In this document: positions 1 through 28,792 of the stretch, one piece after another
Layout: each line of letters begins with the position of its first letter
Position numbering within the stretch: position 1 is the stretch's first letter
Virus record (IMG/VR): IMGVR_UViG_2778261570_000004
Coordinates: 1 to 28,792 of that record
DNA length: 28,792 nucleotides
Strand: one strand, 5' to 3'
From: a virus
Lineage: Duplodnaviria; Heunggongvirae; Uroviricota; Caudoviricetes
Made by a program: the position numbers and the translations under genes
Notes under the pieces: model-generated
Told to the model about the DNA's origin: nothing
Database searches by the model: none
Seen by the model: only the letters and a program-made list of their open reading frames with translations

Positions 1-55
<55 letters not shown>

Positions 56-157
56 CCTCACCGAAGCAGGTTACTACTGCTTTGAGGCGCGCAGTGCCGC
101 TGAAGCCATAAAAGCTATCACGGAATATGTTTGTCTTGATTAAACGGAGAAATCGTT

Positions 158-358
158 TTGCGTTTACTTAACGTGGCTGAACTTATCCCTGCTGGTGCTA
201 ACGTTGTTGCTCGCCGTCGTTCCTGGCAGCAACCATTGTGTGTTGAGTTGTTGAAACACAGCAATGGAACAATAGAGGCTCGGAATATTGTCACTGGTGA
301 TAAGGTTCACATTACCCCGGAAAGTACAGGCGCTGATGATTGGGAGTTTGTACATTGA
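158..358 (+). CDS. hypothetical small protein (66 aa, TTG start)
   Basis: ORF from track; GGAGA about 8 nt upstream of TTG; no recognisable motif; overlaps next ORF. Confidence 0.3.
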   Translation: MRLLNVAELIPAGANVVARRRSWQQPLCVELLKHSNGTIEARNIVTGDKVHITPESTGADDWEFVH

Positions 359-654
359 GCAAAAAATATCATGTGAACCTGGCGTTTGCCGATGACGCCG
401 GGAGGACGCGGAGCATTACGCTCAACACCGCCCGCAAGGTGGTAACAGCGCCTTTAATCCGGGAAGCCCTCAGGGAGCTGGAAATGGGGGAGAACTCGAC
501 CCTTTTGTCGGTTAGTTGGTTAGGGAAAATGTCAGAGAAGGAATACGTAGACGGAGTTACTCCAATGACAGCCATGAGGCTGCTTTCATTGCTGCAATGG
601 GCTATCGTACCGGTATGCATCGTGTATTTTATCTACCAGGCAATGACACAATAA
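355..654 (+). CDS. small protein with C-terminal hydrophobic anchor (about 99 aa; track ORF 340..654 in same frame)
   Basis: Preferred TTG at 355 preceded by GGGAG; C-terminal LLSLLQWAIVPVCIVYFIY segment; followed by intrinsic terminator. Confidence 0.4.
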   Translation: MSKKYHVNLAFADDAGRTRSITLNTARKVVTAPLIREALRELEMGENSTLLSVSWLGKMSEKEYVDGVTPMTAMRLLSLLQWAIVPVCIVYFIYQAMTQ

Positions 655-660
655 CCGCTC

Positions 661-690
661 AAAAACCCGCCGATTAGCGGGTTTTTTGTT
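661..690 (+). terminator. rho-independent terminator
   Basis: CCCGC-cgatta-GCGGG stem-loop followed by TTTTTT. Confidence 0.6.
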
Positions 691-726
691 TATCACATCT
701 TTCGATCTTGTTCTCATACTAATAAA

Positions 727-747
727 ATATGTTAGAAAACTAATTTT
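727..747. promoter_or_regulatory. operator-like motif copy 1 (ATATGTTAGAAAACTAATTTT) overlapping promoter-like AT-rich region
   Basis: Member of a motif family recurring at least 9 times in the window; sits about 20 bp upstream of the 757 ORF. Confidence 0.5.
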
Positions 748-756
748 GCAAAAACA

Positions 757-1977
757 ATGGGAACTGCAATGAGTCAACAAACTGATACTTCTAATCTGGA
801 AATCATCTCAGCCGCGATTGAAACGCTGCGGACACAGATCGCCCTTATTCAAAAGCGGAATCCGGGGGATGACCTGTCCAGACGGTTACATGAGAGCGTC
901 ATTGCCACGACTGATAACCTGGTCGCGGAGATCAACCAGCTACTTGAGGAAGGGACGGTTGATTACAACAAGCTGGTGGATCAGTTTGAGGAATATCAAC
1001 AAGCTGTTAATGATGGCTTGCTCCGTTTTTCACGAGTCACAGGCGTATCAGCGACAGTTGAAAGTCTTGGCGATGCTGTTAATCAATTTGCCGCGAGTAT
1101 GCGTAGTGAGATCGGCAATCTGGAAGCGCGTCTTGAACAGGCAAACACACTGCGCAAATCCGCAGAAGCCGATTTGAGTCGTTACAAAAAAGACTATCCA
1201 GCCAGCCTGTCAAAACGACTGGATGTTGCGGAGAAGGATAACCGTGCGCTGAAAAGAGAGCGTCGGGAACTAAAAGAGCGTTTAACAGAGCTGAATCAGC
1301 AGTGCATTAAGTATCAAGGCGAAGGTGTCACACTGCGTAAAAAGTTAGCAGCAGCGCAGAACATTATTGAAACGCTGAAACGAGAGTGTTCACAGCTTGG
1401 TCATGATCTGAACCGCGCTTGTGGTATGGGACAAAGGCCAGAGACATTCCCGCTCATGTATGACGGGGTGGATGCTATTGCCTATATCCATGAGTACCCG
1501 CATGGTCTGGTTGCGGAGACTGGTCAGCGTGGTGAAGCTCTGTTGACGGCTAATTACCATCAACAAATTAGAACCAACCGCCTGCTGACGATGGATGTGA
1601 TCCCATCAGTATGGGGAACGCCGCTTTACTATCGCCTGCCCGGCTTCGAAACGGACTGGAATACCGATATAGACGAATGCCTGGCAGATAAAATTATGGC
1701 GTACCTGGAGACTGATTTCCCGCGCCTGCATCGCCGGATTATGGACTCTAAGGATGCGCCGATCGATGAATTGAAAATGCGCCCAGAGACGTTGGAAGCT
1801 ATCAAACAGACTGCGTTTGATACCGTATTCAGCGTGGCCTGTATCCCAAGTAGTTTTCATGAAAGCATCCCCTTTATGCAGGGCGACCGTCGTCAAGAAA
1901 TTATTGATGCCTGCCGGGTGTGGGCTAACGAATGGGACAAGAAGAATGGGGGCGTAGAAGATCTTTATGGGAAATAA
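757..1977 (+). CDS. coiled-coil protein of unknown function (406 aa; start may be ATG at 769)
   Basis: Long ORF; N-terminal half heptad-rich with charged residues, C-terminal globular region; bracketed by operator-like motifs. Confidence 0.6.
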   Translation: MGTAMSQQTDTSNLEIISAAIETLRTQIALIQKRNPGDDLSRRLHESVIATTDNLVAEINQLLEEGTVDYNKLVDQFEEYQQAVNDGLLRFSRVTGVSATVESLGDAVNQFAASMRSEIGNLEARLEQANTLRKSAEADLSRYKKDYPASLSKRLDVAEKDNRALKRERRELKERLTELNQQCIKYQGEGVTLRKKLAAAQNIIETLKRECSQLGHDLNRACGMGQRPETFPLMYDGVDAIAYIHEYPHGLVAETGQRGEALLTANYHQQIRTNRLLTMDVIPSVWGTPLYYRLPGFETDWNTDIDECLADKIMAYLETDFPRLHRRIMDSKDAPIDELKMRPETLEAIKQTAFDTVFSVACIPSSFHESIPFMQGDRRQEIIDACRVWANEWDKKNGGVEDLYGK

Positions 1978-1996
1978 TATGTTAGAAATCTAATTT
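1977..1996. promoter_or_regulatory. operator-like motif copy 2 (ATATGTTAGAAATCTAATTT)
   Basis: Same motif family, immediately after the stop of the 757..1977 ORF. Confidence 0.45.
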
Positions 1997-2132
1997 CATT
2001 AAAAGAACATATTGATTGTGAGAGTAACTTAACTTAGAATTTTCCTTGCTGGTGGAGCGTTGCCACATTTCGCTTGCTGGGCTTGATAGTCACTTATTGG
2101 TTGTTGTTCGCCCACCAGCAAATAACAAATTA

Positions 2133-2150
2133 AAGTGTTAGAAAATTACA
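2133..2150. promoter_or_regulatory. operator-like motif copy 3 (AAGTGTTAGAAAATTACA)
   Basis: Same motif core GTTAGAAAA. Confidence 0.4.
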
Positions 2151-2634
2151 TGCATACAGGGACTCGCTTTGGCACCGAGCAAGCCAAAGTTCAGCAGGTT
2201 TAGTGCGTAAAGTGGTTTCAGAGAGAGCACTTTACGGAGTAAACAACAAGACATGTTGAGCCACGGAAGGTCTTTTTAAGATGTTCATTGATGATGGTCC
2301 GGCAGAGAGTAACGGGACTCGCCGCATCGAATCATCATCAATGCACATCCTCAACATTAAGGAGGCATAGGGATTTTTTTGTGGCGATTACCTTTTGCCC
2401 TAAGTCTCCTTAATGTTGCGGTAATGCACCTATGCGGATGCGGCCTTGCATTGTGTCTTGAAAGAATGGGGTAAGGCCGGGGATATCCCCAGGGGGAGGC
2501 ACCCCCGCTGCAACGAACAGCCACAGACGGCAGTCGAGTGATGGAAACGTGCAAAGACTTTAAACCTCGTTACGGCTGGCGTGGCAAACGCGACAACCGA
2601 GACAGAGCGGTGACGGGCGGAGAGAGTGCCGCAT

Positions 2635-2756
2635 CAAGAAAGAAGCCGACTTGTGATCCCTTTCTGCGGGCATTTGAAAGTGAATCCAGCTCAGGCAGTC
2701 GGCTTCTTTCTTGTGTGAGATGTAGCGTATTTGCCCATCTTCGGGTGGGCTTTTTT
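2635..2756 (+). ncRNA. candidate structured small RNA: 17-bp perfect inverted repeat hairpin followed by intrinsic terminator
   Basis: CAAGAAAGAAGCCGACT (2635-2651) pairs perfectly with AGTCGGCTTCTTTCTTG (2697-2713); GCCCA-loop-TGGGC plus T6 at 2733-2756; no credible CDS. Confidence 0.35.
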
Positions 2757-2930
2757 AGGGTTTTCGTCATGGTTAGCGACTTTGCGGCGGTTTAGAACCC
2801 GACCATTAAAGTAAATGCAAACGATGATCTGATGATGGTAGCGGCCTAAGAAGCCTGACGCCACGGGGTATGAGTCGTCCCCCGTCAAAAAATCGACCGC
2901 AGAGTGTCCCCGTCTGTGTATTAGGGAACG

Positions 2931-3026
2931 GGGAGGCATAACAGGCAAGGGCGCTGGTGTGATTAACCAGATGAATGAGAAGGGTCAGGTCTTTCTGGTC
3001 AGCGCCCTTACCTGTTACGTCCCTCC
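2931..3026. repeat. long imperfect hairpin, module copy 1 (ACAGGCAAGGGCGCTG / CAGCGCCCTTACCTGTT)
   Basis: About 26-bp stem with one G-U position; shares ACAGG-AAGGG / CCCTTACC-GTTG arms with copies at 3373, 3583 and 4993. Confidence 0.45.
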
Positions 3027-3216
3027 CGCGTAACAGCCATTGATTAATGGCTTTCTGGGATAACATCCTACTACGGGTATATCCCGTCATGCTGAAGGCG
3101 CTAATCACGCTGGAAGCCAGGGTTGTGCATCCCCTGTTACCGAATTGCAGCCAGGGCGCGGTGCGCCGAAAAGCATACGGAGGTGGAAGCCCTCGCCGGA
3201 GACGTACCCGGCAAGT

Positions 3217-3292
3217 GATGGTGTAGCTCAGCGGTTAGAGCGGTTGACTGTTAATCAACGGGTCGATGGTTCAAATCCATCCACCATCGCCA
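3217..3292 (+). tRNA. tRNA-Asn (anticodon GTT)
   Basis: Manual cloverleaf: acceptor GATGGTG/CACCATC, D-arm GCTC..GAGC, anticodon loop CTGTTAA, T-arm GATGG-TTCAAAT-CCATC, encoded CCA. Confidence 0.85.
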
Positions 3293-3294
3293 AT

Positions 3295-3370
3295 GCCGGT
3301 TTAGCTCAGTTGGTAGAGCGCCTGCCTTGTAAGCAGGATGTCAGCGGTTCGAGTCCGTTAATCGGCACCA
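3295..3370 (+). tRNA. tRNA-Thr (anticodon TGT)
   Basis: Manual cloverleaf: acceptor GCCGGTT/AATCGGC (one G-U), anticodon stem CCTGC/GCAGG with loop CTTGTAA, T-loop TTCGAGT, encoded CCA. Confidence 0.85.
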
Positions 3371-3372
3371 GC

Positions 3373-3460
3373 ACAACAGGTAAGGGTATTTTGCGACGTC
3401 GGAGATCGCCGAGCTTGGCAGAGGGTTCGAATCCCTACGAAGTACCCTTACCGTTGTGAT
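3373..3460. repeat. hairpin module copy 2, containing a T-arm-like GGTTCGAATCC (tRNA-like remnant)
   Basis: Arms ACAACAGGTAAGGG / CCCTTACCGTTGTG; internal AGGGTTCGAATCCCT; does not fold as a canonical 76-nt tRNA. Confidence 0.4.
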
Positions 3461-3582
3461 GAATGCGCAGGCTGATGCGCGAAAGACATTGCAGCTATTG
3501 CGGAAAAGAGCTGTTCGGCGGGGCAATTAAACGCCCGTGAGAGTCTGAAATAACCGCAAGCCGGAGATCAGCACCGGTCATC

Positions 3583-3657
3583 ACAACACAACAGGTAAGG
3601 GCATTCTCCCTTATGGGGCTTGGCTTAAATGCATCGAGTGCTCTTACCGTTGTGATG
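3583..3657. repeat. hairpin module copy 3
   Basis: CATCACAACACAACAGGTAAGGG ... CTCTTACCGTTGTGATG. Confidence 0.4.
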
Positions 3658-4018
3658 AAGTGCAGCTCTTTGAAGCAACCAGAAGATAAGCATCTGGCTT
3701 CACAACATAAACCGCAGGAACGACCAATAAACGGTAGTCCGTATGGAGAACACCCCGTTGAGGAAGAGGCCTGGCCGGAACCGTAACCGGCACTATAACG
3801 TTGAGAACACTGGCGTAACGGGTTCATATCCCAATCTACAGGTCCACCAGGAATGCTCTTTCCGTTGCGGTGAATGCGGCTAAGCGCACGCGGAACAGTT
3901 AAAACAATCCTCCTTAATGGTTAAACATTCCGACGTTAATTGTTAACTGGTTAACGTCACCGGGAGGCACTCGGCACCGCAATCTAATAAATATGTCACT
4001 TTTATTGAGGGATAACCA

Positions 4019-4453
4019 ATGTTCGGTAAATTGTTCGGCAAGAAAGTCGCTTCTGCAAAAGTAGAGCTGAAAAAAGTTGAGAATCGCGATCTGATGGAGG
4101 CCATCATCGGTGGCTGTTTGTTGGTGTCTGCCGCTGATGGTGAAATCGAAAAAGAAGAAACAGCGAAACTTGATCAGCTTGTCCGCTCTAATCCGCGTCT
4201 TAGTCATTTTGGTAACGAAATTACTGCAACAATTACCCGCTTTACCGAGCAACTGGAAGCTGGCTTCCGTGTTGGTCGCATGAATATCCTTCGCGAAATT
4301 GAAGATATCAAAAACGATCCAAAAGAAGCGGAAGAAGTATTCGTTAACATGCTGACAATTGCAGAAGCGGACGGTGAAATCGAGCCAGCAGAACACAAAG
4401 TACTGGAAGAAGTAGGCCGTCGTTTAGGTCTTCGTGTGGAAGATTATCTGTAA
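4019..4453 (+). CDS. TerB-like protein (tellurite-resistance TerB family; resembles P1 TciA)
   Basis: Repeated ADGEIE...E motif (SAADGEIEKEE, AEADGEIEPAEH) typical of TerB; SD GAGGGA before ATG. Confidence 0.65.
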   Translation: MFGKLFGKKVASAKVELKKVENRDLMEAIIGGCLLVSAADGEIEKEETAKLDQLVRSNPRLSHFGNEITATITRFTEQLEAGFRVGRMNILREIEDIKNDPKEAEEVFVNMLTIAEADGEIEPAEHKVLEEVGRRLGLRVEDYL

Positions 4454-4617
4454 TGGCAAGCAAGGCACGTATCGCAATCGCCATTGGTTTTCTCTTGCTG
4501 TCCGTGCTGGTGGATTTCACCAGCACAATCCTGTCAGTTTTATCGGACGGGGCGTTGGTGGCAGTAGCTGTAACATTGGTATGGCCGATATTAAAAACAG
4601 CTTCTAAGGATCAGTGA
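4453..4617 (+). CDS. small hydrophobic peptide (54 aa), translationally coupled (TAATG)
   Basis: MASKARIAIAIGFLLLSVLVDF...; stop/start overlap with TerB-like gene; below track size cutoff. Confidence 0.45.
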   Translation: MASKARIAIAIGFLLLSVLVDFTSTILSVLSDGALVAVAVTLVWPILKTASKDQ

Positions 4618-4724
4618 TGGGCTTCTGGGATTTTGCTGACAAGCATCCAATTGTTCTCGTTGTCATTGCTGGCATAGTTGTAGGCGGTATTGCTGGCGTC
4701 ATAGAAGCACTCAGGAAACAGTAA
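4617..4724 (+). CDS. small hydrophobic peptide (35 aa), translationally coupled (TGATG)
   Basis: MGFWDFADKHPIVLVVIAGIVVGGIAGVIEALRKQ; stop 4 nt before the tRNA. Confidence 0.4.
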   Translation: MGFWDFADKHPIVLVVIAGIVVGGIAGVIEALRKQ

Positions 4725-4727
4725 TCC

Positions 4728-4803
4728 GGCCCTTTAGCTCAGTGGTTAGAGCTGGCGACTCATAATCGCACGGTCACCGGTTCAAGTCCGGTAGGGGCCA
4801 CCA
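4728..4803 (+). tRNA. tRNA with anticodon CAT, ileX-like (Ile2 if lysidine-modified, otherwise Met)
   Basis: Acceptor GGCCCTT/AGGGGCC, anticodon loop CTCATAA, T-arm CCGG-TTCAAGT-CCGG, encoded CCA; strongly resembles E. coli ileX as recalled. Confidence 0.85.
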
Positions 4804-4992
4804 TATTTGGTTGTAACACGGCGTCTGGCACATGCGTCGTTAGCGGTCTGGTGACGTTAAAAGGGGGGAACCTTGCCCCTAGCTCAGGCAACGAACCAGG
4901 TAGCCGGAATGTGCAAGCCACCGTTTGTTGTTTCTCGGGTAAAGGGATTCACCATCCTGGCGATTCGGTGTGACAGCCGGGAAGAGTACGGC

Positions 4993-5045
4993 GCACAACA
5001 GGAAAAGGCGTTTAATTAACGTGAGCGCCGTTTCCGTTGTGGTAA
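4993..5045. repeat. hairpin module copy 5 (ACAACAGGAAAAGGCG / CGCCGTTTCCGTTGTGG)
   Basis: Same arm family as 2931, 3373, 3583. Confidence 0.35.
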
Positions 5046-5262
5046 TTGCGGCTATGCGCTCGTGACGAAGCCATTTTCATTCACTACGTTCTGATAAGTG
5101 ACGTCGCCAGGAGTGGCTAACCTGGCAGGTGGAGGCACCACCGCCACAACTCCTTTCAATTCATCATATAGCCGCTCAGGCTGTAACCCTTAATTAATAC
5201 GAAGTTTCGACATCTCTATCGGTTTAACCGAGGGATGGTCGCGCGTGTAAAAAGGAGACGTT

Positions 5263-5838
5263 ATGTTAACGGCGAACGATAACGCGTATGCAGAAGCAGA
5301 TCTCATATTCAGTGACTTCATCGGTCAGCGGGAACGCTGGACACAAAAGCGAGAGGAACTTTATGCCTCGTTAGTTCGCAAAGGTGTCAACATTGAAACC
5401 GCTCAAAGCGGCGATATGACGGTAGTCAGTGTTGGATTACATGGTGTGAGCGTGTCCGCAGCCAATCATGAGCCATACGTAGCGTTATCCGAGTCGATGG
5501 CAAGGCTAATTAAGTTTCTGAAGCAAACAGAAGCCAATAATGTTTTCATCGCCAAAAAGAACATCAATTTTTCTGCCGCCATGTTCTGGATGATGAAGGG
5601 GCTGGATGCCCGCCGGGCATCATGGCCTAAAGGGAGCTATTTATCGATGTTCCGTGGCAGCATTGGCAGCAAAGAAAAGCTCTTCGAATTCTTGCCGGAA
5701 GAGGCATTCGATATTGTGGAAGGGTGCGATGTGATGGTTATGCCTCGCCTGGTAATGATGAATGGGGATTTACAGGCGCAGACAGACTGGTTCGCAACTG
5801 GCGTGGATATTATCGCAACTGACTGGGAGGCATTCTGA
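5263..5838 (+). CDS. hypothetical protein with C-terminal DUF2829-like domain (191 aa)
   Basis: SD AAGGAG; C-terminal AAMFWMMKGLDARRASWPKGSYL...QTDWFATGVDIIATDWEAF resembles the DUF2829 pattern. Confidence 0.6.
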   Translation: MLTANDNAYAEADLIFSDFIGQRERWTQKREELYASLVRKGVNIETAQSGDMTVVSVGLHGVSVSAANHEPYVALSESMARLIKFLKQTEANNVFIAKKNINFSAAMFWMMKGLDARRASWPKGSYLSMFRGSIGSKEKLFEFLPEEAFDIVEGCDVMVMPRLVMMNGDLQAQTDWFATGVDIIATDWEAF

Positions 5839-6230
5839 TGTACGAGACAACAAAATTAAGCATTCACGAAGTCTCCAACGTGGAGTGGAATATCGTCACC
5901 TGTAAGATTGTATCGTGTAATGCTGCGCGTACTGATGCAGGCCATAAGAGCACGATAACAGGCTACATGGTAATGGCTTATAGGGGATTGAGAGTTCGCT
6001 TTATCTGGAAAGCTCGGCAATTGACACCATTCAGAGAGCCGTCAATGCCATTAGAGGTAGAACAGGATTATTTAAGCCTGCCGGAAATAGACGGTGCAAC
6101 GCTGGTGGATTCTGATGGTCGTAAGGCTGATTTTGAAGTCAGCTTAAAGGTGGCGCAGGCCGTAATTAATAACTCACGTGGTAAGTGGATCGCTAAGGTA
6201 AAACACGTCGTTCGCTTATCTCGCTGGTAG
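5838..6230 (+). CDS. hypothetical protein (130 aa), coupled to upstream gene (ATGA overlap)
   Basis: ORF with start overlapping preceding stop. Confidence 0.5.
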   Translation: MYETTKLSIHEVSNVEWNIVTCKIVSCNAARTDAGHKSTITGYMVMAYRGLRVRFIWKARQLTPFREPSMPLEVEQDYLSLPEIDGATLVDSDGRKADFEVSLKVAQAVINNSRGKWIAKVKHVVRLSRW

Positions 6231-6338
6231 TGTTAGATGAATGGAATTAATTTTCTAATATAACCAACTTTTTGCCAGTCTATACAGAAATAACATTCTC
6301 ATTATCATCCCCTCGGTCATTTCCTGCCCGGGGGATTA

Positions 6339-6731
6339 ATGGAGCATATCAGCAGCGCAGAAATTGCGGATATCATGATTAGGGCTGACTGCTATCTGAC
6401 AGTCACCGAAATTACCACTCTAGCTAAAGAAAAATATCCTCACCTTCATGTTTCACGCGTAAGTGTAACCAACATCATTCGGCATTTTGTGCGGTCAAGC
6501 CGAGCTATTTGTGAGCTTGATGATCGTGTTTACCCACGGAAATACTGGTTGCATGGCCTGAACGGATATCAGTTCAAGGTGCGCGGGCGCACCCCTGAAT
6601 ACGGCAGTTTGCTGGTTAAAAACTGTAGCCGGAAGTCTGCAGAACTGGCGCGACAAGAGCAGCGCAAGCTGGTGGACATGGCTAATAAGCTGTGGAATGC
6701 CGCAGTTAAAAAGCGTGGTGTTGCTTTATGA
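6339..6731 (+). CDS. hypothetical protein immediately upstream of terminase genes (130 aa)
   Basis: ORF; 4-nt overlap with terminase small subunit gene; position analogous to a late-gene activator in P1-type phages, not verified. Confidence 0.55.
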   Translation: MEHISSAEIADIMIRADCYLTVTEITTLAKEKYPHLHVSRVSVTNIIRHFVRSSRAICELDDRVYPRKYWLHGLNGYQFKVRGRTPEYGSLLVKNCSRKSAELARQEQRKLVDMANKLWNAAVKKRGVAL

Positions 6732-8092
6732 GCCTTGTTAATTGGGAAGAGCACCGCGCCAAATTTATAGCGTTGCGTGAAGAAAAAGGGATCACCGTAA
6801 AGGAATACTGCGAGCAACACGACCTTAGCTTCAATACCGCCAGAAAGCATCTCAATATGAAAAAAAATGAGGTGCGGTCGCAGGTGAAGACTACAAAAAA
6901 AAGCACCAAATCACCTGAAAAAAAACGGGCAGGAAGAGCAAAAAAAAGGCCAGAAGAGGGTACAGAAACAACAAAATTTACAGAAACTGACAATTCACAG
7001 AGCGGAAGTTCTTTCCGGAGCATGCCGAGAAAGAAAACTTCGGATCATAAAAATAACGACAATAATAACAATGAGATAAAAGAATCTGTCAGGAGATCAT
7101 TGCGCGAAAAAATGGCGAAAATGATCCCCACCGAAGATAAATGCGCCTCAAAAATCGAGGGATCTTCAGCAATGATCCCTGGCGGTGCTGTGCAGCGTGC
7201 CACGTTGCCCACTACGAGTGTGGCTCGCGACATGATGAAGAACGGCGCAGAAGAGCACCTGCGGTTAGCAATTCAAATGGCGCAAGAACGCGCACTTCAG
7301 TACCAAAGCATTGTTGATCAGGAGGCCGAACGCCTACAGGCGGAGATAGACGCCCTGGGTGATGAACAGCCAGAAGGAATGCACCCTGGGCAGCGACTTC
7401 TCGGTCTAATCAGTGACGCGGCCTACTACATGAACGATTTTATCAGTAGGTTGGCAGCGATATATCAGTCCGAACAAAAGCTGCGACAGGGTGATGAAAA
7501 ACTTCGTCAGGGTGCTCGCCAGCAAGCATTCAGAGAGGCCGAGGCCAGAGAAAAACTCGAATTAGCACGCCTACAGGCCGAACAGCGTGGCAAAGAGATT
7601 GAATATCGCATTGGCGCTGACGCACGCGCAGCCAGAGTTATCGCCGCCGCTATACGTATGCGTGAGCGCGAGGAGCTGGACGATATCGGTGTTGCTGAAT
7701 ACATCGAGCGTCAGGGTGTCAGTGTCCCGGCTATCCTCGCGGCGCGCGCGGCGAAAGCTATCACTCTTCTCGAACCTCCAGTTTCTGACATCAATGATGT
7801 TGATGATGAACAGCTGGACAAAGAAGCGAAGGAGTTTGCATCGCTTCAGGCTAACCATCCGCAATGGCTGGCAGAGCGCCGGGCGGATGTGGCAACCATT
7901 GTTGAAGATCTGGGGTGCGGAGATTACGACCACAATGGCGAGCGTAAGGCTGGGGAATTCGAGGCCAACGATGAAGAGTTGGACATTGACCCTTCGGCAA
8001 CGGCTGAAATTTACGGTGATTATGATGCATCAGATGCAGGGTATGACGCCGGAGATGATGATATTGCGATAGAACCGCCGGAGGATGACTAA
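6728..8092 (+). CDS. terminase small subunit-like protein (PacA-like)
   Basis: N-terminal HTH-like segment, Lys-rich linker, coiled coil, acidic C-terminal tail; TAATG-coupled to large subunit. Confidence 0.6.
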   Translation: MSLVNWEEHRAKFIALREEKGITVKEYCEQHDLSFNTARKHLNMKKNEVRSQVKTTKKSTKSPEKKRAGRAKKRPEEGTETTKFTETDNSQSGSSFRSMPRKKTSDHKNNDNNNNEIKESVRRSLREKMAKMIPTEDKCASKIEGSSAMIPGGAVQRATLPTTSVARDMMKNGAEEHLRLAIQMAQERALQYQSIVDQEAERLQAEIDALGDEQPEGMHPGQRLLGLISDAAYYMNDFISRLAAIYQSEQKLRQGDEKLRQGARQQAFREAEAREKLELARLQAEQRGKEIEYRIGADARAARVIAAAIRMREREELDDIGVAEYIERQGVSVPAILAARAAKAITLLEPPVSDINDVDDEQLDKEAKEFASLQANHPQWLAERRADVATIVEDLGCGDYDHNGERKAGEFEANDEELDIDPSATAEIYGDYDASDAGYDAGDDDIAIEPPEDD

Positions 8093-9600
8093 TGGCTGGT
8101 GGGCGCAAGATTAAATGCGTCACCAGCGATCCACGCTGGCGCGATATGGTAATCAAATACCGCTACAACTTTACCCAGGCTGTTGTTGATATATTCGGGA
8201 TGTTTCCCTCCCACCAGCAGCAGGAGATTATCCAGTCCGTACAGCAAAAAGGGAGCAGAACCACTGTTACCTCTGGTCACGGTACAGGGAAATCGTCGCT
8301 AACGGCTATGTTGTTGCTGATTTATTTGATTCTGTTCCCCGATGCCCGTGTCATCATTGTTGCTAACAAAATAGGTCAGGTTAAGACAGGTGTATTCAAA
8401 TACGTTAAACAGTATTGGGCGAATGCCGTTAAGCGTCATGGGTGGTTACAGACCTATTTTGTCCTGTCTGACACCATGTTTTATGAACGCTCTCGAAAGG
8501 GGATCTGGGAAGTTCTCTGCAAAGGCTATCGACTCGGTAACGAAGAAGCTCTGGCGGGGGAGCACGCGGCACATTTGCTTCTAATTCTGGATGAAGCATC
8601 AGGTATATCTGATAAAGCGATCGGCGTAATGACTGGCGCTCTGACTGAAGAAGATAACCGAATGTTGATGCTATCCCAGCCAACAAGGCCAAGTGGTTAT
8701 TTCTACGATTCGCACCATTCTCAAGCTAAAACCCCAGACAACCCGAAAGGGATCTGGACAGCAATTGTTCTTAACTCAGAAGAATCACCGTTCGTCACAC
8801 CACAATTCATCAGGCAGAAACTCCTGGAATATGGCGGGCGCGATTCTATTGAGTACATGGTCAAGGTTCTTGGTCAGTTTCCTCGGGAGATTAACGGCTA
8901 TTTGCTTGGTCGTGATGAATGCGATCGCGCTGCGCGGCGCAAGGTGTTGTTGGAGAAAAACTGGGGATGGGTGGCTACTGCTGACGTTGGTAACGGGCGA
9001 GACAAGTCAGTTCTTAATATCTGTAAAGTGTCTGGTCACCGGGAAAAGCGGCGTGTTGTTAACTTTAAGGTAATGGAAATGCCAGGGACTATGGACCCGC
9101 TGGCTTTTGCTGACTTTATATACAACGAATGCACGCCGGATAAATACCCGAATATTACAATCGCGGTTGACGCAGACGGTTTTGGTTCAGATACCTGTGC
9201 GCAGCTGGTGCGCCGTGGGGCTAATCCGGTACGGATTCGGTGGGGGAAACCCATGTTTTCGAACAAAGACAAGGAGCGTTTTGTTAACCAGCGTGCCTAC
9301 GCAAATATTATGGCTCGTGATGCCATAAAGTCAGGTCGTATGCGAATAGACAGCGACCCTAAAACGGCAGAGCAAGCGTCAAAAATCCCCTTTTTACTTA
9401 ATGAAGAAGGGAAGATGGCGATGATGCGCAAGGAGCACATGCGGCAAAAGCTGAACATCAAATCACCTGACCGATGGGATACCTACTGCTTTACAATGCT
9501 GGTGGACTATGTTCCTGCTAATGAAGATATCGGCGCTGAAATGGCTACCTTCCGCGATCAGGTTCTTGCAGATGTAGAAATGCCAGATCTGGATATTTGA
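8092..9600 (+). CDS. terminase large subunit (PacB-like)
   Basis: Walker A SGHGTGKSS, Walker B LLLILDEAS, C-terminal acidic nuclease-like segment ITIAVDADGFGSD. Confidence 0.8.
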   Translation: MAGGRKIKCVTSDPRWRDMVIKYRYNFTQAVVDIFGMFPSHQQQEIIQSVQQKGSRTTVTSGHGTGKSSLTAMLLLIYLILFPDARVIIVANKIGQVKTGVFKYVKQYWANAVKRHGWLQTYFVLSDTMFYERSRKGIWEVLCKGYRLGNEEALAGEHAAHLLLILDEASGISDKAIGVMTGALTEEDNRMLMLSQPTRPSGYFYDSHHSQAKTPDNPKGIWTAIVLNSEESPFVTPQFIRQKLLEYGGRDSIEYMVKVLGQFPREINGYLLGRDECDRAARRKVLLEKNWGWVATADVGNGRDKSVLNICKVSGHREKRRVVNFKVMEMPGTMDPLAFADFIYNECTPDKYPNITIAVDADGFGSDTCAQLVRRGANPVRIRWGKPMFSNKDKERFVNQRAYANIMARDAIKSGRMRIDSDPKTAEQASKIPFLLNEEGKMAMMRKEHMRQKLNIKSPDRWDTYCFTMLVDYVPANEDIGAEMATFRDQVLADVEMPDLDI

Positions 9601-9645
9601 CATCCTCCACGCCCTGAAGGACGGGGTTTTACGGCGCACCGGATA

Positions 9646-9667
9646 AAGCCCCGGCAATGCGGGGCTT
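9646..9667. terminator. hairpin between convergent genes (AAGCCCCG-gcaatg-CGGGGCTT)
   Basis: Perfect 8-bp GC-rich stem; no strong T-run on either strand. Confidence 0.4.
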
Positions 9668-9671
9668 GTGA

Positions 9672-10709
9672 TTACCAGAGTTTAGCGGCGTGCTGTGTTT
9701 GGGAGAAAGTGAACCCGTAACGTTCTTCTATGGTTTTACCGTATCTTTTCCGCGCGTCTGTCAGTTTTATGCCTGTCAGGTCATCTCCGGATGTCATCAT
9801 TACGTCTAACAAATCCAGATCCATTTTATTCAGTCTCGCCATCGCTTCGCGTGCTGTCTGTATTTTACGCTCAATGATATGGCGAATAGCCGGATCGGCT
9901 TCCTCAAGCATTTTGGCTGATTTGTTCTTTAAGCTCTCATTGCGGATGTCGATGTTTCGCAAGATGTATGACTTCGCAACATAGCTTGGTTGGTGTTTCT
10001 CCAGATCGCGAACGCGATAGAGACTAAAGTCACCAAGCAGGCCGCAAGGTATCGACTCAACCCCAGAATAAATAGTAATGCTGCGACGTTCGCCGACATT
10101 ATTAACAACGGGCACTGTGGTGTTCGGAAGTTTTGCGAACACTAAGGCTCCGTGTGCGCCTACCCTGAATCGTGACAGAGCATTGCTGCCTTCAATGTTT
10201 GTTGTAAGCACTACATCTGTGTATCCATCTTTGCGCGCCCGGTAAACTTCCCCTTCAGGTTCTGATGCGAAAAAACGGCGCTCTTCTTCAAGTGCACCAA
10301 CAATCTGCGAAAATATCTTGTTTTTCAGGCTTTTCTTTATAATTGCATCATATTTTTTGAGCAGATTTTCGCGCGTAAATGAGCGGGTGGTGGTCGCGCT
10401 TTGCACAACAATATGCGTGCTTTGATTTGTGTCCTCGATAATGAATGGGATCGGAGAATATACAGACTCAACAATGTTAGACGCTTTGCCGTCAGCGTTA
10501 CGGCACAAGTCAACAAAGGCTTTCCATTCTGTGAGGCACTTTTCAGCTTCTTCTAGCACATTCTGATCATGTGTTAGTGCAACATGGCGGAATTCCTCGC
10601 CGGAATAACTGGTATCATGGAAAACAGAGTTTGCGACCACCAGCTCTTTCCACCGTTCAGCGGTTTGCAGGAACCGTTTGTACTCTTTCTCGATCGACTT
10701 CTTACTCAT
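9672..10709 (-). CDS. hypothetical protein (345 aa) at the position occupied by the c1 repressor in P1; candidate master repressor
   Basis: Long ORF convergent with terminase, divergent from recombinase; operator-like motif 15-35 bp upstream of its start; no motif recognised by eye. Confidence 0.55.
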   Translation of the reverse strand: MSKKSIEKEYKRFLQTAERWKELVVANSVFHDTSYSGEEFRHVALTHDQNVLEEAEKCLTEWKAFVDLCRNADGKASNIVESVYSPIPFIIEDTNQSTHIVVQSATTTRSFTRENLLKKYDAIIKKSLKNKIFSQIVGALEEERRFFASEPEGEVYRARKDGYTDVVLTTNIEGSNALSRFRVGAHGALVFAKLPNTTVPVVNNVGERRSITIYSGVESIPCGLLGDFSLYRVRDLEKHQPSYVAKSYILRNIDIRNESLKNKSAKMLEEADPAIRHIIERKIQTAREAMARLNKMDLDLLDVMMTSGDDLTGIKLTDARKRYGKTIEERYGFTFSQTQHAAKLW

Positions 10710-10723
10710 TATTCCTACTCGAT

Positions 10724-10744
10724 TTAGTTTTCTAACATAAAATT
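10724..10744. promoter_or_regulatory. operator-like motif copy 4 (reverse orientation, TTTAGTTTTCTAACATAAAAT)
   Basis: Same motif family; directly upstream of the 345-aa gene. Confidence 0.45.
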
Positions 10745-10910
10745 ACTATGACAAATCTATGCCGAATAACAGGGTGAGTAAAGGATCAAGATGCATTTTT
10801 TTATCATCAAATTTAGAAAATTCTGCTTAAAAACTGCCAGGCATAACTTAAAGCCCACACCAGCAATGCATTGCCCATCTGCGCGGAAAGGAAAAAAATT
10901 CCTAAATTTC

Positions 10911-10942
10911 TAACTTTAGATAATTGGCATTATTTAAAGTTA
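10911..10942. other. rox-like recombination site (TAACTTTAGATAAT-TGGC-ATTATTTAAAGTTA)
   Basis: 14-4-14 palindrome with one arm mismatch; matches the rox target of Dre as recalled at 31 of 32 positions; about 150 bp upstream of the recombinase gene. Confidence 0.8.
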
Positions 10943-11094
10943 GGCTATAATTATGGGTAGATGATCAGTATTGACATCACTGAAAATACGTGCCTCGAAT
11001 CAAAGGCTTGAATCTTGAAAATTAACTTATAGCTACCCTGTCATTTTTATATTTTTCGCGTAGCGTCATCTGTATATAGAGGTTAAATAGTTTC

Positions 11095-12123
11095 ATGAGT
11101 GAATTAATTATCTCTGGCAGCTCCGGTGGTTTTCTGCGCAACATTGGCAAAGAGTACCAGGAGGCCGCAGAAAACTTTATGCGGTTCATGAATGACCAGG
11201 GGGCTTACGCGCCGAATACTTTGCGCGATCTCCGGTTAGTGTTTCACTCCTGGGCGAGATGGTGTCACGCTCGCCAGCTCGCCTGGTTCCCGATCTCACC
11301 AGAGATGGCCCGCGAGTATTTTCTTCAGCTGCATGATGCTGATCTGGCTTCGACCACCATTGATAAGCACTACGCCATGCTTAACATGCTGCTTTCGCAT
11401 TGTGGCCTTCCGCCACTTTCGGATGATAAAAGTGTTTCTCTGGCTATGCGGCGCATCCGGCGTGAAGCGGCAACTGAAAAAGGCGAACGAACAGGCCAGG
11501 CTATACCGCTGCGGTGGGACGATCTGAAACTGCTCGACGTCCTGTTGTCCAGGTCAGAACGGCTGGTGGACCTGCGCAACCGGGCTTTTCTCTTTGTTGC
11601 ATACAATACGCTGATGCGTATGTCGGAAATCTCGCGTATTCGTGTAGGAGATCTGGATCAAACAGGTGACACTGTCACGCTACATATTTCACACACGAAG
11701 ACAATAACGACCGCCGCCGGGATTGATAAGGTGCTTTCCCGTCGCACTACCGCTGTGCTGAATGACTGGCTGGATGTTTCCGGGCTTCGCGAACATCCTG
11801 ACGCAGTGTTGTTCCCGCCGATACACCGTAGCAATAAGGCCAGGATCACGACAACGCCCCTTACTGCACCTGCAATGGAGAAAATATTCAGCGACGCCTG
11901 GGTGTTGCTGAATAAAAGAGATGCTACGCCAAACAAAGGAAGATACCGGACGTGGACCGGGCATAGTGCACGCGTCGGGGCCGCTATTGATATGGCTGAA
12001 AAGCAGGTGTCTATGGTGGAGATCATGCAGGAAGGAACCTGGAAGAAACCGGAAACACTTATGCGGTATCTTCGCCGTGGCGGCGTGTCTGTGGGGGCTA
12101 ATAGCCGCCTGATGGATTCGTAA
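11095..12123 (+). CDS. dre: Cre-family tyrosine recombinase, Dre-like
   Basis: Alignable by eye to P1 Cre (HSWARWC, SVSLAMRRIRRE, RNRAFLFVAYNTLMRMSEISRIRVGDL, WTGHSARVGAAIDMA, LMRYL catalytic Tyr); adjacent rox-like site. Confidence 0.85.
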   Translation: MSELIISGSSGGFLRNIGKEYQEAAENFMRFMNDQGAYAPNTLRDLRLVFHSWARWCHARQLAWFPISPEMAREYFLQLHDADLASTTIDKHYAMLNMLLSHCGLPPLSDDKSVSLAMRRIRREAATEKGERTGQAIPLRWDDLKLLDVLLSRSERLVDLRNRAFLFVAYNTLMRMSEISRIRVGDLDQTGDTVTLHISHTKTITTAAGIDKVLSRRTTAVLNDWLDVSGLREHPDAVLFPPIHRSNKARITTTPLTAPAMEKIFSDAWVLLNKRDATPNKGRYRTWTGHSARVGAAIDMAEKQVSMVEIMQEGTWKKPETLMRYLRRGGVSVGANSRLMDS

Positions 12124-12143
12124 ATTAAAATTCTAACACATCT
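12123..12143. promoter_or_regulatory. operator-like motif copy 5 (reverse orientation)
   Basis: AAATTAAAATTCTAACACATC just after recombinase stop and about 55 bp before the next operon. Confidence 0.4.
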
Positions 12144-12196
12144 TTTTAGATTAACGCCTTTGCTGTAAAGTACCCTCGCCTATTTAGGAGGGTGCT

Positions 12197-12541
12197 TTGC
12201 AGAGTCAAATCACGGAATCAAGACGCTTCAAGGTGGATGGTTACACCGTAACCTTCGCCGCTGGTGTTAAGAACAGTCATGCTGTCGTTGTGTTCGGCAT
12301 CATGACCGGGCTTGAGGCCGTCCCTGTGTTTACCCTCGAAAAAAACTGGCGAAATCTGGAGGAAGCAGAAAGCTACGTCCGGAAAGTAACCATCATTGCC
12401 GCCGAAAAACTCCTGGCCCACTATCAGGAAAATTATCGCACTATGGTCGAGAAGATTAATCTCGCTTTCACTCGCCCCACTACCGGCTTTATTGCACCGG
12501 ATACTAATGCCGGTCGATATCCTGCAAGGGGGCGTCGGTGA
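12197..12541 (+). CDS. hypothetical protein (114 aa, TTG start)
   Basis: AGGAGG 5 nt upstream of TTG; first gene of a tightly coupled six-gene operon. Confidence 0.5.
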   Translation: MQSQITESRRFKVDGYTVTFAAGVKNSHAVVVFGIMTGLEAVPVFTLEKNWRNLEEAESYVRKVTIIAAEKLLAHYQENYRTMVEKINLAFTRPTTGFIAPDTNAGRYPARGRR

Positions 12542-13014
12542 AAACTTATTACCCATCTCTGAATTGTTACCCGTCTTCCTATCCAGAATTATCCGGGAAG
12601 CTGTTAGCTCTATTAGCTAAAGCACCTACGGAATGGTTTAAGCCAGTCGTTATCAATCCACACTTCCTGGGTTACGGATCTGTTCGCACTCGTAACGAAC
12701 TCAAAAACCTACTGGCGCATGGATTCATTCGACACCGTGCCGGGAAAGGCTATCAGTTAGCGATTGCGCCAGAAGAGGCCGTGCGGCTATTCGCATATCG
12801 TGACAGCCAGACAAAAGCTCGGGTAATAGCTCAAATACTTCATAACGGCAGCACCTATGCCCGCCAGTTTGGCGGCGACACGTCGCAGTTCTTGCGGGCG
12901 GTGCGATCGCTGGAGGAGCAAGGAGTTATTGAAAGTTCCTGTCTTCCTGTTCCTACCGTTCCACATATCAAACGTCGGGTTTACACCTTCACGCAGAGAG
13001 CTAAAAAACAATGA
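12538..13014 (+). CDS. hypothetical protein, possible winged-helix DNA-binding (158 aa, GTG start)
   Basis: GTGA overlap with upstream gene, ATGA overlap with downstream gene; basic helix-rich segments. Confidence 0.5.
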   Translation: MKTYYPSLNCYPSSYPELSGKLLALLAKAPTEWFKPVVINPHFLGYGSVRTRNELKNLLAHGFIRHRAGKGYQLAIAPEEAVRLFAYRDSQTKARVIAQILHNGSTYARQFGGDTSQFLRAVRSLEEQGVIESSCLPVPTVPHIKRRVYTFTQRAKKQ

Positions 13015-13505
13015 TTTACGTAAAAGTGAAACGCCTACATCCGGCAGCAAAACTTCCAGCTTATGCCACCTCCGGATCGGCGGCGATGGATTTTGAGGCT
13101 GTTGAAATAAAACCATGCGTCGATAGCAATGGTGCAATTTCCTCAAGCTGGTGGGTGTATACCGGACTGGCTATGGAGATCCCGCCCGGCTGGTGTCTGA
13201 AACTCTATCCGCGATCAGGATTGGGCTGCAAAAAACATACTCGCCTGGCTAACTGCGTAGGAATTATCGACTCCGATTATCGCGGCGAAATCATGGCAAA
13301 ACTGATTACTGATCCAGGCGGGGAAGGCGTTTGTCTCAAGCCTGGAATGGCTGTCATGCAAGGAATTTTTGAGCGTGTTGAACAAGTCTCACTAGTCGAG
13401 GTTGAGGAACTCAACGAAACGGAGCGTGGTGCTGGTGGCTTTGGTAGCACATCGGAAGGCCACTTTGAAATTAAGCGTTCACCGCTTCAGTACGAAAAGT
13501 TATAA
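13011..13505 (+). CDS. dut: dUTPase homolog (trimeric Dut family) with divergent motif IV
   Basis: Motifs SGSAAMDF, YPRSGLG, GIIDSDYRGE, RGAGGFGSTSEG present; motif IV reads GMAVMQ where E. coli Dut has GERIAQ. Confidence 0.7.
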   Translation: MIYVKVKRLHPAAKLPAYATSGSAAMDFEAVEIKPCVDSNGAISSSWWVYTGLAMEIPPGWCLKLYPRSGLGCKKHTRLANCVGIIDSDYRGEIMAKLITDPGGEGVCLKPGMAVMQGIFERVEQVSLVEVEELNETERGAGGFGSTSEGHFEIKRSPLQYEKL

Positions 13506-13519
13506 GCAGAGAAAAGACT

Positions 13520-13960
13520 ATGAATAACATGGCAACGAAAGAGCTTTTTAAGTTCCGTCCCAAATACAAAGCTCACAAAAAAAATGGAACCACGGTCATC
13601 ATTACGGATGACAACGGCGTGATGATTAATCTTACCGGGAGCGTAACTATTTCTGCTGGTGGCATCACCACCCAGCAAGAAGAAATCGACCTTGAAGCAG
13701 CCGACTTTTCAGACGCGCTGATGTGGCTGAAGGAAGGCAAGAAAGTTGCTCGACGCGGGTGGAACGGCGAAAACCAATTCTGCTGGCTGGTTCCTGAAGG
13801 ACAGTACCCGGCACGAATGGAAGCCATTAAGGGATATTTCCCCGGCGACCTCGTTCCGTATGGTGCTTATTTCGCCTTAAAAAATGCACAAGGTGTAGTT
13901 GTTCCGTGGGTGCCTTCAGTTGGCGACCTGCTGGCCTGTGACTGGTTTGTTGTGGAGTGA
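13520..13960 (+). CDS. DUF2829-like protein (146 aa)
   Basis: C-terminal ALMWLKEGKKVARRGWNG...PWVPSVGDLLACDWFVVE matches the DUF2829 pattern as recalled. Confidence 0.6.
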   Translation: MNNMATKELFKFRPKYKAHKKNGTTVIITDDNGVMINLTGSVTISAGGITTQQEEIDLEAADFSDALMWLKEGKKVARRGWNGENQFCWLVPEGQYPARMEAIKGYFPGDLVPYGAYFALKNAQGVVVPWVPSVGDLLACDWFVVE

Positions 13961-13966
13961 TTTGAC

Positions 13967-14734
13967 ATGGAAAGCACTAAAACAATTCAATACCGCTTGC
14001 GTAATGGCCTGCTGGTGGCTGTTAACGCCGACATGTCACTGCCGTTTGACACGATTGAACGCACTATCATGACGTATCTCGGCTTTAATGAAGAGCTGAA
14101 TGAAGAGCATGGCGTAGCTATATGGAGTGATGCAGACAGCGGCGTTCGTCGTTACATCACCGCCAGGGGCAAAGACTACTCTCTGGAAGAACTGTTTGCC
14201 CTTGCGCAGTCTTTCGAATGTGTAGCATTAGACCTGTTTAATGATCCTGCTATAGCGCAACGACTTATACGCGAGCTTGGGCTATCCGTTACACCAATTA
14301 TATTTAAAAATGGCAGCCTGACTGGCACATGGCGCGTAGAACGCATCTCAAACTACCTTCCATATAACCGACAGTTAAATGGAGTAATCTCCGGCGTTAA
14401 CCAGCCCGTAGCGTGTGAAAATGTAAACCTGGTTGTCGCTGTTTTGGCAACCGCATGTCGTGTTATCGGTTTGGCTAAACAGGCATTTATTCATTTCCCA
14501 AATGGTGCAGAAGGTAGCGCAGAGATTATCGCGTGTGATTTCGAATTTACCTGGATGCTACGCGAATATCTGGACCAAACAGTATTCCGTGCCGAAGAAC
14601 TGGATATGTATATCACGTCAACGATTCCAGACGATGTGCGAGCTGAAGCAATCGCTACAGCCAGGGCGAAATGCCGTGCGGCGATTGCAGAACAGGCCAA
14701 AGAAGAAGTTAAGGAAGTGGCAGATGGCGACTAA
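13967..14734 (+). CDS. hypothetical protein (255 aa)
   Basis: ORF; SD-like AAGGAAG for the next gene lies in its 3' end. Confidence 0.55.
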   Translation: MESTKTIQYRLRNGLLVAVNADMSLPFDTIERTIMTYLGFNEELNEEHGVAIWSDADSGVRRYITARGKDYSLEELFALAQSFECVALDLFNDPAIAQRLIRELGLSVTPIIFKNGSLTGTWRVERISNYLPYNRQLNGVISGVNQPVACENVNLVVAVLATACRVIGLAKQAFIHFPNGAEGSAEIIACDFEFTWMLREYLDQTVFRAEELDMYITSTIPDDVRAEAIATARAKCRAAIAEQAKEEVKEVADGD

Positions 14735-15818
14735 GAGCAATATTTATAAAGATCCGCGCTGGCTGTCGCTGGTGGAGAAATATAAAGACAATTGGGTACT
14801 GGCAGCAAAAGAATTGTTTGATATTGATTTAAGCCACCAGCAACAACAAATTGTTGAAGCTATACAGCCCAATAATGCAAAAGCTACTGTCACCACTCCG
14901 TATGGGATCGGACGACCGCAAGTGCTTGCTGTTATTAGTACCCTTTATACGATTATGTATCCTGATTCCCGGACAGTAATTGTTTATCCAAAATCAAATG
15001 TTTGCAAAAGAGGAATTGTTGCATATGTGTGGCAATGTTGGGAGGCATTGCTGAAAAAACAACCTTTTATCATTGAGTATTTTAAGGTCGGTGATAGCGG
15101 TCTGATGTTCAATGAATTTTGGGGAATGTGCTTTTGTAACTTCCGCCTTAACTATGAAGATAGCATTGCAGGTCACTACGCCGACCATCTTTTATTCATT
15201 ATTGTGGATTCCGCACATATCAGCGATCGGGCATACAGCATTGTGTGGGCAAGCATGACTAGTGGTGATTCACGCATATTGCTCACTTCAATTCCGTCAC
15301 CAGAGGAAATAGGCTTTTTTTATGATTCACATCATGGACGTGCTTTAGCTGAAGATAATCCGAGTGGTGTATATAAAGCCATTAAGCTGAGTGCGGAGGA
15401 TTCACCATTTATTACCCAAGAATATCTTGATCATTTTGCCGAAAGGTATGGCGGGCGAAATAGTGATGACTATCGTCGTATGATTCTTGGTGAGTTCCCT
15501 GGTATTAGGGAGGCTGTTCTTGAATCAGATATGCCGAAGACAATGCGCTTTTCGATGCCTGATGGTAGTGAATGGACAATACCATTACGAGTGATAGCCC
15601 GGCATCATGCGCAGCACCACGCCAAAAAACATGGCGTCACGACATTAGAATGGTTGAAATCGCACACCATTCCACTCTTCACTGCAGATCACAATGCTAT
15701 CGTTGAGTGGGCAAAAACAATTCCGTGGGAGAATGTCGCTGAATACGCCCACATGCTAAAACCGCCGAAAGACAGGCAAGAAATTAGCTGGCTGACAGCA
15801 GAAAAAATCATTGAGTGA
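14724..15818 (+). CDS. terminase large subunit paralog with degenerate Walker A/B and no nuclease domain (364 aa; track ORF 14433 is an upstream frame extension)
   Basis: By-eye alignment to the 8092 protein: DPRW, SHQQQ, FFYDSHH, YGGR conserved; GHGTGKS becomes PYGIGRP, ILDEAS becomes IVDSAH; unrelated C-terminus. Confidence 0.65.
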   Translation: MATKSNIYKDPRWLSLVEKYKDNWVLAAKELFDIDLSHQQQQIVEAIQPNNAKATVTTPYGIGRPQVLAVISTLYTIMYPDSRTVIVYPKSNVCKRGIVAYVWQCWEALLKKQPFIIEYFKVGDSGLMFNEFWGMCFCNFRLNYEDSIAGHYADHLLFIIVDSAHISDRAYSIVWASMTSGDSRILLTSIPSPEEIGFFYDSHHGRALAEDNPSGVYKAIKLSAEDSPFITQEYLDHFAERYGGRNSDDYRRMILGEFPGIREAVLESDMPKTMRFSMPDGSEWTIPLRVIARHHAQHHAKKHGVTTLEWLKSHTIPLFTADHNAIVEWAKTIPWENVAEYAHMLKPPKDRQEISWLTAEKIIE

Positions 15819-15853
15819 TAGTAAGAAGCCCGCCTGGTTGAGCGGGCTTCTTT

Positions 15854-16234
15854 TCAAATATTGGAACCATATAGTTCACGTAGTTTTTTCGCTACTGAAG
15901 ATACGGGGATTTCACCAGTTGCAGCCCCCACTGCAAGCTCCACCAGCACGGGATCATCATATACCTGTATACCGTTACGGCGTAGAAATAGCAGCGCACT
16001 GTTTAGCGCGGTACGCTTATTGGCATCATTGAATATATGCCCTCTCGCCGTAGCCACCAGGTAGGTGGCGGAGACTTCGAAAAGGTCGGTGATCTCTTCG
16101 TAGGCAACTCTGGCCTGAACTCTCCCGATAATGGCCTCTGCCCTACCCGGATCTGACATTCCCGGCAGGCCGCCGTAGCGGCTTATATTCGCATCATGAA
16201 GCGCAATAAGTTCTTCCGGTGATATATGCCTCAT
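15854..16234 (-). CDS. doc: Doc toxin (Fic/Doc family)
   Basis: Near-identical over most of its length to P1 Doc as recalled ([39 protein letters not shown]...). Confidence 0.9.
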
Positions 16235-16455
16235 TATCGGTTAACCAGTTCCTTGTTGGTGGAGTCCAGGGTGTCAAACAGGGATGCAAATTCGGCATCC
16301 AGCGCCGCTTTTTTGTAGGCTTCAAAAGTAGCCTTGCTGACAATTACTGCTGGCTCACGGCCTCTGCGGGTGATTTCAACCTCTTCCCCGGCTTCAACAT
16401 TGTTGAGCACTTCAGAAAGGTTGCCACGCGCGGTACGGAAGTTAATGGATTGCAT
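16234..16455 (-). CDS. phd: Phd antitoxin (prevent host death)
   Basis: [49 protein letters not shown]... matches P1 Phd; start/stop overlap with doc. Confidence 0.9.
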
Positions 16456-16464
16456 AAACACCTC

Positions 16465-16486
16465 GTGTACTCGTTATGTGTACACA
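16465..16486. promoter_or_regulatory. phd-doc operator-like palindromes (GTGTACTC and TGTGTACACA)
   Basis: Two GTGTAC-containing palindromic sites immediately upstream of phd. Confidence 0.5.
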
Positions 16487-16527
16487 ATTATAAACTTCAC
16501 AGGCATAAAGCACCAGCACTTTGCAGC

Positions 16528-16917
16528 TTAAATAACCGGACAATCATCAAATTCCCCACTTCGGGCATCATTGATGACATGAGTGATCACACCAAAAACA
16601 GCATTACTGCCCGTGTATCCATCGTCATCTACTGGTAACGCCTCTTTCTTCCCGGTGCTTAAGTCCTCCAGGTGCTGGCGCGGATACTTCCTGTATCTCT
16701 TTATGCGATATTCACCCTCCATAGCGCACACAAGCAGAGAACCATCAACCGGAGTAAGCGAGGAATCAACCACCAGCAAAGCACCCTGCAATATTCCCTC
16801 ACGGTGATGGCTATCAGCTGCCCGCATGAAGTAGGTCGCTGAAGGATGTCTAATTATCTGCTGATCAAGAGAAATTCGGCTTTCAACATAATCCGCCGCA
16901 GGAGAAGGGAAGCCCAT
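16528..16917 (-). CDS. humD: UmuD-like protein (HumD)
   Basis: UmuD-family motifs (FPSPAADY, ATYFMRA); lies between hot and phd-doc as in P1. Confidence 0.75.
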   Translation of the reverse strand: MGFPSPAADYVESRISLDQQIIRHPSATYFMRAADSHHREGILQGALLVVDSSLTPVDGSLLVCAMEGEYRIKRYRKYPRQHLEDLSTGKKEALPVDDDGYTGSNAVFGVITHVINDARSGEFDDCPVI

Positions 16918-16937
16918 AGCGTTTTACCTCAATGATA

Positions 16938-16953
16938 CTGTTTATTCATACAG
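16938..16953. promoter_or_regulatory. LexA box (CTGT-N8-ACAG)
   Basis: taCTGTTTATTCATACAGta, 20-35 bp upstream of the humD start. Confidence 0.7.
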
Positions 16954-17040
16954 TATACATTGAAAAGGCATAGTTTGTGAAAGCGGGGTTTGTAGGCGCG
17001 CCACGCTGGGGGCTAATCACATTTCTCCCCCATCTTGCCG

Positions 17041-17292
17041 TTATTTTTTTGGTGCATCCTCGTTCTGATACACCGGATCGCTCCCTTTTGGCAACTGGAG
17101 GCTTAACTGCCGGTAGTGCCGTAGCCGTTCCATGAAATAGGCGCGCAGGTTTTCCGGTTGCTCACGGGCCACCTGCTCTGCAATCACAGGTATATTCAGC
17201 CGTTCTTTGTAAGCAACGCCGCTGGCGGCAAGGTCTACGTTCACCTTGTCTCGCTCTTCCTGGCTTTTAGCTGCTATATTTCGATCTGACAC
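17041..17292 (-). CDS. hot: Hot, homolog of DNA polymerase III theta subunit
   Basis: [43 protein letters not shown] matches the HolE/theta family. Confidence 0.75.
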
Positions 17293-17324
17293 AAGAAACC
17301 TCCAGGAGTTAGTGGATCAGGCAC

Positions 17325-17675
17325 ATGCACAATAACGTTCTCAATGTTAGCCGTTCAATTCAGACAATCAGAGACTGCACCAGTGTGGTGGCATCAATCC
17401 CATTGCGAAACAGCATAGACGAACTGCAAATTCGTGTATTGAATCCGAATCAGGCTAATAAGCAATTGCGCTTTATTTTGACGCTGAAAAGTGAAACAGA
17501 GGGGATAAAGCACAGCGTAAAAGTGTTTTCTGAGGCCATTCTGCTTAATGGGAAGCTCCGGCATCTGGTAAGGCCAGAACGTCAATATCCTGACGTCCTG
17601 GCGCGTGAAAAAGACCTTCTTTCTGAAGTTCAGGATAGGGTGATCGATTTCGTCAAATGCTATCCCCTGCATTGA
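17325..17675 (+). CDS. hypothetical protein (116 aa), weakly supported
   Basis: ORF in the 367-bp gap between the leftward operon and hot; no convincing SD. Confidence 0.3.
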   Translation: MHNNVLNVSRSIQTIRDCTSVVASIPLRNSIDELQIRVLNPNQANKQLRFILTLKSETEGIKHSVKVFSEAILLNGKLRHLVRPERQYPDVLAREKDLLSEVQDRVIDFVKCYPLH

Positions 17676-17944
17676 GGGCAGGTGTTCCCTTCCGCAAAGT
17701 AGGGAAAATTGCTATCAAGTTCATCACACCATCTGCGATGGTCGTAGCACCAAAACGCCTCCCACGGTGCACGGAAATACTTCATCCACCAGGACACTCG
17801 ATCAGGTATATCTGCTGGTGGCAGTTCTTCTGGCAATAATTTGCCTGATAATTCCCTTTCCGCCCGCGACAGCATTTTTTTGAGGCTCGCGTTCTCTTTT
17901 TCAAGCTCATCTACGCGCACCTGTAATTCAGCTTTCGTTGGCAT
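17660..17944 (-). CDS. hypothetical small protein with C-terminal CPQC motif (about 94 aa)
   Basis: Start moved to the internal ATG preceded by GAGGTGG; N-terminal coiled-coil-like segment. Confidence 0.45.
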   Translation of the reverse strand: MPTKAELQVRVDELEKENASLKKMLSRAERELSGKLLPEELPPADIPDRVSWWMKYFRAPWEAFWCYDHRRWCDELDSNFPYFAEGNTCPQCRG

Positions 17945-18944
17945 GGTCCACCTCATGCTTTTCAGCCACCAGCGGCAATAAAGCCCTGGCCATCTTATGA
18001 ACCAATAGTGCATCAATAATGCCAAGCGTATGCCCCGGCTTAATGTTTAATGCCGCCTCAAGGCGACACCTTTCCAGACCACTTTTCTCGGCTTGTTTAT
18101 GATGATCTGGTGTAATAACGTCGCCCAAAACACGGCTAATTCTTTCTCGTAATTGCTGGGTGCCAGCACACTTGATCGCTGTATCGTGGAGACGGTTAAC
18201 CAGTTCGCGATAAACATGCGGCTTAATGCGGATACGTTCACCGGTGACGCCCTTTCCTGGCGCTGGCACCGAACTATCCGGAATATCCGGATAGTTGCCT
18301 GCCAGTCTACGCAACACAGCCTTAACGGCCTCAATACGGTCATCATCGCAACTTTCCGCCGTATCTATGCGGTCGAGCATGATGATGGCGTTATCAATAT
18401 CAGGATTGCCGGTCCACTCATTACCGCGATTGGATTCGGCAGCCTGGTTACCAGATGCGGGTTGATTGTCGGCCTTACCCAGCCTGTCGTCGCTGCATGA
18501 ATGCCCTTCCAGCCAGGCCAATGCTTGTCGCATGAAATACGCAATATGTTTGCCGTGGTAATCGTCTTCATCGATGTGAAAAGCGATACTGCGGATGTAT
18601 TCAATTGCGTTTTCGATGGCCTCTAACGCTATCGGCGCTGGCGGAGTGGTATATAATTTTCGACATTTGTATATCCAACCGGCATGGTCAGGCGTGTCTG
18701 TAAAGCGCAAATCGTCTTCGTAGCACTCACGACTTCGTTCTTTCCATTCCGTCCACGGAACACCGCTATTCCAAGTGGGGCGAGTGCAGGACTGATACAG
18801 AACAGGCTCTGCTTCCAGCGATGCCAGAGCAATTCGTGCCAGTTCTTCCGCTTCTTCTGCTGGCAGTACAACGTTGCTACCAGGTCCGTATGTTTCGCGC
18901 CACTGTTTGATTGTCAGCAGTCGCTCTTTGGTTATAGTGGTCAT
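17928..18944 (-). CDS. hypothetical protein (338 aa)
   Basis: ORF; C-terminal segment AGTQQLRERISRVL resembles a segment of the 25916 protein. Confidence 0.6.
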   Translation of the reverse strand: MTTITKERLLTIKQWRETYGPGSNVVLPAEEAEELARIALASLEAEPVLYQSCTRPTWNSGVPWTEWKERSRECYEDDLRFTDTPDHAGWIYKCRKLYTTPPAPIALEAIENAIEYIRSIAFHIDEDDYHGKHIAYFMRQALAWLEGHSCSDDRLGKADNQPASGNQAAESNRGNEWTGNPDIDNAIIMLDRIDTAESCDDDRIEAVKAVLRRLAGNYPDIPDSSVPAPGKGVTGERIRIKPHVYRELVNRLHDTAIKCAGTQQLRERISRVLGDVITPDHHKQAEKSGLERCRLEAALNIKPGHTLGIIDALLVHKMARALLPLVAEKHEVDHANES

Positions 18945-19150
18945 TTATTAATCCTCAAAACTTTATGCCCGGGTGCAAAAGCACGCGTTTTGTCTTTGCT
19001 TATTCGCCAGCCATCCTTACGCGCCTCTTTTGCACAGCCAGTCCATGACGTACCGATATATTCACCGAAGTCTGGCGTTTGATATTTACCATTTGTACAC
19101 TGGCGACAATCACAATAGAGATGCATTGTGTAACTTGCGGCAATAGCCAT
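18941..19150 (-). CDS. small Cys-containing protein (about 69 aa)
   Basis: ORF with CDCRQC motif; start chosen just after upstream stop. Confidence 0.45.
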   Translation of the reverse strand: MAIAASYTMHLYCDCRQCTNGKYQTPDFGEYIGTSWTGCAKEARKDGWRISKDKTRAFAPGHKVLRINK

Positions 19151-19151
19151 A

Positions 19152-19850
19152 TCAGTCTCCTTTGATGCCAATGTTTACAGCCTGGCAAGCCTCTTTGAGC
19201 ACCCAGTCAACCGCGTCTTTCCATGCTCCGGTTTCGACTGGCGGATTCTCACGCTTAACCTGTTCATAAAAGCGCACGGCTTTAACCAGTCCTTCCGGTA
19301 CTACTGGTGATGGCTGTTTAGCTTCTAAATCAGCAATTCTGTCAACCACGGCATCTACGGCATCTGAAAAGCCGAACCAGTTACTCCACTCCGGCCTATC
19401 CCCGGTTGCTGCAAAGTACATATCAGCTAAAGCAGACTCAGCATGGTCACGCTCGTTAATGAGTTGCTCTTCGCTTTTCTCCAGTTCAGCAATACGCTTA
19501 CTTCCATCCGAGAGAACACCTTCGTAATACTCGCGCTGCTCGTTGAGTTTTGATTTTGTCTCCTCAAGCTCAACTCTCAGCTTCCCAACCGTAAGAGCAA
19601 TATCCTCGTTCTCCTGGTCGCGGCGTTTTATGTATTGCTGGTTTCTTTCCCGTTCATCCAGTAGTGCCAGCACGGTTTCTGGTCCGGCCAGAAATTTGAA
19701 GGCGTTGAGCGCATCAATATCCACACCGTAATCTTTAAGTTCCTGTTCGCTTATCAGATCATCATCAACTGGCAACATTAACAGGCGTTCCATTGCCGGA
19801 ATTGCACGTTCTGCCGCCTCACGCAGTGCCTGATAGTTAATTTTGGTCAT
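19152..19850 (-). CDS. Ead/Ea22-like coiled-coil protein, paralog 1
   Basis: N-terminal NYQALREAAERA motif as recalled for the Ead/Ea22 family. Confidence 0.6.
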   Translation of the reverse strand: MTKINYQALREAAERAIPAMERLLMLPVDDDLISEQELKDYGVDIDALNAFKFLAGPETVLALLDERERNQQYIKRRDQENEDIALTVGKLRVELEETKSKLNEQREYYEGVLSDGSKRIAELEKSEEQLINERDHAESALADMYFAATGDRPEWSNWFGFSDAVDAVVDRIADLEAKQPSPVVPEGLVKAVRFYEQVKRENPPVETGAWKDAVDWVLKEACQAVNIGIKGD

Positions 19851-19851
19851 A

Positions 19852-20151
19852 TCACATCACCCTGAAGCCGTTGCATTTACGTAAAAAATCGCAGATATAG
19901 CCCTTCATTTTTTCGTGCCAATCTCGATCATTCCCATTGCACCAACCATCAGGTGGAGTCCAGTTTTCTATCAGAGCAGCCATTTTCTTTGCTTTCGCCG
20001 GAGTAGCTGTTGCGGTATCGCAGTAATGACGAGTGTCAACCAACGTATCCATACCATCGATATCAAGTACGCAAAACCATGTGTGATTCGGCATTTCAAC
20101 AGATGGTATTTGTTGCCCGCGTCGACGTTTATCAATAAGACATACAGTCAC
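19852..20151 (-). CDS. hypothetical protein (99 aa)
   Basis: ORF, tightly packed in operon. Confidence 0.5.
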   Translation of the reverse strand: MTVCLIDKRRRGQQIPSVEMPNHTWFCVLDIDGMDTLVDTRHYCDTATATPAKAKKMAALIENWTPPDGWCNGNDRDWHEKMKGYICDFLRKCNGFRVM

Positions 20152-20828
20152 TGGTTGCCTCCTTTGCGAAGCTGGGCAGCAAAGTCAACTAACCACTCAG
20201 TCATTTCAACCTTCCCTACCAGGTCTGAACCAGGGTGCATACAGCAATCACTCTGCGCCGCTTTGAAATCCTTATACTCATATTCTTGGGCCACCAGATT
20301 TTTTGCAGCTTCTATAGCAGCATCCACCCCCTGCGCCCGAACTTCAGCCAGGAAAGCATCAGTGGTTGGCGTTTCAGGTATCTGTCTCCTCATCCGTTCT
20401 ATTGCATGATTGAACCCGAAGTCTTCCGCGAGAGATACGTCATCCATATTGTCATTGTCATCCTCAATATCCCGTGATTCTGGAATTGCAGACTTTATTC
20501 CCGCATTCTCCGCTGCCAGCGCCGCGCACTTGGCTTCAAGAGCGGCAACCACTTCCTGATGGTCTTTGTACTTAACGTATGAGCCGGAGATGTCATCACC
20601 TTCGGTGTTTAGCCATGCGTCATTGCAATTCACTGCGTAGGTTCTGATGCTGATGCTCTCCCGCCCCTGACAGACGCCAGGCCAGTCAATAAAGTATCCG
20701 CAATGCCTACCCTCAGACGTGCGCGCAGGATAAATGCCGTTATGACCCGGCAAAATATATGCTACCCATTCATCTTGCGTTGCCTGCTCCGCTGCCTCGC
20801 GCAACTCCTGATAGTTAGTTTCACTCAC
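20148..20828 (-). CDS. Ead/Ea22-like protein, paralog 2
   Basis: NYQELREAAEQATQDEW N-terminus; shares CAALAAENAG, TDAFLAEVRAQGV and AAQLRKGG segments with paralogs. Confidence 0.6.
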   Translation of the reverse strand: MSETNYQELREAAEQATQDEWVAYILPGHNGIYPARTSEGRHCGYFIDWPGVCQGRESISIRTYAVNCNDAWLNTEGDDISGSYVKYKDHQEVVAALEAKCAALAAENAGIKSAIPESRDIEDDNDNMDDVSLAEDFGFNHAIERMRRQIPETPTTDAFLAEVRAQGVDAAIEAAKNLVAQEYEYKDFKAAQSDCCMHPGSDLVGKVEMTEWLVDFAAQLRKGGNQ

Positions 20829-21015
20829 TATCTGCTCCTTCCGCTTTCTCTGCTTTATTCGCCATGATTTCCAGCTTTTGTGCTGCTGATGCCGCTAACA
20901 TTTGAAATTCTTCATCTGTTTCAACTGGAATTGGTACAAACCTGACTCCAATTTGAGCAAGGCTATGCGCCATCTCTAGACTTGCTCTTAACTCTGCTGG
21001 TGAGGCTTTATTCAT
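20821..21015 (-). CDS. hypothetical small protein (64 aa)
   Basis: ORF overlapping neighbour by 8 nt. Confidence 0.4.
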   Translation of the reverse strand: MNKASPAELRASLEMAHSLAQIGVRFVPIPVETDEEFQMLAASAAQKLEIMANKAEKAEGADSE

Positions 21016-21111
21016 TTGGCTTCCTCCTTCCGATACATCATGATTACCAGGCCTCCCTTTGTAGTAATGCGGATGGTGCTGCCTGGCTCCATGCTCATGC
21101 CTTTATCCCAA

Positions 21112-22107
21112 TCAGTTATTAAACGTGATTACTCCGCGCTCGATGGCGAAGTCAAAAAGCTGGTTAGCGGCTACGTAAAGGCGTATGCCATGTGCTTTTT
21201 CCCATGCCCGGACATCGTTTTCTGCGCTTCTGGCGCAGTCATCGCAAAGAGGAACAGCCCAGCGGTCGTGTTCGTTTAACGAGCGGGCGCGGTACATGAA
21301 CGGGTGGTTAACTTTGCCACCGCATCCGATGCACGGACGAGAAACCACAAACCGGAGATAAGCCGGGCTTTTACCGAGGACCGCTTTTGGTCGGCGCATA
21401 TAAAGCAGGCCGGAATCCTCATCTACAGACAGGTTGACGATCTGCTCTGCGGTTATGTCCACCAGCTCGCGGGTACTGTGCTCCCAGGTGATATCTGATT
21501 CTTTCAGCGTACCGGTAGGGATTTCAGTTTTTGGCTGACAAAATGCAATGCGACCGGCTTCATCTGGTAGCTCATCTTTCAGATTCCGGCGAATGGCCCA
21601 AAAAGTGAGTTCAACCATGCTCAGATCGCGATCTGGCGGAAGTTTTAACTCGCTGGCAGCCCAGTTCATAATCCAGTTGGCGCGATTCAGTGACAGTTGG
21701 TCTTCCAGCTTGCCGTATCCCTTCATCATGTATTCCGCATCATGCTTCCAGCACAGGCGAACGGCAGAACCGTTATAGAAATGGGTGGTTAGCTGGTGGC
21801 TGCAATCGCGCTTATCATGCGCCTGGCAATCGTGAATGTTGGTGCTAACCCAGTGAACGAGAGAATCCTCACCACCTAACGCGTTAAATACGCGCTCACT
21901 TTGAAAAAAGGGTGCCAGTGACTGGTTGGTAACCAGTGAATAATTCAGGTCAACGACACCATCAGGGGTGTTTTCAGCCTGTTCACGCGGCAATGGGGAT
22001 ATAAGAAAACGACGTCCTGCGCCGATGTAATTGCTGGTGGGCTTATCTACAGGAAAGACAGCCACACCAGTTTCATTTACGACATATGGGGTGATTATTG
22101 CACTCAT
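21112..22107 (-). CDS. hypothetical protein with C-terminal Cys cluster (331 aa)
   Basis: CIGCGG...PLCDDC putative zinc-binding C-terminus. Confidence 0.6.
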   Translation of the reverse strand: MSAIITPYVVNETGVAVFPVDKPTSNYIGAGRRFLISPLPREQAENTPDGVVDLNYSLVTNQSLAPFFQSERVFNALGGEDSLVHWVSTNIHDCQAHDKRDCSHQLTTHFYNGSAVRLCWKHDAEYMMKGYGKLEDQLSLNRANWIMNWAASELKLPPDRDLSMVELTFWAIRRNLKDELPDEAGRIAFCQPKTEIPTGTLKESDITWEHSTRELVDITAEQIVNLSVDEDSGLLYMRRPKAVLGKSPAYLRFVVSRPCIGCGGKVNHPFMYRARSLNEHDRWAVPLCDDCARSAENDVRAWEKAHGIRLYVAANQLFDFAIERGVITFNN

Positions 22108-22146
22108 AATGCATACCGACTCTGTTTTGTTCCGAGCGGTAAAATA

Positions 22147-22187
22147 ATATGTTAGAAAACTAAAATCAATGTTCTAACGTAATTTTG
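22147..22187. promoter_or_regulatory. operator-like motif pair (ATATGTTAGAAAACTAAAAT plus ATGTTCTAACGTAATTTTG)
   Basis: Two motif copies, GTTAGAA and inverted TTCTAAC, in the intergenic gap inside the leftward operon. Confidence 0.45.
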
Positions 22188-22205
22188 AGTGCGTAAATGA
22201 TTTGA

Positions 22206-22898
22206 TCAGACTTTAAGCTGCCCTCCCTTCACCTGCATTAGCGTCAGATTTCCGCAAAAAACCGCACCCGTGTCTATGTAGTGCTGATTCCAGTATGCTT
22301 TTGGTCTTCGTACCGGTGTGTGCCCAAAGATAAAGCGATCTGCGCCTGTGATTTCTCCACCAATGCCATCTATCGAATCACCGACGCGACTGCGCGACCA
22401 GACAACATCAAAAAGCGACACATCCTTACCGAACTGGTACTCTCCACCTGGATAGTCGGCATGGGCTATAACGATAGTTTCATGCCCGGTGTTCAACTCA
22501 ATGATATAGGGCAGACGTCTTACCAACTCCACCAGCGCCCTGGCTAATATTTCCTGATCAGCGTCCAGCATGAAGAACCATTGTCCGCCATTCATTAGCC
22601 AGTTATTCACGTTGCCATCAGGACTTAACGCATCGATCATTAATCGCTCGTGGTTTCCCATAACTGACCGAAACCAGGGCATCTGCAATAGCTCCAGGCA
22701 TTCAACATTTTCGGTGCCGCGATCGATAAGGTCGCCAACCGATATCAGTAAATCCTGCGCCGGGTCAAAATCCACACGATGGAGTTCGGACATCAGTCTG
22801 GTGTAGCAACCATGCAGATCACCAACAACCCATATGTTTCTGTAGCCAGAACCATCAATACGGCTATATAAATTCACTTCATGCATAGCCTGGATCAT
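22206..22898 (-). CDS. Ser/Thr protein phosphatase (lambda-PPase / calcineurin-like metallophosphoesterase)
   Basis: GDLHG, GDLIDRG and GNHE motifs; start set at the ATGA overlap with the upstream gene. Confidence 0.85.
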
Positions 22899-23206
22899 GC
22901 GGCAACCTTCTCCCGCAGCCAGATACAAACTGGACCATCTTCAGTGTCATGGATAGAGCCAACAAACCAGCCTTCACCCTCTGGTCGCTCCGGTTCCCAG
23001 GCGGCAATATCGGGTCCAGCTGCGTCCAGATCAAAATCATCTTCATCCATACTGCGAATAGTCCACTGAAGATTATTTTCCTTCATCCAGGCGTCAAATT
23101 CCTCAGTGGAAATATATTCACGACCTGCGCAAAACTTCTCATACTCCGGATGTGTCCAGCAGCCATATTCATCACGTTCTACCGGCATTTCTTTAATGAT
23201 GCTCAC
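22895..23206 (-). CDS. hypothetical acidic protein (103 aa)
   Basis: ORF, coupled. Confidence 0.5.
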
Positions 23207-23427
23207 TCTTCATCCTCCAAGTCGGCAACGGCCTCCATCACATCAGAACCGCGAATAACCTCAAAAGCACGGCAGGCCATTTCAAACACCTGTTGTTCTT
23301 GCGGATGCGGTGACTCCCAATACTTAAAACCAGGTCGATGCTCGTAACCCATCATGGAATAAAAATCGCCAGCAAGTTCAATCGCGGCATCAACAAGTTC
23401 GCGATTTGTCATCGTCTGTTCTGTCAT
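23203..23427 (-). CDS. hypothetical protein (74 aa)
   Basis: ORF, coupled. Confidence 0.45.
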   Translation of the reverse strand: MTEQTMTNRELVDAAIELAGDFYSMMGYEHRPGFKYWESPHPQEQQVFEMACRAFEVIRGSDVMEAVADLEDEE

Positions 23428-23699
23428 TTGGTTTTCTCCTGTCTGAACATCACTATCATCAGGTCGCCTTTTGTCGCTATTCTGGCTGTTGTGCCTGGTT
23501 CAATGCGGCTAAGCTCAAATGCGTCATAGAACGCTTCTAATGCCTTCTGGCGTAGTTCCTGTTTGCGCCGTTTTTTCCACTCTTTTAGGAAAATGGAACC
23601 CAGCCATCGCCAGGTACGGGACATGATGTAAAGCCAACCGAAAAGTGCCAGACCGGTATTTAGGGCCGTATCGATTGTTATCGTGGTGTCGATATTCAC
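23424..23699 (-). CDS. small membrane protein (91 aa)
   Basis: Hydrophobic segment LALFGWLYIMS followed by basic stretch. Confidence 0.45.
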   Translation of the reverse strand: MNIDTTITIDTALNTGLALFGWLYIMSRTWRWLGSIFLKEWKKRRKQELRQKALEAFYDAFELSRIEPGTTARIATKGDLMIVMFRQEKTK

Positions 23700-23944
23700 T
23701 GTGGTGGCTCCTGCTTTTCTGCCTTCAATACCATGCGAGAACCATCATCCAGCTCCCAATTAATTTCACCGCCTTCTGCCATGACAAGATGCCAAACGAG
23801 TTGTGCGGCCTCGTTGGTTACATCGCGACCGCGATCATTGCCGACACGACGTTTTGTTCCATCCCCTAAGTCACGCATTTTTGCCAACACGATGGTTTTT
23901 GATAGCGGTGAAAAACCAAGCTGTAGTCGTGCTGAATTGCTCAC
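23696..23944 (-). CDS. hypothetical protein (82 aa)
   Basis: ORF, coupled. Confidence 0.45.
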   Translation of the reverse strand: MSNSARLQLGFSPLSKTIVLAKMRDLGDGTKRRVGNDRGRDVTNEAAQLVWHLVMAEGGEINWELDDGSRMVLKAEKQEPPQ

Positions 23945-24606
23945 TGTTTCCCTCCCTTGCGAAGCTGGGCGGCTAACTCGTCACATATGTGCGTCAAGGA
24001 GCAAAGTTTGATTGATGGATGTTCGCGCATCATCTCAACCCCCTGCGCCCGTACTTCAGCTAGGAAAGCGTCGGTGGCTGGCATATTTCCTGTTGCCTTC
24101 ATGGCCTCCAAAATAACCAGAACGCCATCTCTCCCAACCTCCTCACAGATAACCTCAGTGTTGTCGCCAACAACATCGCAGAATGCCTGAACTGCTTTAC
24201 GAGCCAGCTCATTCTCCGCCACCAGCGCCGCGCGATTACCCTCCAGCTCTGCAATGCGCTGTTTTGCGGTATCAAGTTCAATCGATAATTTTTCCAACTG
24301 CTCTTTATGCTTCTTATATTCCTGATATGCGTGCCAGGACTGACCTTTGCGCACACTATCAGTAATATCAGTAATCTGTTCTGGTGTTAGCGTAGTCAGT
24401 GGCTGTGCTGGGAAAATCAGCACTTTCCCGGAATCCCAATCAAAACCAGCGTGAATTGACTGAACCTCAACTGAGGGTGTTGAACCAATGCTGCCAGGCG
24501 AATGAACAACGATCGTTACATCCATATCGCGACGATGGCTGTGGTTGTTGGACAAAATACGATTCACCAACTCAGAAAATTTGGAGAATTTCATGCGGAG
24601 CCTCAA
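23941..24606 (-). CDS. protein with Ea22-like C-terminal module, paralog 3
   Basis: C-terminal TDAFLAEVRAQGV...AAQLRKGGKQ shared with the 20148 protein. Confidence 0.55.
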   Translation of the reverse strand: MRLRMKFSKFSELVNRILSNNHSHRRDMDVTIVVHSPGSIGSTPSVEVQSIHAGFDWDSGKVLIFPAQPLTTLTPEQITDITDSVRKGQSWHAYQEYKKHKEQLEKLSIELDTAKQRIAELEGNRAALVAENELARKAVQAFCDVVGDNTEVICEEVGRDGVLVILEAMKATGNMPATDAFLAEVRAQGVEMMREHPSIKLCSLTHICDELAAQLRKGGKQ

Positions 24607-25013
24607 TATGCAAAATAGACCGTTGCCACGCCGTTATAGTGATCAAACGATACGGCGTTTACTTCATAGCTGGCAGGGAGCTTCGAGCCGAGAACATATC
24701 CGGGCCACGTTTTCCATGGAATTTCTCTGCTCTCACTATCCCCATATACCGTACATCCAAGTGAACCTACAGCCTCGTCAGAACGTTTGCCGCATGTTAT
24801 GAAACCTATATTTTTCTTGCCGGTCTTAATGGCGATTGGGTGAACACTGGCTGATGCATTGGCAGCACGCTGTGACTGTTGGTTTGCGATATTCGCAGAG
24901 TTCGCAGCAGCTACAGCAGCCGTGGTCGCGGCGGTAGATGCCACAATAACTGCTGAAGCCTGCGCCTGTTGGGTAATGGTCAGCAATGCCGCCACAAAAA
25001 TCATCTTCTTCAC
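24603..25013 (-). CDS. secreted protein with signal peptide (136 aa)
   Basis: MKKMIFVAALLTITQQAQA signal-like N-terminus, Ala/Thr-rich linker. Confidence 0.55.
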   Translation of the reverse strand: MKKMIFVAALLTITQQAQASAVIVASTAATTAAVAAANSANIANQQSQRAANASASVHPIAIKTGKKNIGFITCGKRSDEAVGSLGCTVYGDSESREIPWKTWPGYVLGSKLPASYEVNAVSFDHYNGVATVYFAY

Positions 25014-25612
25014 TTGTCAGCTCCTTTGCGAATCTGTTCCGCCCATTCTTCAAGGGATTTCTCCGCATATTCACCGGACAGGCCATCAATCGGGTGCGGT
25101 TCATTAGCCAACTCTTCTTTCGCTGACAGAATCATGCGCGTAACGTCGAAAACTTCACGTAAAGACTTATTGATAAATCCGTGGTTGAAAGCAGCAGCAA
25201 GACGGCTGGCGGTATAGTTAATCCCCTCGTTGCGTGCTTCCGAACGAATTTCAGCAAGGCATTTGCGAAACTCGGAAACGTACTGTTCGACGCTCATTCC
25301 CCAGCTAAGTGGACATTCATTGAATGTTTCGCCTTCGTGCTCTTCATCAGGTAGCTCTTTGGTAAAGAACTCACGTTCAATGGCGTGGAGTGTGTCAGCA
25401 AAACGACGTAAGTTACTCAAACCTGTCGTAATGGAGAATTCAGGAGCATCACATCCGACGCCCATCTGCTGATAAACGGCGGTTTTGAAGGCCTTAAGCC
25501 CCGCATTCTCCGCCGCCAGCGCAGCACACGCTTTCTCAAGTCGGGAAATTTCCGTTACATACTCAGCGTTACGCTCTGCCAGTTGTGCGGGCGTTAAACC
25601 TTCAGACTTCAT
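25010..25612 (-). CDS. coiled-coil protein sharing Ea22-like segment, paralog 4
   Basis: CAALAAENAGLK segment shared with the 20148 protein. Confidence 0.55.
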   Translation of the reverse strand: MKSEGLTPAQLAERNAEYVTEISRLEKACAALAAENAGLKAFKTAVYQQMGVGCDAPEFSITTGLSNLRRFADTLHAIEREFFTKELPDEEHEGETFNECPLSWGMSVEQYVSEFRKCLAEIRSEARNEGINYTASRLAAAFNHGFINKSLREVFDVTRMILSAKEELANEPHPIDGLSGEYAEKSLEEWAEQIRKGADK

Positions 25613-25919
25613 ACACTCTCCTTTCGAAATAAACGTACTGATTAATCATGCCCAGGGGCATTTCGAGTTTTTCCGCGATCTCACGGCGGGGAACACCACA
25701 CTGATGAAGCTGCCGTGCCAGTTCTATATCGCTCTGCCGGTATTTGGCTGACGGATGAAAGTCTCCTTTCAGAATCATGCTGATCCCCAACTCCCGCGCT
25801 TTAGTCCTGACGGCATCACCGGTACGACCGATCAGCTTCCCAATACTCTCGACCGTCATAGTTCCGGCGCACTGGCGGAGTATCATGATTTCTGCCCTTC
25901 CCCATCCCCGCCAGCTCAC
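25602..25919 (-). CDS. small HTH DNA-binding protein (105 aa)
   Basis: Two HTH-like segments (SIGKLIGRTGDAVRTKARELGI, IELARQLHQCGVPRREIAEKL). Confidence 0.5.
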   Translation of the reverse strand: MSWRGWGRAEIMILRQCAGTMTVESIGKLIGRTGDAVRTKARELGISMILKGDFHPSAKYRQSDIELARQLHQCGVPRREIAEKLEMPLGMINQYVYFERRVYEV

Positions 25920-26527
25920 GCAGAACTCCTTCTAACCAAAAGAACGCCATCTTCAGAAACAACGTTGCAGGACTTCAGGTAATTCATTGCCTCTTTCGGT
26001 AATGGATTCTTTGGATCGGCGTTTGCCAGGGATTTCGATAACCTCATGATAAATTTGATCATTACCTTCTGGCGGAGCTTGTGCTCATGAGATAAAGAAA
26101 GGTAATAGGAAATGGTATGGGCTAAACGCTCACGAAGCTGTTCTGTGCCGTGATATACAGCAGCGATATCACGCAGTGCATTGACCAGTTCCCGGTAAAT
26201 ATGCAGAGCAACCTGGCATTCAATGTTGGTTGGTGACTCATAAATTACAGTCAGCCCCAGCTTTTCAGCCAGCGCGTGCTCTGCACGAGCACCAATCGAT
26301 TCCTCCCATCGATTGAGCAAGTAGATCGCATCAGCAGAACGCACCATTGCCAGGCAAATATCCATGTATTCACTCTGACAAAGGCCACCAGGTAACACAG
26401 CTGGATTCAGAACGATATGCCCTTCAGCCATCAGCTCACTCGCTTTCGTATTAAACGCCGCACGGTTGTAATCTGGATAACCAGTCATCGGCCCCGCGAT
26501 GTAAATTTTCAAAACACGTTTCACCAT
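25916..26527 (-). CDS. DUF4406 / nucleoside 2-deoxyribosyltransferase-like domain protein
   Basis: KIYIAGPMTG...W.ES.GA..E pattern; start set at the ATG coupled to the upstream micro-ORF (track ORF extends to 26554). Confidence 0.6.
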   Translation of the reverse strand: MVKRVLKIYIAGPMTGYPDYNRAAFNTKASELMAEGHIVLNPAVLPGGLCQSEYMDICLAMVRSADAIYLLNRWEESIGARAEHALAEKLGLTVIYESPTNIECQVALHIYRELVNALRDIAAVYHGTEQLRERLAHTISYYLSLSHEHKLRQKVMIKFIMRLSKSLANADPKNPLPKEAMNYLKSCNVVSEDGVLLVRRSSA

Positions 26528-26682
26528 CAAAATTTCCCCAAAATCGTGACGCAAAACATCAGCACGGCAAAAAGCTCAATACCAAGTTCAAGTAGCGCCA
26601 ACGCCCCGAAAAACAGCACATAGAACAGGCCAATCTCATTCACAGATGGCTGGTGGATCGCACTTAAAGCTATAAGCATCAT
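26527..26682 (-). CDS. 51-aa hydrophobic peptide, first gene of the leftward operon
   Basis: GGAGG 5 nt upstream of ATG; TGATG coupling to next gene; below track cutoff. Confidence 0.35.
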   Translation of the reverse strand: MMLIALSAIHQPSVNEIGLFYVLFFGALALLELGIELFAVLMFCVTILGKF

Positions 26683-26720
26683 GTCCTCCAAACATTTATC
26701 AGTGATGATATTAATGTTTT

Positions 26721-26757
26721 GTGTTAGAAAATCAATTTTGAATATCTAACTATTTTG
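26721..26757. promoter_or_regulatory. operator-like motif pair in divergent promoter region
   Basis: GTGTTAGAAAATCAATTTT plus inverted ATCTAAC; between the leftward operon and the Ref-like gene. Confidence 0.45.
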
Positions 26758-26799
26758 ATCAATCATAGAAAAATCGTTGAAAAGTAAGAGACTGCCATC

Positions 26800-27378
26800 A
26801 TGCAGAAACAGAGTTATTGGGAGAAACAGAGACAAAAAGCCATGCAAAAATTGGCTGACCCGGCCTGGCGAGAGGAACAAAGGGCAAAGCGCCTTCAACA
26901 AGCTCAACGCCAGCAGCAGCGAGCGAGAGAAAAGGCCGCATCGCCTGAATATCGGCAAAAGAAAAATGAAAAAGCAAAGCAATATGAACAGCGGAGAAAA
27001 GATAAAGCTGTATCCGCTCCGCCCAAAAAAACACGCACGTCACGCGGCCTGAAAGGCAGATCACTCACAGCCGATGAACGCCGGATACAGACCGCTATCG
27101 GTACTCTCCCCTGCATTGCCTGCCATATTCACGGGCAACATAGCCCAGTGGTATCCCTGCACCATATCTTCGGGAGAACGGCAGAGAACGCGCATAAATA
27201 TGTCCTCCCTTTGTGTAAATGGCACCACCAGTACGCAGCGCCAGCCGAGGTCCGAGAACAATATCCCTGGCTGGTCCCTGTTCATGCTGACGGAAAAATA
27301 GGCGGAAAAGCAGATTTCATGCGGCACAATGCCGATGAAATGACGTTGTATCAGATGGCGATTGAATTGATAAATTAG
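26800..27378 (+). CDS. ref: Ref-like protein (basic disordered N-terminus plus Cys/His-rich HNH-like C-terminal domain)
   Basis: N-terminal 85 aa rich in K/R/Q; C-terminal CIACHIHGQH...HHIFGR...CKWHHQ; operator-like motifs on both sides. Confidence 0.5.
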   Translation: MQKQSYWEKQRQKAMQKLADPAWREEQRAKRLQQAQRQQQRAREKAASPEYRQKKNEKAKQYEQRRKDKAVSAPPKKTRTSRGLKGRSLTADERRIQTAIGTLPCIACHIHGQHSPVVSLHHIFGRTAENAHKYVLPLCKWHHQYAAPAEVREQYPWLVPVHADGKIGGKADFMRHNADEMTLYQMAIELIN

Positions 27379-27393
27379 TTTTCTAACATTTTA
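27373..27393. promoter_or_regulatory. operator-like motif copy (reverse orientation)
   Basis: AAATTAGTTTTCTAACATTTT overlapping the stop of the Ref-like gene. Confidence 0.4.
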
Positions 27394-27709
27394 AGTTGAA
27401 TTGTAAATTTCTCCGATGTACATTCACTACCGATTGGCACACCGGTCAACTTTTTGAGACAAACTGTTTAGTTTTTCGTATTATTGCCGCCGCTATACCT
27501 ATGGCGGTGCAATATAGGTGGCTGAAAAGCCCCCGTTGACTCACGGTGTTCCAGCCTTTATTGCGCCGCCACCAGACCGTGGAACAGTCGATGGCGGCTC
27601 CGAAAGCAAGGAGTCACTACACTATGAACAGCTACTGTCTTTTCCCATCACTCGTTGTCCGCCACTCACGCGATAATCTGCATTCTTTACTCGCGCTGGG
27701 GGTGTCAAA

Positions 27710-27877
27710 ATGACCGTTCGCTACCTCAACTTTCAAATCCAGAACATCACTGGCGGTTGCTATGACTGGTTTGTCACTCTCGGAAAAGAAGTGATCACCG
27801 GGAAGCTGGATGAAGTGAAAGCTAAAGCAATGGCCTACGCCTGCAAGCAAGCCCGGAAGAAATCCGCCAAAGCATAA
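27710..27877 (+). CDS. hypothetical 55-aa basic protein
   Basis: ATG preceded by GGGGGTG; followed by a strong intrinsic terminator; below track cutoff. Confidence 0.3.
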   Translation: MTVRYLNFQIQNITGGCYDWFVTLGKEVITGKLDEVKAKAMAYACKQARKKSAKA

Positions 27878-27982
27878 AATACTGACTGTTGCGCCATGGC
27901 ATTATCGTGGGGTATATTTCTACGGCACCTTAGAAAAACGGGTGCCGGGATTGGAACCCCGGATAATGTCAAAGGCGACACA

Positions 27983-28004
27983 GACGCCGAAAGCGTCTTT
28001 TTTT
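27983..28004 (+). terminator. rho-independent terminator (GACGC-cgaaa-GCGTC plus T7)
   Basis: Perfect 5-bp stem and run of seven T. Confidence 0.6.
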
Positions 28005-28189
28005 GTGTCATGCCATCGCACAGCCATACGTAGCGTTTAGCTCAGAGATCAATGGTAGTGCTGGCTGGGCTGCCGAAAGGCAGGCCGGTTCCCTTTGACG
28101 CCGGTAGTTCCAACCCAGTCAGTGCTACCGCCATTGAGATTGGAACCTCACGCGGTAGCTCCTTAACTTAGTCAAAGGAGGCTGCCAAT

Positions 28190-28405
28190 ATGGCTACTAT
28201 CCCTACCCCAACTCATTCTGAATTTATCTGGCGTTTCTATTCCTGCCAAAAACACCTGTATATCTGCGTCATGGCTGCTACCGAAGCAGAAGCTCGTTCA
28301 TACCTTCCTGAAGAACCCTGCATTTTTGCCGCACGCTTCACTCTTGATGCGATGGAGATCCTAAATTACTGGAATCTGCCAATGAACTGCGTGGAGGTGC
28401 ACTGA
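28190..28405 (+). CDS. hypothetical 71-aa protein at an icd-like position
   Basis: SD AAGGAGG 7 nt upstream of ATG; TGATG coupling to the downstream Rha-family gene. Confidence 0.45.
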   Translation: MATIPTPTHSEFIWRFYSCQKHLYICVMAATEAEARSYLPEEPCIFAARFTLDAMEILNYWNLPMNCVEVH

Positions 28406-28792
28406 TGAATCTGTCCATCTCTCAAAAAGCGACAATGACCAGTATTGAGATCGCGGAACTGGTAGGTAAGCGTCATGATAATGTGAAGCGTACCATTGAA
28501 GTATTAACTAAAGGTGGTGTCATTCAATTTCCTCAAATTGAGGAAATTGAAAATAAACAATCAGTTGGCCCTCGTCGATTTTCCAAGGCTTACATATTTG
28601 AAGGCGAACAAGGAAAACGAGACAGCATCATTGTCGTCGCGCAGCTCTCTCCGGAATTCACCGCCCGGCTGGTGGACCGCTGGCGCGAACTGGAGAATGC
28701 CCGGGTACAGTTAAAATCAAAAGCCGAAATCCTGGCTGAAATGGCGCAAATGCATCTTGAGCATGAACGCCGGATCAACGCCGTAAATGCCC
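28405..28792 (+). CDS. Rha-family phage regulatory / antirepressor-like protein, 3' end beyond window
   Basis: TMTSIEIAELVGKRHDNVKRTIEVL matches the Phage_pRha N-terminal motif; no stop codon before the window end. Confidence 0.7.
   Translation, partial: MNLSISQKATMTSIEIAELVGKRHDNVKRTIEVLTKGGVIQFPQIEEIENKQSVGPRRFSKAYIFEGEQGKRDSIIVVAQLSPEFTARLVDRWRELENARVQLKSKAEILAEMAQMHLEHERRINAVNA

Follow-up and report, generated by a model that had tools for sequence, protein, structure and literature searches.

A repeated asymmetric motif in a D6-like phage-plasmid as the probable operator of its C1-type repressor

Introduction

The immC system of the phages P1 and P7 is built on the repressor C1 and on dispersed asymmetric 17-bp operators with the consensus ATTGCTCTAATAAATTT, including Oref, Omat, Olpa, Obanab, Oc4, OrepL and others, and 22 such operators have been reported in P1 (PMC8546580). 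C1 homologues belong to the Pfam family PF27008 (Phage_P7_repressor_C1) and form about 108 clusters at 50% identity, with no solved structure and no recognised DNA-binding domain. For phage D6, the records AY753669 (immC) and MF356679 (genome) annotate c1, rox and dre and no operators, and literature text searches, in a scope that lay outside the two D6 papers, returned nothing relevant on D6 operators or on the motif described here.

The window, that is, the whole stretch of DNA analysed, is a Caudoviricetes record of 28,792 nucleotides (IMGVR_UViG_2778261570_000004). It is approximately 90% identical to phage D6 and represents a D6-like, P1-family phage-plasmid; 18 plasmid records cover at least 80% of the query. 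An earlier note on this DNA had described a dispersed motif at operon boundaries and read it as a repressor regulon. This reading is now supported, at the level of sequence, by the sites themselves, their enrichment, conservation and placement, and by protein homology, and we consider, at a probability of about 85%, that the motif serves the D6-type C1 repressor of the window as its operator.

Results

The core GTTAGAAAACTAA is found eight times in the window at up to two mismatches, four of these copies being exact, where 0.65 are expected, and none of 100 dinucleotide shuffles gave eight copies. It widens to an asymmetric motif of about 20 bp, T-R-T-GTTAGAAAA-Y-TAA-w-T-T. A 20-bp matrix, trained on phage D6 sites only and on none from the window, called 10 strong sites of 15–30 bits in the window (Table 1), while block shuffles put the chance expectation at about 0.3 matches of at least 13 bits. 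Every site listed in the earlier note is present to within a few bases, and the intergenic placement it had claimed holds for all 10 strong sites, each of which is at least 64% non-coding in a window with a non-coding share of 12.8% (binomial P ~1e-9); in the whole D6 genome, 14 of 15 sites are non-coding, against a share of 8.8% (P ~2e-14). The note had also asked for a comparison with AT-rich non-coding DNA. By dinucleotide shuffles of non-coding DNA, the window gave 8 matches of at least 15 bits where 0.04 were expected, and D6 gave 12 where 0.1 were expected; the matrix of this test was trained on window sites, which makes the window figure partly circular, a circularity avoided by the D6-trained scan. 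Chance AT-rich repeats are rejected as the source of the motif, and the repeated 20-bp motif is confirmed. Relative to the downstream gene, the sites lie in mixed orientations. A role as recombinase target, which the note had already dismissed, is rejected here too, as the rox-like site at 10911-10942 is a different sequence.

Table 1. Predicted C1 operators and neighbouring features, in window coordinates
Feature	Position	Strand	Score (bits)	Context	P1 counterpart
Predicted monovalent operator	728-747	+	29.8	Between terminator 661-686 and pmgS-like gene 757-1977; adjoins candidate -10 TAAAAT at 723-728	OpmgRa/b
Predicted operator	1978-1997	+	27.4	Directly 3' of pmgS-like stop codon, upstream of the promoter below	Obanab
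Promoter TTGATT-17-TAGAAT	2012-2040			Ahead of tRNA/tci operon	
Predicted second operator of tRNA/tci operon	2134-2153	+	15.4	Upstream of operon; core kept in all relatives; adjoins candidate -10 TAAAGT	
tRNAs of tRNA/tci operon	3217, 3295, 4728	+			
Predicted divalent operator	6232-6262			Upstream of lpa (6339-6731); right half strong, left weak	Olpa
Right half of predicted lpa operator	6243-6262	-	22.5		
c1 gene	9672-10709	-		345-aa C1-family repressor, presumed motif binder	
Predicted monovalent operator	10720-10739	-	25	11 nt upstream of c1 start codon, predicted autoregulation; candidate -35 TTGTCA just upstream on the c1 strand	
Candidate weak second site	10811-10820	+		Core TTTAGAAAAT; c1-rox spacer, facing away from c1	
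Predicted operator	12121-12140	-	22.9	At dre stop codon, upstream of orf117-dut-isaA-like operon (12197 onward); conserved in relatives	Ossb
Predicted divalent operator	22148-22181			Two inverted sites upstream of DUF968/pdcB-like gene (21112-22107, -); 17-mers overlap by 6 bp	
Left half	22148-22167	+	28.0		
Right half	22162-22181	-	20.2		
Predicted divalent operator	26720-26753			Upstream of ref (26800-27378)	Oref
Left half (strong)	26720-26739	+	28.6		
Right half (weak)	26734-26753		8.2		
Predicted operator	27371-27390	-	27.0	Overlaps ref stop codon, upstream of immI-like operon	Omat
isrK-like RNA, immI-like operon	27925-28003			Rfam match	
C4 RNA, immI-like operon	28048-28135			Rfam match	

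At three loci of the window, the sites form inverted pairs of a single, constant 28-bp geometry. Of the partners, that at 22162-22181 is strong, and those at 26734-26753 and 6232-6248 are weak by score; nevertheless, in the window and in relatives, the weak partners lie in the exact register of the strong pairs, the 17-mers being offset by 11 bp and together spanning 28 bp, and this register is invariant at at least seven loci in the family. The lpa operator, for instance, reads GTTAG...TTCTAAT over the 28-bp span and has a strong left half in relatives, and the site at 1978-1997 is a 28-bp inverted pair in relatives with an 81%-identical C1. The same 11-bp offset separates the halves of P1 Obanab (68667-68683(+) and 68678-68694(-)) and of the window pair (22151-22167(+) and 22162-22178(-)), an equality that hinges on the chosen start of the D6 17-mer.

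The 345-aa protein, which the earlier note had put forward as the binder, proves to be a C1-family repressor: its ORF is annotated c1 in the D6 immC record, it has a full-length match to PHROG 1678, as has P1 C1, and its homologues fall in PF27008. With 20% identity to P1 C1 (BLASTP, E 5e-8), it is by sequence a remote homologue of that protein. Pfam and PDB sequence searches gave no matches, the Pfam copy used being one without PF27008. D6-type C1 is about 60 residues longer than P1 C1 and carries a C-terminal helical extension, in which no similarity to P1 Lxc was found; lxc is absent from D6-like plasmids, as reported (PMC6799933).

When the window and D6 sites were compared one by one with the protein_bind features of P1, a P1-like logic, likewise anticipated in the note, was evident. 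Both systems have a homologous repressor family, many dispersed asymmetric sites, monovalent sites together with overlapping inverted divalent ones, and a site at c1 for autoregulation. They also share target operons, with sites before c1, lpa, ref, the tRNA/tci operon and the pmgS-like gene, and even micro-positions, in that P1 Omat, too, overlaps the ref stop codon. Obanab precedes the dicF-like/tRNA/tci/ban operon of P1, the ssb-isaA operon of P1 is also C1-controlled through Ossb, and D6 sites further parallel Oc4, OrepL and Odmt. The differences lie in detail: the operator core is GTTAGAAAA in the window and TGCTCTAAT in P1, the conserved part of the D6-type operator reaches 3 bp further 5', and c1 has a single strong site 11 nt from its ATG in the window but the Op99a-e cluster in P1. 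No ORF that could represent coi is present within the 200-bp c1-rox spacer.

As the note had also suggested, the P1 consensus is not matched, with no occurrence of ATTGCTCTAATAAATTT in the window at up to three mismatches, and the window is therefore assigned to a different immunity type rather than to P1/P7 immunity; sequence comparison supports regarding it as a heteroimmune member of the known C1/operator kind. When tested with column shuffles, the P1 and D6 matrices showed no significant similarity: the best alignment, that of the reverse complement, which agrees by eye at 12 of 17 positions, had P ~0.05, and the in-register forward alignment lay within the null. Sequence homology of the two operators is not claimed.

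Each window site has a counterpart in D6. Phylogenetic footprints were obtained ahead of the pmgS-like gene, lpa and c1, where the sites stay conserved amid diverging spacers, and the site at 10720-10739 is identical in all relatives with a C1 of 72-100% identity. Around 22148, 26720 and 27371, overall conservation is too high for a footprint to emerge; at 22148-22181, the variation seen in relatives begins immediately beyond the element. The candidate at 10811-10820 scores below threshold in the window with the D6-trained matrix, but its TTAGAAAA island is conserved within the otherwise divergent c1-rox spacer, and in distant relatives a full site, facing the same way, occupies the corresponding position. 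In distant relatives with a C1 only 45-52% identical, TGTTAGAAAA was found de novo as the top repeated 10-mer. D6-type C1 (45-100% identity) pairs with TGTTAGAAAA, whereas ATTGCTCTAAT is present at a P1-type locus and CGTTAGGAT in a third C1 clade; from clade to clade, the motif changes along with the repressor.

Discussion

That C1 is the binder, that it represses by binding, and in what stoichiometry, we infer by analogy with P1. During the plasmid-prophage state, each asymmetric site of about 20 bp would hold a single C1 molecule and each 28-bp inverted pair would hold two. The sites would overlap or adjoin the promoters of c1, of lpa (the late-gene activator), ref, the tRNA/tci operon and the pmgS-like gene, as well as those of the dut and DUF968 operons and of the immI-like antirepressor operon, and elsewhere in the element sites also precede repL, a second icd/ant operon and hrdC-dmt. 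C1 on these sites would block RNA polymerase, so that C1 alone would silence all lytic and early functions and limit its own synthesis, and the specificity for GTTAGAAAA versus TGCTCTAAT of P1 would render D6-type elements heteroimmune to P1. In a strict sigma-70 consensus scan, no promoter overlapped most of the sites; overlapping candidates came from relaxed scoring only, and candidate -10 hexamers directly adjoin many sites. Three sites lie at gene 3' ends, and some could therefore act differently, for example as roadblocks.

Sequence does not directly identify the binder, and the element encodes other small DNA-binding proteins, a 'transcriptional regulator' and a 'DNA-binding protein' in the annotation of relatives, so that another protein of the element or the host, such as a different repressor or a nucleoid protein, might be envisaged in place of C1. 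This is improbable, because the placement mirrors the named P1 C1 operators gene for gene, the core differs between C1 clades while being constant within the D6-type clade, and the best-conserved copy sits at c1 itself. It is still less probable that the motif is a promoter element, either a special -10/discriminator or a target of the late activator Lpa. Operons are indeed preceded by sites, -10-like hexamers (TAAAAT, TAATAT, TAAAGT) adjoin many copies, and TAACAT lies within the reverse complement of the motif; however, copies face either way with respect to downstream genes and also form inverted pairs in fixed register, and a sigma-70 element would be shorter and less invariant than this motif. 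A late promoter is rejected, as late promoters of P1 have a different box, AAGTGACTT-N4-TAnnnT, whose single match (2022-2040) lies beside an operator and not on it.

The operator reading leaves the fold of the repressor to be considered. For two C1 models, the replication terminator protein Tus was the only significant PDB match, at TM-scores of no more than 0.31-0.41, and a Tus-like fold is tentatively predicted for C1. Tus is a monomer on an asymmetric site and keeps its own gene repressed through TerB, located 13 nt ahead of the tus ATG, comparable to the 11 nt between operator and ATG at c1. Ter sites of E. coli are asymmetric and 23 bp long, the D6-type operator being about 20 bp and also asymmetric, and the motif has the ATGTT and AACTAA blocks of TerB with 2 extra bp between them. 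It is conceivable, at slightly less than even odds, that the C1 repressors of P1-like phage-plasmids have the Tus fold and that their operators are the phage counterpart of Ter, with a single monomer reading each operator by way of an interdomain beta-sheet; ATGTT-AGAA-AACTAA of the D6 type would then be a spaced variant of Ter ATGTT-GT-AACTAA. At the sequence level, hhalign of the C1 family against Tus gave a non-significant probability of 5%, none of five C1 proteins matched Pfam PF05472 (Ter) at E ≤ 10, with Tus itself at 1.7e-136, the motif did not match the Ter core GTTGTAAC, and the gapped comparison of motif and Ter was not significant and suggestive only (P ~0.09). No paper linking Tus with C1 was found in literature text searches.

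From the Tus match of the models, the two shared blocks and the location of several sites exactly at gene ends (1978, 12121, 27371, 6232), it could be argued that the sites are Ter-like polar barriers, at which a Tus-fold protein arrests forks or read-through transcription, with repression secondary. The odds of this are slim: the likeness of the motif to Ter lacks significance, no polar pattern emerges when the orientations of the sites are followed around the D6 genome, and barriers made of inverted pairs would be non-polar. Unlike Tus-Ter, C1 would by analogy act at promoters, and for P1 C1 transcriptional repression from the equivalent sites is established (PMC8546580).

Most likely, then, this is a system of the ordinary, known C1/operator type. 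D6-like phage-plasmids occur commonly in both E. coli and Salmonella, and the present analysis defines an operator consensus and a regulon map for the D6 immunity group, offers a sequence-level explanation for heteroimmunity with P1, and provides engineering targets in the form of orthogonal repressor/operator pairs for use beside the Cre/Dre pair. If confirmed, the Tus-like prediction would account for a long-known oddity, the recognition of asymmetric sites by C1, and would supply a testable hypothesis for the origin of Tus. If it is true, the taxonomically restricted Tus-Ter fork trap would be linked to a phage immunity repressor by common descent, and C1-operator complexes may act as polar roadblocks.

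Identity and gene content

Because its pac-c1 part is ~90% identical to phage D6, and because E. coli and Salmonella plasmids of roughly 90 kb match it at 93–97% identity over ~80% of its length, the window is judged, from sequence, to be a D6-like phage-plasmid of the P1 family. Its features were named from the D6 and plasmid annotations and are collected in the table with the candidate C1 operators. In the immI-like region, Rfam places an isrK-like Hfq-binding RNA (27925–28003, +) directly 5' of a C4 antisense RNA (28048–28135, +); the pair makes up an immI-like module for antirepressor control, which lies ~550 bp downstream of the operator that overlaps the ref stop codon, and D6 contains two icd/ant modules of this kind.

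Features of the window, P1 counterparts of the candidate operators, and repeat copies in locus L061
Feature	Position	Remark
pmgS-like gene	757–1977	
tRNA/tci region	3217, 3295, 4728	tRNAs
lpa	6339–6731	
pacA, pacB		annotated in window
c1	9672–10709	minus strand; 345 aa
rox-like site	10911–10942	
dre	11095–12123	
dut-containing operon; phd/doc		annotated in window
DUF968/pdcB-like gene	21112–22107	first gene of long leftward operon
ppp		annotated in window
ref	26800–27378	
immI-like region	27925–28135	isrK-like RNA and C4 antisense RNA
Operator	728–747	P1 OpmgRa/b
Operators	1978–1997, 2134–2153	before tRNA/tci operon; P1 Obanab, before dicF-like/tRNA/tci/ban operon
Operator, inverted pair	6232–6262	before lpa; P1 Olpa
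Operator	10720–10739	P1 c1 operators
Operator	12121–12140	before dut-isaA-like operon; P1 Ossb (ssb-isaA operon)
Operator, inverted pair	22148–22181	
Operator, inverted pair	26720–26753	before ref; P1 Oref
Operator	27371–27390	on ref stop codon; P1 Omat, likewise overlapping ref stop codon
D6 sites before icd/ant, repL, hrdC-dmt		P1 Oc4, OrepL, Odmt
-10-like hexamer TAAAAT	723–728	
-10-like hexamer TAAAGT	2131–2136	
-10-like hexamer TAATAT	before 22151	
CGTTAGGAT copies	e.g. 3541, 7176, 8218, 13845, 17849	L061 (Logan SRR31513766 contig, 94 kb)

A dispersed asymmetric motif in non-coding DNA

A 13-bp core is present eight times in the window at no more than two mismatches, against 0.65 copies expected, and alignment of the copies lengthens the motif to ~20 bp, T-R-T-GTTAGAAAA-Y-TAA-w-T-T. 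When the window was scanned with a matrix trained on D6 sites alone, ten sites scored 15–30 bits, where ~0.3 would be expected at 13 bits or more, and these are the same copies that the earlier note had listed. All ten lie in non-coding DNA, which makes up 12.8% of the window (P ~1e-9), as do 14 of the 15 sites in the whole D6 genome (non-coding share, 8.8%). The earlier note had named chance occurrence in AT-rich intergenic DNA as the explanation that would undo its claim; the enrichment persists against dinucleotide-shuffled non-coding DNA alone. At three loci the sites form inverted pairs of constant geometry, the 17-mers being offset by 11 bp within a total span of 28 bp, and the register is identical at every pair in D6 and relatives.

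Conservation and change between repressor clades

Among relatives fetched for comparison, all of which encode a C1 72–100% identical to that of the window, every window site is kept at the equivalent position. Where the spacer has diverged, namely 5' of the pmgS-like gene, 5' of lpa and between c1 and rox, the motif has remained unchanged amid variable DNA. Around 22148, 26720 and 27371 overall conservation is too high for an informative footprint, and the variable bases there start right outside the 28-bp elements. In three more distant relatives (C1 52, 50 and 45% identical), an unbiased count ranks TGTTAGAAAA as the commonest 10-mer at two of the loci and as number three at the remaining one, and the copies occupy equivalent positions: upstream of c1 and of lpa, between c1 and dre, and downstream of dre.

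The motif varies with the clade of the repressor. P1-type operators are found at a locus whose Ref is 49% identical, and a third C1 clade (~24% identical, 269 aa) has its own intergenic repeat, CGTTAGGAT, found in the P1-like element L061. The C1 of L061 and this repeat probably represent a third immunity specificity; GTTAG is common to CGTTAGGAT and the D6-type core.

The presumed binder

The 345-aa C1 has no match in the local Pfam copy, matches PHROG 1678 end to end, as does P1 C1, and has homologues that carry PF27008 (Phage_P7_repressor_C1); its identity to P1 C1 is 20% (E 5e-8). The C1 family comprises 108 clusters; R159 and P88 are invariant in it, and R41 nearly so. D6-type C1 carries extra C-terminal helices (residues ~240–345; window 9672–9974 encodes residues ~246–345), an extension of ~60–95 residues that is missing in most of the C1 family, whose typical length is 250–285 aa. 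This extension does not resemble Lxc, the corepressor of P1. The P1 accessory factors Coi and Lxc are missing from the D6-type system: the c1-rox spacer of the window has no room for a coi gene, and lxc has been reported absent from D6-like plasmids (PMC6799933).

A structural lead points to Tus. A second C1 model, of a 269-aa protein of another clade (~24% identical, lacking the C-terminal extension, pLDDT 78.7), again matched Tus only (E 2.7e-7 to 2.9e-6). As caveats, the two alignments overlap and TM-scores are low, 0.31–0.41. Tus binds an asymmetric site as a monomer and represses its own gene via TerB. The distance from TerB to the tus ATG is 13 nt, close to the 11 nt that separate the c1 operator from the ATG of c1. 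TerB (ATGTT-GT-AACTAA) and the D6-type operator (ATGTT-AGAA-AACTAA) have both blocks in common, a similarity that is not significant (P ~0.09). At the sequence level, hhalign gives C1 and Tus a probability of 5%, C1 does not match Pfam Ter, and the searchable literature holds no Tus-C1 link. The modelled relationship has about an even chance of being real; if true, it would explain the asymmetry of C1 operators.

Other elements near the operators

The window's only match to the P1 late-promoter pattern AAGTGACTT-N4-TAnnnT, at 2022–2040 (+; GAGTAACTTAACTTAGAAT), is conserved in relatives, follows closely on the operator at 1978–1997 and shares its -10 with a sigma-70-like promoter (2012–2040). 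Between the two tRNA-operon operators there is a conserved inverted repeat, TTGCTGGTGG ... CCACCAGCAA (2047–2056/2112–2121), in which both strands carry the Chi octamer GCTGGTGG; its words also figure among the 10-mers repeated most often in the distant relatives L057 and L059. The repeat could form an RNA stem (the corresponding place in P1 has a dicF-like region), or it could be a pair of Chi sites.

The rox-like site, TAACTTTAGATAATTGGCATTATTTAAAGTTA, is one left-arm base off the D6 site (A to G), a change also present in locus L014. The -35 of a near-consensus promoter directed toward dre (TTGGCA-16-TATAAT, 10924–10951) falls within the rox spacer. Two sub-threshold motif cores lie in the c1-rox spacer, at 10811–10820 and 10897–10913. 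The core TTTAGAAAAT is conserved in all relatives, and a TTCTAAC core, which adjoins and overlaps the left arm of rox, is found only in some. These cores may be weak operators coupling C1 to dre or rox.

Proposed repression and relation to P1 immunity

Under relaxed promoter scoring, -10-like hexamers directly abut many sites and candidate -35/-10 pairs lie over the remaining ones; a strict consensus scan did not recover these promoters. Operator orientation is mixed, and the c1 operator sits between a -35-like hexamer, TTGTCA, and the ribosome-binding site. As in P1, bound C1 would likely exclude RNA polymerase sterically from early and lytic promoters, and c1 is likely to be autoregulated through its own operator.

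P1 reportedly carries 22 scattered C1 operators whose 17-bp consensus is asymmetric (PMC8546580), and the window and D6 sites match the placement of those annotated in the P1 GenBank record. P1 Obanab has the divalent design, two overlapping inverted sites, with an 11-bp offset as in D6-type pairs, an equality that depends on the chosen start of the D6 17-mer; the conserved part of the D6-type motif reaches 3 bp further 5' than that of P1. No operators are annotated in the D6 GenBank records, nor was a description of them found in the searchable literature, which excluded two primary D6 papers. Enrichment, conservation, the C1 homologue and placement relative to P1 operators together support the repressor regulon that the earlier note had proposed, as far as sequence can do so. 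That note had also seen no obvious match between the motif and the P1 C1 consensus, and this is borne out, as the consensus is absent from the window and the P1 and D6-type matrices are not significantly similar. The specificity therefore differs from that of P1 immC, and the D6-type system appears to be of the same kind with a different specificity. Such a difference is what heteroimmunity with P1 would require, and the D6-type regulon is accordingly best regarded as a putative heteroimmune member of the well-known C1/operator kind.

What the first reader, a model, noticed from the sequence alone, without database searches (positions are those of the whole stretch)
727..1996. Coiled-coil 406-aa gene bracketed on both sides by operator copies, cassette-like
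A single gene with an intrinsic terminator upstream and operator-like motifs at both its promoter and immediately after its stop. Single repressor-controlled genes in P1-type elements are often cargo such as exclusion, anti-restriction or kil functions. The protein has a long N-terminal coiled coil and an unassigned C-terminal domain.
Basis: inference. Interest (0 to 1): 0.45.

Follow-up and report, generated by a model that had tools for sequence, protein, structure and literature searches.

The report
Repressor-controlled PmgS gene of D6-like phage-plasmid
The flagged gene is the D6-lineage copy of PmgS, a conserved P1-family backbone gene of unknown function that is kept off by the prophage repressor; it is not a mobile cargo cassette, and its only new feature is a C-terminal domain that resembles the DNA/protein-binding tail of the RNA polymerase alpha subunit and the N-terminal domain of RAD51.

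Summary
The sequence features are real. A strong intrinsic terminator (661-690) precedes the ORF. The ORF is 757-1977, but the true start is most likely ATG 769, giving 402 aa. An 18-bp motif, ATGTTAGAAAACTAATTT, lies at the promoter (729-746) and right after the stop (1979-1996), with a third copy at 2135-2152.

The motif has 10-11 copies in the window against about 1 expected. All are intergenic, and they sit where P1 has C1 operators (c1, lpa, ref, cre/lox). I read it as the operator of the D6-type C1 repressor.

The cassette/cargo interpretation is not supported:
- The window is a D6-like P1-family phage-plasmid, and the gene is D6 orf9 (93.6% aa identity), a full-length distant ortholog of P1 PmgS.
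- Its position is fixed (darB…pmgM-pmgR-pmgS…lpa-pacAB-c1) in relatives down to about 20% identity.
- The operator after the stop belongs to the next transcription unit. The ref gene is flanked the same way.

The protein has an N-terminal helical rod, a family-specific β-rich domain and a C-terminal (HhH)2 domain like RNAP αCTD and RAD51-NTD. P1 ΔpmgS plaques normally, which argues against the "prohead scaffolding" label in the D6 record.

The likeliest reading is a repressor-controlled, early, non-essential accessory protein that binds DNA or protein. Interest is low.

The parts
340..654 (+). Upstream PmgR-like gene (104 aa), the last gene of the preceding operon
   Evidence: 31% identity to P1 PmgR over 64 aa. 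PHROG 9115/3177. D6 orf10 is annotated 'similar to P1 pmgR'.
661..690 (+). Intrinsic terminator that ends the pmgM-orf11-pmgR operon
   Evidence: 10-bp stem, 5 GC pairs, then a T-run. Equivalent hairpin plus T-run in D6, L005, L007 and L009.
700..728 (+). Inferred sigma-70 promoter of pmgS: weak -35 TTTCGA (700-705), 17-nt spacer, -10 TAAAAT (723-728)
   Evidence: Inferred by alignment with relatives, which have TTTACA-16-TATAAT (L005), TTTACT-16-TATAAT (L007) and TACAAT (L009) at the same position. The consensus scan did not detect it.
729..746 (+). Operator O1 (ATGTTAGAAAACTAATTT), abutting the -10 and covering the expected transcription start
   Evidence: An identical copy is in D6. In L005 and L007 an inverted second half-site overlaps the -10, so the operator there is bivalent.
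769..1977 (+). pmgS-like CDS, 402 aa from ATG 769 (the longest ORF starts at 757); stop TAA at 1975-1977
787..1419 (+). N-terminal alpha-helical rod (about aa 7-217), probably a coiled coil
   Evidence: AF2 helices H11-32, H39-95, H101-145 and H151-221 in 406-aa numbering, pLDDT 60-84. Sub-threshold coiled-coil family hits.
1444..1629 (+). Family-specific beta-rich middle domain containing the conserved HxQIRT...WGxPxY motifs
   Evidence: AF2 model of the C-terminal half: pLDDT 92.3, pTM 0.87, strands E14-19, E22-31, E52-57 and E62-68. No PDB sequence or fold match of note.
1762..1947 (+). C-terminal (HhH)2 domain, like RNAP alpha-CTD and RAD51-NTD
1979..1996 (+). Operator O2 (ATGTTAGAAATCTAATTT), starting 2 bp after the stop codon
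   Evidence: Positionally conserved in D6, L005, L007 and L009.
2012..2040 (+). Downstream promoter P2 (TTGATT-17-TAGAAT), which belongs to the next transcription unit
   Evidence: Conserved as TTGATT...TACAAT in L005, L007 and L009.
2135..2152 (+). Operator O3, about 95 bp downstream of the P2 -10 and 156 bp from O2
   Evidence: Conserved together with its flank ACAAATTAAA in all relatives.

Best explanation
The gene is the D6-lineage ortholog of P1 pmgS. It is a backbone gene of P1-family phage-plasmids, transcribed as its own unit from a sigma-70 promoter.

Regulation. The start region of that promoter is covered by an 18-bp asymmetric operator for the D6-type C1 repressor. In the lysogen, C1 on O1 keeps the gene off. 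When C1 is inactivated, host RNA polymerase makes the mRNA early in lytic growth; the timing is inferred. The second operator, just after the stop, together with a third 156 bp further on, flanks a separate conserved promoter. That promoter drives the downstream non-coding RNA/tRNA region, so the 'bracketing' is simply two adjacent repressor-controlled units.

Protein. It is a 45.7-kDa acidic protein with a long helical rod (probably an oligomerising coiled coil), a family-specific beta-rich domain and a C-terminal (HhH)2 domain of the RNAP alpha-CTD / RAD51-NTD type.

Function. It most likely acts as a non-essential, oligomeric DNA- or protein-binding accessory factor in early lytic DNA transactions. 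It is probably not a capsid scaffold and not an exclusion or kil cargo gene.

Basis. Shown here: orthology, synteny, the motif statistics and positions, and the fold. Inferred: that C1 binds the motif, the timing of expression, and the biochemical role.
For: Identity:
- 86.8% nt and 93.6% aa identity to D6 orf9.
- PHROG 1660, E=3e-140.
- Colinear alignment with P1 PmgS, E=8e-14 for the pairwise comparison.
- The family is small: 89 representatives among 1.84 billion proteins, most of them 320-480 aa and matching over much of the profile.

Synteny:
- The order darB-...-pmgM-orf11-pmgR-pmgS-...-lpa-pacA-pacB-c1 is kept in relatives at 45-55% identity and beyond.
- pmgR and pmgS are extremely conserved in P1-like phage-plasmids.

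Operator:
- 10 copies against 1.08 expected, all intergenic.
- Copies lie 15 bp upstream of the C1 homolog, 79 bp upstream of lpa, in the ref divergent region as an inverted overlapping pair, and next to cre. These are the places where the P1 record annotates Oc1, Olpa and (outside the stretch fetched, from memory) Oref.
- P1's own pmgR-pmgS operon is annotated as C1-controlled through Op86a/b.
- The motif is absent from P1 and from relatives of other immunity types.
- It differs from the P1 late-promoter -22 boxes.
- It occurs in either orientation relative to the downstream genes.

Protein.

Context outside P1: in Vibrio phages and metagenomic contigs the gene lies among early and DNA-metabolism genes (DNA methyltransferases, Ant, a DnaC-like loader, Ref), not in head modules.

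Dispensability: P1 pmgS is non-essential by CRISPRi (PMC10695390) and by in-frame deletion (PMC9024508).
Against: - No experiment shows that D6-type C1 binds this motif. I could not read the D6 genome paper.
- The -35 of the pmgS promoter is poor, and the consensus scan missed the promoter.
- In the D6/P1 clade the (HhH)2 domain is acidic (net -3 to -7) and its GhG hairpins are degenerate (PFMQGD). Distant members have canonical KGhG and a basic domain. The residue aligned with alpha-CTD R265 is Glu. DNA binding by this particular protein is therefore uncertain, and the domain may bind protein instead.
- There is no terminator directly after the stop, so the pmgS mRNA may read through into the downstream unit.
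- The heptad analysis was not significant.
Confidence: 0.7

Rival explanations
1. Prohead scaffolding protein, as annotated in the D6 GenBank record. On this view the helical rod would fill procapsids and leave on maturation.
For: The D6 record calls orf9 'putative prohead scaffolding protein'. PHROG 1660 carries the label 'head morphogenesis'. A long helical, acidic protein of about 45 kDa fits the general look of scaffolds.
Against: - P1 ΔpmgS has no plaquing defect.
- PmgS is not mentioned in the main text, including the virion-protein table, of the P1 virion proteome paper, nor in the main text of the cryo-EM virion study.
- Both P1 papers assign scaffolding to the cleaved N-terminal ~120 residues of the major capsid protein.
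- The gene is driven by a repressor-operated sigma-70 promoter. No Lpa-type -22 box lies upstream.
- The C-terminus is an (HhH)2 domain, which is unknown in scaffolds.
- In Vibrio phages the gene lies in early and DNA-metabolism regions.
Confidence: 0.08
2. Accessory cargo: a repressor-controlled exclusion, anti-restriction, anti-defence or kil function carried as a cassette.
For: It is a single gene with its own operator-controlled promoter. It is non-essential in P1. It lies downstream of the darB/ulx anti-restriction genes and, across lineages, often near DNA methyltransferases. A Tad2-like anti-Thoeris gene is a few kb away.
Against: - Its position is fixed and its sequence is conserved over the whole P1/D6 supergroup, rather than showing a patchy, cassette-like distribution.
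- P1 ΔpmgS showed no change in antirestriction.
- The only PADLOC matches are far-sub-threshold coiled-coil arm hits (JetC, LmuB, E >= 1e-4), so no defence family is recognised.
- No repeats, recombination sites or composition break flank the gene. O2 belongs to the next promoter.
Confidence: 0.12
3. The repeated motif is not the C1 operator. It would instead be a late-promoter (Lpa) box or the site of some other factor, which would make pmgS a late gene.
For: No binding data exist. P1-family late promoters also carry a conserved element near -22 next to a -10.
Against: - The motif does not resemble the P1 -22 boxes (AAGTTACTT and similar), although Lpa itself is well conserved (Pfam BPP1_LPA, E=6e-55).
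- It lies in front of lpa itself and of c1, and forms overlapping inverted pairs at ref, as P1 bivalent C1 operators do.
- It occurs in both orientations relative to downstream genes.
- It follows the -10 rather than sitting at -22.
- It co-varies with the divergent C1 lineage.
Confidence: 0.05

Closest known systems
Escherichia phage D6 orf9 (ASR76320.1), in D6-like phage-plasmids of E. coli, Shigella and Salmonella
   Same: 93.6% aa identity. Same neighbours, the same upstream terminator and the same three operator copies. 110 PLSDB plasmids carry the locus, 18 of them at >=99% identity.
   Different: Only allelic differences. The D6 record starts the CDS at a GTG equivalent to window 757 and calls it a scaffolding protein. 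PGAP calls it a hypothetical protein starting at MSQ.
Bacteriophage P1 PmgS (YP_006559.1) in the C1-controlled pmgR-pmgS operon (Op86a/b)
   Same: Full-length colinear homology and the same three-part architecture, adjacent to pmgR. It is under C1-type operator control and is followed by a GCTGGTGG...CCACCAGC hairpin.
   Different: Only 20% identity. In P1 pmgS is co-transcribed with pmgR from one operator-controlled promoter and ends at a terminator. Here a terminator and a separate operator/promoter lie between pmgR and pmgS, and there is no terminator right after the stop. The operator sequence differs too (P1 ATTGCTCTAATAAATTT against ATGTTAGAAAACTAATTT).
(HhH)2 domains: RNA polymerase alpha C-terminal domain, RAD51/RadA N-terminal domain, Brr2/Hel308 Sec63 HhH, NusA AR
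   Same: The last ~65 residues share the fold and the sequence profile.
   Different: Here the domain is fused to a coiled-coil rod and a novel beta domain. In this clade the glycine hairpins are degenerate and the domain is acidic, and the residue equivalent to alpha-CTD R265 is not conserved.
P1 ref: a single C1-controlled gene with a bivalent operator
   Same: In this window ref (26800-27378) is also a one-gene unit, with operator copies at its promoter and overlapping its stop. This shows that the pmgS layout is the standard way this genome packs repressor-controlled units.
   Different: The proteins are unrelated: Ref is a RecA-dependent nuclease.

Membership tests
PmgS family (PHROG 1660) | Full-length sequence match to the family profile | tested here: met
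   E=3.4e-140 over residues 5-405 against profile positions 1-404 of 405. Pairwise alignment with P1 PmgS is colinear over about 415 aa, E=8e-14.
PmgS family (PHROG 1660) | Conserved position next to pmgR in a P1-type phage-plasmid backbone | tested here: met
   The PmgR-like gene lies at 340-654. The synteny holds in D6 and P1 and, with the adjacent small gene unannotated, in relatives L005, L007, L009, L012, L013, L015 and L016.
PmgS family (PHROG 1660) | A role in head morphogenesis, as the family name implies | not testable with these tools
   The published P1 data argue against an essential role. ΔpmgS plaques normally, and the protein is not mentioned in the main text of the virion proteome paper or of the cryo-EM paper.
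C1-repressor operator regulon of P1-type phages | Multiple dispersed copies of an asymmetric ~17-bp site, some as overlapping inverted (bivalent) pairs | tested here: met
   11 PWM sites against about 1 expected. Inverted overlapping pairs lie at 22148/22164 and at 26714/26728.
C1-repressor operator regulon of P1-type phages | Sites located at the promoters of c1, lpa, ref and other early genes | tested here: met
   Sites lie upstream of the C1 homolog (10722), of lpa (6245) and of ref (26720), and after cre (12123). The P1 equivalents are annotated.
C1-repressor operator regulon of P1-type phages | Physical binding by C1 and repression in the lysogen | not testable with these tools
   This needs a footprint or EMSA, or a reporter assay.
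Phage prohead scaffolding proteins | Required for procapsid assembly, present in proheads, encoded in the late or head module | tested here: not met
   Only the genomic and regulatory part was tested here. The gene is not in a head module, it has a repressor-operated promoter, and no Lpa-type box is present. The requirement is contradicted in P1 by published knockouts.
(HhH)2 / RuvA-domain-2-like fold (RNAP alpha-CTD, RAD51 NTD) | Two helix-hairpin-helix motifs forming a five-helix domain | tested here: met
(HhH)2 / RuvA-domain-2-like fold (RNAP alpha-CTD, RAD51 NTD) | Conserved GhG hairpins and basic DNA-contact residues | tested here: inconclusive
   These are canonical (KGhG, basic domain) in distant family members. 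They are degenerate and acidic in the D6 and P1 clade.
Known anti-phage defence or anti-defence families (PADLOC) | A significant match to a defence-system protein model | tested here: not met
   Only far-sub-threshold coiled-coil arm matches to JetC and LmuB, with E>=1e-4.

The most novel reading that the evidence does not exclude
PmgS-family proteins could be dimeric decoys or analogues of the RNA polymerase alpha subunit: a dimerising rod carrying two alpha-CTD-like (HhH)2 domains. Made as soon as the repressor is lifted, such a protein would capture UP-element DNA or alpha-CTD-binding activators, or tether phage DNA, and so redirect host transcription or recombination. That would explain why a gene dispensable in the laboratory is among the most conserved in P1-type phage-plasmids. 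A related possibility is that O2-P2-O3 controls a previously undescribed, highly structured ~700-nt RNA placed ahead of the phage tRNA genes.
Probability: 0.1. Interest if true: 0.6.

Novelty: new member of a known kind. Interest (0 to 1): 0.25.

Why it matters
This matters mainly for annotation. A widely copied label ('PmgS-like head morphogenesis', 'putative prohead scaffolding protein') is poorly founded. The comparative evidence points instead to a repressor-controlled early protein with an (HhH)2 alpha-CTD/RAD51-NTD-like domain.

The analysis also yields a working consensus for the operator of the D6-type C1 repressor, ATGTTAGAAAACTAATTT. With it, the immunity regulon of the D6-like phage-plasmids common in E. 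coli, Shigella and Salmonella can be mapped.

It does not reveal a new kind of system.

Tried and rejected
- Late-promoter reading of the motif. Rejected after extracting the P1 -22 boxes and C1 operators from the annotated P1 record and mapping every copy to its neighbouring genes.
- Direct sequence searches with the whole protein. Pfam, NCBIfam, PADLOC and PDB gave only generic coiled-coil noise. The word-indexed homolog search found only 12 close relatives, and tblastn against phages missed P1 altogether. The exhaustive profile search was what exposed the family and, through it, the HhH signal.
- Full-length AF2 with 11 sequences. The model was poor (pLDDT 63, pTM 0.31) and I did not use it for fold search. 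The C-terminal half with 46 sequences gave pLDDT 92.
- Fold searches. Foldseek against PDB and BFVD gave no hit with E<=0.001, though the highest-probability hits in the PDB search were again alpha-CTD and RAD51. The afdb50 library was unavailable.
- Heptad periodicity script. Not significant against shuffles, so I do not claim a canonical coiled coil.
- Literature. The D6 genome paper and the P1 genome paper could not be opened, so I do not know whether the D6 operator consensus is already published. One literature search was wasted on the ambiguous term 'PMGs'.
- Rfam. Nothing credible in the non-coding stretch 2000-3200 at E<=1.
Full report
**What the window is.** Window 600-2200 is 86.8% identical to Escherichia phage D6. 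It is 99-99.8% identical to about 90-kb non-mobilizable plasmids of E. coli and Shigella. A local BLAST shows that most of the 28.8-kb window is collinear, in reverse orientation, with D6. The order is pmgM-orf11-pmgR-pmgS, tRNAs, tciA/B, lpa-pacA-pacB, c1, rox/cre, phd-doc, humD, ppp, ref, icd. The element is therefore a D6-like member of the P1 family of phage-plasmids.

**The observation.**
- The ORF 757-1977 exists.
- Ten aligned homologs start at a methionine equivalent to ATG 769. An SD-like GGGAA lies 6 nt upstream of 769 and is conserved in relatives. The product is therefore most likely 402 aa, not 406.
- The upstream intrinsic terminator (stem 661-686 plus a T-run) is clear. It is conserved after the pmgR-like gene in D6 and in three relatives of 46-55% protein identity.
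- The 'operator-like' motif is real. TGTTAGAAANYTAA has 10 matches in the window against 1.08 expected, and no shuffle out of 100 reached 10.
- The extended consensus is ATGTTAGAAAACTAATTT. A PWM finds 11 sites, all of them intergenic.
- Copies lie at 729-746 (the promoter), 1979-1996 (2 bp after the stop) and 2135-2152.

**What the motif is.** I compared it with the annotated P1 record.
- The P1 late-promoter -22 boxes (AAATGACTA, AAGTTACTT, ATGTGACTT) do not resemble it.
- P1 C1 operators (ATTGCTCTAATAAATTT) are also about 17 bp, asymmetric and AT-rich, but differ in sequence.
- The positions are what decide the question:
  - One copy lies 15 bp upstream of the 345-aa C1 homolog (20% identity to P1 C1, E=5e-8).
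  - One lies 79 bp upstream of lpa (Pfam BPP1_LPA, 6e-55).
  - An overlapping inverted pair lies in the ref divergent region (Pfam RecA_dep_nuc).
  - Another pair lies between ppp and the pdcB-like gene.
  - Single copies lie next to cre and next to rox.
- These match the P1 sites Oc1 and Olpa and, from memory, Oref. They include the 'bivalent' arrangement.
- P1's own pmgR-pmgS operon is annotated as controlled by C1 operators Op86a/b.
- The motif occurs in both orientations relative to downstream genes, so it is not a directional promoter element.
- It is conserved in position in D6, L005, L007 and L009. It is absent from P1 and from relatives with other C1 types.
- I conclude that it is the operator of the D6-type C1 repressor. 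This is an inference; no binding data were available to me.

**The promoter.**
- In the relatives the operator abuts, or overlaps as an inverted pair, a near-consensus sigma-70 promoter. L005 has TTTACA-16-TATAAT and L007 has TTTACT-16-TATAAT.
- The window has TAAAAT (723-728) at the same place, with a weak -35. The consensus scan did not report this promoter.
- O1 would cover the transcription start, which is the classical geometry for repression.

**Is the gene 'bracketed' like a cassette?** No.
- O2 is followed 19 bp later by a conserved promoter, TTGATT-17-TAGAAT (2012-2040). In three relatives it reads TTGATT...TACAAT.
- After that come a conserved long-range stem and then O3.
- In L005 a tRNA gene starts about 35 bp after O3. 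In the window about 1.1 kb of ORF-poor, strongly structured sequence precedes tRNA-Asn and tRNA-Thr.
- O2 and O3 therefore belong to the next repressor-controlled unit.
- The same layout recurs elsewhere. Operator copies lie 0-15 bp after the stops of orf5, cre and ref, and ref is flanked on both sides exactly as pmgS is.
- There are no flanking repeats or recombination sites.

**Is the gene cargo?** No.
- It is D6 orf9 (93.6% aa identity) and matches PHROG 1660 'PmgS-like' at 3e-140.
- It aligns end to end with P1 PmgS at 20% identity.
- An exhaustive profile search of 1.84 billion representatives finds only 89 relatives. Most are 320-480 aa and match over much of the profile.
- In contigs of 83-101 kb, at 19-55% identity, the gene keeps the same place. 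It lies downstream of darB, ulx and pmgM, directly after a small gene that D6 and P1 annotate as pmgR, and upstream of lpa-pacAB-c1.
- A survey of 77 P1-like phage-plasmids lists pmgR and pmgS among the 21 'extremely conserved' genes (PMC9603915).

**What the protein is.**
- Searches with the single sequence gave only coiled-coil noise.
- Scanning a 47-member family alignment against Pfam gives HHH_5 in 10 members and RNA_pol_A_CTD in 5.
- A profile of the last 85 residues hits the Brr2/Sec63 HhH region (1e-8), the RAD51 N-terminal domain (5e-7), RNAP alpha-CTD (5e-6), NusA and Topo V HhH repeats.
- hhalign to the human RAD51 NTD gives 96.5% probability.
- AlphaFold2 on residues 213-402 with 46 sequences gives pLDDT 92.3 and pTM 0.87. 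The model has a small beta-rich domain, two linker helices and a five-helix terminal domain.
- The beta domain has no convincing structural or sequence relative.
- The N-terminal ~215 residues are predicted as four long helices.

One caveat applies to the (HhH)2 domain. In the D6 and P1 clade its hairpins are degenerate (PFMQGD instead of KGhG) and the domain is acidic. Distant members are canonical and basic. DNA binding is therefore plausible for the family as a whole but uncertain for this protein.

**Function.**
- The 'head morphogenesis' and 'prohead scaffolding' labels rest on no experiment that I could find.
- P1 pmgS is non-essential by CRISPRi (PMC10695390).
- An in-frame ΔpmgS mutant was among the knockouts made in PMC9024508. 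Only five of the 29 (pmgA, pmgB, pmgC, pmgG, pmgR) had a defect, so ΔpmgS falls among the 24 with neither a plaquing defect nor altered antirestriction.
- PmgS is not mentioned in the main text of the P1 virion proteome paper, which includes its virion-protein table, or in the main text of the 2026 cryo-EM virion study. Both papers assign scaffolding to the cleaved N-terminus of the major capsid protein.
- Outside the P1 group the gene lies in early regions, beside DNA methyltransferases, Ant, a DnaC-like loader and Ref-like genes.
- Taken with the repressor-operated promoter, the most economical reading is an early, dispensable, oligomeric accessory factor that binds DNA or protein.
- The gene is highly conserved yet dispensable in the laboratory. 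This suggests a role that only shows under natural conditions.

**Verdict.**
- The 'cassette-like cargo' part is not supported.
- The gene is an ordinary backbone gene of a known phage-plasmid lineage.
- The modest new points are the (HhH)2 assignment, the case against the scaffolding label, and a working consensus for the D6-type C1 operator.

Noticed in passing
window 1997-3216: About 1.2 kb with no convincing ORF lies between the pmgS stop and tRNA-Asn/Thr. It begins with the conserved promoter P2 (2012-2040), flanked by operators O2 and O3, and contains a terminator-like hairpin at 2733-2750. As RNA, 2045-2760 folds far better than shuffles (z=-4.6, 0 of 20 shuffles as good). There is no Rfam match at E<=1. 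Conservation with relatives is mosaic: blocks 2410-2514, 2516-2649 and 2751-2932 appear in a different order in L005. It could be a repressor-controlled structured RNA or a tRNA-operon leader.
   Followed up: partly
window 2048-2055 and 2112-2119; P1 locus L002 about 11740-11775: A Chi sequence (GCTGGTGG) and its complement (CCACCAGC) form the arms of a long-range stem just downstream of pmgS. In P1 the same two octamers, 6 nt apart, form the hairpin of the pmgS terminator. L007 keeps a stem here but not the Chi sequence.
   Followed up: partly
window 5263-5838 (+): A 191-aa protein (D6 orf6, 'hypothetical') carries a Thoeris anti-defense Tad2-like domain (Pfam PF11195, 1.4e-9, above the gathering score). 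It lies two genes upstream of lpa and is conserved at that position in several relatives.
   Followed up: partly
window 3217-3370; D6 record MF356679 7700-7850: ARAGORN and Rfam place tRNA-Asn(GTT) and tRNA-Thr(TGT) on the same strand as pmgS. The D6 GenBank record annotates them, and tRNA-Ser, on the opposite strand, which looks like a strand error in that record.
   Followed up: partly
window 3369-3900: Short direct repeats (22-23 nt, 74-91% identical) recur at spacings of about 196-215 nt after the tRNA genes. A sub-threshold match to the sRNA family STnc100 lies at 3866-3981 (42 bits against a gathering score of 47). A ~30-nt element at 2410-2443 recurs at 3864-3893.
   Followed up: no
window 22148-22181 and 26714-26759: Two overlapping inverted operator pairs, 'bivalent' like P1 Op2a/b and Op99a/b. 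One lies between ppp and the pdcB-like HNH/DUF968 gene, the other in the ref divergent promoter region.
   Followed up: partly
locus L008 1-5308 (Logan ERR15987340 contig): In one relative, the darB-pmgM side upstream of orf11-pmgR-pmgS is replaced by a Tn3-family transposase, a resolvase and a SIR2_2 plus DUF87 gene pair, a likely defence cargo. This marks an insertion point just upstream of the conserved pmgR-pmgS block.
   Followed up: no
loci L010, L011, L017: Outside the P1 group, PmgS-like genes sit directly next to DNA methyltransferase genes: downstream in two Vibrio phages, and upstream, with a 62-aa gene in between, in a metagenomic contig. In P1-type genomes the methyltransferase-helicase DarB lies a few genes upstream. 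This may point to a functional link with DNA modification.
   Followed up: no

What the first reader, a model, noticed from the sequence alone, without database searches (positions are those of the whole stretch)
2167..2756. About 600-nt ORF-poor region packed with hairpins downstream of two operator copies
Perfect or near-perfect inverted repeats at 2167-2189, 2206-2236, 2286-2343, 2353-2417 (18 of 20 matches) and 2635-2713 (17-bp perfect stem), ending in an intrinsic terminator at 2733-2756. The only ORF (2538-2795) would read through the hairpin and terminator and lacks an SD. This looks like a regulatory or antisense RNA locus, or a structured origin-like region.
Basis: seen in the sequence. 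Interest (0 to 1): 0.5.

Follow-up and report, generated by a model that had tools for sequence, protein, structure and literature searches.

The report
Repressor-controlled structured RNA of phage-plasmid
The hairpin-packed stretch is very probably an unannotated non-coding RNA of about 600-700 nt, made early by a P1-like (D6-type) plasmid-prophage of E. coli once its repressor is lifted; it sits where related phages carry the precursor of the cell-division-blocking small RNA DicF, but its own target is unknown.

Summary
All five inverted repeats and the terminator are at the stated coordinates. The stretch folds far better than shuffles (z = -6.5), whereas neighbouring coding DNA gives z of -1.2 to +0.7.

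The window is a D6-lineage P1-like phage-plasmid. The region lies between pmgS and tRNA-Asn/Thr, at the place where P1 has its C1-controlled ban promoter and "dicF-like region".

The "operator" box occurs 10 times in the window (0.9 expected), at sites that mirror P1 C1 operators. Two copies flank a conserved sigma-70 promoter.

Relatives at 71-99% identity keep the helices through compensatory changes: 8 of 28 pairs in hairpin 5, and 3-4 pairs in hairpin 4. G-U wobbles and folding energy favour the + strand. No ORF is conserved, no Rfam or Pfam family matches, and there are no origin features.

The element is modular. Its modules are exchanged with P1 and with the ydfC-dicF-dicB spacer of prophage Qin, and here they occupy the DicF slot, but DicF and its anti-ftsZ pairing are absent.

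Verdict: a new, unannotated, structured early RNA that ends at an intrinsic terminator upstream of the tRNAs. It is probably a processed regulatory RNA or leader. Transcription and function are untested. It is not an origin and not an antisense RNA.

The parts
1979..1993 (+). Operator-like box O1 (ATGTTAGAAATCTAA), upstream of the -35 element
   Evidence: One of 10 matches to ATGTTAGAAANNTAA in the window against 0.93 expected. The other copies lie upstream of the c1-like repressor gene, lpa, ref and c4, as P1 C1 operators do. In the L004 lineage a second, inverted copy overlaps the -35 element, like P1's bivalent Op72ab (read from alignment).
2012..2040 (+). Sigma-70-type promoter TTGATT-17 nt-TAGAAT; the transcription start is inferred near 2047
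   Evidence: It is the only + strand promoter-like site in 600-4100. The TTGATT hexamer is invariant and the -10 element is kept in all 26 relatives.
2046..2121 (+). H0: 5'-terminal stem-loop (TTGCTGGTGG...CCACCAGCAA)
   Evidence: 10-bp perfect repeat (I7). The stem is conserved while the interior varies in relatives. z = -2.8.
2135..2149 (+). Operator-like box O2 (GTGTTAGAAAATTAC), lying in the spacer of a second, weaker promoter (-35 ATAACA at about 2122)
   Evidence: In the L006 lineage the same arrangement reads TTAACA-17 nt-TATAAT, but the -10 element is poor in this window (read from alignment).
2167..2189 (+). H1: short hairpin
   Evidence: z = -2.7. It is poorly conserved in the L004 and L006 lineages.
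2198..2244 (+). H2: hairpin with a CAGAGAGAG loop
   Evidence: I4; z = -7.7. The stem is kept, with only G-C/G-U and A-U/G-U changes.
2283..2346 (+). H3: hairpin with an invariant TGATGATG/CATCATCA stem and a variable interior that differs by indels
   Evidence: z = -3.5.
2342..2428 (+). H4: about 22-bp hairpin. The 5' arm carries AAGGAGG and the 3' arm carries CUCCUUAA
   Evidence: 18 of 20 arm positions are complementary. Compensatory double changes occur at 4 pairs in my count and 3 in the tool's count. z = -6.8. The loop is inverted in L022 and L072.
2433..2512 (+). Junction domain, closed by UGCGG/CUGCA and holding three hairpins (2442-2478, 2479-2490, 2492-2506). This is the most conserved part of the element
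   Evidence: About 97% identical even in relatives that are 71-73% identical elsewhere. The closing pair changes between G-U and G-C. In E. fergusonii plasmids (L010/L056) the GGCCUU/AAGGCC stem is replaced by GGCUCA/UGGGCC (read from sequence).
2516..2634 (+). Module G, ending in a hairpin with a GGAGAGA-type loop
   Evidence: Absent from the L006/L009/L010/L056 relatives. Present at about 82% identity in a Pantoea plasmid and in viral contigs L078 and L081. Two covarying pairs. Not thermodynamically special (z = -0.4).
2635..2713 (+). H5: 79-nt hairpin with a 17-bp perfect outer stem, an inner stem and a conserved apical loop
   Evidence: 8 of 28 pairs show compensatory double changes and 99% of cells are paired, against 39-48% when partners are slid. 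z = -4.4.
2733..2756 (+). Intrinsic terminator (7-bp G+C-rich stem, UUCG loop, U6)
   Evidence: -12.5 kcal/mol, z = -3.1. It is conserved in D6, the L004 and L006 lineages and P1. Homology with P1 starts here.

Best explanation
Window 2047-2756 (+ strand) is a non-coding, multi-helix RNA of a D6-type P1-like phage-plasmid.

Proposed mechanism:
- It is transcribed rightward from a sigma-70 promoter (2012-2040) bracketed by two copies of the element's C1-type repressor box. It would therefore be silent in the plasmid prophage and made early after induction or infection.
- Most transcripts end at the intrinsic terminator 2733-2756. The rest read on into the conserved leader, tRNA-Asn/Thr, tciAB and tRNA-Met(CAU).
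- The RNA is a chain of independently folding modules: H0, H1, H2, H3, H4, a junction domain, module G and H5. Evolution keeps them as RNA helices and swaps them as cassettes.
- It fills the same "RNA cargo slot" of a repressor-controlled early operon that holds the "dicF-like" module in P1 and the 190-nt/53-nt DicF precursor in prophage Qin.

By analogy with DicF, I propose that RNase III cuts the long near-perfect duplexes (H3, H4, H5) and RNase E trims the products. This would release stable structured fragments. The 3' fragment (H5, a U-rich linker and the terminator) has the build of an Hfq-type small RNA that acts in trans on host or phage RNAs. At the same time the terminator meters transcription into the tRNA/tci genes.

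Shown here: the anatomy, the conservation and covariation of helices, the strand, the lack of coding signal, and the mosaic homology.
Inferred, not shown: transcription, repressor control, processing, trans action and the target.
For: - Context. The window is 94% identical to phage D6 and 99-100% identical to about 90-kb E. coli plasmids. P1 has Op72ab/Pban, then the "dicF-like region", a terminator, tRNA-Asn/Thr, tciABC, trnI and ban at the equivalent place.
- Repressor boxes. There are 10 copies against 0.93 expected. They lie upstream of the C1 homologue, lpa, ref and c4.
- Promoter and terminator. Both are on the + strand and both are conserved.
- Structure. z = -6.55.
- Covariation. H5 has 8 of 28 pairs with changes on both sides, 99% of cells paired, 0 of 500 shuffles reaching the observed score, and slid controls at 48% or less. 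H4 has 3-4 compensatory pairs. The H3-H4-junction block has 65 consensus pairs, most of them intact in all 20 distinct sequences.
- Strand. There are 128 G-U cells against 4 A-C cells. The consensus fold is -80.7 kcal/mol on the + strand against -64.9 on the minus strand, and mean MFE is -100 against -80.
- Not coding. ORF 2538-2795 spans a module that is missing in four relatives. There are no Pfam matches, and no CDS is annotated here in D6 or in any of the 99 RefSeq plasmids.
- Mosaic homology. Qin's ydfC-dicB spacer reads module I (92-96% identical to the L004 lineage, 78% to P1), then DicF, then an STnc100-like element that is 78% identical to window 3866-3981.
- Precedent. DicF is cut from a DicA-repressed polycistronic RNA by RNase III (190-nt species) and RNase E (53-nt species) (PMC10448788).
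Against: - There are no expression data of any kind. The transcription start, the 3' end and the processing are predictions.
- The sequences come from about four lineages linked by recombination, so the compensatory changes represent few independent events.
- The junction domain is almost invariant, so it neither supports nor contradicts its predicted fold. It may be conserved for another reason.
- H1 is not conserved, and module G is not thermodynamically special.
- The second promoter is poor in this window.
- No target can be named. There is no anti-ftsZ complementarity: 185 of 200 shuffles pair as well or better, whereas for DicF itself only 5 of 200 do.
- A structured leader could be selected merely to resist Rho or RNases.
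- The loop inversion of H4 in two relatives shows that DNA-level hairpin events also shape the region.
Confidence: 0.6

Rival explanations
1. It is a purely cis-acting leader. The structured untranslated RNA exists only to serve the downstream tRNA/tci operon. It would shield a 1.2-kb untranslated transcript from Rho and RNases, provide processing sites for the tRNA precursor, and attenuate at the terminator or help RNA polymerase read through it (put-like). It would have no trans-acting product.
For: - The terminator and the 460 nt downstream of it are shared with P1, while the upstream modules differ.
- No convincing promoter lies between the terminator and tRNA-Asn, so the tRNAs appear to depend on read-through.
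- P1 annotates ban-operon transcription from Pban through the same terminator.
- H0 sits right at the predicted 5' end, as protective 5' hairpins do.
Against: - A terminator alone would be enough for attenuation.
- P1 manages with a different, far shorter leader, so about 600 nt of covarying helices with conserved loops are not needed for tRNA expression.
- The modules move between operons that have no tRNAs (Qin dicBF; contig L081 next to a cI/cro pair).
- The terminator is strong on paper (-12.5 kcal/mol plus U6).
Confidence: 0.2
2. It is the mRNA of a small hydrophobic peptide (2379-2474, 31 aa, MWRLPFALSLLNVAVMHLCGCGLALCLERMG). Its Shine-Dalgarno sequence AAGGAGG is locked in hairpin 4, as in type I toxin mRNAs such as hok.
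For: - AAGGAGG (2359-2365) pairs with CUCCUUAA in H4.
- Three different loop variants keep an in-frame TTG or GTG start. In the L004 lineage the start lies 7 nt from the SD (read).
- The two point substitutions inside the ORF core are synonymous.
- Highly folded, SD-sequestering mRNAs are typical of type I toxins (general knowledge).
Against: - The frame is broken by a 1-nt deletion in L010/L056.
- A 1-nt insertion in the L005 lineage removes the stop and extends the frame.
- The N-terminal half is lost in the inverted-loop variants L022 and L072.
- SD-to-start spacing is 11-15 nt in the window, D6 and L016.
- The two synonymous changes are also the G-U/A-U and G-C/G-U changes expected for RNA pairs.
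- The region is nearly invariant at all codon positions.
- There is no Pfam hit and no antisense promoter.
Confidence: 0.08
3. It is a DNA-level element: a replication origin, a packaging or recombination site, or a set of cruciforms, rather than an RNA.
For: - It is dense in inverted repeats, which fold equally well as either strand in a single sequence.
- The H4 loop is found inverted in two relatives, so the palindrome does extrude or template-switch in DNA.
Against: - There are no DnaA boxes and no iterons, and the region is not AT-rich.
- The asymmetry of 128 G-U against 4 A-C cells, and the better + strand consensus fold, are not expected for DNA.
- The promoter and terminator bracket the region.
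- P1-type elements have their origins elsewhere (oriR/oriL; general knowledge).
Confidence: 0.04
4. It is a functional equivalent of DicF: a small RNA that blocks host cell division by pairing with the ftsZ ribosome-binding site.
For: - It occupies the DicF slot of a mosaic locus.
- P1 curators labelled the neighbouring module "dicF-like".
- The operon also carries tci genes, annotated as possible division inhibitors.
Against: - The Rfam DicF model finds nothing here or in P1, even at E up to 10.
- Duplex energy with the ftsZ start region is no better than shuffles: 185/200 and 98/200 shuffles are as good, against 5/200 for true DicF.
- P1's "dicF-like" stretch matches the sequence upstream of DicF, not DicF itself.
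Confidence: 0.05

Closest known systems
dicBF operon leader / long (190-nt) DicF precursor of cryptic prophage Qin (E. coli K-12)
   Same: - Both are untranslated RNA modules inside an operon repressed by the prophage's CI-like repressor.
- Both are followed by an STnc100-like 5' UTR and a small division- or membrane-related gene. Window 3866-3981 is 78% identical to the dicF-dicB spacer.
- The sister lineages L004 and L006 carry Qin's module I (92-96% identical) right after hairpin 5.
[quoted passage not shown]
   Different: - The 53-nt DicF itself is absent, and so is its anti-ftsZ pairing.
- Module I is absent from this window.
- Modules H0-H5 have no counterpart in Qin or in any E. coli chromosome.
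- The RNA is more than 10 times longer than DicF.
- tRNA genes follow it.
Phage P1 ban-operon leader (Op72ab/Pban, "dicF-like region", terminator, trnA, trnT)
   Same: - Same genomic slot and same downstream genes.
- Same terminator and same 460-nt tRNA leader (93.7% identical from window 2730 onward).
- A tandem promoter with repressor operators.
   Different: - P1 has only about 165-185 nt (my count from the sequence) between the promoter and the terminator, and none of the H0-H5 modules.
- The operator sequence differs: P1 ATTGCTCTAATAAATTT against ATGTTAGAAAnnTAA here.
- No ban gene follows in the D6 lineage.
ROOL and GOLLD: large ornate RNAs of phages and prophages, often next to tRNA genes
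   Same: It is a large (over 500 nt), multi-helix, non-coding RNA of unknown function, encoded by a phage immediately upstream of tRNA genes. This resemblance is from general knowledge.
   Different: - No match to either Rfam model.
- No evidence for an intricate tertiary core.
- The element is a string of exchangeable hairpins rather than one conserved fold.
- It has a narrow host range (Escherichia, Shigella, Salmonella plasmids).
RNase III-processed early leaders of coliphages (T7 early RNA sites, lambda N leader) and HK022 put RNA
   Same: These are promoter-proximal stem-loops in early phage transcripts that are cut by RNase III or act on the transcribing polymerase (general knowledge).
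   Different: No sequence similarity was tested or is known. Neither processing nor antitermination has been shown here.
Type I toxin mRNAs (hok/sok-like)
   Same: A highly folded RNA with a sequestered Shine-Dalgarno sequence and a short hydrophobic ORF.
   Different: The ORF is not conserved. There is no antisense RNA gene and no family match.

Membership tests
DicF sRNA (Rfam RF00039) | Match to the family's covariance model | tested here: not met
   No DicF hit at gathering score or at E up to 10, either in the window or in the P1 leader.
DicF sRNA (Rfam RF00039) | Complementarity to the ftsZ translation-initiation region | tested here: not met
   RNAduplex against ftsZ -40..+30: DicF scores -38.5 kcal/mol, matched or beaten by 5 of 200 shuffles. 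Window 2047-2756 is matched or beaten by 185 of 200, and 2515-2756 by 98 of 200.
DicF sRNA (Rfam RF00039) | Lies in a prophage-repressor-controlled polycistronic RNA and is released by RNase III/E, with a terminator at the 3' end | tested here: inconclusive
   Repressor boxes, a promoter and a terminator are present, and the flanks are homologous to the Qin locus. Processing cannot be tested in silico.
P1-type ban-operon leader (positional homologue) | C1-type operators over the promoter, then leader, terminator, tRNA-Asn/Thr and tci genes | tested here: met
   Gene order and terminator match. The box distribution parallels the P1 operators. Sequence homology with P1 begins only at 2730.
STnc100 / PasD family (RF02076) | Match to the covariance model | tested here: not met
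   The only hit is outside the finding, at 3866-3981: 42 bits against a gathering score of 47. Inside the finding, only the 2492-2506 hairpin (GGGGG-AGGCA-CCCCC) resembles STnc100's CCGGG-AGGCA-CCCGG hairpin (D5, read from sequence).
ROOL / GOLLD large RNAs | Match to the Rfam models | tested here: not met
   No hit, even at E up to 10.
C4-type phage antisense RNA (RF01695) | Match to the model, and a complementary target in the same operon | tested here: not met
   C4 is found at 28048-28135 (77 bits), not in this region.
Replication origin | Initiator boxes or iterons plus an AT-rich unwinding element | tested here: not met
   No DnaA-box match within 2167-2756. No direct repeats there. GC is 0.44-0.56.
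Type I toxin-antitoxin locus | Conserved small hydrophobic ORF plus an overlapping antisense RNA gene | tested here: not met
   The ORF is frameshifted or truncated in three lineages. There is no minus-strand promoter and no family hit. Translation itself was not testable.
Structured non-coding RNA (generic criteria) | Helices maintained by compensatory substitutions across relatives | tested here: met
   H5 has 8 of 28 pairs with changes on both sides, and 0 of 500 shuffles reach the observed score. H4 has 3-4 such pairs. Caveat: there are few independent lineages.
Structured non-coding RNA (generic criteria) | Detectable transcript | not testable with these tools
   No RNA-seq data are accessible. 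Papers on P1 transcriptomes that I could read do not cover this element.

The most novel reading that the evidence does not exclude
The 0.6-0.7 kb RNA is a new class of large, modular phage RNA that works in trans during early development of P1-like phage-plasmids. It might act as a decoy that displays ribosome-binding-site-like purine loops (AAGGAGG, GGAGAGA, AGAGAG) to titrate a host RNA-binding factor, a small RNA or a defence nuclease. Alternatively it might partner the adjacent tRNAs in the manner suspected for ROOL and GOLLD. On this reading, temperate coliphages share a dedicated "RNA cargo slot" in repressor-controlled early operons, into which such modules are shuffled.
Probability: 0.15. 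Interest if true: 0.7.

Novelty: new variant of a known kind. Interest (0 to 1): 0.45.

Why it matters
D6/P1-like phage-plasmids are common. This element is in 99 of 5,426 complete E. coli genomes, and also in Shigella and Salmonella. These plasmids increasingly carry resistance genes, yet about 2 kb of their early region is unannotated RNA.

If the reading is right, three things follow:
- It adds a covariation-supported, genetically tractable RNA to the short list of phage regulatory RNAs.
- It shows that P1's long-standing "dicF-like region" label refers to the DicF precursor module, not to DicF itself.
- It ties together Qin's dicBF leader, P1's ban leader, the STnc100-like 5' UTRs of dicB and tciA, and the D6 modules as one mosaic system of exchangeable RNA cassettes under prophage-repressor control.

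That gives a concrete E. coli-based system for asking what such early phage RNAs do. Candidate roles include host takeover, control of tRNA supply, and division control.

Tried and rejected
- Rfam was searched at gathering score and at E up to 10, on the window and on the sub-region. It found only tRNAs, C4, isrK and a sub-threshold STnc100 hit outside the finding.
- The genome-contig scan with an 18-mer of the core gave 14 hits in unrelated phyla, with no flanking similarity. These are chance matches.
- Three viral-contig scans with different core patterns returned the same set of about 26 D6-like contigs.
- The module G pattern added Pantoea, L078 and L081. It also gave one chance hit inside a GC-rich coding region, L079.
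- A distant BLAST against E. coli genomes found no chromosomal copy.
- Pfam on six ORFs gave nothing.
- The anti-ftsZ pairing test was negative.
- CsrA-type GGA motifs looked no denser than chance by eye. This was not computed.
- The boxA/nut-like and Cin/cix-like resemblances I looked for by eye were unconvincing.
- The P1 genome paper and the D6 genome paper are not held in the library. One literature search was wasted on an ambiguous term.
- The Salmonella Sa1423 plasmids (L003, L057) were left out of the covariation counts because they look error-rich.
- I did not build covariance models, because they could only be run on sequences already fetched.
Full report
WHAT THE WINDOW IS. The 1.1 kb around the finding is 94% identical over its full length to Escherichia phage D6. 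Phages P1, P7, SJ46 and RCS47 match only from window 2730 rightward, and that stretch is annotated in P1 as lying under a "dicF-like region". PLSDB holds 119 plasmids of about 90 kb from Escherichia, Shigella and Salmonella with the region, at identities from 82% to above 99%. The element occurs in 99 of 5,426 complete E. coli genomes. It is always on a plasmid, never on a chromosome, and nothing is annotated under it. The window is therefore a D6-lineage P1-like phage-plasmid.

The finding lies in a gap of about 1,240 nt with no annotated gene. On the left is a PmgS-like gene (757-1977). On the right are tRNA-Asn (3217) and tRNA-Thr (3295), followed by tciA (4019-4453) and tRNA-Met(CAU) (4728). 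In P1 the corresponding place reads as follows: bivalent C1 operator Op72ab over the promoters P1ban/P2ban, the "dicF-like region", tRNA-Asn, tRNA-Thr, tciABC, trnI and ban.

THE OBSERVATION. The stretch 2167-2756 folds to -232 kcal/mol, against -189 +/- 6.6 for 150 dinucleotide-preserving shuffles (z = -6.55). Three coding stretches of equal length from the same window give z of -1.2, +0.7 and -0.7. Perfect 9-mer inverted seeds number 18, against 0.19 expected. Single elements score z = -7.7 (H2), -6.8 (H4), -4.4 (H5), -3.5 (H3), -3.1 (terminator) and -2.7 (H1). The statement that 2538-2795 is the only ORF is loose, because there are many ORFs of 30-85 aa on both strands.

THE "OPERATORS" AND THE PROMOTER. 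The box ATGTTAGAAANNTAA (up to 2 mismatches) occurs 10 times in the window, against 0.93 expected, and no shuffle reaches 10. Besides 1979 and 2135, copies lie as follows:
- twice upstream of the 345-aa gene at 9672-10709(-), which D6 annotates as "prophage repressor similar to P1 C1";
- upstream of lpa (6339) and of ref (26800);
- next to the c4/isrK immunity RNAs;
- after cre;
- upstream of pmgS.

These are the kinds of places where P1 has C1 operators; for the ban operon this is shown in the P1 record, for the others it is my recollection of the P1 literature. I therefore read the box as the operator of the D6-type C1 repressor. This is an inference, and the sequence differs from P1's ATTGCTCTAATAAATTT.

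The only + strand sigma-70-like site between 600 and 4100 is TTGATT-17-TAGAAT at 2012-2040. Its -35 element is invariant and its -10 element is kept in all 26 aligned relatives. In the L004 lineage a second, inverted box overlaps the -35 element, recalling P1's bivalent Op72ab. Box 2135-2149 sits in the 17-nt spacer of a second promoter. That promoter is canonical in the L006 lineage (TTAACA-17-TATAAT) but poor in this window (read). The predicted start near 2047 coincides with the foot of a conserved stem-loop, H0 (2046-2121).

IT IS RNA, ON THE + STRAND. I collected relatives from phages, plasmids, viral contigs and metagenomes. They fall into about four lineages: window-like, D6-like (92-95%), L004-like (about 82%), and L006/L010-like (71-73% outside the core).
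- Hairpin 5 keeps 99% of its cells paired over 14 distinct sequences. Changes on both sides occur at 8 of 28 pairs (for example G-C to C-G, A-U to U-A, U-A to C-G). No shuffle out of 500 reaches the observed covariation score. Sliding the partners by 1-3 columns drops pairing to 39-48% and compensatory pairs to 0-1.
- Hairpin 4 shows compensatory changes at 3-4 pairs, including A-U to G-C and G-C to A-U.
- The H3-H4-junction block has 65 consensus pairs, almost all kept.
- In the E. fergusonii plasmids the junction stem GGCCUU/AAGGCC is replaced by GGCUCA/UGGGCC (read).
- Many one-sided changes are G-C/G-U or A-U/G-U. G-U cells outnumber A-C cells by 128 to 4.
- When both strands are folded without prejudice, the + strand consensus is better: -80.7 against -64.9 kcal/mol, with mean MFE -100 against -80.

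This agrees with the orientation of the promoter and terminator. One caveat applies: the lineages are few and recombine, so the number of independent events is small.

IT IS NOT CODING, AND NOT AN ORIGIN.
- The 85-aa ORF spans module G, which four relatives lack altogether.
- None of six ORFs has a Pfam match.
- A 31-aa hydrophobic ORF (2379-2474) starts in the loop of hairpin 4, downstream of the sequestered AAGGAGG. It is worth a test, but three lineages disrupt it. A 1-nt deletion frameshifts it in L010/L056. A 1-nt insertion removes its stop in the L005 lineage. The inverted-loop variants lack its N-terminal half.
- No DnaA box falls within 2167-2756, there are no direct repeats there, and GC is 0.44-0.56.

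MODULAR, MOSAIC ANATOMY. Alignments A1 and A2 show cassettes with sharp borders.
- The core 2332-2514 is about 97% identical even between lineages that are otherwise 71-73% identical.
- Module G (2516-2634) is absent from the L006/L010 lineages. It recurs at about 82% identity in a Pantoea plasmid, in front of a tRNA-like element and tciA/B-sized genes. It also recurs in two viral contigs, one of them beside a cI/cro-like pair.
- The L004 and L006 lineages carry an extra 110-130 nt between hairpin 5 and the terminator. This "module I" is the P1 "dicF-like region".

Fetching the E. coli K-12 dicF locus settled what that label means. The ydfC-dicB spacer of prophage Qin reads as follows: module I (92-96% identical to L004, 78% to P1), then a short CCCCGCTGCAACG that also ends the window's junction domain (2503-2515; weak evidence, E = 0.009), then the 53-nt DicF, then an element 78% identical to window 3866-3981, which directly precedes tciA and scores just under threshold for Rfam STnc100.

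So P1's "dicF-like" stretch corresponds to the 5' part of the 190-nt DicF species, not to DicF itself. The finding occupies the DicF position in a shared architecture: repressor-controlled promoter, exchangeable RNA modules, STnc100-like 5' UTR, small gene. In Qin that operon is repressed by the CI-like DicA, and DicF is released by RNase III (190 nt) and RNase E (53 nt) (PMC10448788). STnc100 and PasD are regarded as prophage small RNAs of common origin (bioRxiv 10.64898/2026.05.13.724894).

HOW IT MOST LIKELY WORKS. I commit to the following model. On loss of C1 repression, RNA polymerase starts near 2047 and synthesises the chain of helices. Most polymerases stop at 2733-2756, and a fraction continues into the tRNA/tci genes. 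The 17-22-bp near-perfect duplexes (H3, H4, H5) are RNase III-type substrates. Cleavage and RNase E trimming would yield stable fragments, of which H5 plus linker plus terminator has the layout of an Hfq-dependent small RNA.

The transcript, its control, its processing and any trans action are inferred. Only the anatomy, the evolutionary pattern and the homologies are shown. The target is unknown. It is not ftsZ, because DicF pairs with the ftsZ start region better than all but 5 of 200 shuffles, whereas the window RNA is beaten or matched by 185 of 200.

Rivals, with my confidence in each:
- a purely cis-acting leader (0.2);
- a small toxic-peptide mRNA (0.08);
- a DicF-like anti-ftsZ RNA (0.05);
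- a DNA element (0.04).

COMPARISON AND NOVELTY. It works like, and is positionally homologous to, the P1 ban leader and the Qin dicBF leader. It is not a member of DicF, STnc100, C4, ROOL or GOLLD by their covariance models. Modules H0-H5 have no relatives outside D6-type plasmids, apart from module G. I rate it a new variant of a known kind (regulatory or leader RNAs of repressor-controlled early phage operons). It is unannotated everywhere I looked and has good but shallow comparative support. Interest is moderate, at 0.45.

Noticed in passing
window 2365-2405 (loop and inner stem of hairpin 4); L022 and L072: In two relatives (IMGVR_UViG_3300015157_000028 and OBRH01000019.1), the segment between the outer arms AACATTAAGGAG/CTCCTTAATGTT is the exact reverse complement of the usual sequence. 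L072 also has a 10-nt deletion. This is a hairpin "flip" at the DNA level. It turns two G-U pairs into A-C mismatches on the + strand.
   Followed up: partly
window 3866-3981: An STnc100-like element (Rfam 42 bits, gathering score 47) lies directly upstream of tciA. It is 78% identical to the dicF-dicB spacer of prophage Qin and also occurs in front of P1 tciA. It appears to be a shared structured 5' UTR of dicB and tciA.
   Followed up: partly
L002 (P1) 3885-3979; L082 (Qin) 463-560: P1's annotated "dicF-like region" is homologous to the roughly 100 nt upstream of the 53-nt DicF (the 5' part of the 190-nt RNase III species), not to DicF itself. The Rfam DicF model does not hit P1.
   Followed up: yes
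window 3369-3463, 3584-3659, 3852-3874: There are three copies of a hairpin unit, ACAACAGGTAAGGG...CCCTTACCGTTGTGATGAA, downstream of tRNA-Thr. A related hairpin lies at 2930-3026 (27-nt arms). The D6 record calls a "tRNA-Ser(UGA)" in this area, but ARAGORN finds none in the window. These may be tRNA remnants or processing hairpins.
   Followed up: no
window 729, 1979, 2135, 6247(-), 10724(-), 10902(-), 12125(-), 22149, 26721, 27375(-): These are ten copies of ATGTTAGAAAnnTAA (0.9 expected). They lie upstream of c1, lpa, ref, c4 and pmgS. I take them to be the operator set of the D6-type C1 repressor. The sequence differs from the P1 operator.
   Followed up: partly
window 27925-28003 and 28048-28135: Rfam finds isrK (62.7 bits) and C4 antisense RNA (77.1 bits) side by side. 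This is the immI immunity region of the element.
   Followed up: no
window 2219-2228, 2303-2310, 2617-2626; L054, L081: A purine loop motif, (C/G)AGAGAG or GGAGAGA, recurs in the loops of H2, H3 and the module G hairpin. In module G the loop is kept in Pantoea and L081 while the stem covaries. CGGAGAGA is also the ftsZ ribosome-binding-site sequence. The meaning is unknown.
   Followed up: partly
L054 (Pantoea sp. CCBC3-3-1 plasmid NZ_CP034366) 4255-4353: A tRNA-like element with a long insert (Rfam tRNA 45 bits; ARAGORN finds nothing) follows module G. After it come a terminator and tciA/B-sized genes. This suggests a distant phage-plasmid with the same operon plan.
   Followed up: no
L003, L057 (Salmonella sp. 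Sa1423 plasmids): These records carry many homopolymer indels and few annotated genes. They are probably error-rich assemblies and were left out of the covariation counts.
   Followed up: no

What the first reader, a model, noticed from the sequence alone, without database searches (positions are those of the whole stretch)
2931..5045. Family of long hairpin modules interleaved with the tRNA genes
At least four copies of an approximately 80-nt module share arms ACAACAGG(T/C)AAGGG and CCCTTACCGTTGTG and a conserved downstream small hairpin (TGAATGCGCAGGCTGATGCGC-like), with a partial fifth at about 3855. They flank the tRNA-Asn/Thr pair and the ileX-like tRNA. They could be processing structures, tRNA-derived small RNAs, or remnants of decayed tRNA genes.
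Basis: seen in the sequence. Interest (0 to 1): 0.55.

Follow-up and report, generated by a model that had tools for sequence, protein, structure and literature searches.

The report
Conserved RNA hairpins punctuating phage tRNA arrays
The repeated hairpins in this P1-like phage are real, conserved RNA modules: each is the structured spacer in front of a tRNA or a tRNA-shaped small RNA. The same two-part unit is widespread, and unannotated wherever I looked, in phages and prophages of enteric bacteria.

Summary
The window is a P1/D6-like phage. It holds five intact long hairpins (H0 2350-2420, H1 2937-3019, H2 3372-3458, H3 3587-3654, H5 4994-5041) and one recombinant wreck (H4 3793-3869). The intact ones fold with z = -5.3 to -6.4.

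A variable insert sits where the anticodon arm would be. The D copy upstream of tciA hits Rfam STnc100 just below threshold.

H-D units occur in at least 235 phage records, about 20% of complete E. coli genomes, other Enterobacterales, Aeromonas and Marinobacterium.

- Stems co-vary (0/500 shuffles reach the observed values).
- G·U outnumbers A·C 112 to 8 on the tRNA strand.
- Adjacent tRNAs are always co-oriented.
- H starts 1 nt after an upstream tRNA's CCA and overlaps the next acceptor stem by 3-4 nt.

Best reading: these are RNA-level structured spacers and leaders in a long early transcript. They probably direct nuclease processing and serve as recombination joints. They are not decaying tRNA genes. 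Function is inferred; no expression data were available.

The parts
2350..2420 (+). H0: long hairpin (CTCAACATTAAGGAGGCATAGGG ... CCCTAAGTCTCCTTAATGTTGCG).
   Evidence: fold z = -5.25
2415..2514 (+). D0: STnc100-type tRNA-shaped domain. Its 5' strand GTTGCGGT pairs with GCTGCAAC. The terminal hairpin is GGGGG-AGGCA-CCCCC (2492-2506).
   Evidence: Read. There was no Rfam hit, so this is assigned by architecture only.
2930..3026 (+). H1: the longest hairpin, with 27-nt arms (core 2937-3019). It lies upstream of tRNA-Asn and is not followed by a D domain.
   Evidence: (I1), fold z = -5.27
3217..3370 (+). tRNA-Asn(GUU) 3217-3292 and tRNA-Thr(UGU) 3295-3370.
   Evidence: ARAGORN; Rfam
3372..3458 (+). 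H2: hairpin starting 2 nt after the tRNA-Thr CCA. It has 14/14 inner pairs plus CACAAC/GTTGTG and a bulged A. The interior holds the T-arm-like AGGGTTCGAATCCCT (3422-3436).
   Evidence: z = -6.14
3453..3587 (+). D2: tRNA-shaped domain.
- Acceptor-like TGTGATG (3455-3461) pairs with CATCACA (3579-3585).
- D-like hairpin 3465-3480.
- T-like hairpin 3560-3578.
- Loop-loop kiss GCTGAT (3471-3476) with ATCAGC (3567-3572).
   Evidence: The same element is 95-98% identical in 1060/5426 E. coli genomes and in unrelated phages.
3587..3654 (+). H3: hairpin.
   Evidence: z = -5.75
3649..3708 (+). D3: minimal D domain with the scaffold only.
   Evidence: Covariance model R1 gives 28.0 bits, E = 2.4e-5.
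3793..3869 (+). H4: recombinant, non-folding hybrid. The 5' half is of the ACAACGTTGAGAACACTGG type. It is joined after ...CCCAATCTAC (3839) to the 3' half of the GTAACAGGTAAGAGC type.
   Evidence: Comparison with D6, P1 and Ro157; z = +0.82.
3864..3981 (+). D4: STnc100-like domain that forms the leader of tciA.
   Evidence: Rfam RF02076 gives 42.0 bits (gathering score 47), E = 4.3e-7, model positions 31-147. The same place scores in P1, D6 and Ro157.
4728..4803 (+). tRNA(CAU), annotated in P1 as the ileX-like tRNA-Ile2.
4808..4990 (+). Segment X: a conserved noncoding stretch between tRNA(CAU) and H5. In Stx phages and prophages the same segment sits directly upstream of an H hairpin.
4994..5041 (+). 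H5: short hairpin.
   Evidence: z = -6.38
5036..5150 (+). D5: STnc100-type domain. GTTGTGGT pairs with GCCACAAC (5143-5150). The terminal hairpin is GGTGG-AGGCA-CCACC (5128-5142).
   Evidence: Read; assigned by architecture only.

Best explanation
**What they are.** The hairpins (H) are RNA-level structural modules. Each is a 20-22-bp hairpin that forms the spacer or 5' leader between tRNA-shaped units. Those units are true tRNAs and tRNA-like 'D' domains of the STnc100/PasD small-RNA class. In P1 the units sit in the leader of the ban operon, a long and mostly untranslated early transcript controlled by the C1 repressor.

**Proposed mechanism.** The transcript folds into a string of stem-closed beads.
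1. H begins one nucleotide after the CCA of the preceding tRNA.
2. Its last 3-4 nucleotides are shared with the acceptor stem of the next tRNA or D domain.
3. Host nucleases cut at H. Candidates are RNase III in the long stem, RNase P at the acceptor-like 5' end, and RNase E.
4. This would release mature tRNAs and stable tRNA-shaped small RNAs. It would also separate them from the downstream mRNAs (tciABC, ban or its D6-type replacement).

The conserved blocks additionally act as homologous-recombination joints that shuffle the variable inserts.

**Shown:** structure conservation, strand specificity, exact juxtaposition with tRNA ends, co-orientation, and dual pairing of the shared nucleotides.

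**Inferred:** transcription through the modules in this phage, the identity of the nucleases, and any trans-acting role of the products.
For: **Hairpin conservation**
- Across 41 distinct arm pairs, 10 of 20 pairs change on both sides and 95.6% of cells are paired. 0/500 shuffles reach these values, and slid controls give 35-61% paired.
- In loci anchored only on the downstream block, 81% of variable 3' arms find at least 12/14 pairs next to an upstream AAC. Swapped arms do so in 7.6% of trials.

**Strand specificity**
- In the stems there are 112 G·U pairs against 8 A·C on the tRNA-sense strand.
- All 21 tRNAs within 500 nt are on the same strand.
- The nearest downstream ORF is co-oriented in 72/83 contexts and the nearest upstream ORF in 71/89.

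**Exact junctions with tRNAs**
- H starts 1 nt after the CCA in 5 distinct contexts.
- H overlaps tRNA-Arg(UCU) by 3 nt in 3 distinct contexts.

**Dual pairing of the shared nucleotide**
- In the 8 units where the shared U is C, the H partner is G in 7/8 and the D partner is G in 8/8. These come from at least three lineages.

**The D domain is tRNA-shaped**
- 11 of 24 pairs change on both sides, against 2.5 expected, with 0/500 shuffles reaching this. Three of those pairs are in the loop-loop kiss.
- One subfamily has a canonical D-arm and T-arm.

**Relatives are expressed**
- D4 hits Rfam STnc100 at 42 bits against a gathering score of 47.
- PasD, reported as a relative of STnc100, is an Hfq-dependent RNA seen on Northern blots (PMC8550237; bioRxiv 10.64898/2026.05.13.724894).

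**Context**
- The P1 annotation places the region downstream of the C1-controlled Pban promoter.
- In Rac the order is H, DicF-like, STnc100-like D, kilR.
- In CPS-53-like prophages the unit lies between the repressor gene and yfdP.
- From my own knowledge: DicF is cut out of such a transcript by RNase III and RNase E (Faubladier et al. 1990), and P1 C4 RNA is matured by RNase P (Hartmann et al. 1995).

**Modular shuffling**
- Differences among P1 relatives are whole modules.
- The two variable inserts reassort independently between phages.
Against: - No transcript, 5'-end or cleavage data for these modules could be found or generated. The nuclease assignment rests on geometry and analogy.
- A stable hairpin ending at position -1 of a tRNA is not an ideal RNase P leader.
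- Only about 18% of units lie next to a tRNA. Many start a few nucleotides after an intrinsic terminator. So some may be independent small-RNA genes, or expressed only under antitermination.
- Only 38% of D domains have a terminator-like site within 220 nt, against 16% of control windows. The class is therefore heterogeneous.
- The alignments were built from trimmed arms partly selected for pairing. The percentage-paired values are inflated by construction for the H inner stem and for the D acceptor and T-like stems.
- G·T pairs are also tolerated in single-stranded DNA hairpins, so the strand asymmetry does not formally exclude a DNA-level role.
Confidence: 0.5

Rival explanations
1. H-D units, possibly with the upstream segment X, form a cis-acting leader that keeps RNA polymerase elongating through a long untranslated operon. 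They could do this as a put- or nut-like processive antiterminator, or passively by denying Rho an unstructured loading site.
For: - The units sit at the start of repressor-controlled early operons: the P1 ban leader, between the repressor gene and yfdP in CPS-53-like prophages with two terminator-like hairpins downstream, and upstream of kilR in Rac.
- A terminator-like site (2733-2756) lies inside the window's leader, upstream of H1 and the tRNAs.
- Many units begin just after a terminator.
- Units are co-oriented with downstream genes.
Against: - A boxA-like match in the 3' arm is not conserved, and the sequence is sequestered in the stem (read).
- Several tandem copies per leader are not expected for an antiterminator.
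- The exact fit to tRNA ends and the tRNA-like fold of D have no role in this model.
- The units also occur in tRNA operons of T1-like phages of Klebsiella.
Confidence: 0.15
2. The modules are trans-acting products in their own right. They would be tRNA mimics or Hfq-dependent small RNAs whose variable inserts are payloads, such as seeds, sponges, or decoys for tRNA-binding enzymes or tRNA-cleaving defence nucleases. H would merely be their leader.
For: - The D scaffold is tRNA-shaped and its 26-nt 5' block is identical across bacterial orders.
- STnc100 and PasD relatives are abundant Hfq-dependent RNAs with many RIL-seq partners (PMC8550237).
- The inserts are hypervariable while the scaffold is fixed.
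- Some D copies sit directly behind a promoter-like site without H (L064/L106 type).
- 38% have a terminator-like site downstream.
Against: - This explains D, not the hairpins that the finding is about.
- In this window no D copy has its own terminator, and D4 runs straight into the tciA ribosome-binding site.
- An encoded CCA end occurs in only 6 of 84 D copies.
- No target or partner was identified.
Confidence: 0.15
3. The hairpins are remnants of decayed tRNA genes with no present function.
For: - T-arm-like motifs occur inside some hairpins: H2 at 3422-3436, GGGTTCATATCCC in H4, and GCGGTTCGATTCCGC in several other phages.
- The hairpins are located in tRNA clusters.
- Related phages carry extra tRNAs in the same region: Ser in D6 and Tyr in Ro157.
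Against: - The 20-22-bp stem has compensatory changes and a conserved bulge across about 100 contexts.
- The family is spread over many phage groups and bacterial orders.
- No tRNA model hit appears at any threshold, apart from noise.
- The one degenerate copy (H4) arose by recombination.
Confidence: 0.05
4. The hairpins act at the DNA level. They would be folded single-strand recombination sites resembling integron attC, or miniature inverted-repeat elements, that mobilise tRNA or small-RNA cassettes.
For: - The pattern resembles attC: invariant AAC...GTT at the base, co-varying stem, an extrahelical base, a frequent mismatch and a variable centre.
- Cassette-like presence and absence of whole modules occurs among P1 relatives.
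- D2 moves as a unit bounded by GTTGTG...CACAAC.
Against: - The flanking hexamers do not fit the attC R-box consensus RYYYAAC/GTTRRRY (read).
- The units occur singly in very different phages.
- The arms co-vary instead of being conserved in sequence, as transposase-bound repeats would be.
- The orientation rule with tRNAs and genes and the nucleotide-exact overlap with acceptor stems point to RNA.
- The observed rearrangements are explained by ordinary homologous recombination.
- I did not search for an associated recombinase.
Confidence: 0.07

Closest known systems
STnc100 (Rfam RF02076) and PasD prophage small RNAs
   Same: The D domains share the core architecture: a 7-bp closing stem, GGUGAAU, a first hairpin, and a terminal 5-bp hairpin abutting the closing stem. 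D4 aligns to model positions 31-147. They share prophage early- and late-operon contexts and an association with terB/tciA-type genes (bioRxiv 10.64898/2026.05.13.724894).
   Different: - Scores are below the gathering threshold.
- The other D copies are not hit at all.
- The window's copies lack the 3' terminator part of the model.
- In the papers I could read, the upstream H hairpin, the tRNA-like reading and the loop-loop kiss are not part of the published descriptions.
Stable RNAs of the phage T4 tRNA cluster (species 1 / RNA C and species 2 / RNA D)
   Same: They are non-tRNA structured RNAs embedded in a phage tRNA gene cluster, co-transcribed with the tRNAs and matured by host enzymes. 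Species 1 is an RNase III substrate in vitro. Their function is still unknown. (Own knowledge: Paddock et al. 1976.)
   Different: T4 is virulent and unrelated. The T4 RNAs are not known as a mosaic, widely exchanged family.
RNase III processing hairpins (T7 early sites such as R1.1, rRNA operon stems, the dicB-operon DicF precursor)
   Same: They are about two helical turns of double-stranded RNA with an internal irregularity. They are repeated between functional units of a polycistronic phage or prophage transcript. The DicF precedent lies in the same kind of operon, and a DicF-like element lies next to these modules in Rac and P1.
   Different: Cleavage has not been shown. The hairpin tops carry 40-130-nt variable inserts. 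The hairpin base is shared with a tRNA-type acceptor stem.
tRNA mimics: tmRNA, bacterial Y RNA (YrlA), and engineered tRNA scaffolds (Ponchon and Dardel 2007)
   Same: They have an acceptor-like stem stacked on a T-arm, a D-arm analogue, and an elbow contact. A large foreign insert sits where the anticodon arm would be, which is exactly the design of the engineered scaffolds.
   Different: - There is no ARAGORN tmRNA call and no Rfam tmRNA match.
- The only YrlA hit lies over the real tRNAs.
- In most copies the elbow contact is replaced by a 5-6-bp Watson-Crick kiss.
- There is no G3·U70 pair, and CCA is rarely encoded.
3'ETS-leuZ (a small-RNA sponge derived from a tRNA operon spacer)
   Same: It is a functional RNA released from a tRNA precursor spacer by the tRNA-processing machinery (own knowledge: Lalaouna et al. 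2015).
   Different: It is a short unstructured spacer released by RNase E. It is host-encoded and has no hairpin/tRNA-like architecture.
Integron attC sites
   Same: Both are conserved in structure rather than sequence, with AAC...GTT at the base, an extrahelical base and a variable centre.
   Different: The R-box consensus is not met. The other evidence points to RNA. No associated integrase was looked for.

Membership tests
Rfam STnc100 (RF02076) | Covariance-model score at or above the gathering score (47 bits) | tested here: not met
   D4 scores 42.0 bits. The homologous sites in D6, Ro157 and P1 score 39.6, 38.0 and 33.4 bits. The Rac copy scores 43.8 bits. D0, D2, D3, D5 and all H copies give no hit at E <= 10.
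Rfam STnc100 (RF02076) | Core fold: 7-bp closing stem, GGUGAAU, first hairpin, terminal CCGGG-AGGCA-CCCGG hairpin next to the closing stem | tested here: met
   The alignment of D4 to model positions 31-147 shows all these elements. D0 and D5 show them by direct reading.
Rfam STnc100 (RF02076) | 3' part of the model (positions 148-206) | tested here: not met
   The match ends at model position 147. D4 runs into the tciA ribosome-binding site.
Rfam STnc100 / PasD | Accumulates as a discrete Hfq-dependent small RNA | not testable with these tools
   This is shown only for PasD in EPEC (PMC8550237). There are no data for P1-type copies.
tRNA (RF00005 / ARAGORN) | Cloverleaf with a 7-nt anticodon loop, detected by tRNA models | tested here: not met
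   Only the three true tRNAs are called. Relaxed ARAGORN settings give noise on both strands. In the canonical-arm subfamily, ARAGORN at 90% threshold with introns calls the D domain with matching ends in 2 of 3 cases. The anticodon-like loop there lacks U33 and R37.
tRNA-like fold (structural mimic, not a family membership) | 7-bp acceptor-type stem directly stacked on a 5-bp T-type hairpin, a D-type hairpin 3 nt after the stem, and a D-loop/T-loop contact | tested here: met
   Alignment A2: 11/24 pairs change on both sides, with 0/500 shuffles reaching this. The kiss helix has 3 compensated pairs. Canonical D- and T-arms occur in one subfamily.
tmRNA | Detection by ARAGORN or Rfam; tag reading frame; G3·U70 | tested here: not met
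   No tmRNA was called. Rfam tmRNA hits are noise. Acceptor position 3-70 is U-A.
Bacterial Y RNA (YrlA, RF02553) | Covariance-model match; Ro-binding stem enclosing a tRNA-like module | tested here: not met
   The only hit (25.6 bits, gathering score 69) lies over tRNA-Asn/Thr. The topology also differs, because H is beside D and does not enclose it.
RNase III processing hairpin | About 20 bp or more of largely continuous double-stranded RNA | tested here: met
   The stem has 6 + 14 pairs and is 95.6% paired across 41 variants.
RNase III processing hairpin | Cleavage by RNase III in vivo or in vitro | not testable with these tools
   A literature search for mapped sites near the Rac copy found nothing usable.
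Integron attC | R''/R' boxes RYYYAAC ... GTTRRRY | tested here: not met
   AAC/GTT is invariant, but the flanks are CAC/GTG. This gives A and T where Y and R are required.
Integron attC | Associated integron integrase and attI | not tested
   No search for recombinase genes near the units was made.
Miniature inverted-repeat transposable element | Terminal repeats conserved in sequence between copies; target-site duplication | tested here: not met
   The arms differ between copies and change in a compensatory way. No duplications were seen at the ends.
DicF (RF00039) | Covariance-model match | tested here: not met
   There is no DicF hit in window 2550-5300 at E <= 10, although P1 annotates a 'dicF-like region' at the equivalent place. 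The Rac copy scores 41.1 bits against a gathering score of 48.

The most novel reading that the evidence does not exclude
H-D units are an unrecognised class of phage RNA. They would be tRNA bodies whose anticodon arm is replaced by interchangeable 40-150-nt payloads. A conserved hairpin leader shares nucleotides with the acceptor stem. This would be a natural 'tRNA scaffold' system that uses the host's tRNA-maturation machinery to produce and stabilise diverse small RNAs, or tRNA decoys, early in infection. STnc100 and PasD would be only its best-known branch.
Probability: 0.3. Interest if true: 0.85.

Novelty: new variant of a known kind. Interest (0 to 1): 0.66.

Why it matters
- **Phage P1 annotation.** About 2 kb of the P1 ban-operon leader turns out to be a string of conserved RNA modules. 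The reference annotation lists two doubtful proteins (Plp, Upl) over them.
- **Scope.** One variant of the unit sits unannotated in about a fifth of complete E. coli genomes. The family reaches Aeromonas and Marinobacterium.
- **STnc100 and PasD.** These small RNAs have no established function. The unit offers a structural frame for them (a tRNA-shaped scaffold with variable inserts) and a testable route for their biogenesis.
- **tRNA arrays.** It suggests how phages might organise and mature tRNA arrays.
- **Natural parallel.** It resembles the engineered tRNA scaffolds used for RNA expression.

Tried and rejected
- **Rfam.** Six searches at gathering and permissive thresholds gave nothing for H. 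D gave only a sub-threshold STnc100 hit. The canonical-arm unit in L130 gave nothing.
- **ARAGORN.** Relaxed scoring on the window gave noise on both strands.
- **Covariance model R1.** It was built from the trimmed D scaffold and cannot bridge the variable insert. It finds D2 in two pieces and only the minimal D3 whole.
- **boxA/boxB (nut-like) reading** of '...GCTCTTTCC-GTTGTG-...hairpin'. The boxA-like part is not conserved between copies and is buried in the stem.
- **Encoded CCA end for D.** Only 6 of 84 copies have ACCA after the acceptor-like stem.
- **Protein-coding reading** (P1 plp/upl on the minus strand). The ORF is split or stopped in close relatives and overlaps tRNA-Thr.
- **attC and MITE readings.** See the rival explanations.
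- **Literature searches.** I looked for P1 ban-leader RNAs, for RNase III sites near kilR, and for described tRNA-like phage RNAs. None described these modules. A catalogue of about 10,000 unnamed viral RNA candidates (PMC10690425) could include them, and I could not check.
- **One preprint** mentioning PasD and CsrA was listed but not readable.


Full report
**1. Where we are.**

The window is a P1-like phage-plasmid (Punavirus). This stretch is closest to phage D6 and to one P1 isolate. In P1 the region is the leader of the ban operon, downstream of the C1-repressed Pban promoters. P1's order is: a 'dicF-like region', tRNA-Asn, tRNA-Thr, tciABC, tRNA-Ile2(CAU), then ban.

In the window the upstream gene is pmgS-like (757-1977). 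From 1978 to 4018 there is no credible ORF. ARAGORN and Rfam find tRNA-Asn (3217-3292), tRNA-Thr (3295-3370) and tRNA(CAU) (4728-4803).

**2.

Five intact hairpins and one broken one lie on the + strand:
- H0 2350-2420
- H1 2937-3019 (arms extend to 2930-3026)
- H2 3372-3458
- H3 3587-3654
- H4 3793-3869 (broken)
- H5 4994-5041

Counting arm-like words alone is only marginally above chance. The intact copies fold far better than shuffles, with z from -5.25 to -6.38 and 0/200 shuffles as good. H4 does not fold (z = +0.82). A generic scan of the whole window finds such hairpins nowhere else.

H4 is explained by comparison with D6, P1 and Ro157. It joins the 5' half of one hairpin type (ACAACGTTGAGAACACTGG...) to the 3' half of another. 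The join lies in a stretch both share (GGGKTCATATCCCAATCTAC). The intervening modules were deleted.

**3. The hairpin is half of a composite unit.**

The 'small downstream hairpin' belongs to a second module, D. D starts inside the last bases of H.

Collecting relatives showed three conserved blocks and two variable inserts. Sources were blastn against phages, two pattern scans of viral contigs and one scan of bacterial genomes.
- Block A: CACAAC(A)GGTAAGAGCATTG
- Insert V1: 40-130 nt
- Block B: CAGTGCTCTTTCC-GTTGTGG-TGAAT-GCGCAGGCTGATGCGC
- Insert V2: 40-150 nt
- Block C: GCCGGAGATCAGCACCGGC-CACCACA

Block A pairs with the first part of B; this is the H stem. UGUGGUG in B pairs with CACCACA in C.

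The window contains H0-D0, H1 alone, H2-D2, H3-D3, H4-D4 and H5-D5.

**4. Evidence that H is a selected structure, and an RNA one.**
- In 41 distinct arm pairs, 10 of 20 base pairs change on both sides and 95.6% of cells are paired. No shuffle out of 500 reaches these values. Slid registers give 35-61% paired.
- These arms were partly selected for pairing, so I ran an independent control. In 91 contexts anchored only on block B, the variable 3' arm finds at least 12/14 pairs beside an upstream AAC in 81%. Arms swapped between loci do so in 7.6%.
- The stems hold 112 G·U pairs but only 8 A·C on this strand.
- Every tRNA within 500 nt is on the same strand (21 of 119 loci have one; 21/21 same strand).
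- Flanking ORFs are mostly co-oriented: 72/83 downstream and 71/89 upstream.
- Recurrent non-helical features are a bulged A after CACAAC and a U·U at one position in half the copies.

**5. D is tRNA-shaped.**

In 32 distinct scaffolds, 11 of 24 pairs show changes on both sides, against 2.5 in shuffles (0/500 reach it). The fold has four elements:
- a 7-bp acceptor-type stem
- three unpaired nucleotides followed by a D-type hairpin
- a 5-bp T-type hairpin that abuts the 3' strand of the acceptor-type stem, as in tRNA
- a 5-6-bp kiss between the two hairpin loops, GCUGAU with AUCAGC

The kiss changes in a compensatory way: GUCGA with UCGAC in L192, and ACUGAU with AUCAGU in phage MK54. The kiss and the D-type stem were not used to select the sequences.

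One subfamily carries a canonical tRNA D-arm (GCUC-AAUGGC-GAGC) and T-arm (GCCGG-UUCGAUU-CCGGC). It also has a 5-bp/7-nt-loop arm and a roughly 50-nt insertion after the D-arm. ARAGORN at slightly relaxed threshold, with introns allowed, calls it with the same ends in 2 of 3 cases. Rfam has no family for it.

D2 of the window folds as a four-way junction.

D4 is the copy in front of tciA. It matches Rfam STnc100 over model positions 31-147, at 42.0 bits against a gathering score of 47. Its homologues in P1, D6, Ro157 and Rac also match.

STnc100 and its reported relative PasD are prophage small RNAs of unknown function. PasD is Hfq-dependent and visible on Northern blots (PMC8550237; bioRxiv 10.64898/2026.05.13.724894; PMC12370729).

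**6. How H meets its neighbours.**

H starts one nucleotide after the CCA of an upstream tRNA in five distinct contexts. These include P1-type tRNA-Thr and D6 tRNA-Ser.

Its last three nucleotides are the first three of tRNA-Arg(UCU) in three distinct contexts. With D the overlap is four nucleotides.

The shared position is constrained from both sides. In the 8 units where it is C instead of U, the H partner is G in 7 and the D partner is G in all 8. These come from at least three lineages: P1-type, D6 and Marinobacterium. When it is U, the partners are A or G in nearly all of 118 units.

So two mutually exclusive helices are both maintained. This points to ordered folding or to processing-coupled rearrangement.

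**7. Distribution.**
- Pieces of window 3371-3990 match 235 phage records of Escherichia, Klebsiella, Salmonella, Shigella, Citrobacter and Cronobacter phages.
- The query H2+D2 (window 3371-3600) matches 1060 of 5426 complete E. coli genomes, 719 places chromosomal. In most of them the matched part is D2, from its GTTGTG to its CACAAC, at 95-98% identity. Nothing is annotated under the match in any row shown.
- Known contexts:
  - between the repressor gene and yfdP in CPS-53-like prophages and an Stx2a phage
  - upstream of kilR in Rac, in the order H, DicF-like, D
  - in front of tRNA genes in Klebsiella siphophages and an Stx podophage
- The exact 26-nt block B occurs in many Enterobacterales, in Aeromonas and in Marinobacterium. 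It also occurs in a few unlikely MAGs that may be contaminated.

V1 and V2 reassort independently between phages. Differences among P1 relatives are whole modules. The conserved blocks therefore also behave as recombination joints.

**8. Interpretation.**

The facts fit an RNA-level 'beads on a string' design. tRNAs and tRNA-shaped domains are separated by long hairpins within an early, largely untranslated transcript.

The most economical mechanism is nuclease punctuation:
- The hairpin is about two turns of double-stranded RNA with an irregularity. This is the classical RNase III substrate form.
- A hairpin placed 1 nt after CCA would block exonucleolytic trimming unless it is cut.
- The acceptor-type stem that overlaps the hairpin base is where RNase P would cut.

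Precedents from my own knowledge:
- DicF is excised by RNase III and RNase E from the same kind of prophage operon.
- P1 C4 RNA is matured by RNase P.
- RNase III cleaves T4 species 1 RNA, which comes from the T4 tRNA cluster.

None of this is shown for these modules. I put the overall statement at 0.5. I am far more confident that the hairpins are selected RNA structures than I am in the named nucleases. The rivals are antitermination or Rho shielding, trans-acting tRNA mimics or small RNAs, DNA-level recombination sites, and dead tRNA genes. They are weighed in their own entries.

**9. Novelty and limits.**

STnc100 and PasD are known. Within the literature I could reach, three things are not described: the hairpin module, the composite H-D architecture and its exact fit to tRNA ends, and the tRNA-type fold with its loop-loop kiss.

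Limits:
- The alignments are of trimmed arms.
- There are no expression or cleavage data.
- D0 and D5 are assigned by reading only.

Noticed in passing
D6 has the same copy (L001, about 1153-1300).
   Followed up: partly
window ~2660-2761: This is the equivalent of P1's annotated 'dicF-like region'. It ends in a strong terminator-like hairpin with a T-run (2733-2756), inside the leader and upstream of H1 and the tRNAs. The Rfam DicF model does not hit it. In Rac-SA53 a near-threshold DicF-like element lies between an H hairpin and the STnc100-like domain (L223 1124-1178).
   Followed up: partly
window 4808-4990: Noncoding segment 'X', between tRNA(CAU) and H5, is about 80% identical to unannotated DNA in Stx and other phages (TL-2011b, Stx2a_WGPS2). 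There it again sits directly upstream of an H hairpin. It may be a third module type.
   Followed up: partly
L002 (P1 NC_005856) 2118-2687, minus strand; window 3344-3839: The P1 genes plp ('putative lipoprotein') and upl are annotated on the opposite strand across tRNA-Thr and the H/D modules. The plp frame is split in the window and in another P1 isolate, and carries a stop in Ro157. upl is absent from the window and from D6. Both look like spurious ORF calls.
   Followed up: partly
window 3195-3216: A block-C-like hairpin (GCCGG-AGACGTAC-CCGGC) lies 4 nt upstream of tRNA-Asn. It may be the 3' end of a further, unrecognised domain between H1 and the tRNAs.
   Followed up: no
L002 ~2625-2650, L003 ~2860-2885, and many viral loci (e.g. 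L102, L105, L116): A small conserved hairpin, GCTCCACGAAACGGAGC, directly precedes many H hairpins in other phages. It is often preceded in turn by GGTGCRG..TGATCACC. It is absent from this window because of the H4 deletion.
   Followed up: no
window 27925-28135: There are Rfam matches above threshold to isrK (27925-28003, 62.7 bits) and to the P1 C4 antisense RNA (28048-28135, 77.1 bits). This is the immunity-I region, about 23 kb from the tRNA region. In P1 itself, as I recall the map, that distance is only a few kb.
   Followed up: no
L234, L237, L244, L233 (genome contigs): The exact 26-nt block B, with a full H-D unit and adjacent tRNA genes, occurs in assemblies labelled Geobacteraceae, Acidobacteriota, Noviherbaspirillum and Martelella. 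This is either contamination by enterobacterial phage DNA or a much wider host range.
   Followed up: no
L001 2637-2723; L003 2075-2161: Close relatives carry extra tRNAs in the same array: Ser(UGA) in D6, between two H-D units, and Tyr(GUA) in Ro157, between Asn and Thr. The array gains and loses tRNAs as modules.
   Followed up: partly

What the first reader, a model, noticed from the sequence alone, without database searches (positions are those of the whole stretch)
3379..3452. tRNA-like element with perfect 7-bp acceptor-like stem and canonical T-loop but broken architecture
GGTAAGG at 3379-3385 pairs perfectly with CCTTACC at 3446-3452 and encloses AGGGTTCGAATCCCT, a near-canonical T-arm. 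Spacing does not permit a standard cloverleaf: extra nucleotides lie between the T-arm and the 3' acceptor strand and there is no encoded CCA. Likely a pseudo-tRNA or a tRNA-derived structural RNA directly after tRNA-Thr.
Basis: seen in the sequence. Interest (0 to 1): 0.4.

Follow-up and report, generated by a model that had tools for sequence, protein, structure and literature searches.

The report
Conserved tRNA-like cap on phage RNA hairpin
Right after two real tRNA genes, phage P1 carries a conserved miniature tRNA look-alike on top of a long RNA stem; the same unannotated RNA array also holds a tmRNA-style "degradation tag" template, so phages may tamper with or supplement the bacterial ribosome-rescue system.

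Summary
GGTAAGG (3379-3385) pairs with CCTTACC (3446-3452) and encloses a canonical T-arm (3422-3436). The stem is much longer than reported, 21 bp across 3372-3393/3438-3458. No tool calls a tRNA at default settings.

It is not a decaying pseudogene. The same ~55-nt core occurs on over 100 viral contigs and in 8.6% of complete E. coli genomes. It sits in at least five different sequence contexts. The core is nearly invariant, while 13 of 21 stem pairs show compensatory changes.

The fold is a mini-cloverleaf: an extended acceptor-like stem, a GG-containing D-like segment, a 3-bp stub in place of the anticodon arm, and a T-arm. No CCA is encoded.

It is one cassette of a modular, unannotated phage RNA array. 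Upstream at 2817-2849, that array carries a tmRNA-type tag frame (ANDDLMMVAA*) that is conserved at the peptide level.

My best reading (about 0.45) is a tmRNA-TLD-like tRNA mimic excised by tRNA-processing enzymes. The main rival (about 0.3) is a pure processing handle. Membership in tRNA, canonical tmRNA or Y RNA fails on tested features. The mechanism is unproven.

The parts
3372..3393 (+). 5' strand of the long stem (CACAAC, bulged A3378, then GGTAAGGGTATTTTG). The inner 7 nt (TATTTTG, 3387-3393) are the acceptor-like strand.
   Evidence: RNAfold. Alignment A1 has 21 pairs, 13 with changes on both sides, and 91.6% of cells are paired versus 32-52% when the partner is slid. RNAalifold recovers the same helix independently.
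3394..3408 (+). D-like segment CGACGTCGGAGATCG. It reads either as a 3-bp stem CGA/TCG with a 9-nt GG-containing loop, or as an unpaired 14-nt D-loop like the one in tmRNA.
   Evidence: Invariant except two loop positions in 23 distinct sequences. There is no covariation information, partly because the search pattern fixed it. RNAalifold leaves it mostly unpaired.
3408..3419 (+). Short stub hairpin (G)CC-loop-GG(Y) with a 4-7-nt loop of variable sequence, sitting where a tRNA has its anticodon arm.
   Evidence: C41-G51 and C42-G50 are conserved. The third pair is A-U or G-U, and loop length and sequence vary.
3422..3436 (+). T-arm: AGGG / TTCGAAT / CCCT, a 4-bp stem plus a G.A apposition, with a canonical 7-nt T-loop.
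   Evidence: Direct reading. The motif is enriched over chance. It is invariant in all family members.
3438..3458 (+). 3' strand of the long stem (CGAAGTACCCTTACC then GTTGTG). There is no CCA after the 7-nt acceptor-like strand.
2760..2849 (+). tmRNA-type coding module. It has a conserved 5' part GTTTTCGTCATGGTTAGCGACTTTGCGG, the resume context TAAAT|GCA at 2817, the tag frame ANDDLMMVAA and a TAA stop at 2847-2849.
   Evidence: Weak Rfam hits that rest on the resume/tag region only: tmRNA_permuted 22.8 bits, E=0.026, and beta_tmRNA E=0.0014 on the homologue in L014. All 25 distinct nucleotide variants keep 10 codons plus a stop, with many synonymous changes. The same 15-mer lies at the resume codon of genuine tmRNAs.
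3217..3370 (+). tRNA-Asn (3217-3292) and tRNA-Thr (3295-3370), lying between the tag module and the tRNA-like hairpin.
   Evidence: ARAGORN and Rfam.
3453..3587 (+). The '3' domain' that follows the hairpin, closed by GTTGTGATGA (3453-3462) and TCATCACAAC (3578-3587). It shares GTTGTG with the base of the long stem, so the two pairings exclude each other.
   Evidence: About 98% identical to segments of lambdoid and Stx phages. The closing helix covaries between this window (GTGATGA/TCATCAC) and mEp460 (GTGGTGA/TCACCAC). Alternative pairings appear in the 300-nt fold.
3587..3654 (+). Second hairpin of the same family: the same lower stem CACAAC-A-GGTAAGGGCA / TGCTCTTACC-GTTGTG, but a different apex with no T-arm.
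   Evidence: the repeat finder families D2 and D3. Census of hairpins.
3866..3981 (+). STnc100/PasD-like domain just upstream of tciA.
   Evidence: Rfam RF02076 at 42 bits (gathering score 47), E=3.5e-7. In locus L097 a full STnc100 (109.7 bits) directly follows the same tRNA-like hairpin.

Best explanation
The element is a self-contained tRNA mimic. An acceptor-like helix is stacked on a canonical T-arm. It also has a GG-containing D-like segment and only a 3-bp stub in place of the anticodon arm. All of this is mounted on a conserved long stem.

It is one interchangeable cassette of a modular, noncoding phage RNA array. In P1 the array is transcribed with the ban operon leader; in lambdoid phages it lies between Q and the lysis genes. 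The same array carries a tmRNA-type tag template, ANDDLMMVAA* at 2817-2849 in this window.

Proposed mechanism. The array is transcribed as one long RNA. The hairpin folds. Host tRNA-maturation enzymes (RNase P at the 5' side, endo- and exonucleases and possibly the CCA-adding enzyme at the 3' side) recognise the acceptor/T-arm stack and release a ~60-nt tRNA-like RNA. That RNA resembles the tRNA-like domain (TLD) of tmRNA and engages tmRNA partners, SmpB above all. In that role it would either serve the phage tag template or act as a non-chargeable decoy that modulates host trans-translation.

Shown here: the fold of the stem, the conservation, the modular contexts, the linked tag frame and the selection acting on that frame. 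Inferred: transcription as one RNA, the processing, SmpB binding and any effect on trans-translation.
For: - Structure: a 21-bp stem with 13 compensatory pairs, with every internal segment invariant or nearly so. The T-loop is far above chance.
- Spread: 115 viral-contig loci with 33 distinct hairpin sequences, one copy in a Uetakevirus (BUCT554), 488 plasmid records, and 464 of 5426 complete E. coli genomes.
- Tag linkage: a tag frame lies on the same strand in all P1-type loci (about -588 nt) and in 13 of 22 other core-selected loci, at fixed offsets (-139, +110/+121, -303).
- Swapping within one RNA: in L014 the hairpin lies directly 5' of the tag module, while in L022 it caps the next hairpin 3' of it.
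- Tag selection: all 25 nucleotide variants keep 10 codons plus a stop, and 24 end in (A/V)A.
- Resume context: it is identical to genuine tmRNAs and to 28 ARAGORN-called permuted phage tmRNAs.
- 3' half of the core: it matches tmRNA 3' tRNA-domains better (best score 32-34) than any of 379 phage tRNAs (24-26).
- Other caps: sequence-unrelated T-arm-bearing caps occupy the same hairpin position in other phages, and in L467 one is followed by A-CCA.
- Precedent: the TLD-only ssrA of mycobacteriophage DS6A, and reported inhibition of tmRNA by a similar TLD-like molecule whether or not chargeable (PMC4131195, PMC11915505).
Against: - The pair equivalent to 3:70 is U.G, U.U or C-G, never the G3.U70 that AlaRS needs.
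- No CCA is encoded.
- The helix continues below the acceptor-like 7 bp, so the RNase P site would lie inside a duplex.
- ARAGORN and Rfam tmRNA/tRNA models do not recognise the element. The tmRNA hits rest only on the tag region and are below gathering score.
- In a tag-selected sample, only about 13 of 44 tag modules have this particular core nearby.
- Nine core-bearing loci have no tag frame nearby, for example L097, where an STnc100 sRNA follows instead.
- D-like and T-stem pairings carry no covariation information, partly because my search patterns fixed them.
- The similarity of the 5' half to tmRNA D-loops is inconclusive.
- No expression or processing data were found.
Confidence: 0.45

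Rival explanations
1. A pure processing handle. The tRNA-like cap and long stem recruit RNase P, RNase III or RNase E to cut the long untranslated transcript. That would define the ends and stability of neighbouring RNAs (the two tRNAs, the STnc100/PasD-like sRNA domains, the tciA-ban mRNA). There would be no link to trans-translation. This is tRNA punctuation as seen in mitochondria, MALAT1-mascRNA or MHV68 tRNA-miRNA transcripts.
For: - The hairpin occurs without any tag frame directly upstream of a full STnc100 sRNA (L097) and of STnc100-like 3' domains (L093, L108).
- Hairpins with the same lower stem carry many unrelated caps, so the lower stem itself looks like the conserved signal.
- The stem plus T-stem is about 25 bp, which is RNase III-sized.
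- The region is mosaic, with recombination at the hairpin arms.
- No G3.U70 and no CCA.
Against: - A processing signal does not need a near-invariant 55-nt core that includes a GG D-like segment.
- It does not explain why several sequence-unrelated T-arm caps recur at the same place next to tag frames.
- It does not explain why the tag frame is under peptide-level selection.
- RNase P normally needs an unpaired 5' leader.
Confidence: 0.3
2. An inert relic. A tRNA or tmRNA fragment was trapped between recombinogenic inverted repeats and spreads only by hitch-hiking with the mosaic region.
For: - There are no variants with changes inside the core to prove selection by covariation.
- Scans with the T-arm alone or the D-like part alone found no divergent relatives.
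- Some copies look chimeric or mismatched (L008, L093, L224).
Against: - The flanking stem has diverged by many compensatory changes while the core stayed fixed.
- The core is present in at least five unrelated contexts and in different phage lineages (P1-like, lambdoid-type late-operon contexts, Uetakevirus).
- The stub loop varies freely while its stem is kept.
Confidence: 0.1
3. A DNA-level element. The imperfect palindrome would be a recombination or cassette-boundary site (integron attC-like, or a single-strand hairpin signal) rather than an RNA.
For: Module boundaries among P1-like phages coincide with the hairpin arms. A bulged base and a conserved mismatch are present in the stem.
Against: - G.U/U.G pairs, which are valid only in RNA of this strand, are frequent in the stem: U.G at one pair in 17 of 23 sequences.
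- A T-loop has no meaning in DNA.
- No integrase or recombinase is consistently adjacent.
- The arms do not fit the attC core RYYYAAC/GTTRRRY.
- Orientation relative to the transcription unit was the same in every locus examined in detail.
Confidence: 0.07
4. Part of a protein-coding gene on the minus strand. The P1 reference annotates plp, 'putative lipoprotein', and upl here.
For: The P1 reference record annotates plp across the homologous stretch, overlapping trnT.
Against: - In this window a 196-bp insertion splits the frame into 61-aa and 110-aa ORFs.
- No Pfam family matches any of the ORFs.
- Other annotators leave the stretch empty.
- The substitution pattern is that of an RNA helix.
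Confidence: 0.02

Closest known systems
tRNA-like domain (TLD) of tmRNA, especially the 'TLD-only' ssrA of mycobacteriophage DS6A and CDS-less tmRNAs (PMC4131195, PMC11915505)
   Same: - About 60-nt size.
- An acceptor-type helix stacked on a canonical T-arm.
- A GG-containing D segment with little or no stem.
- The anticodon arm or P2 reduced to a stub.
- Phage-borne.
- A tmRNA-type tag frame in the same RNA array.
- The 3' half resembles tmRNA 3' tRNA-domains (UUGG..GAGGGUUCGAAUCCCU).
   Different: - No G3.U70.
- No encoded CCA.
- The acceptor helix continues for 14 more base pairs, so both ends are buried in a stem.
- The tag frame is not inserted between the two TLD halves. It lies outside the TLD, upstream or downstream depending on the phage.
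- Not recognised by ARAGORN or by the Rfam tmRNA models.
Permuted (two-piece) tmRNA, Rfam RF04321/RF01850, including those on marine phage contigs
   Same: The resume context UAAAU|GCA AAC GAU GA and the 10-aa AND..AA tag are the same. The 5' part of the coding module (GUUUUCGUCACGUUAGCGAC) resembles the 5' tRNA-domain plus D-loop of permuted coding pieces (GGGGAUGCUUUGGGUUCGAC).
   Different: In permuted genes the order is T-arm, acceptor 3' strand, CCA, intervening loop, acceptor 5' strand. Here the tRNA-like unit is in the normal 5'-to-3' order and closes on itself. Scores are far below gathering (20-23 bits versus 47).
Bacterial Y RNA-like YrlA (Rfam RF02553)
   Same: A long basal stem carrying a tRNA-like module with T-arm and D-arm but no anticodon. 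Y RNA-like genes also occur in phages (own knowledge).
   Different: In YrlA the stem joins at the anticodon side and the T-arm precedes the D-arm. The only Rfam hit in this region is a sub-threshold one (25.6 bits versus 69) spanning the two real tRNAs, not this element.
STnc100 / PasD prophage sRNAs (Rfam RF02076; bioRxiv 10.64898/2026.05.13.724894)
   Same: They belong to the same modular array. An STnc100-like domain lies at 3866-3981, and a full STnc100 directly follows the same tRNA-like hairpin in L097.
   Different: They are the downstream domain, not the tRNA-like hairpin itself. They are described as Hfq-dependent base-pairing sRNAs.
tRNA-like processing signals (mascRNA of MALAT1, MHV68 tRNA-miRNA units, tRNA punctuation)
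   Same: A tRNA mimic embedded in a longer transcript next to other noncoding RNAs. Expected recognition by RNase P or RNase Z (own knowledge).
   Different: Those have free leader and trailer strands at the acceptor end. Here both strands stay paired. Cleavage has not been tested.

Membership tests
tRNA (Rfam RF00005 / ARAGORN) | Cloverleaf with a 5-bp anticodon stem and a 7-nt anticodon loop | tested here: not met
   Only a 3-bp stub with a 4-7-nt variable loop. No call by ARAGORN or Rfam, even at E<=10. The relaxed mode gives only a pseudogene-flagged call overlapping tRNA-Thr.
tRNA (Rfam RF00005 / ARAGORN) | T-arm with a UUCRANY loop closed by G53-C61 | tested here: met
   AGGG-TTCGAAT-CCCT at 3422-3436.
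tRNA (Rfam RF00005 / ARAGORN) | 7-bp acceptor stem with free ends and a 3' discriminator plus CCA (encoded or added) | tested here: not met
   The helix runs on for 21 bp. The sequence after the 7th pair is CCCU (other variants CUCU).
tmRNA tRNA-like domain | G3.U70 alanine identity pair | tested here: not met
   The equivalent pair is U.G in 17, C-G in 4 and U.U in 2 of 23 sequences (columns 21/75).
tmRNA tRNA-like domain | T-arm plus a D-loop carrying GG and a UCGAC-like motif, without an anticodon arm | tested here: inconclusive
   CGACGUCGGAGAUCGCC compared with tmRNA ACCUGGUUUCGAC. The architecture fits. Similarity of the 5' half is no better than to tRNAs, while the 3' half is better to tmRNA.
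tmRNA tRNA-like domain | Linked tag reading frame with a GCA resume codon, about 10 codons ending in Ala-Ala, and a stop | tested here: met
   ANDDLMMVAA* at 2817-2849. The association is at fixed offsets in other phages, and the frame is conserved through synonymous changes. The linkage is not universal.
tmRNA tRNA-like domain | Tag frame located between the 5' and 3' halves of the TLD (standard form), or the permuted order with an excised loop | tested here: not met
   The tRNA-like unit closes on itself and the tag lies outside it.
tmRNA tRNA-like domain | Binding of SmpB and charging with alanine | not testable with these tools
   Needs biochemistry.
Y RNA-like YrlA (RF02553) | Match to the covariance model; T-arm before D-arm, with the stem at the anticodon side | tested here: not met
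   No hit on 3371-3458. The only hit is sub-threshold and lies on the two real tRNAs. The order of the arms is reversed.
STnc100 / PasD sRNA (RF02076) | Match to the covariance model | tested here: not met
   The element itself has no hit. The neighbouring 3866-3981 scores 42 bits, below the gathering score of 47.
RNase P / tRNA-punctuation substrate | Cleavage by RNase P at the base of the acceptor-like helix | not testable with these tools
   Only geometry can be judged. The acceptor/T stack is present, but the leader is base-paired.

The most novel reading that the evidence does not exclude
P1-like, lambdoid, N4-like and Ackermannviridae phages of enterobacteria carry a previously unrecognised, rearranged tmRNA-like system. 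It has a tag template under peptide-level selection (ANDDLMMVAA, ANDEQFLAVA and others) and a separate, self-closing tRNA-like domain mounted on a processing stem. Together or separately, these would let the phage take over, replace or block ribosome rescue during infection. This would be a third topology of tmRNA genes, beside the standard and permuted forms.
Probability: 0.3. Interest if true: 0.9.

Novelty: new variant of a known kind. Interest (0 to 1): 0.68.

Why it matters
P1 is a 70-year-old model phage, and this stretch has been annotated as two hypothetical minus-strand genes or left blank.

If the reading holds, a widespread family of phage noncoding RNAs would be tied to ribosome rescue. 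The family sits in the P1 ban leader, in the late-operon leader of lambdoid phages (the slot that holds Shiga toxin genes and tRNAs in Stx phages; own knowledge) and beside the tRNA clusters of some virulent phages. It would add a new gene topology to tmRNA biology. It would also give a concrete entry point to the old observation that some phages depend on host tmRNA (own knowledge: lambda-immP22 hybrids, Mu).

It would further explain where prophage sRNAs such as STnc100 and PasD come from: they would be modules of the same arrays.

Even on the modest reading, a processing handle, it is a clean bacterial example of a conserved tRNA mimic used inside a long noncoding transcript.

Tried and rejected
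- Normal or relaxed tRNA detection. Nothing at default settings. Relaxed ARAGORN gives only an overlapping pseudo-call.
- Rfam at permissive thresholds on 1950-5100. There is no family for the element. The YrlA, miRNA and plastid hits are spurious.
- Y RNA. Rejected on the order of the arms and the absence of a model hit.
- put/nut-type antitermination RNA. I considered it because the shared module in mEp460 lies between cI and the early-left genes, and the 3' arms contain boxA-like GCTCTTA/TGCTCTTT. One literature search gave no sequence to compare, and the boxA-like run is base-paired, so I left it as an untested side idea.
- Integron attC-like site. The arm sequences do not fit the core consensus, and the G.U pairs point to RNA.
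- plp/upl coding. Rejected.
- Divergent relatives. Scans with the T-arm alone or the D-like segment alone returned only unrelated tRNAs, tmRNA ends or GC-rich coding DNA, plus one truncated copy (L224).
- A canonical TLD built from distant segments. I tested the upstream GTTTTCG pairing with the strand after the T-arm. It works partly in P1 only and not in L014 or L022, so I dropped it.
- Pas sRNA sequences to map onto the array. None are in the held supplement.
- The P1 genome paper is not held.
- No covariance model was built, because the family's core is too invariant to gain from one.

Full report
**Setting.** The window is a P1-like phage (Punavirus). Position 3100-4100 matches phage P1 isolates at 96-99% identity. 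Gene order is dmt, the C1-controlled ban promoters, a 'dicF-like region', tRNA-Asn (3217-3292), tRNA-Thr (3295-3370), about 650 nt without a convincing ORF (3371-4018), tciA (4019-4453), tciB, tciC, tRNA-Met/Ile(CAT) (4728-4803), and ban further downstream (6728-8092). By the P1 reference annotation, the finding therefore lies on the transcribed strand of the ban operon leader.

**Observation.**
- The T-loop pattern occurs four times in the window, three in real tRNAs and once here, against 0.22 expected.
- The pairing is longer than reported: 21 bp with one bulged A, and the strand between the T-arm and CCTTACC is itself paired (z = -5.98).
- ARAGORN and Rfam call nothing here at default or permissive thresholds.
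- ARAGORN at 80% thresholds produces only a pseudogene-flagged tRNA-Tyr that overlaps tRNA-Thr.
- NCBI's pipeline annotates nothing under the element in 473 E. coli records.

**Conservation.**
- The 101-nt stretch is 97-100% identical in 488 plasmid records and present in 464 of 5426 complete E. coli genomes, almost always on plasmids.
- One 85%-identical copy lies in Enterobacter phage BUCT554 (a Uetakevirus), in a noncoding stretch between morphogenesis genes.
- A pattern scan of IMG/VR for the D-like plus T-arm core returned 115 loci and 33 distinct hairpins.
- The flanks fall into at least five classes:
  - after tRNA-Thr (P1 type);
  - at the end of a large conserved 5' domain (L007, L035, L043, L102);
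  - after GCGCACTGGCCCGGTGTGATTAATAATGGGCGC (L008, L022, L030 and others);
  - directly after an intrinsic terminator (L009, L014, L073, L093, L097, L108);
  - after CGTCAGCTCCACGAAACGGAGCC (L017, L027, L077).
- In an alignment of 23 distinct copies, the stem has 13 of 21 pairs with changes on both sides. 91.6% of cells are paired, against 32-52% when the partner is slid.
- The penultimate inner pair alone takes five pair types.
- The core varies only at two D-loop positions, in the loop of the stub, and at one junction base.
- RNAalifold independently returns the long stem, the T-arm and a GCC/GGY stub, and leaves the D-like segment mostly single-stranded.
- My search pattern fixed much of the core, so its invariance is partly by construction. 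However, scans that fixed only the T-arm or only the D-like part found no further relatives except one truncated copy. The two parts travel together, and the family is narrow in sequence.

**Architecture.** Read as a tRNA, the element has:
- a 7-bp acceptor-like helix (TATTTTG/CGAAGTA), continued downward by 14 more pairs;
- no spacer before a D-like segment with an invariant GG;
- a 3-bp stub with a free loop where the anticodon arm should be;
- three junction bases;
- a T-arm with G53-C61 and UUCGAAU;
- one A, and then the 3' strand.

The 3:70-equivalent pair is U.G, U.U or C-G, never G.U. No CCA follows. So it is neither a tRNA nor a canonical alanine-accepting TLD.

**The hairpin is one of a family.**
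- The window holds further hairpins with the same lower stem (CACAAC-A-GGTAAGRGCA / TGCTCTTWCC-GTTGTG) but other caps, at 3587-3654, 4993-5046 and, in altered form, 2930-3026. A remnant lies at about 3713-3870.
- Among P1-like phages the region is mosaic, with break points at these arms. The P1 reference has only the T-arm hairpin. P7 and Ro157c2YLVW have only the second type. This window has both, plus a 135-nt module (3453-3587) that is about 98% identical to segments of lambdoid and Stx phages.
- In other phages the same hairpin position carries sequence-unrelated caps that also contain a T-arm, several of them abutting the 3' strand in the same way:
  - L101: GCGG-TTCGACT-CCGC, then A, then the stem.
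  - L374: GGG-TTCGAGT-CCC, then G, then the stem.
  - L123 (Klebsiella phage Magnus): a class-II-like cap.
  - L383 and L374: a CAGG/CGGG T-arm inside a larger cap.
  - L467: T-arm, TCCTGGA, A, CCA, with a local 5' strand TCCAGGA.
  - L418: GGGTGAT ... GCGGGTTCGATTCCCGC GTCACTC T CCCA.
- Recurrence of a T-arm stacked on the stem, in unrelated sequences, argues that the tRNA-like geometry is what is selected.

**The tmRNA link.**
- Upstream of the tRNAs, right after the terminator of the dicF-like RNA, the window reads TAAAT GCA AAC GAT GAT CTG ATG ATG GTA GCG GCC TAA, that is ANDDLMMVAA* (E. coli ssrA encodes ANDENYALAA).
- Rfam's permuted-tmRNA model hits 2744-2849 at 22.8 bits (E = 0.026). 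The beta-proteobacterial tmRNA model hits the L014 homologue at E = 0.0014. Both hits rest on the resume and tag region only and are below gathering score.
- The 15-mer AAATGCAAACGATGA lies exactly at the resume codon of ARAGORN-called tmRNAs of Noviherbaspirillum and Legionella. It also lies there in 28 ARAGORN-called permuted tmRNAs on IMG/VR phage contigs.
- The enterobacterial-phage type has 25 distinct nucleotide variants. All keep exactly ten codons plus a stop in the GCA frame, and 24 end in (A/V)A. There are many synonymous differences (CTG/TTG/CTT, GTT/GTA/GTC, GCG/GCT/GCC/GCA, GAG/GAA, TAA/TAG). The other two frames are broken at variable places. I take that as peptide-level selection.
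- None of these modules is called a tmRNA by ARAGORN.
- According to the tmRNA database papers, P1 and lambdoid phages are not among phages known to carry ssrA (PMC4131195, PMC11915505).

**Linkage of tag and tRNA-like cap.**
- In all P1-type loci the tag lies about 588 nt upstream on the same strand.
- In 13 of 22 other core-selected loci it lies at fixed offsets: tag then hairpin at -139, hairpin then tag at +110/+121, or -303.
- L014 and L022 are the same RNA unit: terminator, hairpin a, tag module, hairpin b, 3' domain, terminator. The cap sits on hairpin a in L014 and on hairpin b in L022.
- In L014 the unit lies between a Q-like antiterminator gene, followed by a promoter-like site and a short terminated leader, and the holin gene. 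That is the late-operon leader of a lambdoid phage.
- The linkage is not obligatory. In a tag-selected sample only about 13 of 44 modules have this core nearby. Nine core-bearing loci have no tag.
- In L097 the hairpin is followed at once by a full STnc100 sRNA at 109.7 bits. The window's own 3866-3981 is STnc100-like at 42 bits.
- STnc100 and PasD are prophage sRNAs found near Q, TerB and RusA genes (bioRxiv 10.64898/2026.05.13.724894). That fits these arrays.

**Similarity to tmRNA TLDs.**
- The 3' half (CUUGGYAGAGGGUUCGAAUCCCUAC) aligns with the 3' tRNA-domain of permuted phage tmRNAs (UUUGGACGAGGGUUCGACUCCCUCC). It scores 32-34 against 26 such domains, versus 24-26 against 379 phage tRNAs.
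- The 5' half gives no discrimination.
- The architecture (GG-bearing D segment, no anticodon arm, stub) is that of TLD-only molecules such as the ssrA of mycobacteriophage DS6A. A similar molecule is reported to inhibit tmRNA whether or not it can be charged, perhaps by titrating SmpB (PMC4131195).

**Interpretation.** I commit to a tRNA mimic of the tmRNA-TLD kind that is released or exposed by tRNA-processing enzymes and engages the trans-translation machinery (0.45).
- Two sub-versions remain open: a partner for the phage tag template, or a non-chargeable SmpB decoy. The conserved wobble in reversed orientation at 3:70 and the lack of CCA favour the decoy. The selected tag frame favours a working tagging system whose tRNA-like part I may not have understood.
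- The main rival is a pure processing handle (0.3).
- An inert relic (0.1), a DNA site (0.07) and minus-strand coding (0.02) are less likely.
- Topology is the chief difficulty for any canonical tmRNA function. Both ends of the tRNA-like unit are buried in a helix, and the tag lies outside the unit.

**Novelty.** The element matches no Rfam family and is not annotated in any record I saw. It fails the tested defining features of tRNA, canonical tmRNA and YrlA. It works like, and probably derives from, a tmRNA TLD, so I file it as a new variant of a known kind. I could not check the tmRNA database itself.

Noticed in passing
window 2760-2849: A tmRNA-type coding module with resume codon GCA at 2817, tag ANDDLMMVAA and TAA at 2847-2849. 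It sits just after the terminator of the dicF-like RNA. It is not annotated in P1 records and not called by ARAGORN. The same module occurs in Klebsiella phage Magnus (Ackermannviridae), the N4-like phage 24-32N, phage Bas79 and lambdoid-type contigs.
   Followed up: yes
window 3453-3587: A 135-nt module about 98% identical to segments of lambdoid and Stx2 phages (mEp460, IME207, Stx2c phages). In mEp460 it lies between the cI repressor gene and the early-left genes. The 40-nt start (..CGTTGTGGTGAATGCGCAGGCTGATGCGC) recurs at about 90% identity in 190 phage records from very different families.
   Followed up: partly
window 4804-5160: A large conserved noncoding RNA-like domain after tRNA-Met(CAT) (TTTGGTTGTAACACGGCGT.TGGCACATGCGTCGTTAGCGGTCTGG ... 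GGTAGCCGGAATGTGCAAG ...). It is shared with mEp460 (L001 2750-2935) and BUCT554 (L007 2830-3000) and ends in a hairpin of the same family (4993-5046). It has no Rfam match.
   Followed up: partly
window 3820-3832: A second T-loop-like hairpin, GGG-TTCATAT-CCC, lies inside the remnant of a third family hairpin. The intact form is in P1 isolates, for example L002 3478-3543.
   Followed up: no
window 2495, 2930, 3959, 5132: A recurrent small hairpin with the loop G-GAGGCA-C (GGGGGAGGCACCCCC, GGGGAGGCA.., CCGGGAGGCACTCGG, GGTGGAGGCACCACC). It is also the last hairpin of the Rfam STnc100 consensus. It may be a protein- or Hfq-related motif.
   Followed up: no
window 3341-3827, minus strand: The P1 reference genes plp and upl (hypothetical, minus strand, with plp overlapping trnT) are probably not genes. 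The frame is split here by a 196-bp insertion, and no Pfam family matches.
   Followed up: partly
window 3640-3650, 3855-3865, 5030-5040: The 3' arms of the family hairpins contain GCTCTTA or TGCTCTTT, the same letters as lambda and rrn boxA (own knowledge). This could bear on Rho-resistant transcription of this long untranslated leader. I did not test it, and the run is base-paired in the predicted fold.
   Followed up: no
window 27925-28135: Rfam calls isrK (62.7 bits) and C4 antisense RNA (77.1 bits). I take this to be the P1/P7 immI region. It is ordinary.
   Followed up: no
loci L371-L476 (IMG/VR): 28 phage contigs carry ARAGORN-called permuted tmRNAs with tags such as ANDDSFTPMALAA and ANDERFALAA, some only about 310 nt long.
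   Followed up: partly
L004 2237-2323 and L006 2218-2304 (phages D6, P7); L005 1698-1784: Relatives of this window carry an extra class-II tRNA in the same region that the window lacks: tRNA-Ser(UGA)-like with encoded CCA in D6 and P7, and tRNA-Tyr in Ro157c2YLVW.
   Followed up: no

Follow-up and report, generated by a model that had tools for sequence, protein, structure and literature searches.

What does a phage gain from a TerB-like gene that runs, through stop/start overlaps, into two very small reading frames for hydrophobic peptides and ends directly before a tRNA gene? Such an arrangement was pointed out in a preliminary description of 28,792 nucleotides of DNA of a Caudoviricetes virus (this whole stretch is called the window below). 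According to that description, TAATG and TGATG link the TerB-like gene to peptides of 54 and 35 residues, and we can confirm this to the base. The TAA of tciA (4451-4453) and the ATG of tciB (4453-4455) share one nucleotide in the TAATG at 4451-4455, and the TGA of tciB (4615-4617) and the ATG of tciC (4617-4619) share one in the TGATG at 4615-4619. The TAA of tciC (4722-4724) is followed, after 3 nt, by a tRNA with the anticodon CAT. Shine-Dalgarno-like motifs stand before all three starts, namely GAGGGA for tciA, GGAAG for tciB, and AAGGA for tciC. In this study, we address what this block is, which of its reading frames are likely to be genes, and what its products may do.

Identity of the block

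Judging from the sequence comparisons, the region is almost certainly the tciA-tciB-tciC-trnI block of the P1 family. The resemblance to the P1 tciABC-tRNA block that had been suggested proved to be an identity. TciA is 100% identical to the TerB protein of P7 and to TciA of the P1 isolate OP279344, and tciC is identical to the P1 and P7 copies in nucleotides and protein. TciB is 85% identical to that of reference P1, 98% to P7, 100% to OP279344, and 67% to D6. These three ORFs, overlapping in the same way, were found again in P1, P7, SJ46-type, and D6-type elements, and the pair of TerB and DUF3927 (the family of TciB) also occurs in many unrelated phage backbones, which excludes a chance arrangement. 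Homologs of the micro-ORFs are thus present in related phages, contrary to the possibility, considered at the outset, that these would have none. In the window, the block carries the P7-type tciA allele and lies between pmgS and lpa-pacAB of a D6-like plasmid prophage (Table 1).

The block is known and not new, being already annotated in the reference records of P1 and P7. The micro-ORFs are accordingly not a discovery; both records annotate them, and PHROG families exist for all three proteins (PHROG 632 for TciA, 1470 for TciB, and 23152 for TciC). It had been remarked that the ORF track misses the micro-ORFs. This is plausible for both, since the default cut-off is 60 aa; in RefSeq, where PGAP calls tciB, the remark holds for tciC. 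We dismissed two minus-strand ORFs, at 3914-4396 (160 aa) and 3495-3827 (110 aa), as they are antisense to a gene on which purifying selection is strong, or lie across the hairpin repeats.

Table 1. Features in and around the tci block, in window coordinates
Feature	Position	Strand	Description
Mosaic tRNA-tci-tRNA module	2730-4995	+	common to P1 and P7 (blastn); flanks D6-like
Terminator-like hairpin with T-run	2733-2750	+	left edge of the shared module; consensus scan
tRNA-Asn (GTT)	3217-3292	+	ARAGORN; Rfam tRNA 74.5 bits; trnA of P1
tRNA-Thr (TGT)	3295-3370	+	ARAGORN; Rfam tRNA 72.9 bits; trnT of P1
Long-stem hairpin repeat, copy 1	3371-3463	+	MFE -41.6 kcal/mol, z = -5.8
Long-stem hairpin repeat, copy 2	3586-3659	+	MFE -33.6 kcal/mol, z = -6.1
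STnc100-like structured leader	3866-3981	+	directly upstream of tciA; sub-threshold Rfam match
tciA	4019-4453	+	144-aa TerB-domain protein; basic N-terminal tail, acidic helical domain
tciB	4453-4617	+	54-aa DUF3927 peptide, predicted membrane peptide; start overlaps tciA stop (TAATG)
tciC	4617-4724	+	putative 35-aa single-helix hydrophobic peptide; start overlaps tciB stop (TGATG)
trnI	4728-4803	+	tRNA-Ile2, anticodon CAT, ileX type; annotated trnI in P1
Conserved non-coding element	4818-4990	+	directly 3' of trnI
Long-stem hairpin repeat, copy 3	4991-5046	+	right edge of the shared module; MFE -25.4 kcal/mol, z = -5.3

The TerB protein and the DUF3927 peptide

TciA is a TerB-fold protein. 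It matches Pfam TerB (PF05099) over profile positions 2-113 of 118 with 54.3 bits (cut-off 24.4, E = 2e-14) and PHROG 632 at 1.9e-63, and phmmer aligned it with the solved TerB structure 2JXU over the whole length at 5e-7, with both ADG...E motifs in register. The AF2 model of TciA has a pLDDT of 93, and its best fold match in the PDB is 2H5N (probability 1.0, TM 0.52-0.60), a protein of unknown function that we take to be TerB-like. The charge of the protein is unevenly distributed: residues 1-20 form a basic, hydrophobic tail with a net charge of +5, and the TerB domain, which carries two ADGxIxxxE motifs, has a net charge of -13. TciA is 99% identical to TciA of D6, with a dN/dS of 0.04. 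TciA peptides are present in CsCl-purified P1 lysate material (PMC9024508).

TciB matches Pfam DUF3927 (PF13064) over profile positions 3-53 of 53 with 92.4 bits (cut-off 25, E = 1.7e-26). Clustering of this family gives 282 clusters at 90% identity and 155 representatives at the 50% level, and its invariant residues R6, D21-F-T, S28, D32-G, L35, and P45 are all present in TciB. As judged from coding-sequence comparison, TciB is under purifying selection (dN/dS about 0.3). The hydrophobic character ascribed to both micro-ORF products is borne out by maximum 19-residue Kyte-Doolittle means of 2.18 for TciB and 2.73 for TciC. We consider that TciB is very probably translated and inserted in the membrane. 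A two-helix hairpin had been expected from hydropathy and the positive-inside rule, and the AF2 monomer of TciB is one uninterrupted helix; this predicted single helix neither backs nor rules out the hairpin.

The third reading frame

For tciC, another reading has to be weighed, in which only tciA, or tciA and tciB, are real genes and tciC, as a spacer or 3' UTR, is not translated but constrained by the processing of the adjacent tRNA. TciC matches PHROG 23152 at 3.4e-27 and no Pfam family, tblastn of phage records returned only P1/P7/SJ46-type copies, homologs being confined to the P1/D6 group, and PGAP leaves the gene uncalled. The dN/dS of tciC between close variants is 0.64-0.89, which is close to neutral, its 35-codon frame stays open in 15% of shuffles, and TciC was not among the proteins detected in the CsCl-purified P1 lysate material (PMC9024508). 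All of this would suit a spacer. However, four tciC variants, including the nearly saturated one of D6, all retain the ORF with its ATG on the tciB stop, the Shine-Dalgarno motif, the head M-x-F-W...DK-x-P, a hydrophobic core of helix length, and the basic tail. The amino-acid replacements among them are all conservative, and the observed hydrophobicity is kept in only about 1% of random-substitution simulations (p ~0.01); for the D6 variant, 0.5% of shuffles are both open and equally hydrophobic (p ~0.005). In view of these variants we regard the spacer as an unlikely reading of tciC, and for tciB it is essentially excluded by the family-wide conservation. TciC is probably translated. The form that begins at the ATG has 35 aa; the ORF listing gives a 36-aa form from GTG 4614.

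tRNAs and other RNA elements

The tRNA that adjoins the block had been called ileX-like, and this agrees with our results. ARAGORN named trnI a tRNA-Met from its anticodon; identical copies in RefSeq are named tRNA-Ile. With the chromosomal tRNA-Ile(CAT), which is present in all of the 5426 E. coli genomes (5426/5426), the gene shares 89.5% identity. The CAT anticodon of tRNA-Ile2 reads AUA after lysidine modification. In the trnI sequence, the acceptor pairs C4-G69 and C5-G68 are found, which are reportedly the pairs by which TilS tells tRNA-Ile2 from tRNA-Met. From its sequence, trnI thus reads as a tRNA-Ile2 of the ileX/ileY type. Between tciC and trnI lie 3 nt in the window, in P1, in P7, and in five further loci; D6-type loci have 9 nt there.

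Three copies of a long-stem hairpin repeat lie around the block. In copy 1, CACAACAGGTAAGGG and CCCTTACCGTTGTG form the base of the stem and the tip is GGGTTCGAATCCC, which resembles a tRNA T-arm; this copy belongs to the repeat families D2/D3 and I13. The leader upstream of tciA matches STnc100 (RF02076) over model positions 31-147 of 206 with 42 bits, below the gathering threshold of 47 (E = 4e-8 to 5e-7). We regard it, on this alignment, as an STnc100-related fragment and not as a member of RF02076. In its 3' part, the leader is conserved before both alleles of tciA. The window leader could not be aligned with those that precede TerB in lambdoid, P2-like, and Cyrano-type loci, and we therefore do not claim direct descent of the whole cassette together with its leader.

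The non-coding element 3' of trnI is about 100% conserved among P1, P7, and D6, while the neighbouring genes diverge. Its 24-nt core was found in at least 120 IMG/VR contigs, and tRNA(CAT) or tRNA-Arg(TCT) lies beside the element on the same strand. It matched no Rfam family. Its single-sequence folding energies do not differ from those of shuffles on either strand, covariation is limited, and two consensus folds give conflicting structures for the invariant core, so we do not claim a structure for it.

Genomic setting

Identity to P1 and P7 in blastn (92-98%) is confined to 2730-4995, and D6 matches the flanks too. The P1 homology begins at window 2730, which is position 2125 of the P1 record and lies within its dicF-like feature (2061-2162), and the terminator-like hairpin at this edge corresponds to the 3' end of that region. 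The homology to P1 and P7 stops at 4995. The annotated order in D6 is pmgS, tRNAs, tciA, tciB, orf6, orf5, lpa, pacA, and pacB; in the window, the neighbours are the tRNAs, two proteins of PHROG 7362 and 7004, lpa, and pacAB. The gene ban is absent downstream of the block, and orf6-orf5-lpa-pacAB stand in its place, as in D6.

The P1 C1-operator consensus ATTGCTCTAATAAATTT had no match within 3 mismatches anywhere in the window. A generic promoter scan of the window found promoter-like sites no more often than in shuffles, and no antisense promoter above the shuffle background at the tci block.

Two observations on P1 count against the mechanism proposed below. In P1, CRISPRi knock-down of tciA, tciB, and tciC left plaque formation unaffected, and the genes were scored as non-essential (PMC10695390). 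The operon is missing from about half of one P1 subgroup (PMC9603915). Transcripts of the tci genes have been measured during P1vir infection. In other P1-like plasmids, the same slot holds alternative membrane-associated cargo, an SPFH-domain gene.

The TerB-DUF3927 cassette in other phages

A two-gene cassette of TerB and DUF3927 is widespread among phages. P1-like, N4-like, P2-like, and lambdoid members carry it, and in every locus inspected the two genes abut or overlap by up to 8 nt (intergenic distance <=0). In lambdoid prophages, the pair stands directly after the Q antiterminator and a terminator-like hairpin and before the holin and endolysin genes; in P2-like prophages it is part of the early operon, and in the lytic N4-like phage Pollock among DNA-metabolism genes. 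Of 5426 complete E. coli genomes, 1106 (about one in five) have detectable pairs of this kind, with up to 8 copies each. A TerB of the same type in Pseudomonas prophages overlaps by 4 nt with an unrelated 67-aa single-pass protein, and this variable membrane partner supports a design of TerB plus a small membrane anchor. A few DUF3927 genes, in phage 434 and in L017, stand without TerB.

Long database matches that would join TerB and DUF3927 in one protein (P0155, P0302, P0320, P0259, P0314) were rejected as fusions. They look like frameshifted or chimeric assemblies and are therefore not Rosetta-stone evidence.

Proposed mechanism and alternative explanations

The best explanation overall, to which we give about an even chance, is that an amphitropic TerB protein docks on small inner-membrane partners and acts in lytic growth. 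According to one preprint, TerB proteins are amphitropic and belong to membrane-linked defence systems (bioRxiv 10.1101/2025.09.30.679545). In the proposed mechanism, one transcript would carry the three ORFs, and their translational coupling would yield matched amounts of TciA, TciB, and TciC. TciB, together with TciC in P1/D6-type phages, would be inserted in the inner membrane and dock TciA, with its basic hydrophobic tail on an acidic TerB domain, at the cytoplasmic face. We find a physical complex of TciA and TciB rather likely. This complex may guard or condition the cytoplasmic membrane during lytic development; as candidate roles, it could, up to the moment of programmed lysis, preserve the energised state and integrity of the membrane in the face of pore-formers, superinfecting phage, or abortive-infection effectors that target the membrane. 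The ends of the transcript would probably be set by processing, because tRNAs and long hairpins bracket it; RNase P/E would act at the tRNAs, with additional cleavage of the RNase III type, and trnI would be the 3' boundary.

Expression in the lytic phase is suggested by the ban operon setting in P1 and P7, the slot between Q and holin in lambdoid phages, the early operon of P2-like phages, the presence in lytic Pollock, the P1vir transcripts, and TciA in the P1 lysate. A role as a membrane guard or in exclusion during this phase is a tentative proposal, to which we give somewhat less than an even chance. The wider proposal is that TerB and DUF3927, with or without TciC, form a self-contained phage module that surveys the membrane. 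In this module, one or two micro-proteins would tether an amphitropic TerB sensor; it would then shield the membrane of the infected cell from pore-forming attack by Abi effectors, colicins, or superinfecting phage, or would block secondary infection, and holin timing would be preserved. We consider this wider proposal doubtful.

Three other explanations would give the products a different task. Plasmid prophages often bear defence cargo, and the block could be a prophage module for defence or superinfection exclusion, in which TciA surveys the membrane and infection releases or activates TciB and TciC as membrane-disrupting effectors, so that the infection is aborted or the entry of DNA is blocked. 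Of all readings, this one comes closest to the earlier mention of toxic peptides. TerB domains occur in the validated systems Shango and Bunzi, and Dionysus pairs TerB with a pore-forming membrane protein (bioRxiv 10.1101/2025.09.30.679545); moreover, the ter operon is historically tied to phage inhibition, the same slot of other P1-like plasmids holds SPFH-domain membrane-associated cargo, and the Pseudomonas prophage cassette lies near a cI-type repressor. However, PADLOC gave no meaningful match: TciA reached PDC-S48 with E = 0.0086 at best, and TciB and TciC had no hit at all, so the block was not assigned to a known defence system. The known TerB systems have partner genes that are also missing here, and no helicase, ATPase, or pore-forming-toxin neighbour is among the window ORFs. 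The cassette is moreover found in lytic operons controlled by a repressor or by Q (P1, lambdoid, and P2-like) and in strictly lytic N4-like phages, a setting into which a lysogen-expressed function fits poorly. We regard this defence module as improbable.

The gene names lead to the two remaining explanations. The ter operon confers resistance to tellurite and pore-forming colicins, TciA is a true TerB-family protein, and the literature on D6-like plasmids regards tciA and tciB as morons that may raise fitness; the block could thus be a lysogenic-conversion moron that gives the host one or both resistances. However, TerB stands alone, with no homolog of TerC, TerD, or TerE in the neighbourhood and no ter gene besides TerB in the P1, P7, and D6 annotations of the region, and the D6-like paper itself calls the operon incomplete. 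The tci names are derived from homology, and the cassette sits in lytic operons and lytic phages. We rejected the tellurite-resistance reading because terC, terD, and terE are lacking, and consider a resistance moron of either kind very unlikely. The third meaning of tci, inhibition of cell division, would have the small membrane peptides block septation during phage growth, like Kil, DicB, and Icd. Besides the annotation label, other division inhibitors near P1 immunity regions and an Hfq preprint that groups tci genes with icd and kilA point in this direction, as does a reported link between ter operons and filamentous growth in Yersinia. On the other hand, Pfam, NCBIfam, and PHROG scans showed no similarity to known division inhibitors, and the label is a homology-derived name that goes back to the ter genes only. 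We consider division inhibition the least probable of the explanations, with hardly any chance of being correct. The preliminary remark that small membrane peptides of this kind can be toxic or modulate division is a generic one. The micro-ORFs had no Pfam, NCBIfam, or PADLOC match to type I toxin families (Hok, Ldr, TisB, Ibs, and others), and they do not stand alone but are coupled inside an operon.

As a sequence feature, the tci block offers nothing new, since P1 and P7 annotate it and Pfam and PHROG families cover it. Its value lies in the reminder of an unsolved and very common phage cargo. Genetics of tciABC by deletion, expression, and localisation could show the role of TerB at the membrane and distinguish protection from exclusion, and such a cheap test would be informative because TerB domains were recently found in membrane-linked anti-phage systems. 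If the proposed membrane surveillance were true, TerB would be a module that serves phage and host alike in their conflict, and the DUF3927 family would obtain its first function.

Comparison with known systems

The closest relatives of the block are those of P1 and P7, in which gene order, sizes, 1-nt overlaps, and the 3-nt gap before the tRNA are the same as in the window, and to which tciC and trnI are identical in nucleotides. In P7, the counterpart of P1 tciA-tciB-tciC-trnI is named terB-upf69.4-upf69.6-tRNA-Ile. P1 differs in its tciA allele, which encodes 141 aa with 31% identity to the TciA studied here, and a recombination breakpoint lies inside tciB at about window 4484. In both phages, the block belongs to the ban operon under C1-operator control (Pban/Op72, tRNAs, tciABC, trnI, ban), whereas that of the window does not. 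With D6, on the other hand, the window shares backbone and position, in the order pmgS, tRNA-Asn, tRNA-Thr, tciA, tciB, [tciC], [trnI], orf6, orf5, lpa, and pacAB. However, D6 TciB is 67% identical, and the D6 tciC, which has 37 codons and an ATGA overlap with tciB, is almost unrelated in sequence; both tciC and trnI are unannotated in D6. Considering that the D6 backbone and TciA are shared while TciB and tciC of D6 have diverged, the window contains a P7-type tci cassette in a D6-type backbone.

In the terZABCDE operon, TerB (2JXU) acts with the membrane protein TerC. TciA has the same domain over its whole length, and both follow the design in which an integral membrane protein accompanies a TerB that is soluble or amphitropic. 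The tci block differs in that TerC, TerD, TerE, and TerZ are absent, a 54-aa DUF3927 peptide replaces the multi-pass TerC, and the setting is a phage lytic operon. The defence systems Shango (SngA), Bunzi (BnzA), and Dionysus (DinB with the pore-forming DinC) are likewise small operons of mobile elements in which TerB is combined with membrane proteins. In contrast to them, the tci cassette belongs to phages, some of them lytic, in which it forms part of lytic-cycle operons, and it has no helicase, ATPase, or toxin partners. Finally, the moron region of the lambdoid late leader (Q - tR' - tRNAs/stx/nanS-p/STnc100-PasD - holin) differs from the window, where the pieces sit in a P1/D6-type plasmid prophage and the STnc100-like piece is partial and upstream of tciA, whereas in the lambdoid region it is downstream of the DUF3927 gene. 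Both nevertheless share TerB-DUF3927 pairs, rare-codon tRNAs (Ile2 CAT and Arg TCT), and an STnc100-type RNA.

Results

Structure of the tciABC-trnI block

The genes tciA, tciB and tciC run directly into one another. As the preliminary description had claimed, they are joined by stop/start overlaps. One base is shared at each junction, and a Shine-Dalgarno-like motif precedes each of the three starts. TciA matched Pfam TerB with 54.3 bits (cut-off 24.4) and TciB matched DUF3927 with 92.4 bits (cut-off 25); the Pfam search found no family for TciC. The three products matched PHROG families 632, 1470 and 23152, respectively. Both small products are strongly hydrophobic, and an ORF cut-off of 60 aa would hide both tciB and tciC. 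The TerB-like protein, the hydrophobic peptides of 54 and 35 aa and the adjoining ileX-like CAT tRNA, 3 nt past tciC, all held up, so that the earlier observation is confirmed and its structural interpretation is supported.

Features of the window and of the comparison loci
Feature	Sequence	Positions	Strand	Remark
pmgS	window	757-1977		
Small hairpin, three copies	window	2490-2514, 3955-3981, 5126-5150	+	
Long-stem hairpin family	window	3371-3463, 3586-3659, 4991-5046	+	MFE z -5.3 to -6.1
Related hairpin copies	window	2928-3028; 3852-3874		inverted; half copy
110-aa ORF	window	3495-3827	-	
Partial STnc100-like structured leader	window	3866-3981	+	42 bits, under gathering score 47; just upstream of tciA
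tciA	window	4019-4453		144 codons; TAA 4451-4453
tciB	window	ATG 4453-4455, TGA 4615-4617		54 codons
tciC	window	ATG 4617-4619, end 4724		35 codons
trnI, anticodon CAT	window	4728-4803		
Non-coding element, ~175 nt	window	4818-4990	+	directly 3' of trnI
Two ORFs of unknown function	window	5263-5838 and 5838-6230		
lpa-like	window	6339-6731		then pacA, pacB
isrK	window	27925-28003	+	Rfam 62.7 bits, above threshold
C4 antisense RNA	window	28048-28135	+	Rfam 77.1 bits, above threshold
Full STnc100	lambdoid prophages L163; L027; L013	3834-4000; 3211-3399; 3406-3609		
67-aa partner protein	Pseudomonas prophages L040; L041/L042	3441-3644; 3435-3638		
SPFH-domain gene	plasmid NZ_CP027443.1 (L026)	655-1482		
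plp, putative lipoprotein	P1 region (L001)	2742-3119		
tciC-like ORF	D6, NC_050154 (L004)	5186-5299		
tRNA-Ile(CAT)	D6, NC_050154 (L004)	5309-5381		
Group I intron	Pollock (L006)	2615-2967		Rfam 101 bits

Coding status and predicted proteins

The gene tciA is under strong purifying selection, with 19 synonymous and 3 non-synonymous differences from D6 (dN/dS 0.04). For tciB, dN/dS is about 0.3, and a search of 1.84 billion proteins placed its family in 282 clusters at 90% identity (155 representatives at 50%). Nearly all members have 50-54 aa, all hits with a source name belong to Enterobacterales or their phages, and R6, D21-F-T, S28, D32-G, L35 and P45 are invariant. The evidence for gene status is weaker for tciC than for tciA and tciB. 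We found tciC only in P1/P7/SJ46/D6-type elements, with a dN/dS of 0.64-0.89 among close variants, and RefSeq/PGAP calls tciB but never tciC. Even so, five features are kept in four tciC variants, including the nearly saturated D6 form (MMDFWTYIDKNPGWSLLFLLVIVYGVEQVAKNLRRRK): the start overlaps the tciB stop and has a Shine-Dalgarno motif, and the peptide combines an M-x-F-W...DK-x-P head with a hydrophobic core and a tail that is basic. The observed tciC hydrophobicity was retained in only about 1% of random-substitution simulations, and only 0.5% of D6 tciC shuffles were both open and equally hydrophobic.

Alignment with the solved Klebsiella TerB 2JXU (E = 5e-7) covers the whole of TciA, including both ADGxIxxxE motifs (AADGEIEKEE 38-47 and EADGEIEPAE 116-125), which we take, following conserved-domain descriptions, to be the putative metal-binding site of the TerB family. 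AlphaFold2 gave a confident six-helix model (pLDDT 93), and its best PDB match was 2H5N (prob 1.0, TM 0.52-0.60), a protein of unknown function that is presumably TerB-like. Residues 1-20 (MFGKLFGKKVASAKVELKKV) carry a net charge of +5 and the remainder -13. This charge split fits the amphitropic, membrane-associating behaviour reported for TerB proteins, as cited in bioRxiv 10.1101/2025.09.30.679545. In TciB, basic residues at each end flank a stretch of 40 hydrophobic residues, with two invariant Asp; the AlphaFold2 monomer is a single long helix, where a helical hairpin with both ends cytoplasmic had been expected. The acidic head, the 18-residue helix rich in small-xxx-small motifs and the basic tail of TciC suggest an N-out/C-in single pass.

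The TerB-DUF3927 pair in other phages

The pair recurs in very different phage backbones. Cyrano-type elements carry it, as does Pollock, a lytic phage of the N4-like type, and tblastn also matched Salmonella phages of the FSL SP-058/076 type. In Pectobacterium P2-like prophages it lies between the repressor/Cox region and the replication genes, and in many enterobacterial lambdoid prophages it comes first after the Q antiterminator and a terminator-like hairpin, directly before holins and endolysin. The two genes abut or overlap by at most 8 nt in every inspected TerB-containing locus; at one locus (L015) TerB is reduced to a 3' remnant, and DUF3927 stands without TerB in phage 434 and at locus L017. 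Pollock also carries a group I intron, situated about 450 nt downstream of the pair.

Window-type TciA forms 654 database clusters, reaching Pectobacterium, Dickeya, Serratia and Pseudomonas. In Pseudomonas prophages, a window-type TerB (65-76% identical) overlaps by 4 nt an unrelated 67-aa single-pass protein, which combines an N-terminal membrane anchor with a conserved C..YYGYQ..RH.K..VGC...GWVP domain and matches no Pfam family. Therefore, the constant part is TerB with a co-translated small membrane protein, and the membrane partner is exchangeable. With the pair present in 1106 of 5426 complete E. coli genomes (blastn), at up to 8 places per genome, the cassette is very common.

Genomic backbone and the variable slot

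Judged from its sequence, the window backbone is of the D6 or D6-like plasmid prophage type, not P1. Its gene order is pmgS, tRNA-Asn, tRNA-Thr, tciA, tciB, tciC, trnI, two ORFs, lpa-like, pacA and pacB. Only 2730-4995 is common to the window and P1/P7 (92-98% identity), and in P1/P7 this module lies between dmt and ban, within a ban operon under the control of the C1 operator. Identity to P7 is 98.4% over 3854-4995 and that to D6 is 87.7% over 3854-5300, so a P7-type tci cassette lies within a D6-type backbone. The isrK and C4 matches mark an immI-type immunity region of P1-like phages.

Plasmids in PLSDB showed the slot between trnT and trnI in four states: the allele of the window; that of D6 (about 85% identical); that of reference P1, for which homology picks up again within tciB at about 4484; and a state in which the tci genes are absent, the last few tciC bases and trnI are kept, and an SPFH-domain gene is present instead. 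These states agree with an earlier publication (PMC9603915), in which tciABC is described as variable and as lost from about half the members of one P1 subgroup. The slot seems to exchange membrane-associated cargo. The SPFH-domain gene of NZ_CP027443.1, a P1-like plasmid without tciABC, lies between trnT and trnI; MH422554, MH445380/1 and RCS47 also have no tciABC, and in some records a serine-protease or lipoprotein gene occupies this slot.

RNA elements around the block

The CAT tRNA is a tRNA-Ile2. Identical copies carry the tRNA-Ile label in RefSeq, and trnI has C4-G69 and C5-G68 pairs and is 89.5% identical to the chromosomal tRNA-Ile(CAT), itself in 5426/5426 E. coli genomes. The ATA share of Ile codons is about 20% in pacA and pacB and 3/10 in tciB plus tciC.

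Stable RNAs bracket the tci mRNA, with tRNA-Asn, tRNA-Thr, two very stable long-stem hairpin repeats (z about -6) and the STnc100-like leader on the 5' side, and trnI, the conserved non-coding element of 175 nt and a third hairpin repeat on the 3' side. tRNA processing and RNase III-type cleavage would set the mRNA ends. Three lambdoid loci have a full-length STnc100 sRNA gene, located 8-290 nt downstream of DUF3927. The arrangement of a TerB cassette with a stable RNA immediately after it therefore recurs, and it suggests a link between sRNAs of the STnc100/PasD type and TerB-DUF3927 transcripts, from which these sRNAs are perhaps processed.

The long-stem hairpins have a common stem base (CACAACAGGTAAGGG / CCCTTACCGTTGTG) and variable tips; in the first tip, GGGTTCGAATCCC resembles a tRNA T-arm. 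The hairpins coincide with the points at which P1, P7 and D6 homology begins or ends, and are candidate RNase III-type processing sites and/or recombination joints. P1 plp and its counterpart in the window, the 110-aa ORF, span the hairpin-repeat region, which shows repeat-unit indels among P1, P7 and the window; the ORF may be a spurious call. The small hairpin has a conserved AGGCA loop and co-varying 5-bp stems (GGGGG/CCCCC, CCGGG/CTCGG, GGTGG/CCACC), each followed by GC..CAA. Its middle copy is the 3' hairpin of the STnc100-like leader, and each copy lies 45-140 nt upstream of an ORF start.

P1, P7 and D6 carry the element 3' of trnI in nearly invariant form, and the podovirus TL-2011b, which is unrelated, has a version of about 80% identity. 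At least 120 IMG/VR contigs contain the 24-nt core of the element, with 82 unique variants among the matches listed; a tRNA(CAT) ends 13-14 nt upstream on the same strand in 25/120 of the matches listed, and the alternative neighbour is a tRNA-Arg(TCT) starting 74-81 nt downstream, also on the same strand. Two conserved blocks are complementary and compensatory changes are seen in a 3' hairpin, but the core varies too little for the fold to be fixed. No Rfam family matched, and the element may be an RNA of phage tRNA clusters not described so far.

Discussion

We consider a co-translated, membrane-anchored TerB complex acting in lytic development to be the best-supported reading. The three tci ORFs would be translated together, TciB, and TciC where present, would anchor TciA at the inner membrane, and the complex would protect or condition the membrane in lytic development or exclude superinfection. 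The lytic phase is favoured mainly because the cassette is placed in repressor- or Q-controlled operons of four phage types and in lytic phages. The main competing reading, a Dionysus-style module that uses toxic peptides for defence or abortive infection, gave no profile match and fits this expression context less well than the anchored complex. Tellurite resistance is unlikely because terC, terD and terE are absent, and behind division inhibition stands only the gene name.

Direct evidence that the genes are expressed is sparse: during P1vir infection, tci transcripts have been quantified (bioRxiv 10.64898/2025.12.28.696737), and two TciA peptides were detected in CsCl-purified P1 preparations (PMC9024508). 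No detection of TciB or TciC protein has been published. An untranslated tciC is a live minority possibility. Against any strong role of the block, tciA, tciB, tciC and trnI were scored non-essential by CRISPRi in P1 (PMC10695390), and many relatives are without the operon (PMC9603915).

The block is already known, being annotated in P1 (tciA/tciB/tciC) and P7 (terB/upf69.4/upf69.6) together with tRNA-Asn, tRNA-Thr and tRNA-Ile. The D6 reference annotation omits the tciC-like ORF and tRNA-Ile(CAT), both present in its sequence, and gives its three annotated tRNAs the opposite strand from that called by Rfam and ARAGORN. Megablast against phage records matched P1, P7 and D6. TciA is 100% identical to P7 TerB and to TciA of P1 isolate OP279344, 99% identical to that of D6, and only 31% identical to that of reference P1, which carries a second allele. 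TciB is 98% (P7), 85% (P1) and 67% (D6) identical, and tciC and the tRNA are nucleotide-identical to those of P1 and P7. Based on these identities and the PHROG matches, the resemblance to P1 noted in the preliminary description can be put more strongly: this is the P1-family tciABC-trnI block itself.

What the first reader, a model, noticed from the sequence alone, without database searches (positions are those of the whole stretch)
5263..5838. Second DUF2829-like domain fused to an unknown N-terminal domain, upstream of the packaging genes
The C-terminal about 90 aa (AAMFWMMKGLDARRASWPKGSYL...QTDWFATGVDIIATDWEAF) repeats the W/GW/DW pattern seen in the 13520 protein. Two paralogous DUF2829-like genes, each two or three genes upstream of a terminase large-subunit copy, suggest a duplicated module.
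Basis: inference. Interest (0 to 1): 0.5.

Follow-up and report, generated by a model that had tools for sequence, protein, structure and literature searches.

The report
Divergent two-domain Tad2-like phage-plasmid protein
The gene at 5263-5838 of this D6-like phage-plasmid encodes a real protein whose C-terminal half is a divergent copy of the phage "Tad2" immune-signal sponge domain joined to an uncharacterised N-terminal domain, but it did not arise by duplication of a gene module within this genome.

Summary

The "duplicated module" idea fails:
- The two domains are only about 26% identical, and each is closer to unrelated DUF2829 proteins.
- The genes in between are not homologous.
- The second "terminase" is a PacB ATPase-domain paralogue with a degenerate Walker A motif, and phage D6 lacks it while keeping both DUF2829 genes.

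The window is a D6-like P1-family phage-plasmid. The gene (D6 orf6) sits directly upstream of lpa-pacA-pacB in lineages down to 23% protein identity, and dN/dS is about 0.1.

The N-domain has an alpha-beta-beta-beta-alpha, dsRBD-like fold with no sequence family and no RNA-binding motifs. The Tad2 ligand clamp (W121, W176, D182) is kept, but the phosphate-binding GWNG loop is SWP-KG.

Most likely it is an accessory signal sponge with altered specificity. That function is inferred, not shown. Public databases already label relatives "Tad2 family", so novelty is modest.

The parts
5263..5838 (+). Gene for the 191-aa two-domain protein (homologue of phage D6 orf6 / H7U15_gp006; exact protein WP_172823438.1)
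   Evidence: ORF. It is 91.6% identical to D6 orf6. dN/dS is about 0.1 against D6-type and L028-type alleles. The exact sequence is in NCBI/UniRef.
5263..5553 (+). N-terminal domain (residues 1-97): alpha-alpha-beta-beta-beta-alpha, dsRBD-like fold, acidic, no sequence family
5554..5835 (+). C-terminal Tad2-like (DUF2829, PF11195) domain (residues 98-191), non-canonical 'SWP-KG' subtype
5251..5257 (+). Shine-Dalgarno sequence AAAGGAG, 5 nt before the ATG
   Evidence: Read directly from the sequence. Conserved in all D6-like variants.
5150..5156 (+). Predicted anti-SD (CUCCUUU) that pairs with the SD in the minimum-energy fold of the leader
   Evidence: Fold of 5000-5275 has z=-2.77. The same long-range SD pairing is predicted in 6 of 7 D6-type variants, including L003, which has a different sequence at that position. 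This is a prediction only.
4804..5262 (+). Conserved non-coding leader between tRNA(CAT) and the gene. Its first ~200 nt are shared with P1 (there between trnI and ban) and show covariation.
5838..6230 (+). orf5 (130 aa, unknown function). Its start codon overlaps the target's stop codon (ATGA). It co-occurs with the target in D6-like elements but is absent from the more distant lineages.
   Evidence: No Pfam or PDB match.
6339..9600 (+). lpa - pacA - pacB, the conserved downstream neighbours
   Evidence: Pfam BPP1_LPA 6e-55. D6 annotation. Synteny in L003, L006, L036, L037 and L028.
13520..13960 (+). The other DUF2829 gene: a canonical Tad2 (146 aa, GWNG loop), downstream of a dUTPase gene
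   Evidence: PF11195 5.9e-23. ModTad2 9EIB 8e-21. 46% identity to ModTad2. D6 orf114 is 98.6% identical.
14721..15818 (+).
   Evidence: BLASTP 37% identity over PacB residues 10-264. Absent from D6; 51% identical homologues occur in some P1 variants.

Best explanation
The gene encodes a soluble, acidic 21-kDa accessory protein of D6-like (P1-family) phage-plasmids. It is built from an N-terminal alpha-beta-beta-beta-alpha domain and a C-terminal Tad2/DUF2829 domain. Shown here: the domain identity, the fold, the conserved position directly upstream of lpa-pacA-pacB, and purifying selection on both domains. Inferred: like characterised Tad2 proteins, it probably oligomerises and acts as a sponge that sequesters a small nucleotide-derived immune signal of the host, so that the element can replicate or be induced in cells carrying signalling defence systems. 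It keeps the two tryptophans and the aspartate that clamp the ligand in solved Tad2 proteins. It lacks the Asn-Gly phosphate-binding loop (GWNG is SWP-) and the Thr of the S-x-T-D motif. Its ligand is therefore probably different from that of the canonical Tad2 (13520 gene) carried by the same genome, so the two would be complementary rather than redundant. The N-domain lacks dsRNA-binding motifs and is acidic, so it most likely serves oligomerisation or partner binding. Expression is probably by read-through from the upstream tciABC-tRNA operon. This is the position that ban occupies in P1. A structured leader may mask the ribosome-binding site.
For: - Ligand residues: W121, W176, D187 and W188 are invariant in 15 family members at 20-99% identity. 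W121, W176 and D182 align with SPO1 W25/W73/D79 and Hgm W21/W87/D93. Those residues contact gcADPR and are needed for binding (10.1101/2023.05.01.538930; 10.1101/2023.11.15.567273).
- Real, constrained gene: dN/dS about 0.1 in both domains.
- Accessory character: the protein is 43% identical where PacB is 86% identical, and 23-30% identical where PacB is 71% identical, always at the same locus. P1 has an HNH gene (pdcB) at this place. Some copies are disrupted.
- Diversity of the family: Tad2 family members with different ligand specificities are documented (10.1101/2025.08.24.671296).
- Prevalence: Tad2 is reported in 93% of D6-like phage-plasmids (10.1101/2025.09.12.675607).
Against: No binding or anti-defence assay exists for this protein or any member of its 'WP' subtype. 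The Asn (N26 in SPO1, N22 in Hgm) that contacts the phosphates is Pro, the following Gly is deleted, and T92 (Hgm numbering) is Val. The position after W121 is not conserved in the family (P/R/M/N/D/G/H). The cyclic-dinucleotide pocket residues of HgmTad2 (R31, S47, F70, N85) are not recognisably conserved. The conserved tryptophans may be structural rather than ligand-binding. Tetramerisation with a 97-residue domain attached to helix alpha1 is untested. No promoter or C1-operator-like motif was found in the leader, so the timing of expression is unknown.
Confidence: 0.5

Rival explanations
1. The Tad2 fold has been repurposed. The protein is not a signal sponge but uses the scaffold and the N-domain for something else, for example binding a host or phage protein, or modulating late transcription or packaging together with the neighbouring lpa-pacAB genes.
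Against: P1, which has the same lpa-pacAB-c1 arrangement and a functional life cycle, lacks the gene and has pdcB instead. Copies are frameshifted or truncated in a number of otherwise intact elements, which argues against an essential late function. The ligand-clamp W/W/D residues are the most conserved positions of the whole protein.
Confidence: 0.3
2. One reading: the two DUF2829 genes are paralogues created by duplication of a module comprising a DUF2829 gene plus a large terminase.
For: Both genes carry PF11195 domains. A PacB homologue lies downstream of each.
Against: The domains are 25.6% identical, and each is closer to outside proteins. The intervening genes are unrelated. D6 keeps both DUF2829 genes but has no PacB-like gene. 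The PacB-like gene occurs at 51% identity in some P1 variants, independently of the D6 context.
Confidence: 0.03
3. The protein is a toxin of an 'MW1434 family type I toxin-antitoxin system', as NCBI names some close relatives.
For: The name is given by NCBI to P0008 and related proteins. The label traces to an 81-aa S. aureus phiSa2 prophage protein listed among predicted type I toxins (PMC6266405).
Against: The protein is 191 aa, acidic (pI 5.0) and has no hydrophobic segment (maximum Kyte-Doolittle over 19 residues is 1.2). The predicted fold is globular and of the Tad2 type. No antisense RNA family was found at the locus. The same proteins are named 'Thoeris anti-defense Tad2 family protein' by UniRef and by newer NCBI records.
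Confidence: 0.03

Closest known systems
Tad2 (Thoeris anti-defence 2; DUF2829/PF11195) sponges: SPO1 Tad2 (8SME/8WJE), HgmTad2 = 'AcrIIA7' (8KBI), SptTad2 (8WJD), ModTad2 (9EIB)
   Same: Same domain family by sequence profile and by predicted fold. The ligand-clamping Trp pair, the Asp, and the C-terminal A-x-D-W are conserved. It has an 'LP(E/D)' insertion of the HgmTad2/SptTad2 type. It is encoded by a phage-like mobile element.
   Different: It carries an extra 97-residue N-terminal folded domain. The GWNG phosphate loop is replaced by SWP with a one-residue deletion. S-x-T-D is T-x-V-D. The cyclic-dinucleotide pocket residues are not conserved. Identity to solved Tad2 proteins is only 16-25%. 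No biochemical data exist.
The canonical Tad2 of the same element (window 13520-13960; D6 orf114)
   Same: Same Pfam family and same genome. Both have N-terminal extensions.
   Different: The two are 25.6% identical. The 146-aa protein has the canonical GWNG loop and is 46% identical to ModTad2, a binder of His-ADPR and cUMP (10.1101/2025.08.24.671296). The N-terminal extensions are unrelated. The genomic neighbourhoods differ: dUTPase/isaA-like versus tRNA/lpa.
Double-stranded-RNA-binding domain (dsRBD) fold; phage 'ABA-sandwich'-like protein 1R7L
   Different: There is no sequence match to any Pfam family in 10 members. It has no GPxH loop and no KKxAK helix cap, its beta1-beta2 loop is only 2-3 residues, and it is acidic. 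The similarity is at the level of a simple fold only.
Phage P1 pdcB / ban positions
   Same: The gene occupies the slot immediately upstream of lpa, where P1 has pdcB. It also follows tciABC-trnI, as ban does in P1.
   Different: P1 PdcB is an HNH endonuclease and Ban is a DnaB-type helicase. Neither is related to the target.

Membership tests
Tad2 / DUF2829 (PF11195) domain family | Sequence match to the family profile above the curated threshold | tested here: met
   38.7 bits against a gathering score of 25, E=1.4e-9, covering profile positions 2-72 of 73. The family profile hits all solved Tad2 chains at 1.8e-7 to 6e-6.
Tad2 / DUF2829 (PF11195) domain family | Tad2 fold (helix alpha1 followed by an antiparallel sheet with inserted short helices) | tested here: met
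Tad2 signal sponge (functional class) | Tryptophan pair that sandwiches the ligand (SPO1 W25/W73; Hgm W21/W87) | tested here: met
   W121 and W176 align to these positions and are invariant in 15 family members.
Tad2 signal sponge (functional class) | Asn-Gly of the GWNG loop contacting the diphosphate (SPO1 N26; Hgm N22/G23) | tested here: not met
   The target has S-W-P and lacks one residue (SWP-KG). The position is variable across the two-domain family.
Tad2 signal sponge (functional class) | S-x-T-D motif after the second Trp (Hgm S90/T92/D93; SPO1 S76/T78/D79) | tested here: inconclusive
   The target has T179-G-V181-D182. The Asp is kept, Ser to Thr is conservative, and Thr to Val loses the hydroxyl. 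The aligned Asp (D182) is kept in 11 of 15 members.
Tad2 signal sponge (functional class) | Cyclic-dinucleotide pocket of HgmTad2/SptTad2 (R31, S47, F70, N85) | tested here: not met
   The aligned residues are F130/R131, F143, M158 and T174. The alignment in the insertion is uncertain.
Tad2 signal sponge (functional class) | Homotetramer forming inter-subunit pockets | not testable with these tools
   Only monomer prediction is available. A 97-residue domain precedes helix alpha1, which mediates tetramerisation in SPO1 Tad2.
Tad2 signal sponge (functional class) | Binds gcADPR, His-ADPR or other signals and relieves Thoeris, CBASS or Pycsar defence | not testable with these tools
   Requires biochemistry and phage assays.
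dsRBD (PF00035) for the N-domain | alpha-beta-beta-beta-alpha fold | tested here: met
dsRBD (PF00035) for the N-domain | Sequence-profile match and dsRNA-contact motifs (GPxH in the beta1-beta2 loop, KKxAK at the start of alpha2), basic surface | tested here: not met
   No dsrm hit at E<=10 in 10 members. The loop is 'SGD', alpha2 begins 'EPYVALSES', and the pI is 5.3.
Type I toxin (MW1434 family label) | Small hydrophobic membrane peptide with a cis-antisense RNA | tested here: not met
   191 aa, pI 5.0, no hydrophobic segment. No antisense RNA family at the locus.

The most novel reading that the evidence does not exclude
The 'WP-type' two-domain Tad2 proteins are a distinct sponge class that captures an immune signal not bound by canonical Tad2, or two signals, one per domain or interface. 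D6-like phage-plasmids would then carry two complementary sponges. The gene's translation would be gated by a structured leader that hides the ribosome-binding site. That leader follows a previously undescribed ~200-nt structured RNA shared with P1.
Probability: 0.25. Interest if true: 0.6.

Novelty: new variant of a known kind. Interest (0 to 1): 0.35.

Why it matters
Tad2 sponges are a main way in which phages defeat signalling immunity (Thoeris, CBASS, Pycsar), and their ligand range is still being mapped. This protein defines a conserved, vertically inherited subfamily with an added N-terminal domain and an altered ligand loop. It occurs in clinically widespread E. coli, Salmonella and Shigella phage-plasmids that also carry a canonical Tad2. 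If it binds a different signal, it would extend the known specificity of the family. It would also explain why these elements keep two Tad2-family genes. On the practical side, the finding corrects conflicting database labels (hypothetical protein, type I toxin, Tad2 family) and removes a spurious 'duplicated packaging module' idea.

Tried and rejected
- The first AF2 run with 6 close sequences gave pLDDT 45 and was discarded. Adding distant members from the exhaustive HMM search raised it to 87.
- The word-indexed protein searches found only the narrow family.
- The search for related loci with the 15-sequence alignment failed because it had no conserved stretch. The genome-contig scan found no relative.
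- The P1 C1-operator consensus has no match in the window at up to 3 mismatches.
- The sigma-70 scan finds no promoter in the leader.
- The P1 late-promoter -22 motif is not enriched.
- Rfam finds nothing in the leader at E<=5.
- Pfam and NCBIfam give nothing for the N-domain, for orf5 or for the isaA-like protein, and PDB gives nothing for orf5.
- PacA versus the 13967 protein, and orf5 versus the 13967 protein, show no similarity.
- The 4801-5008 RNA is not more stable than shuffled sequence (z=+0.55), although it shows covariation.

Full report
**What the window is.** The 28.8-kb window is part of a D6-like, P1-family phage-plasmid of E. coli or Salmonella.
- Region 4900-6800 is 87.5% identical to Escherichia phage D6 over its full length.
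- The window matches about 90-kb non-mobilizable plasmids at 92-98% identity.
- From the ORF list and the D6 annotation, the gene order is: tRNA-Asn, tRNA-Thr, tciA, tciB, tciC, tRNA(CAT), the target gene (D6 orf6), orf5, lpa, pacA, pacB, c1 (minus strand), a cre-like recombinase, two unknown genes, dUTPase, a 146-aa DUF2829 protein, an isaA-like gene, a PacB-like gene, and doc (minus strand).
- The exact 191-aa protein is in NCBI (WP_172823438.1), on an E. coli contig of 28,792 bases.

**Check of the observation.** ORF 5263..5838 is real. It has a strong Shine-Dalgarno sequence.
- Residues 102-190 match Pfam PF11195 (DUF2829, renamed "Thoeris anti-defense 2-like domain") at E=1.4e-9, 38.7 bits against a cut-off of 25. 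The 13520 protein matches the same family at 5.9e-23.
- The two proteins align directly at 26% identity (E=3e-4).
- As a single sequence the target barely detects solved Tad2 proteins (E=0.74). The 146-aa protein hits ModTad2 at 8e-21.
- An exhaustive HMM search of 1.84 billion representatives found a wider family of two-domain proteins of 190-270 aa, down to about 20% identity.
- The profile of those 15 sequences hits SptTad2, HgmTad2/AcrIIA7, ModTad2 and SPO1 Tad2 at 1.8e-7 to 6e-6, always with its C-terminal half only.
- With that alignment AlphaFold2 gives a confident model, pLDDT 87. A first model from six close sequences was poor.

**The N-terminal domain.** Residues about 28-91 form an alpha-beta-beta-beta-alpha unit preceded by another helix.
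- No Pfam family matches in ten family members, even at E<=10.
- The canonical RNA-contact motifs are absent, and the domain is acidic, with pI 5.3.
- I treat this as similarity at the level of a simple fold, not as membership. The likely role is oligomerisation or partner binding, and this is inference.
- BFVD holds many other phage Tad2-like proteins with assorted N-terminal extensions, so fusion as such is not unusual.

**The ligand site.** In SPO1 Tad2, gcADPR is held by W25, W73, N26 and D79, with help from S76 and T78 (10.1101/2023.05.01.538930). In HgmTad2 the equivalent residues are W21, N22, G23, W87, S90, T92 and D93. The mutants W21A/N22A and S90A/T92A/D93A lose binding (10.1101/2023.11.15.567273).
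- In the target these positions are W121, P122, a one-residue deletion, W176, T179, V181 and D182.
- W121 and W176 are invariant across the whole two-domain family. The residue after W121 is not conserved.
- Among distant relatives there are two clear subtypes. The canonical subtype reads GWNGKG...WLASQTDMLAxDW. A non-canonical subtype reads xW(P/A/x)xG, and the target belongs to it.
- The cyclic-dinucleotide pocket of HgmTad2 is not recognisably conserved.
- The aromatic clamp and the Asp are kept, but the phosphate-binding loop is changed. This fits a sponge with a different ligand, but it equally allows loss of the sponge function.

**Is it a functional gene, and what kind?**
- dN/dS is about 0.1 for both domains against the D6-type and L028-type alleles.
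- The gene lies immediately upstream of lpa-pacA-pacB-c1 in every lineage found. This covers D6, the 52-55% allele, the 43% allele (L036: PacB 86%, Lpa 60%, C1 42%), and a 23% relative (L006: PacB 71%).
- It is thus inherited vertically and evolves about as fast as the immunity repressor.
- P1 itself has an HNH gene (pdcB) at this site.
- Disrupted copies exist. L035 has internal frameshifts, there are truncated clusters, and a 63-aa C-terminal fragment is called on 131 contigs. Even so, 121 of 125 PLSDB plasmids carry a full-length match.
- This pattern fits a useful but dispensable accessory gene better than an essential late or packaging factor.
- A survey of phage-plasmids reports Tad2 in 93% of D6-like elements (10.1101/2025.09.12.675607). 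That figure most likely refers to the canonical 146-aa gene.

**The "duplicated module" interpretation.** It does not hold, for four reasons.
- The target C-domain is closer to unrelated single-domain DUF2829 proteins (31-38% identity) than to the 146-aa protein (25.6%). The 146-aa protein is in turn 46% identical to ModTad2.
- The genes between each DUF2829 gene and the downstream PacB homologue are unrelated.
- The second "terminase" matches only the ATPase half of PacB, at 37% identity. Walker A has changed from GHGTGKS to PYGIGRP, and Walker B from LILDEAS to FIIVDSA.
- That gene is missing from D6, which keeps both DUF2829 genes. It occurs at 51% identity in a few P1 variants.

**Surroundings and expression.**
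- orf5 (130 aa, no known family) overlaps the target's stop codon. It accompanies the target only in D6-like elements.
- No sigma-70-like promoter, P1-type C1 operator or late-promoter -22 box is evident in the 459-nt leader.
- A motif, TTCTAAYAYA, is strongly over-represented: 7 occurrences against 0.17 expected. It lies upstream of lpa and near c1, and is probably the core of the D6-type operator. It is absent from the leader.
- The leader is unusually conserved, at 92-100% identity where orf5, lpa and pacA are only 67-78% identical.
- Its first ~200 nt are identical to the P1 sequence between trnI and ban. They occur in about 20 variants that preserve a predicted structure. Ten pairs show double-sided changes, against 3.4 +/- 1.0 in shuffles and 1-3 in slid controls. 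The single sequence, however, is not unusually stable (z=+0.55).
- The second part of the leader folds better than shuffled sequence (z=-2.77). In that fold the ribosome-binding site pairs with CUCCUUU about 100 nt upstream, and L003, a variant with a different sequence at that position, shows the same pairing.
- By synteny with P1, the gene sits where ban sits, at the end of the tci-tRNA operon. Early read-through expression with translational gating is plausible but unproven.

**Comparison with what is known, and verdict.**
- The protein is a member of the PF11195 domain family by sequence and by predicted fold.
- It is not a demonstrated member of the functional class "Tad2 signal sponge". 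One defining ligand-contact feature is not met, and the activity is untestable here.
- Public databases already label relatives "DUF2829", "Thoeris anti-defense Tad2 family protein" or, misleadingly, "MW1434 family type I TA system toxin" (PMC6266405). The toxin label is contradicted by size, charge and the lack of any hydrophobic segment.
- The novelty is that of a variant: a conserved two-domain, WP-type subfamily fixed upstream of lpa in D6-like phage-plasmids.
- Interest is moderate to low (0.35). The most interesting reading that remains open is a new ligand specificity, complementary to that of the co-resident canonical Tad2.

Noticed in passing
window 4801-5000 (+); also P1 NC_005856 71006-71200 and about 20 variants in loci L001, L003, L009-L038: An unannotated ~200-nt conserved element lies directly 3' of tRNA(CAT). 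It is identical in P1, where it sits between trnI and ban. A predicted multi-helix structure is kept through compensatory changes: 10 pairs show double-sided changes against 3.4 in shuffles. There is no Rfam hit, and the single-sequence stability is not unusual. It is a candidate new structured RNA.
   Followed up: partly
window 5000-5262 (+): This D6-lineage-specific leader is more conserved (92-100%) than the flanking coding genes (67-78%). Its fold has z=-2.77. The Shine-Dalgarno sequence (5251-5257) is predicted to pair with CUCCUUU (5150-5156), and L003, a divergent variant with a different sequence at that position, shows the same pairing. L003 and L037 carry 61-nt and 17-nt insertions in the leader.
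   Followed up: partly
window 14721-15818 (+): A PacB paralogue containing only the terminase ATPase domain (37% identity). Its Walker A (PYGIGRP) and Walker B motifs are degenerate and its C-terminal ~100 aa are unrelated to PacB. It is absent from D6, and 51% identical homologues occur in some P1 variants (MH422554, MH445380). It may be a pseudo-ATPase of unknown role.
   Followed up: partly
window 728, 1978, 6253, 10730, 12131, 22148, 26720: The motif TTCTAAYAYA occurs 7 times against 0.17 expected, including upstream of lpa and in the c1 control region. It is probably the core of the D6-type C1 operator. The P1 operator consensus has no match in the window.
   Followed up: partly
window 13520-13960 (+): A canonical Tad2 (146 aa), 46% identical to ModTad2 (a sponge for His-ADPR and cUMP). 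It lies directly after a dUTPase gene and has its own unrelated ~55-aa N-terminal extension.
   Followed up: partly
window 27925-28135 (+): Rfam hits to the isrK Hfq-binding RNA (27925-28003) and to the C4 antisense RNA of the P1/P7 immunity I region (28048-28135).
   Followed up: no
locus L035 3207-3779; clusters P0006, P0007, P0010, P0041: Some elements carry frameshifted or truncated copies of the target gene. A 63-aa C-terminal fragment starting at M129 is called on 131 contigs.
   Followed up: partly
window 4728-4803 (+): ARAGORN calls the tRNA with anticodon CAT tRNA-Met. Its P1 counterpart, which is identical in sequence, is annotated tRNA-Ile2 (ileX-like, lysidine-dependent).
   Followed up: no
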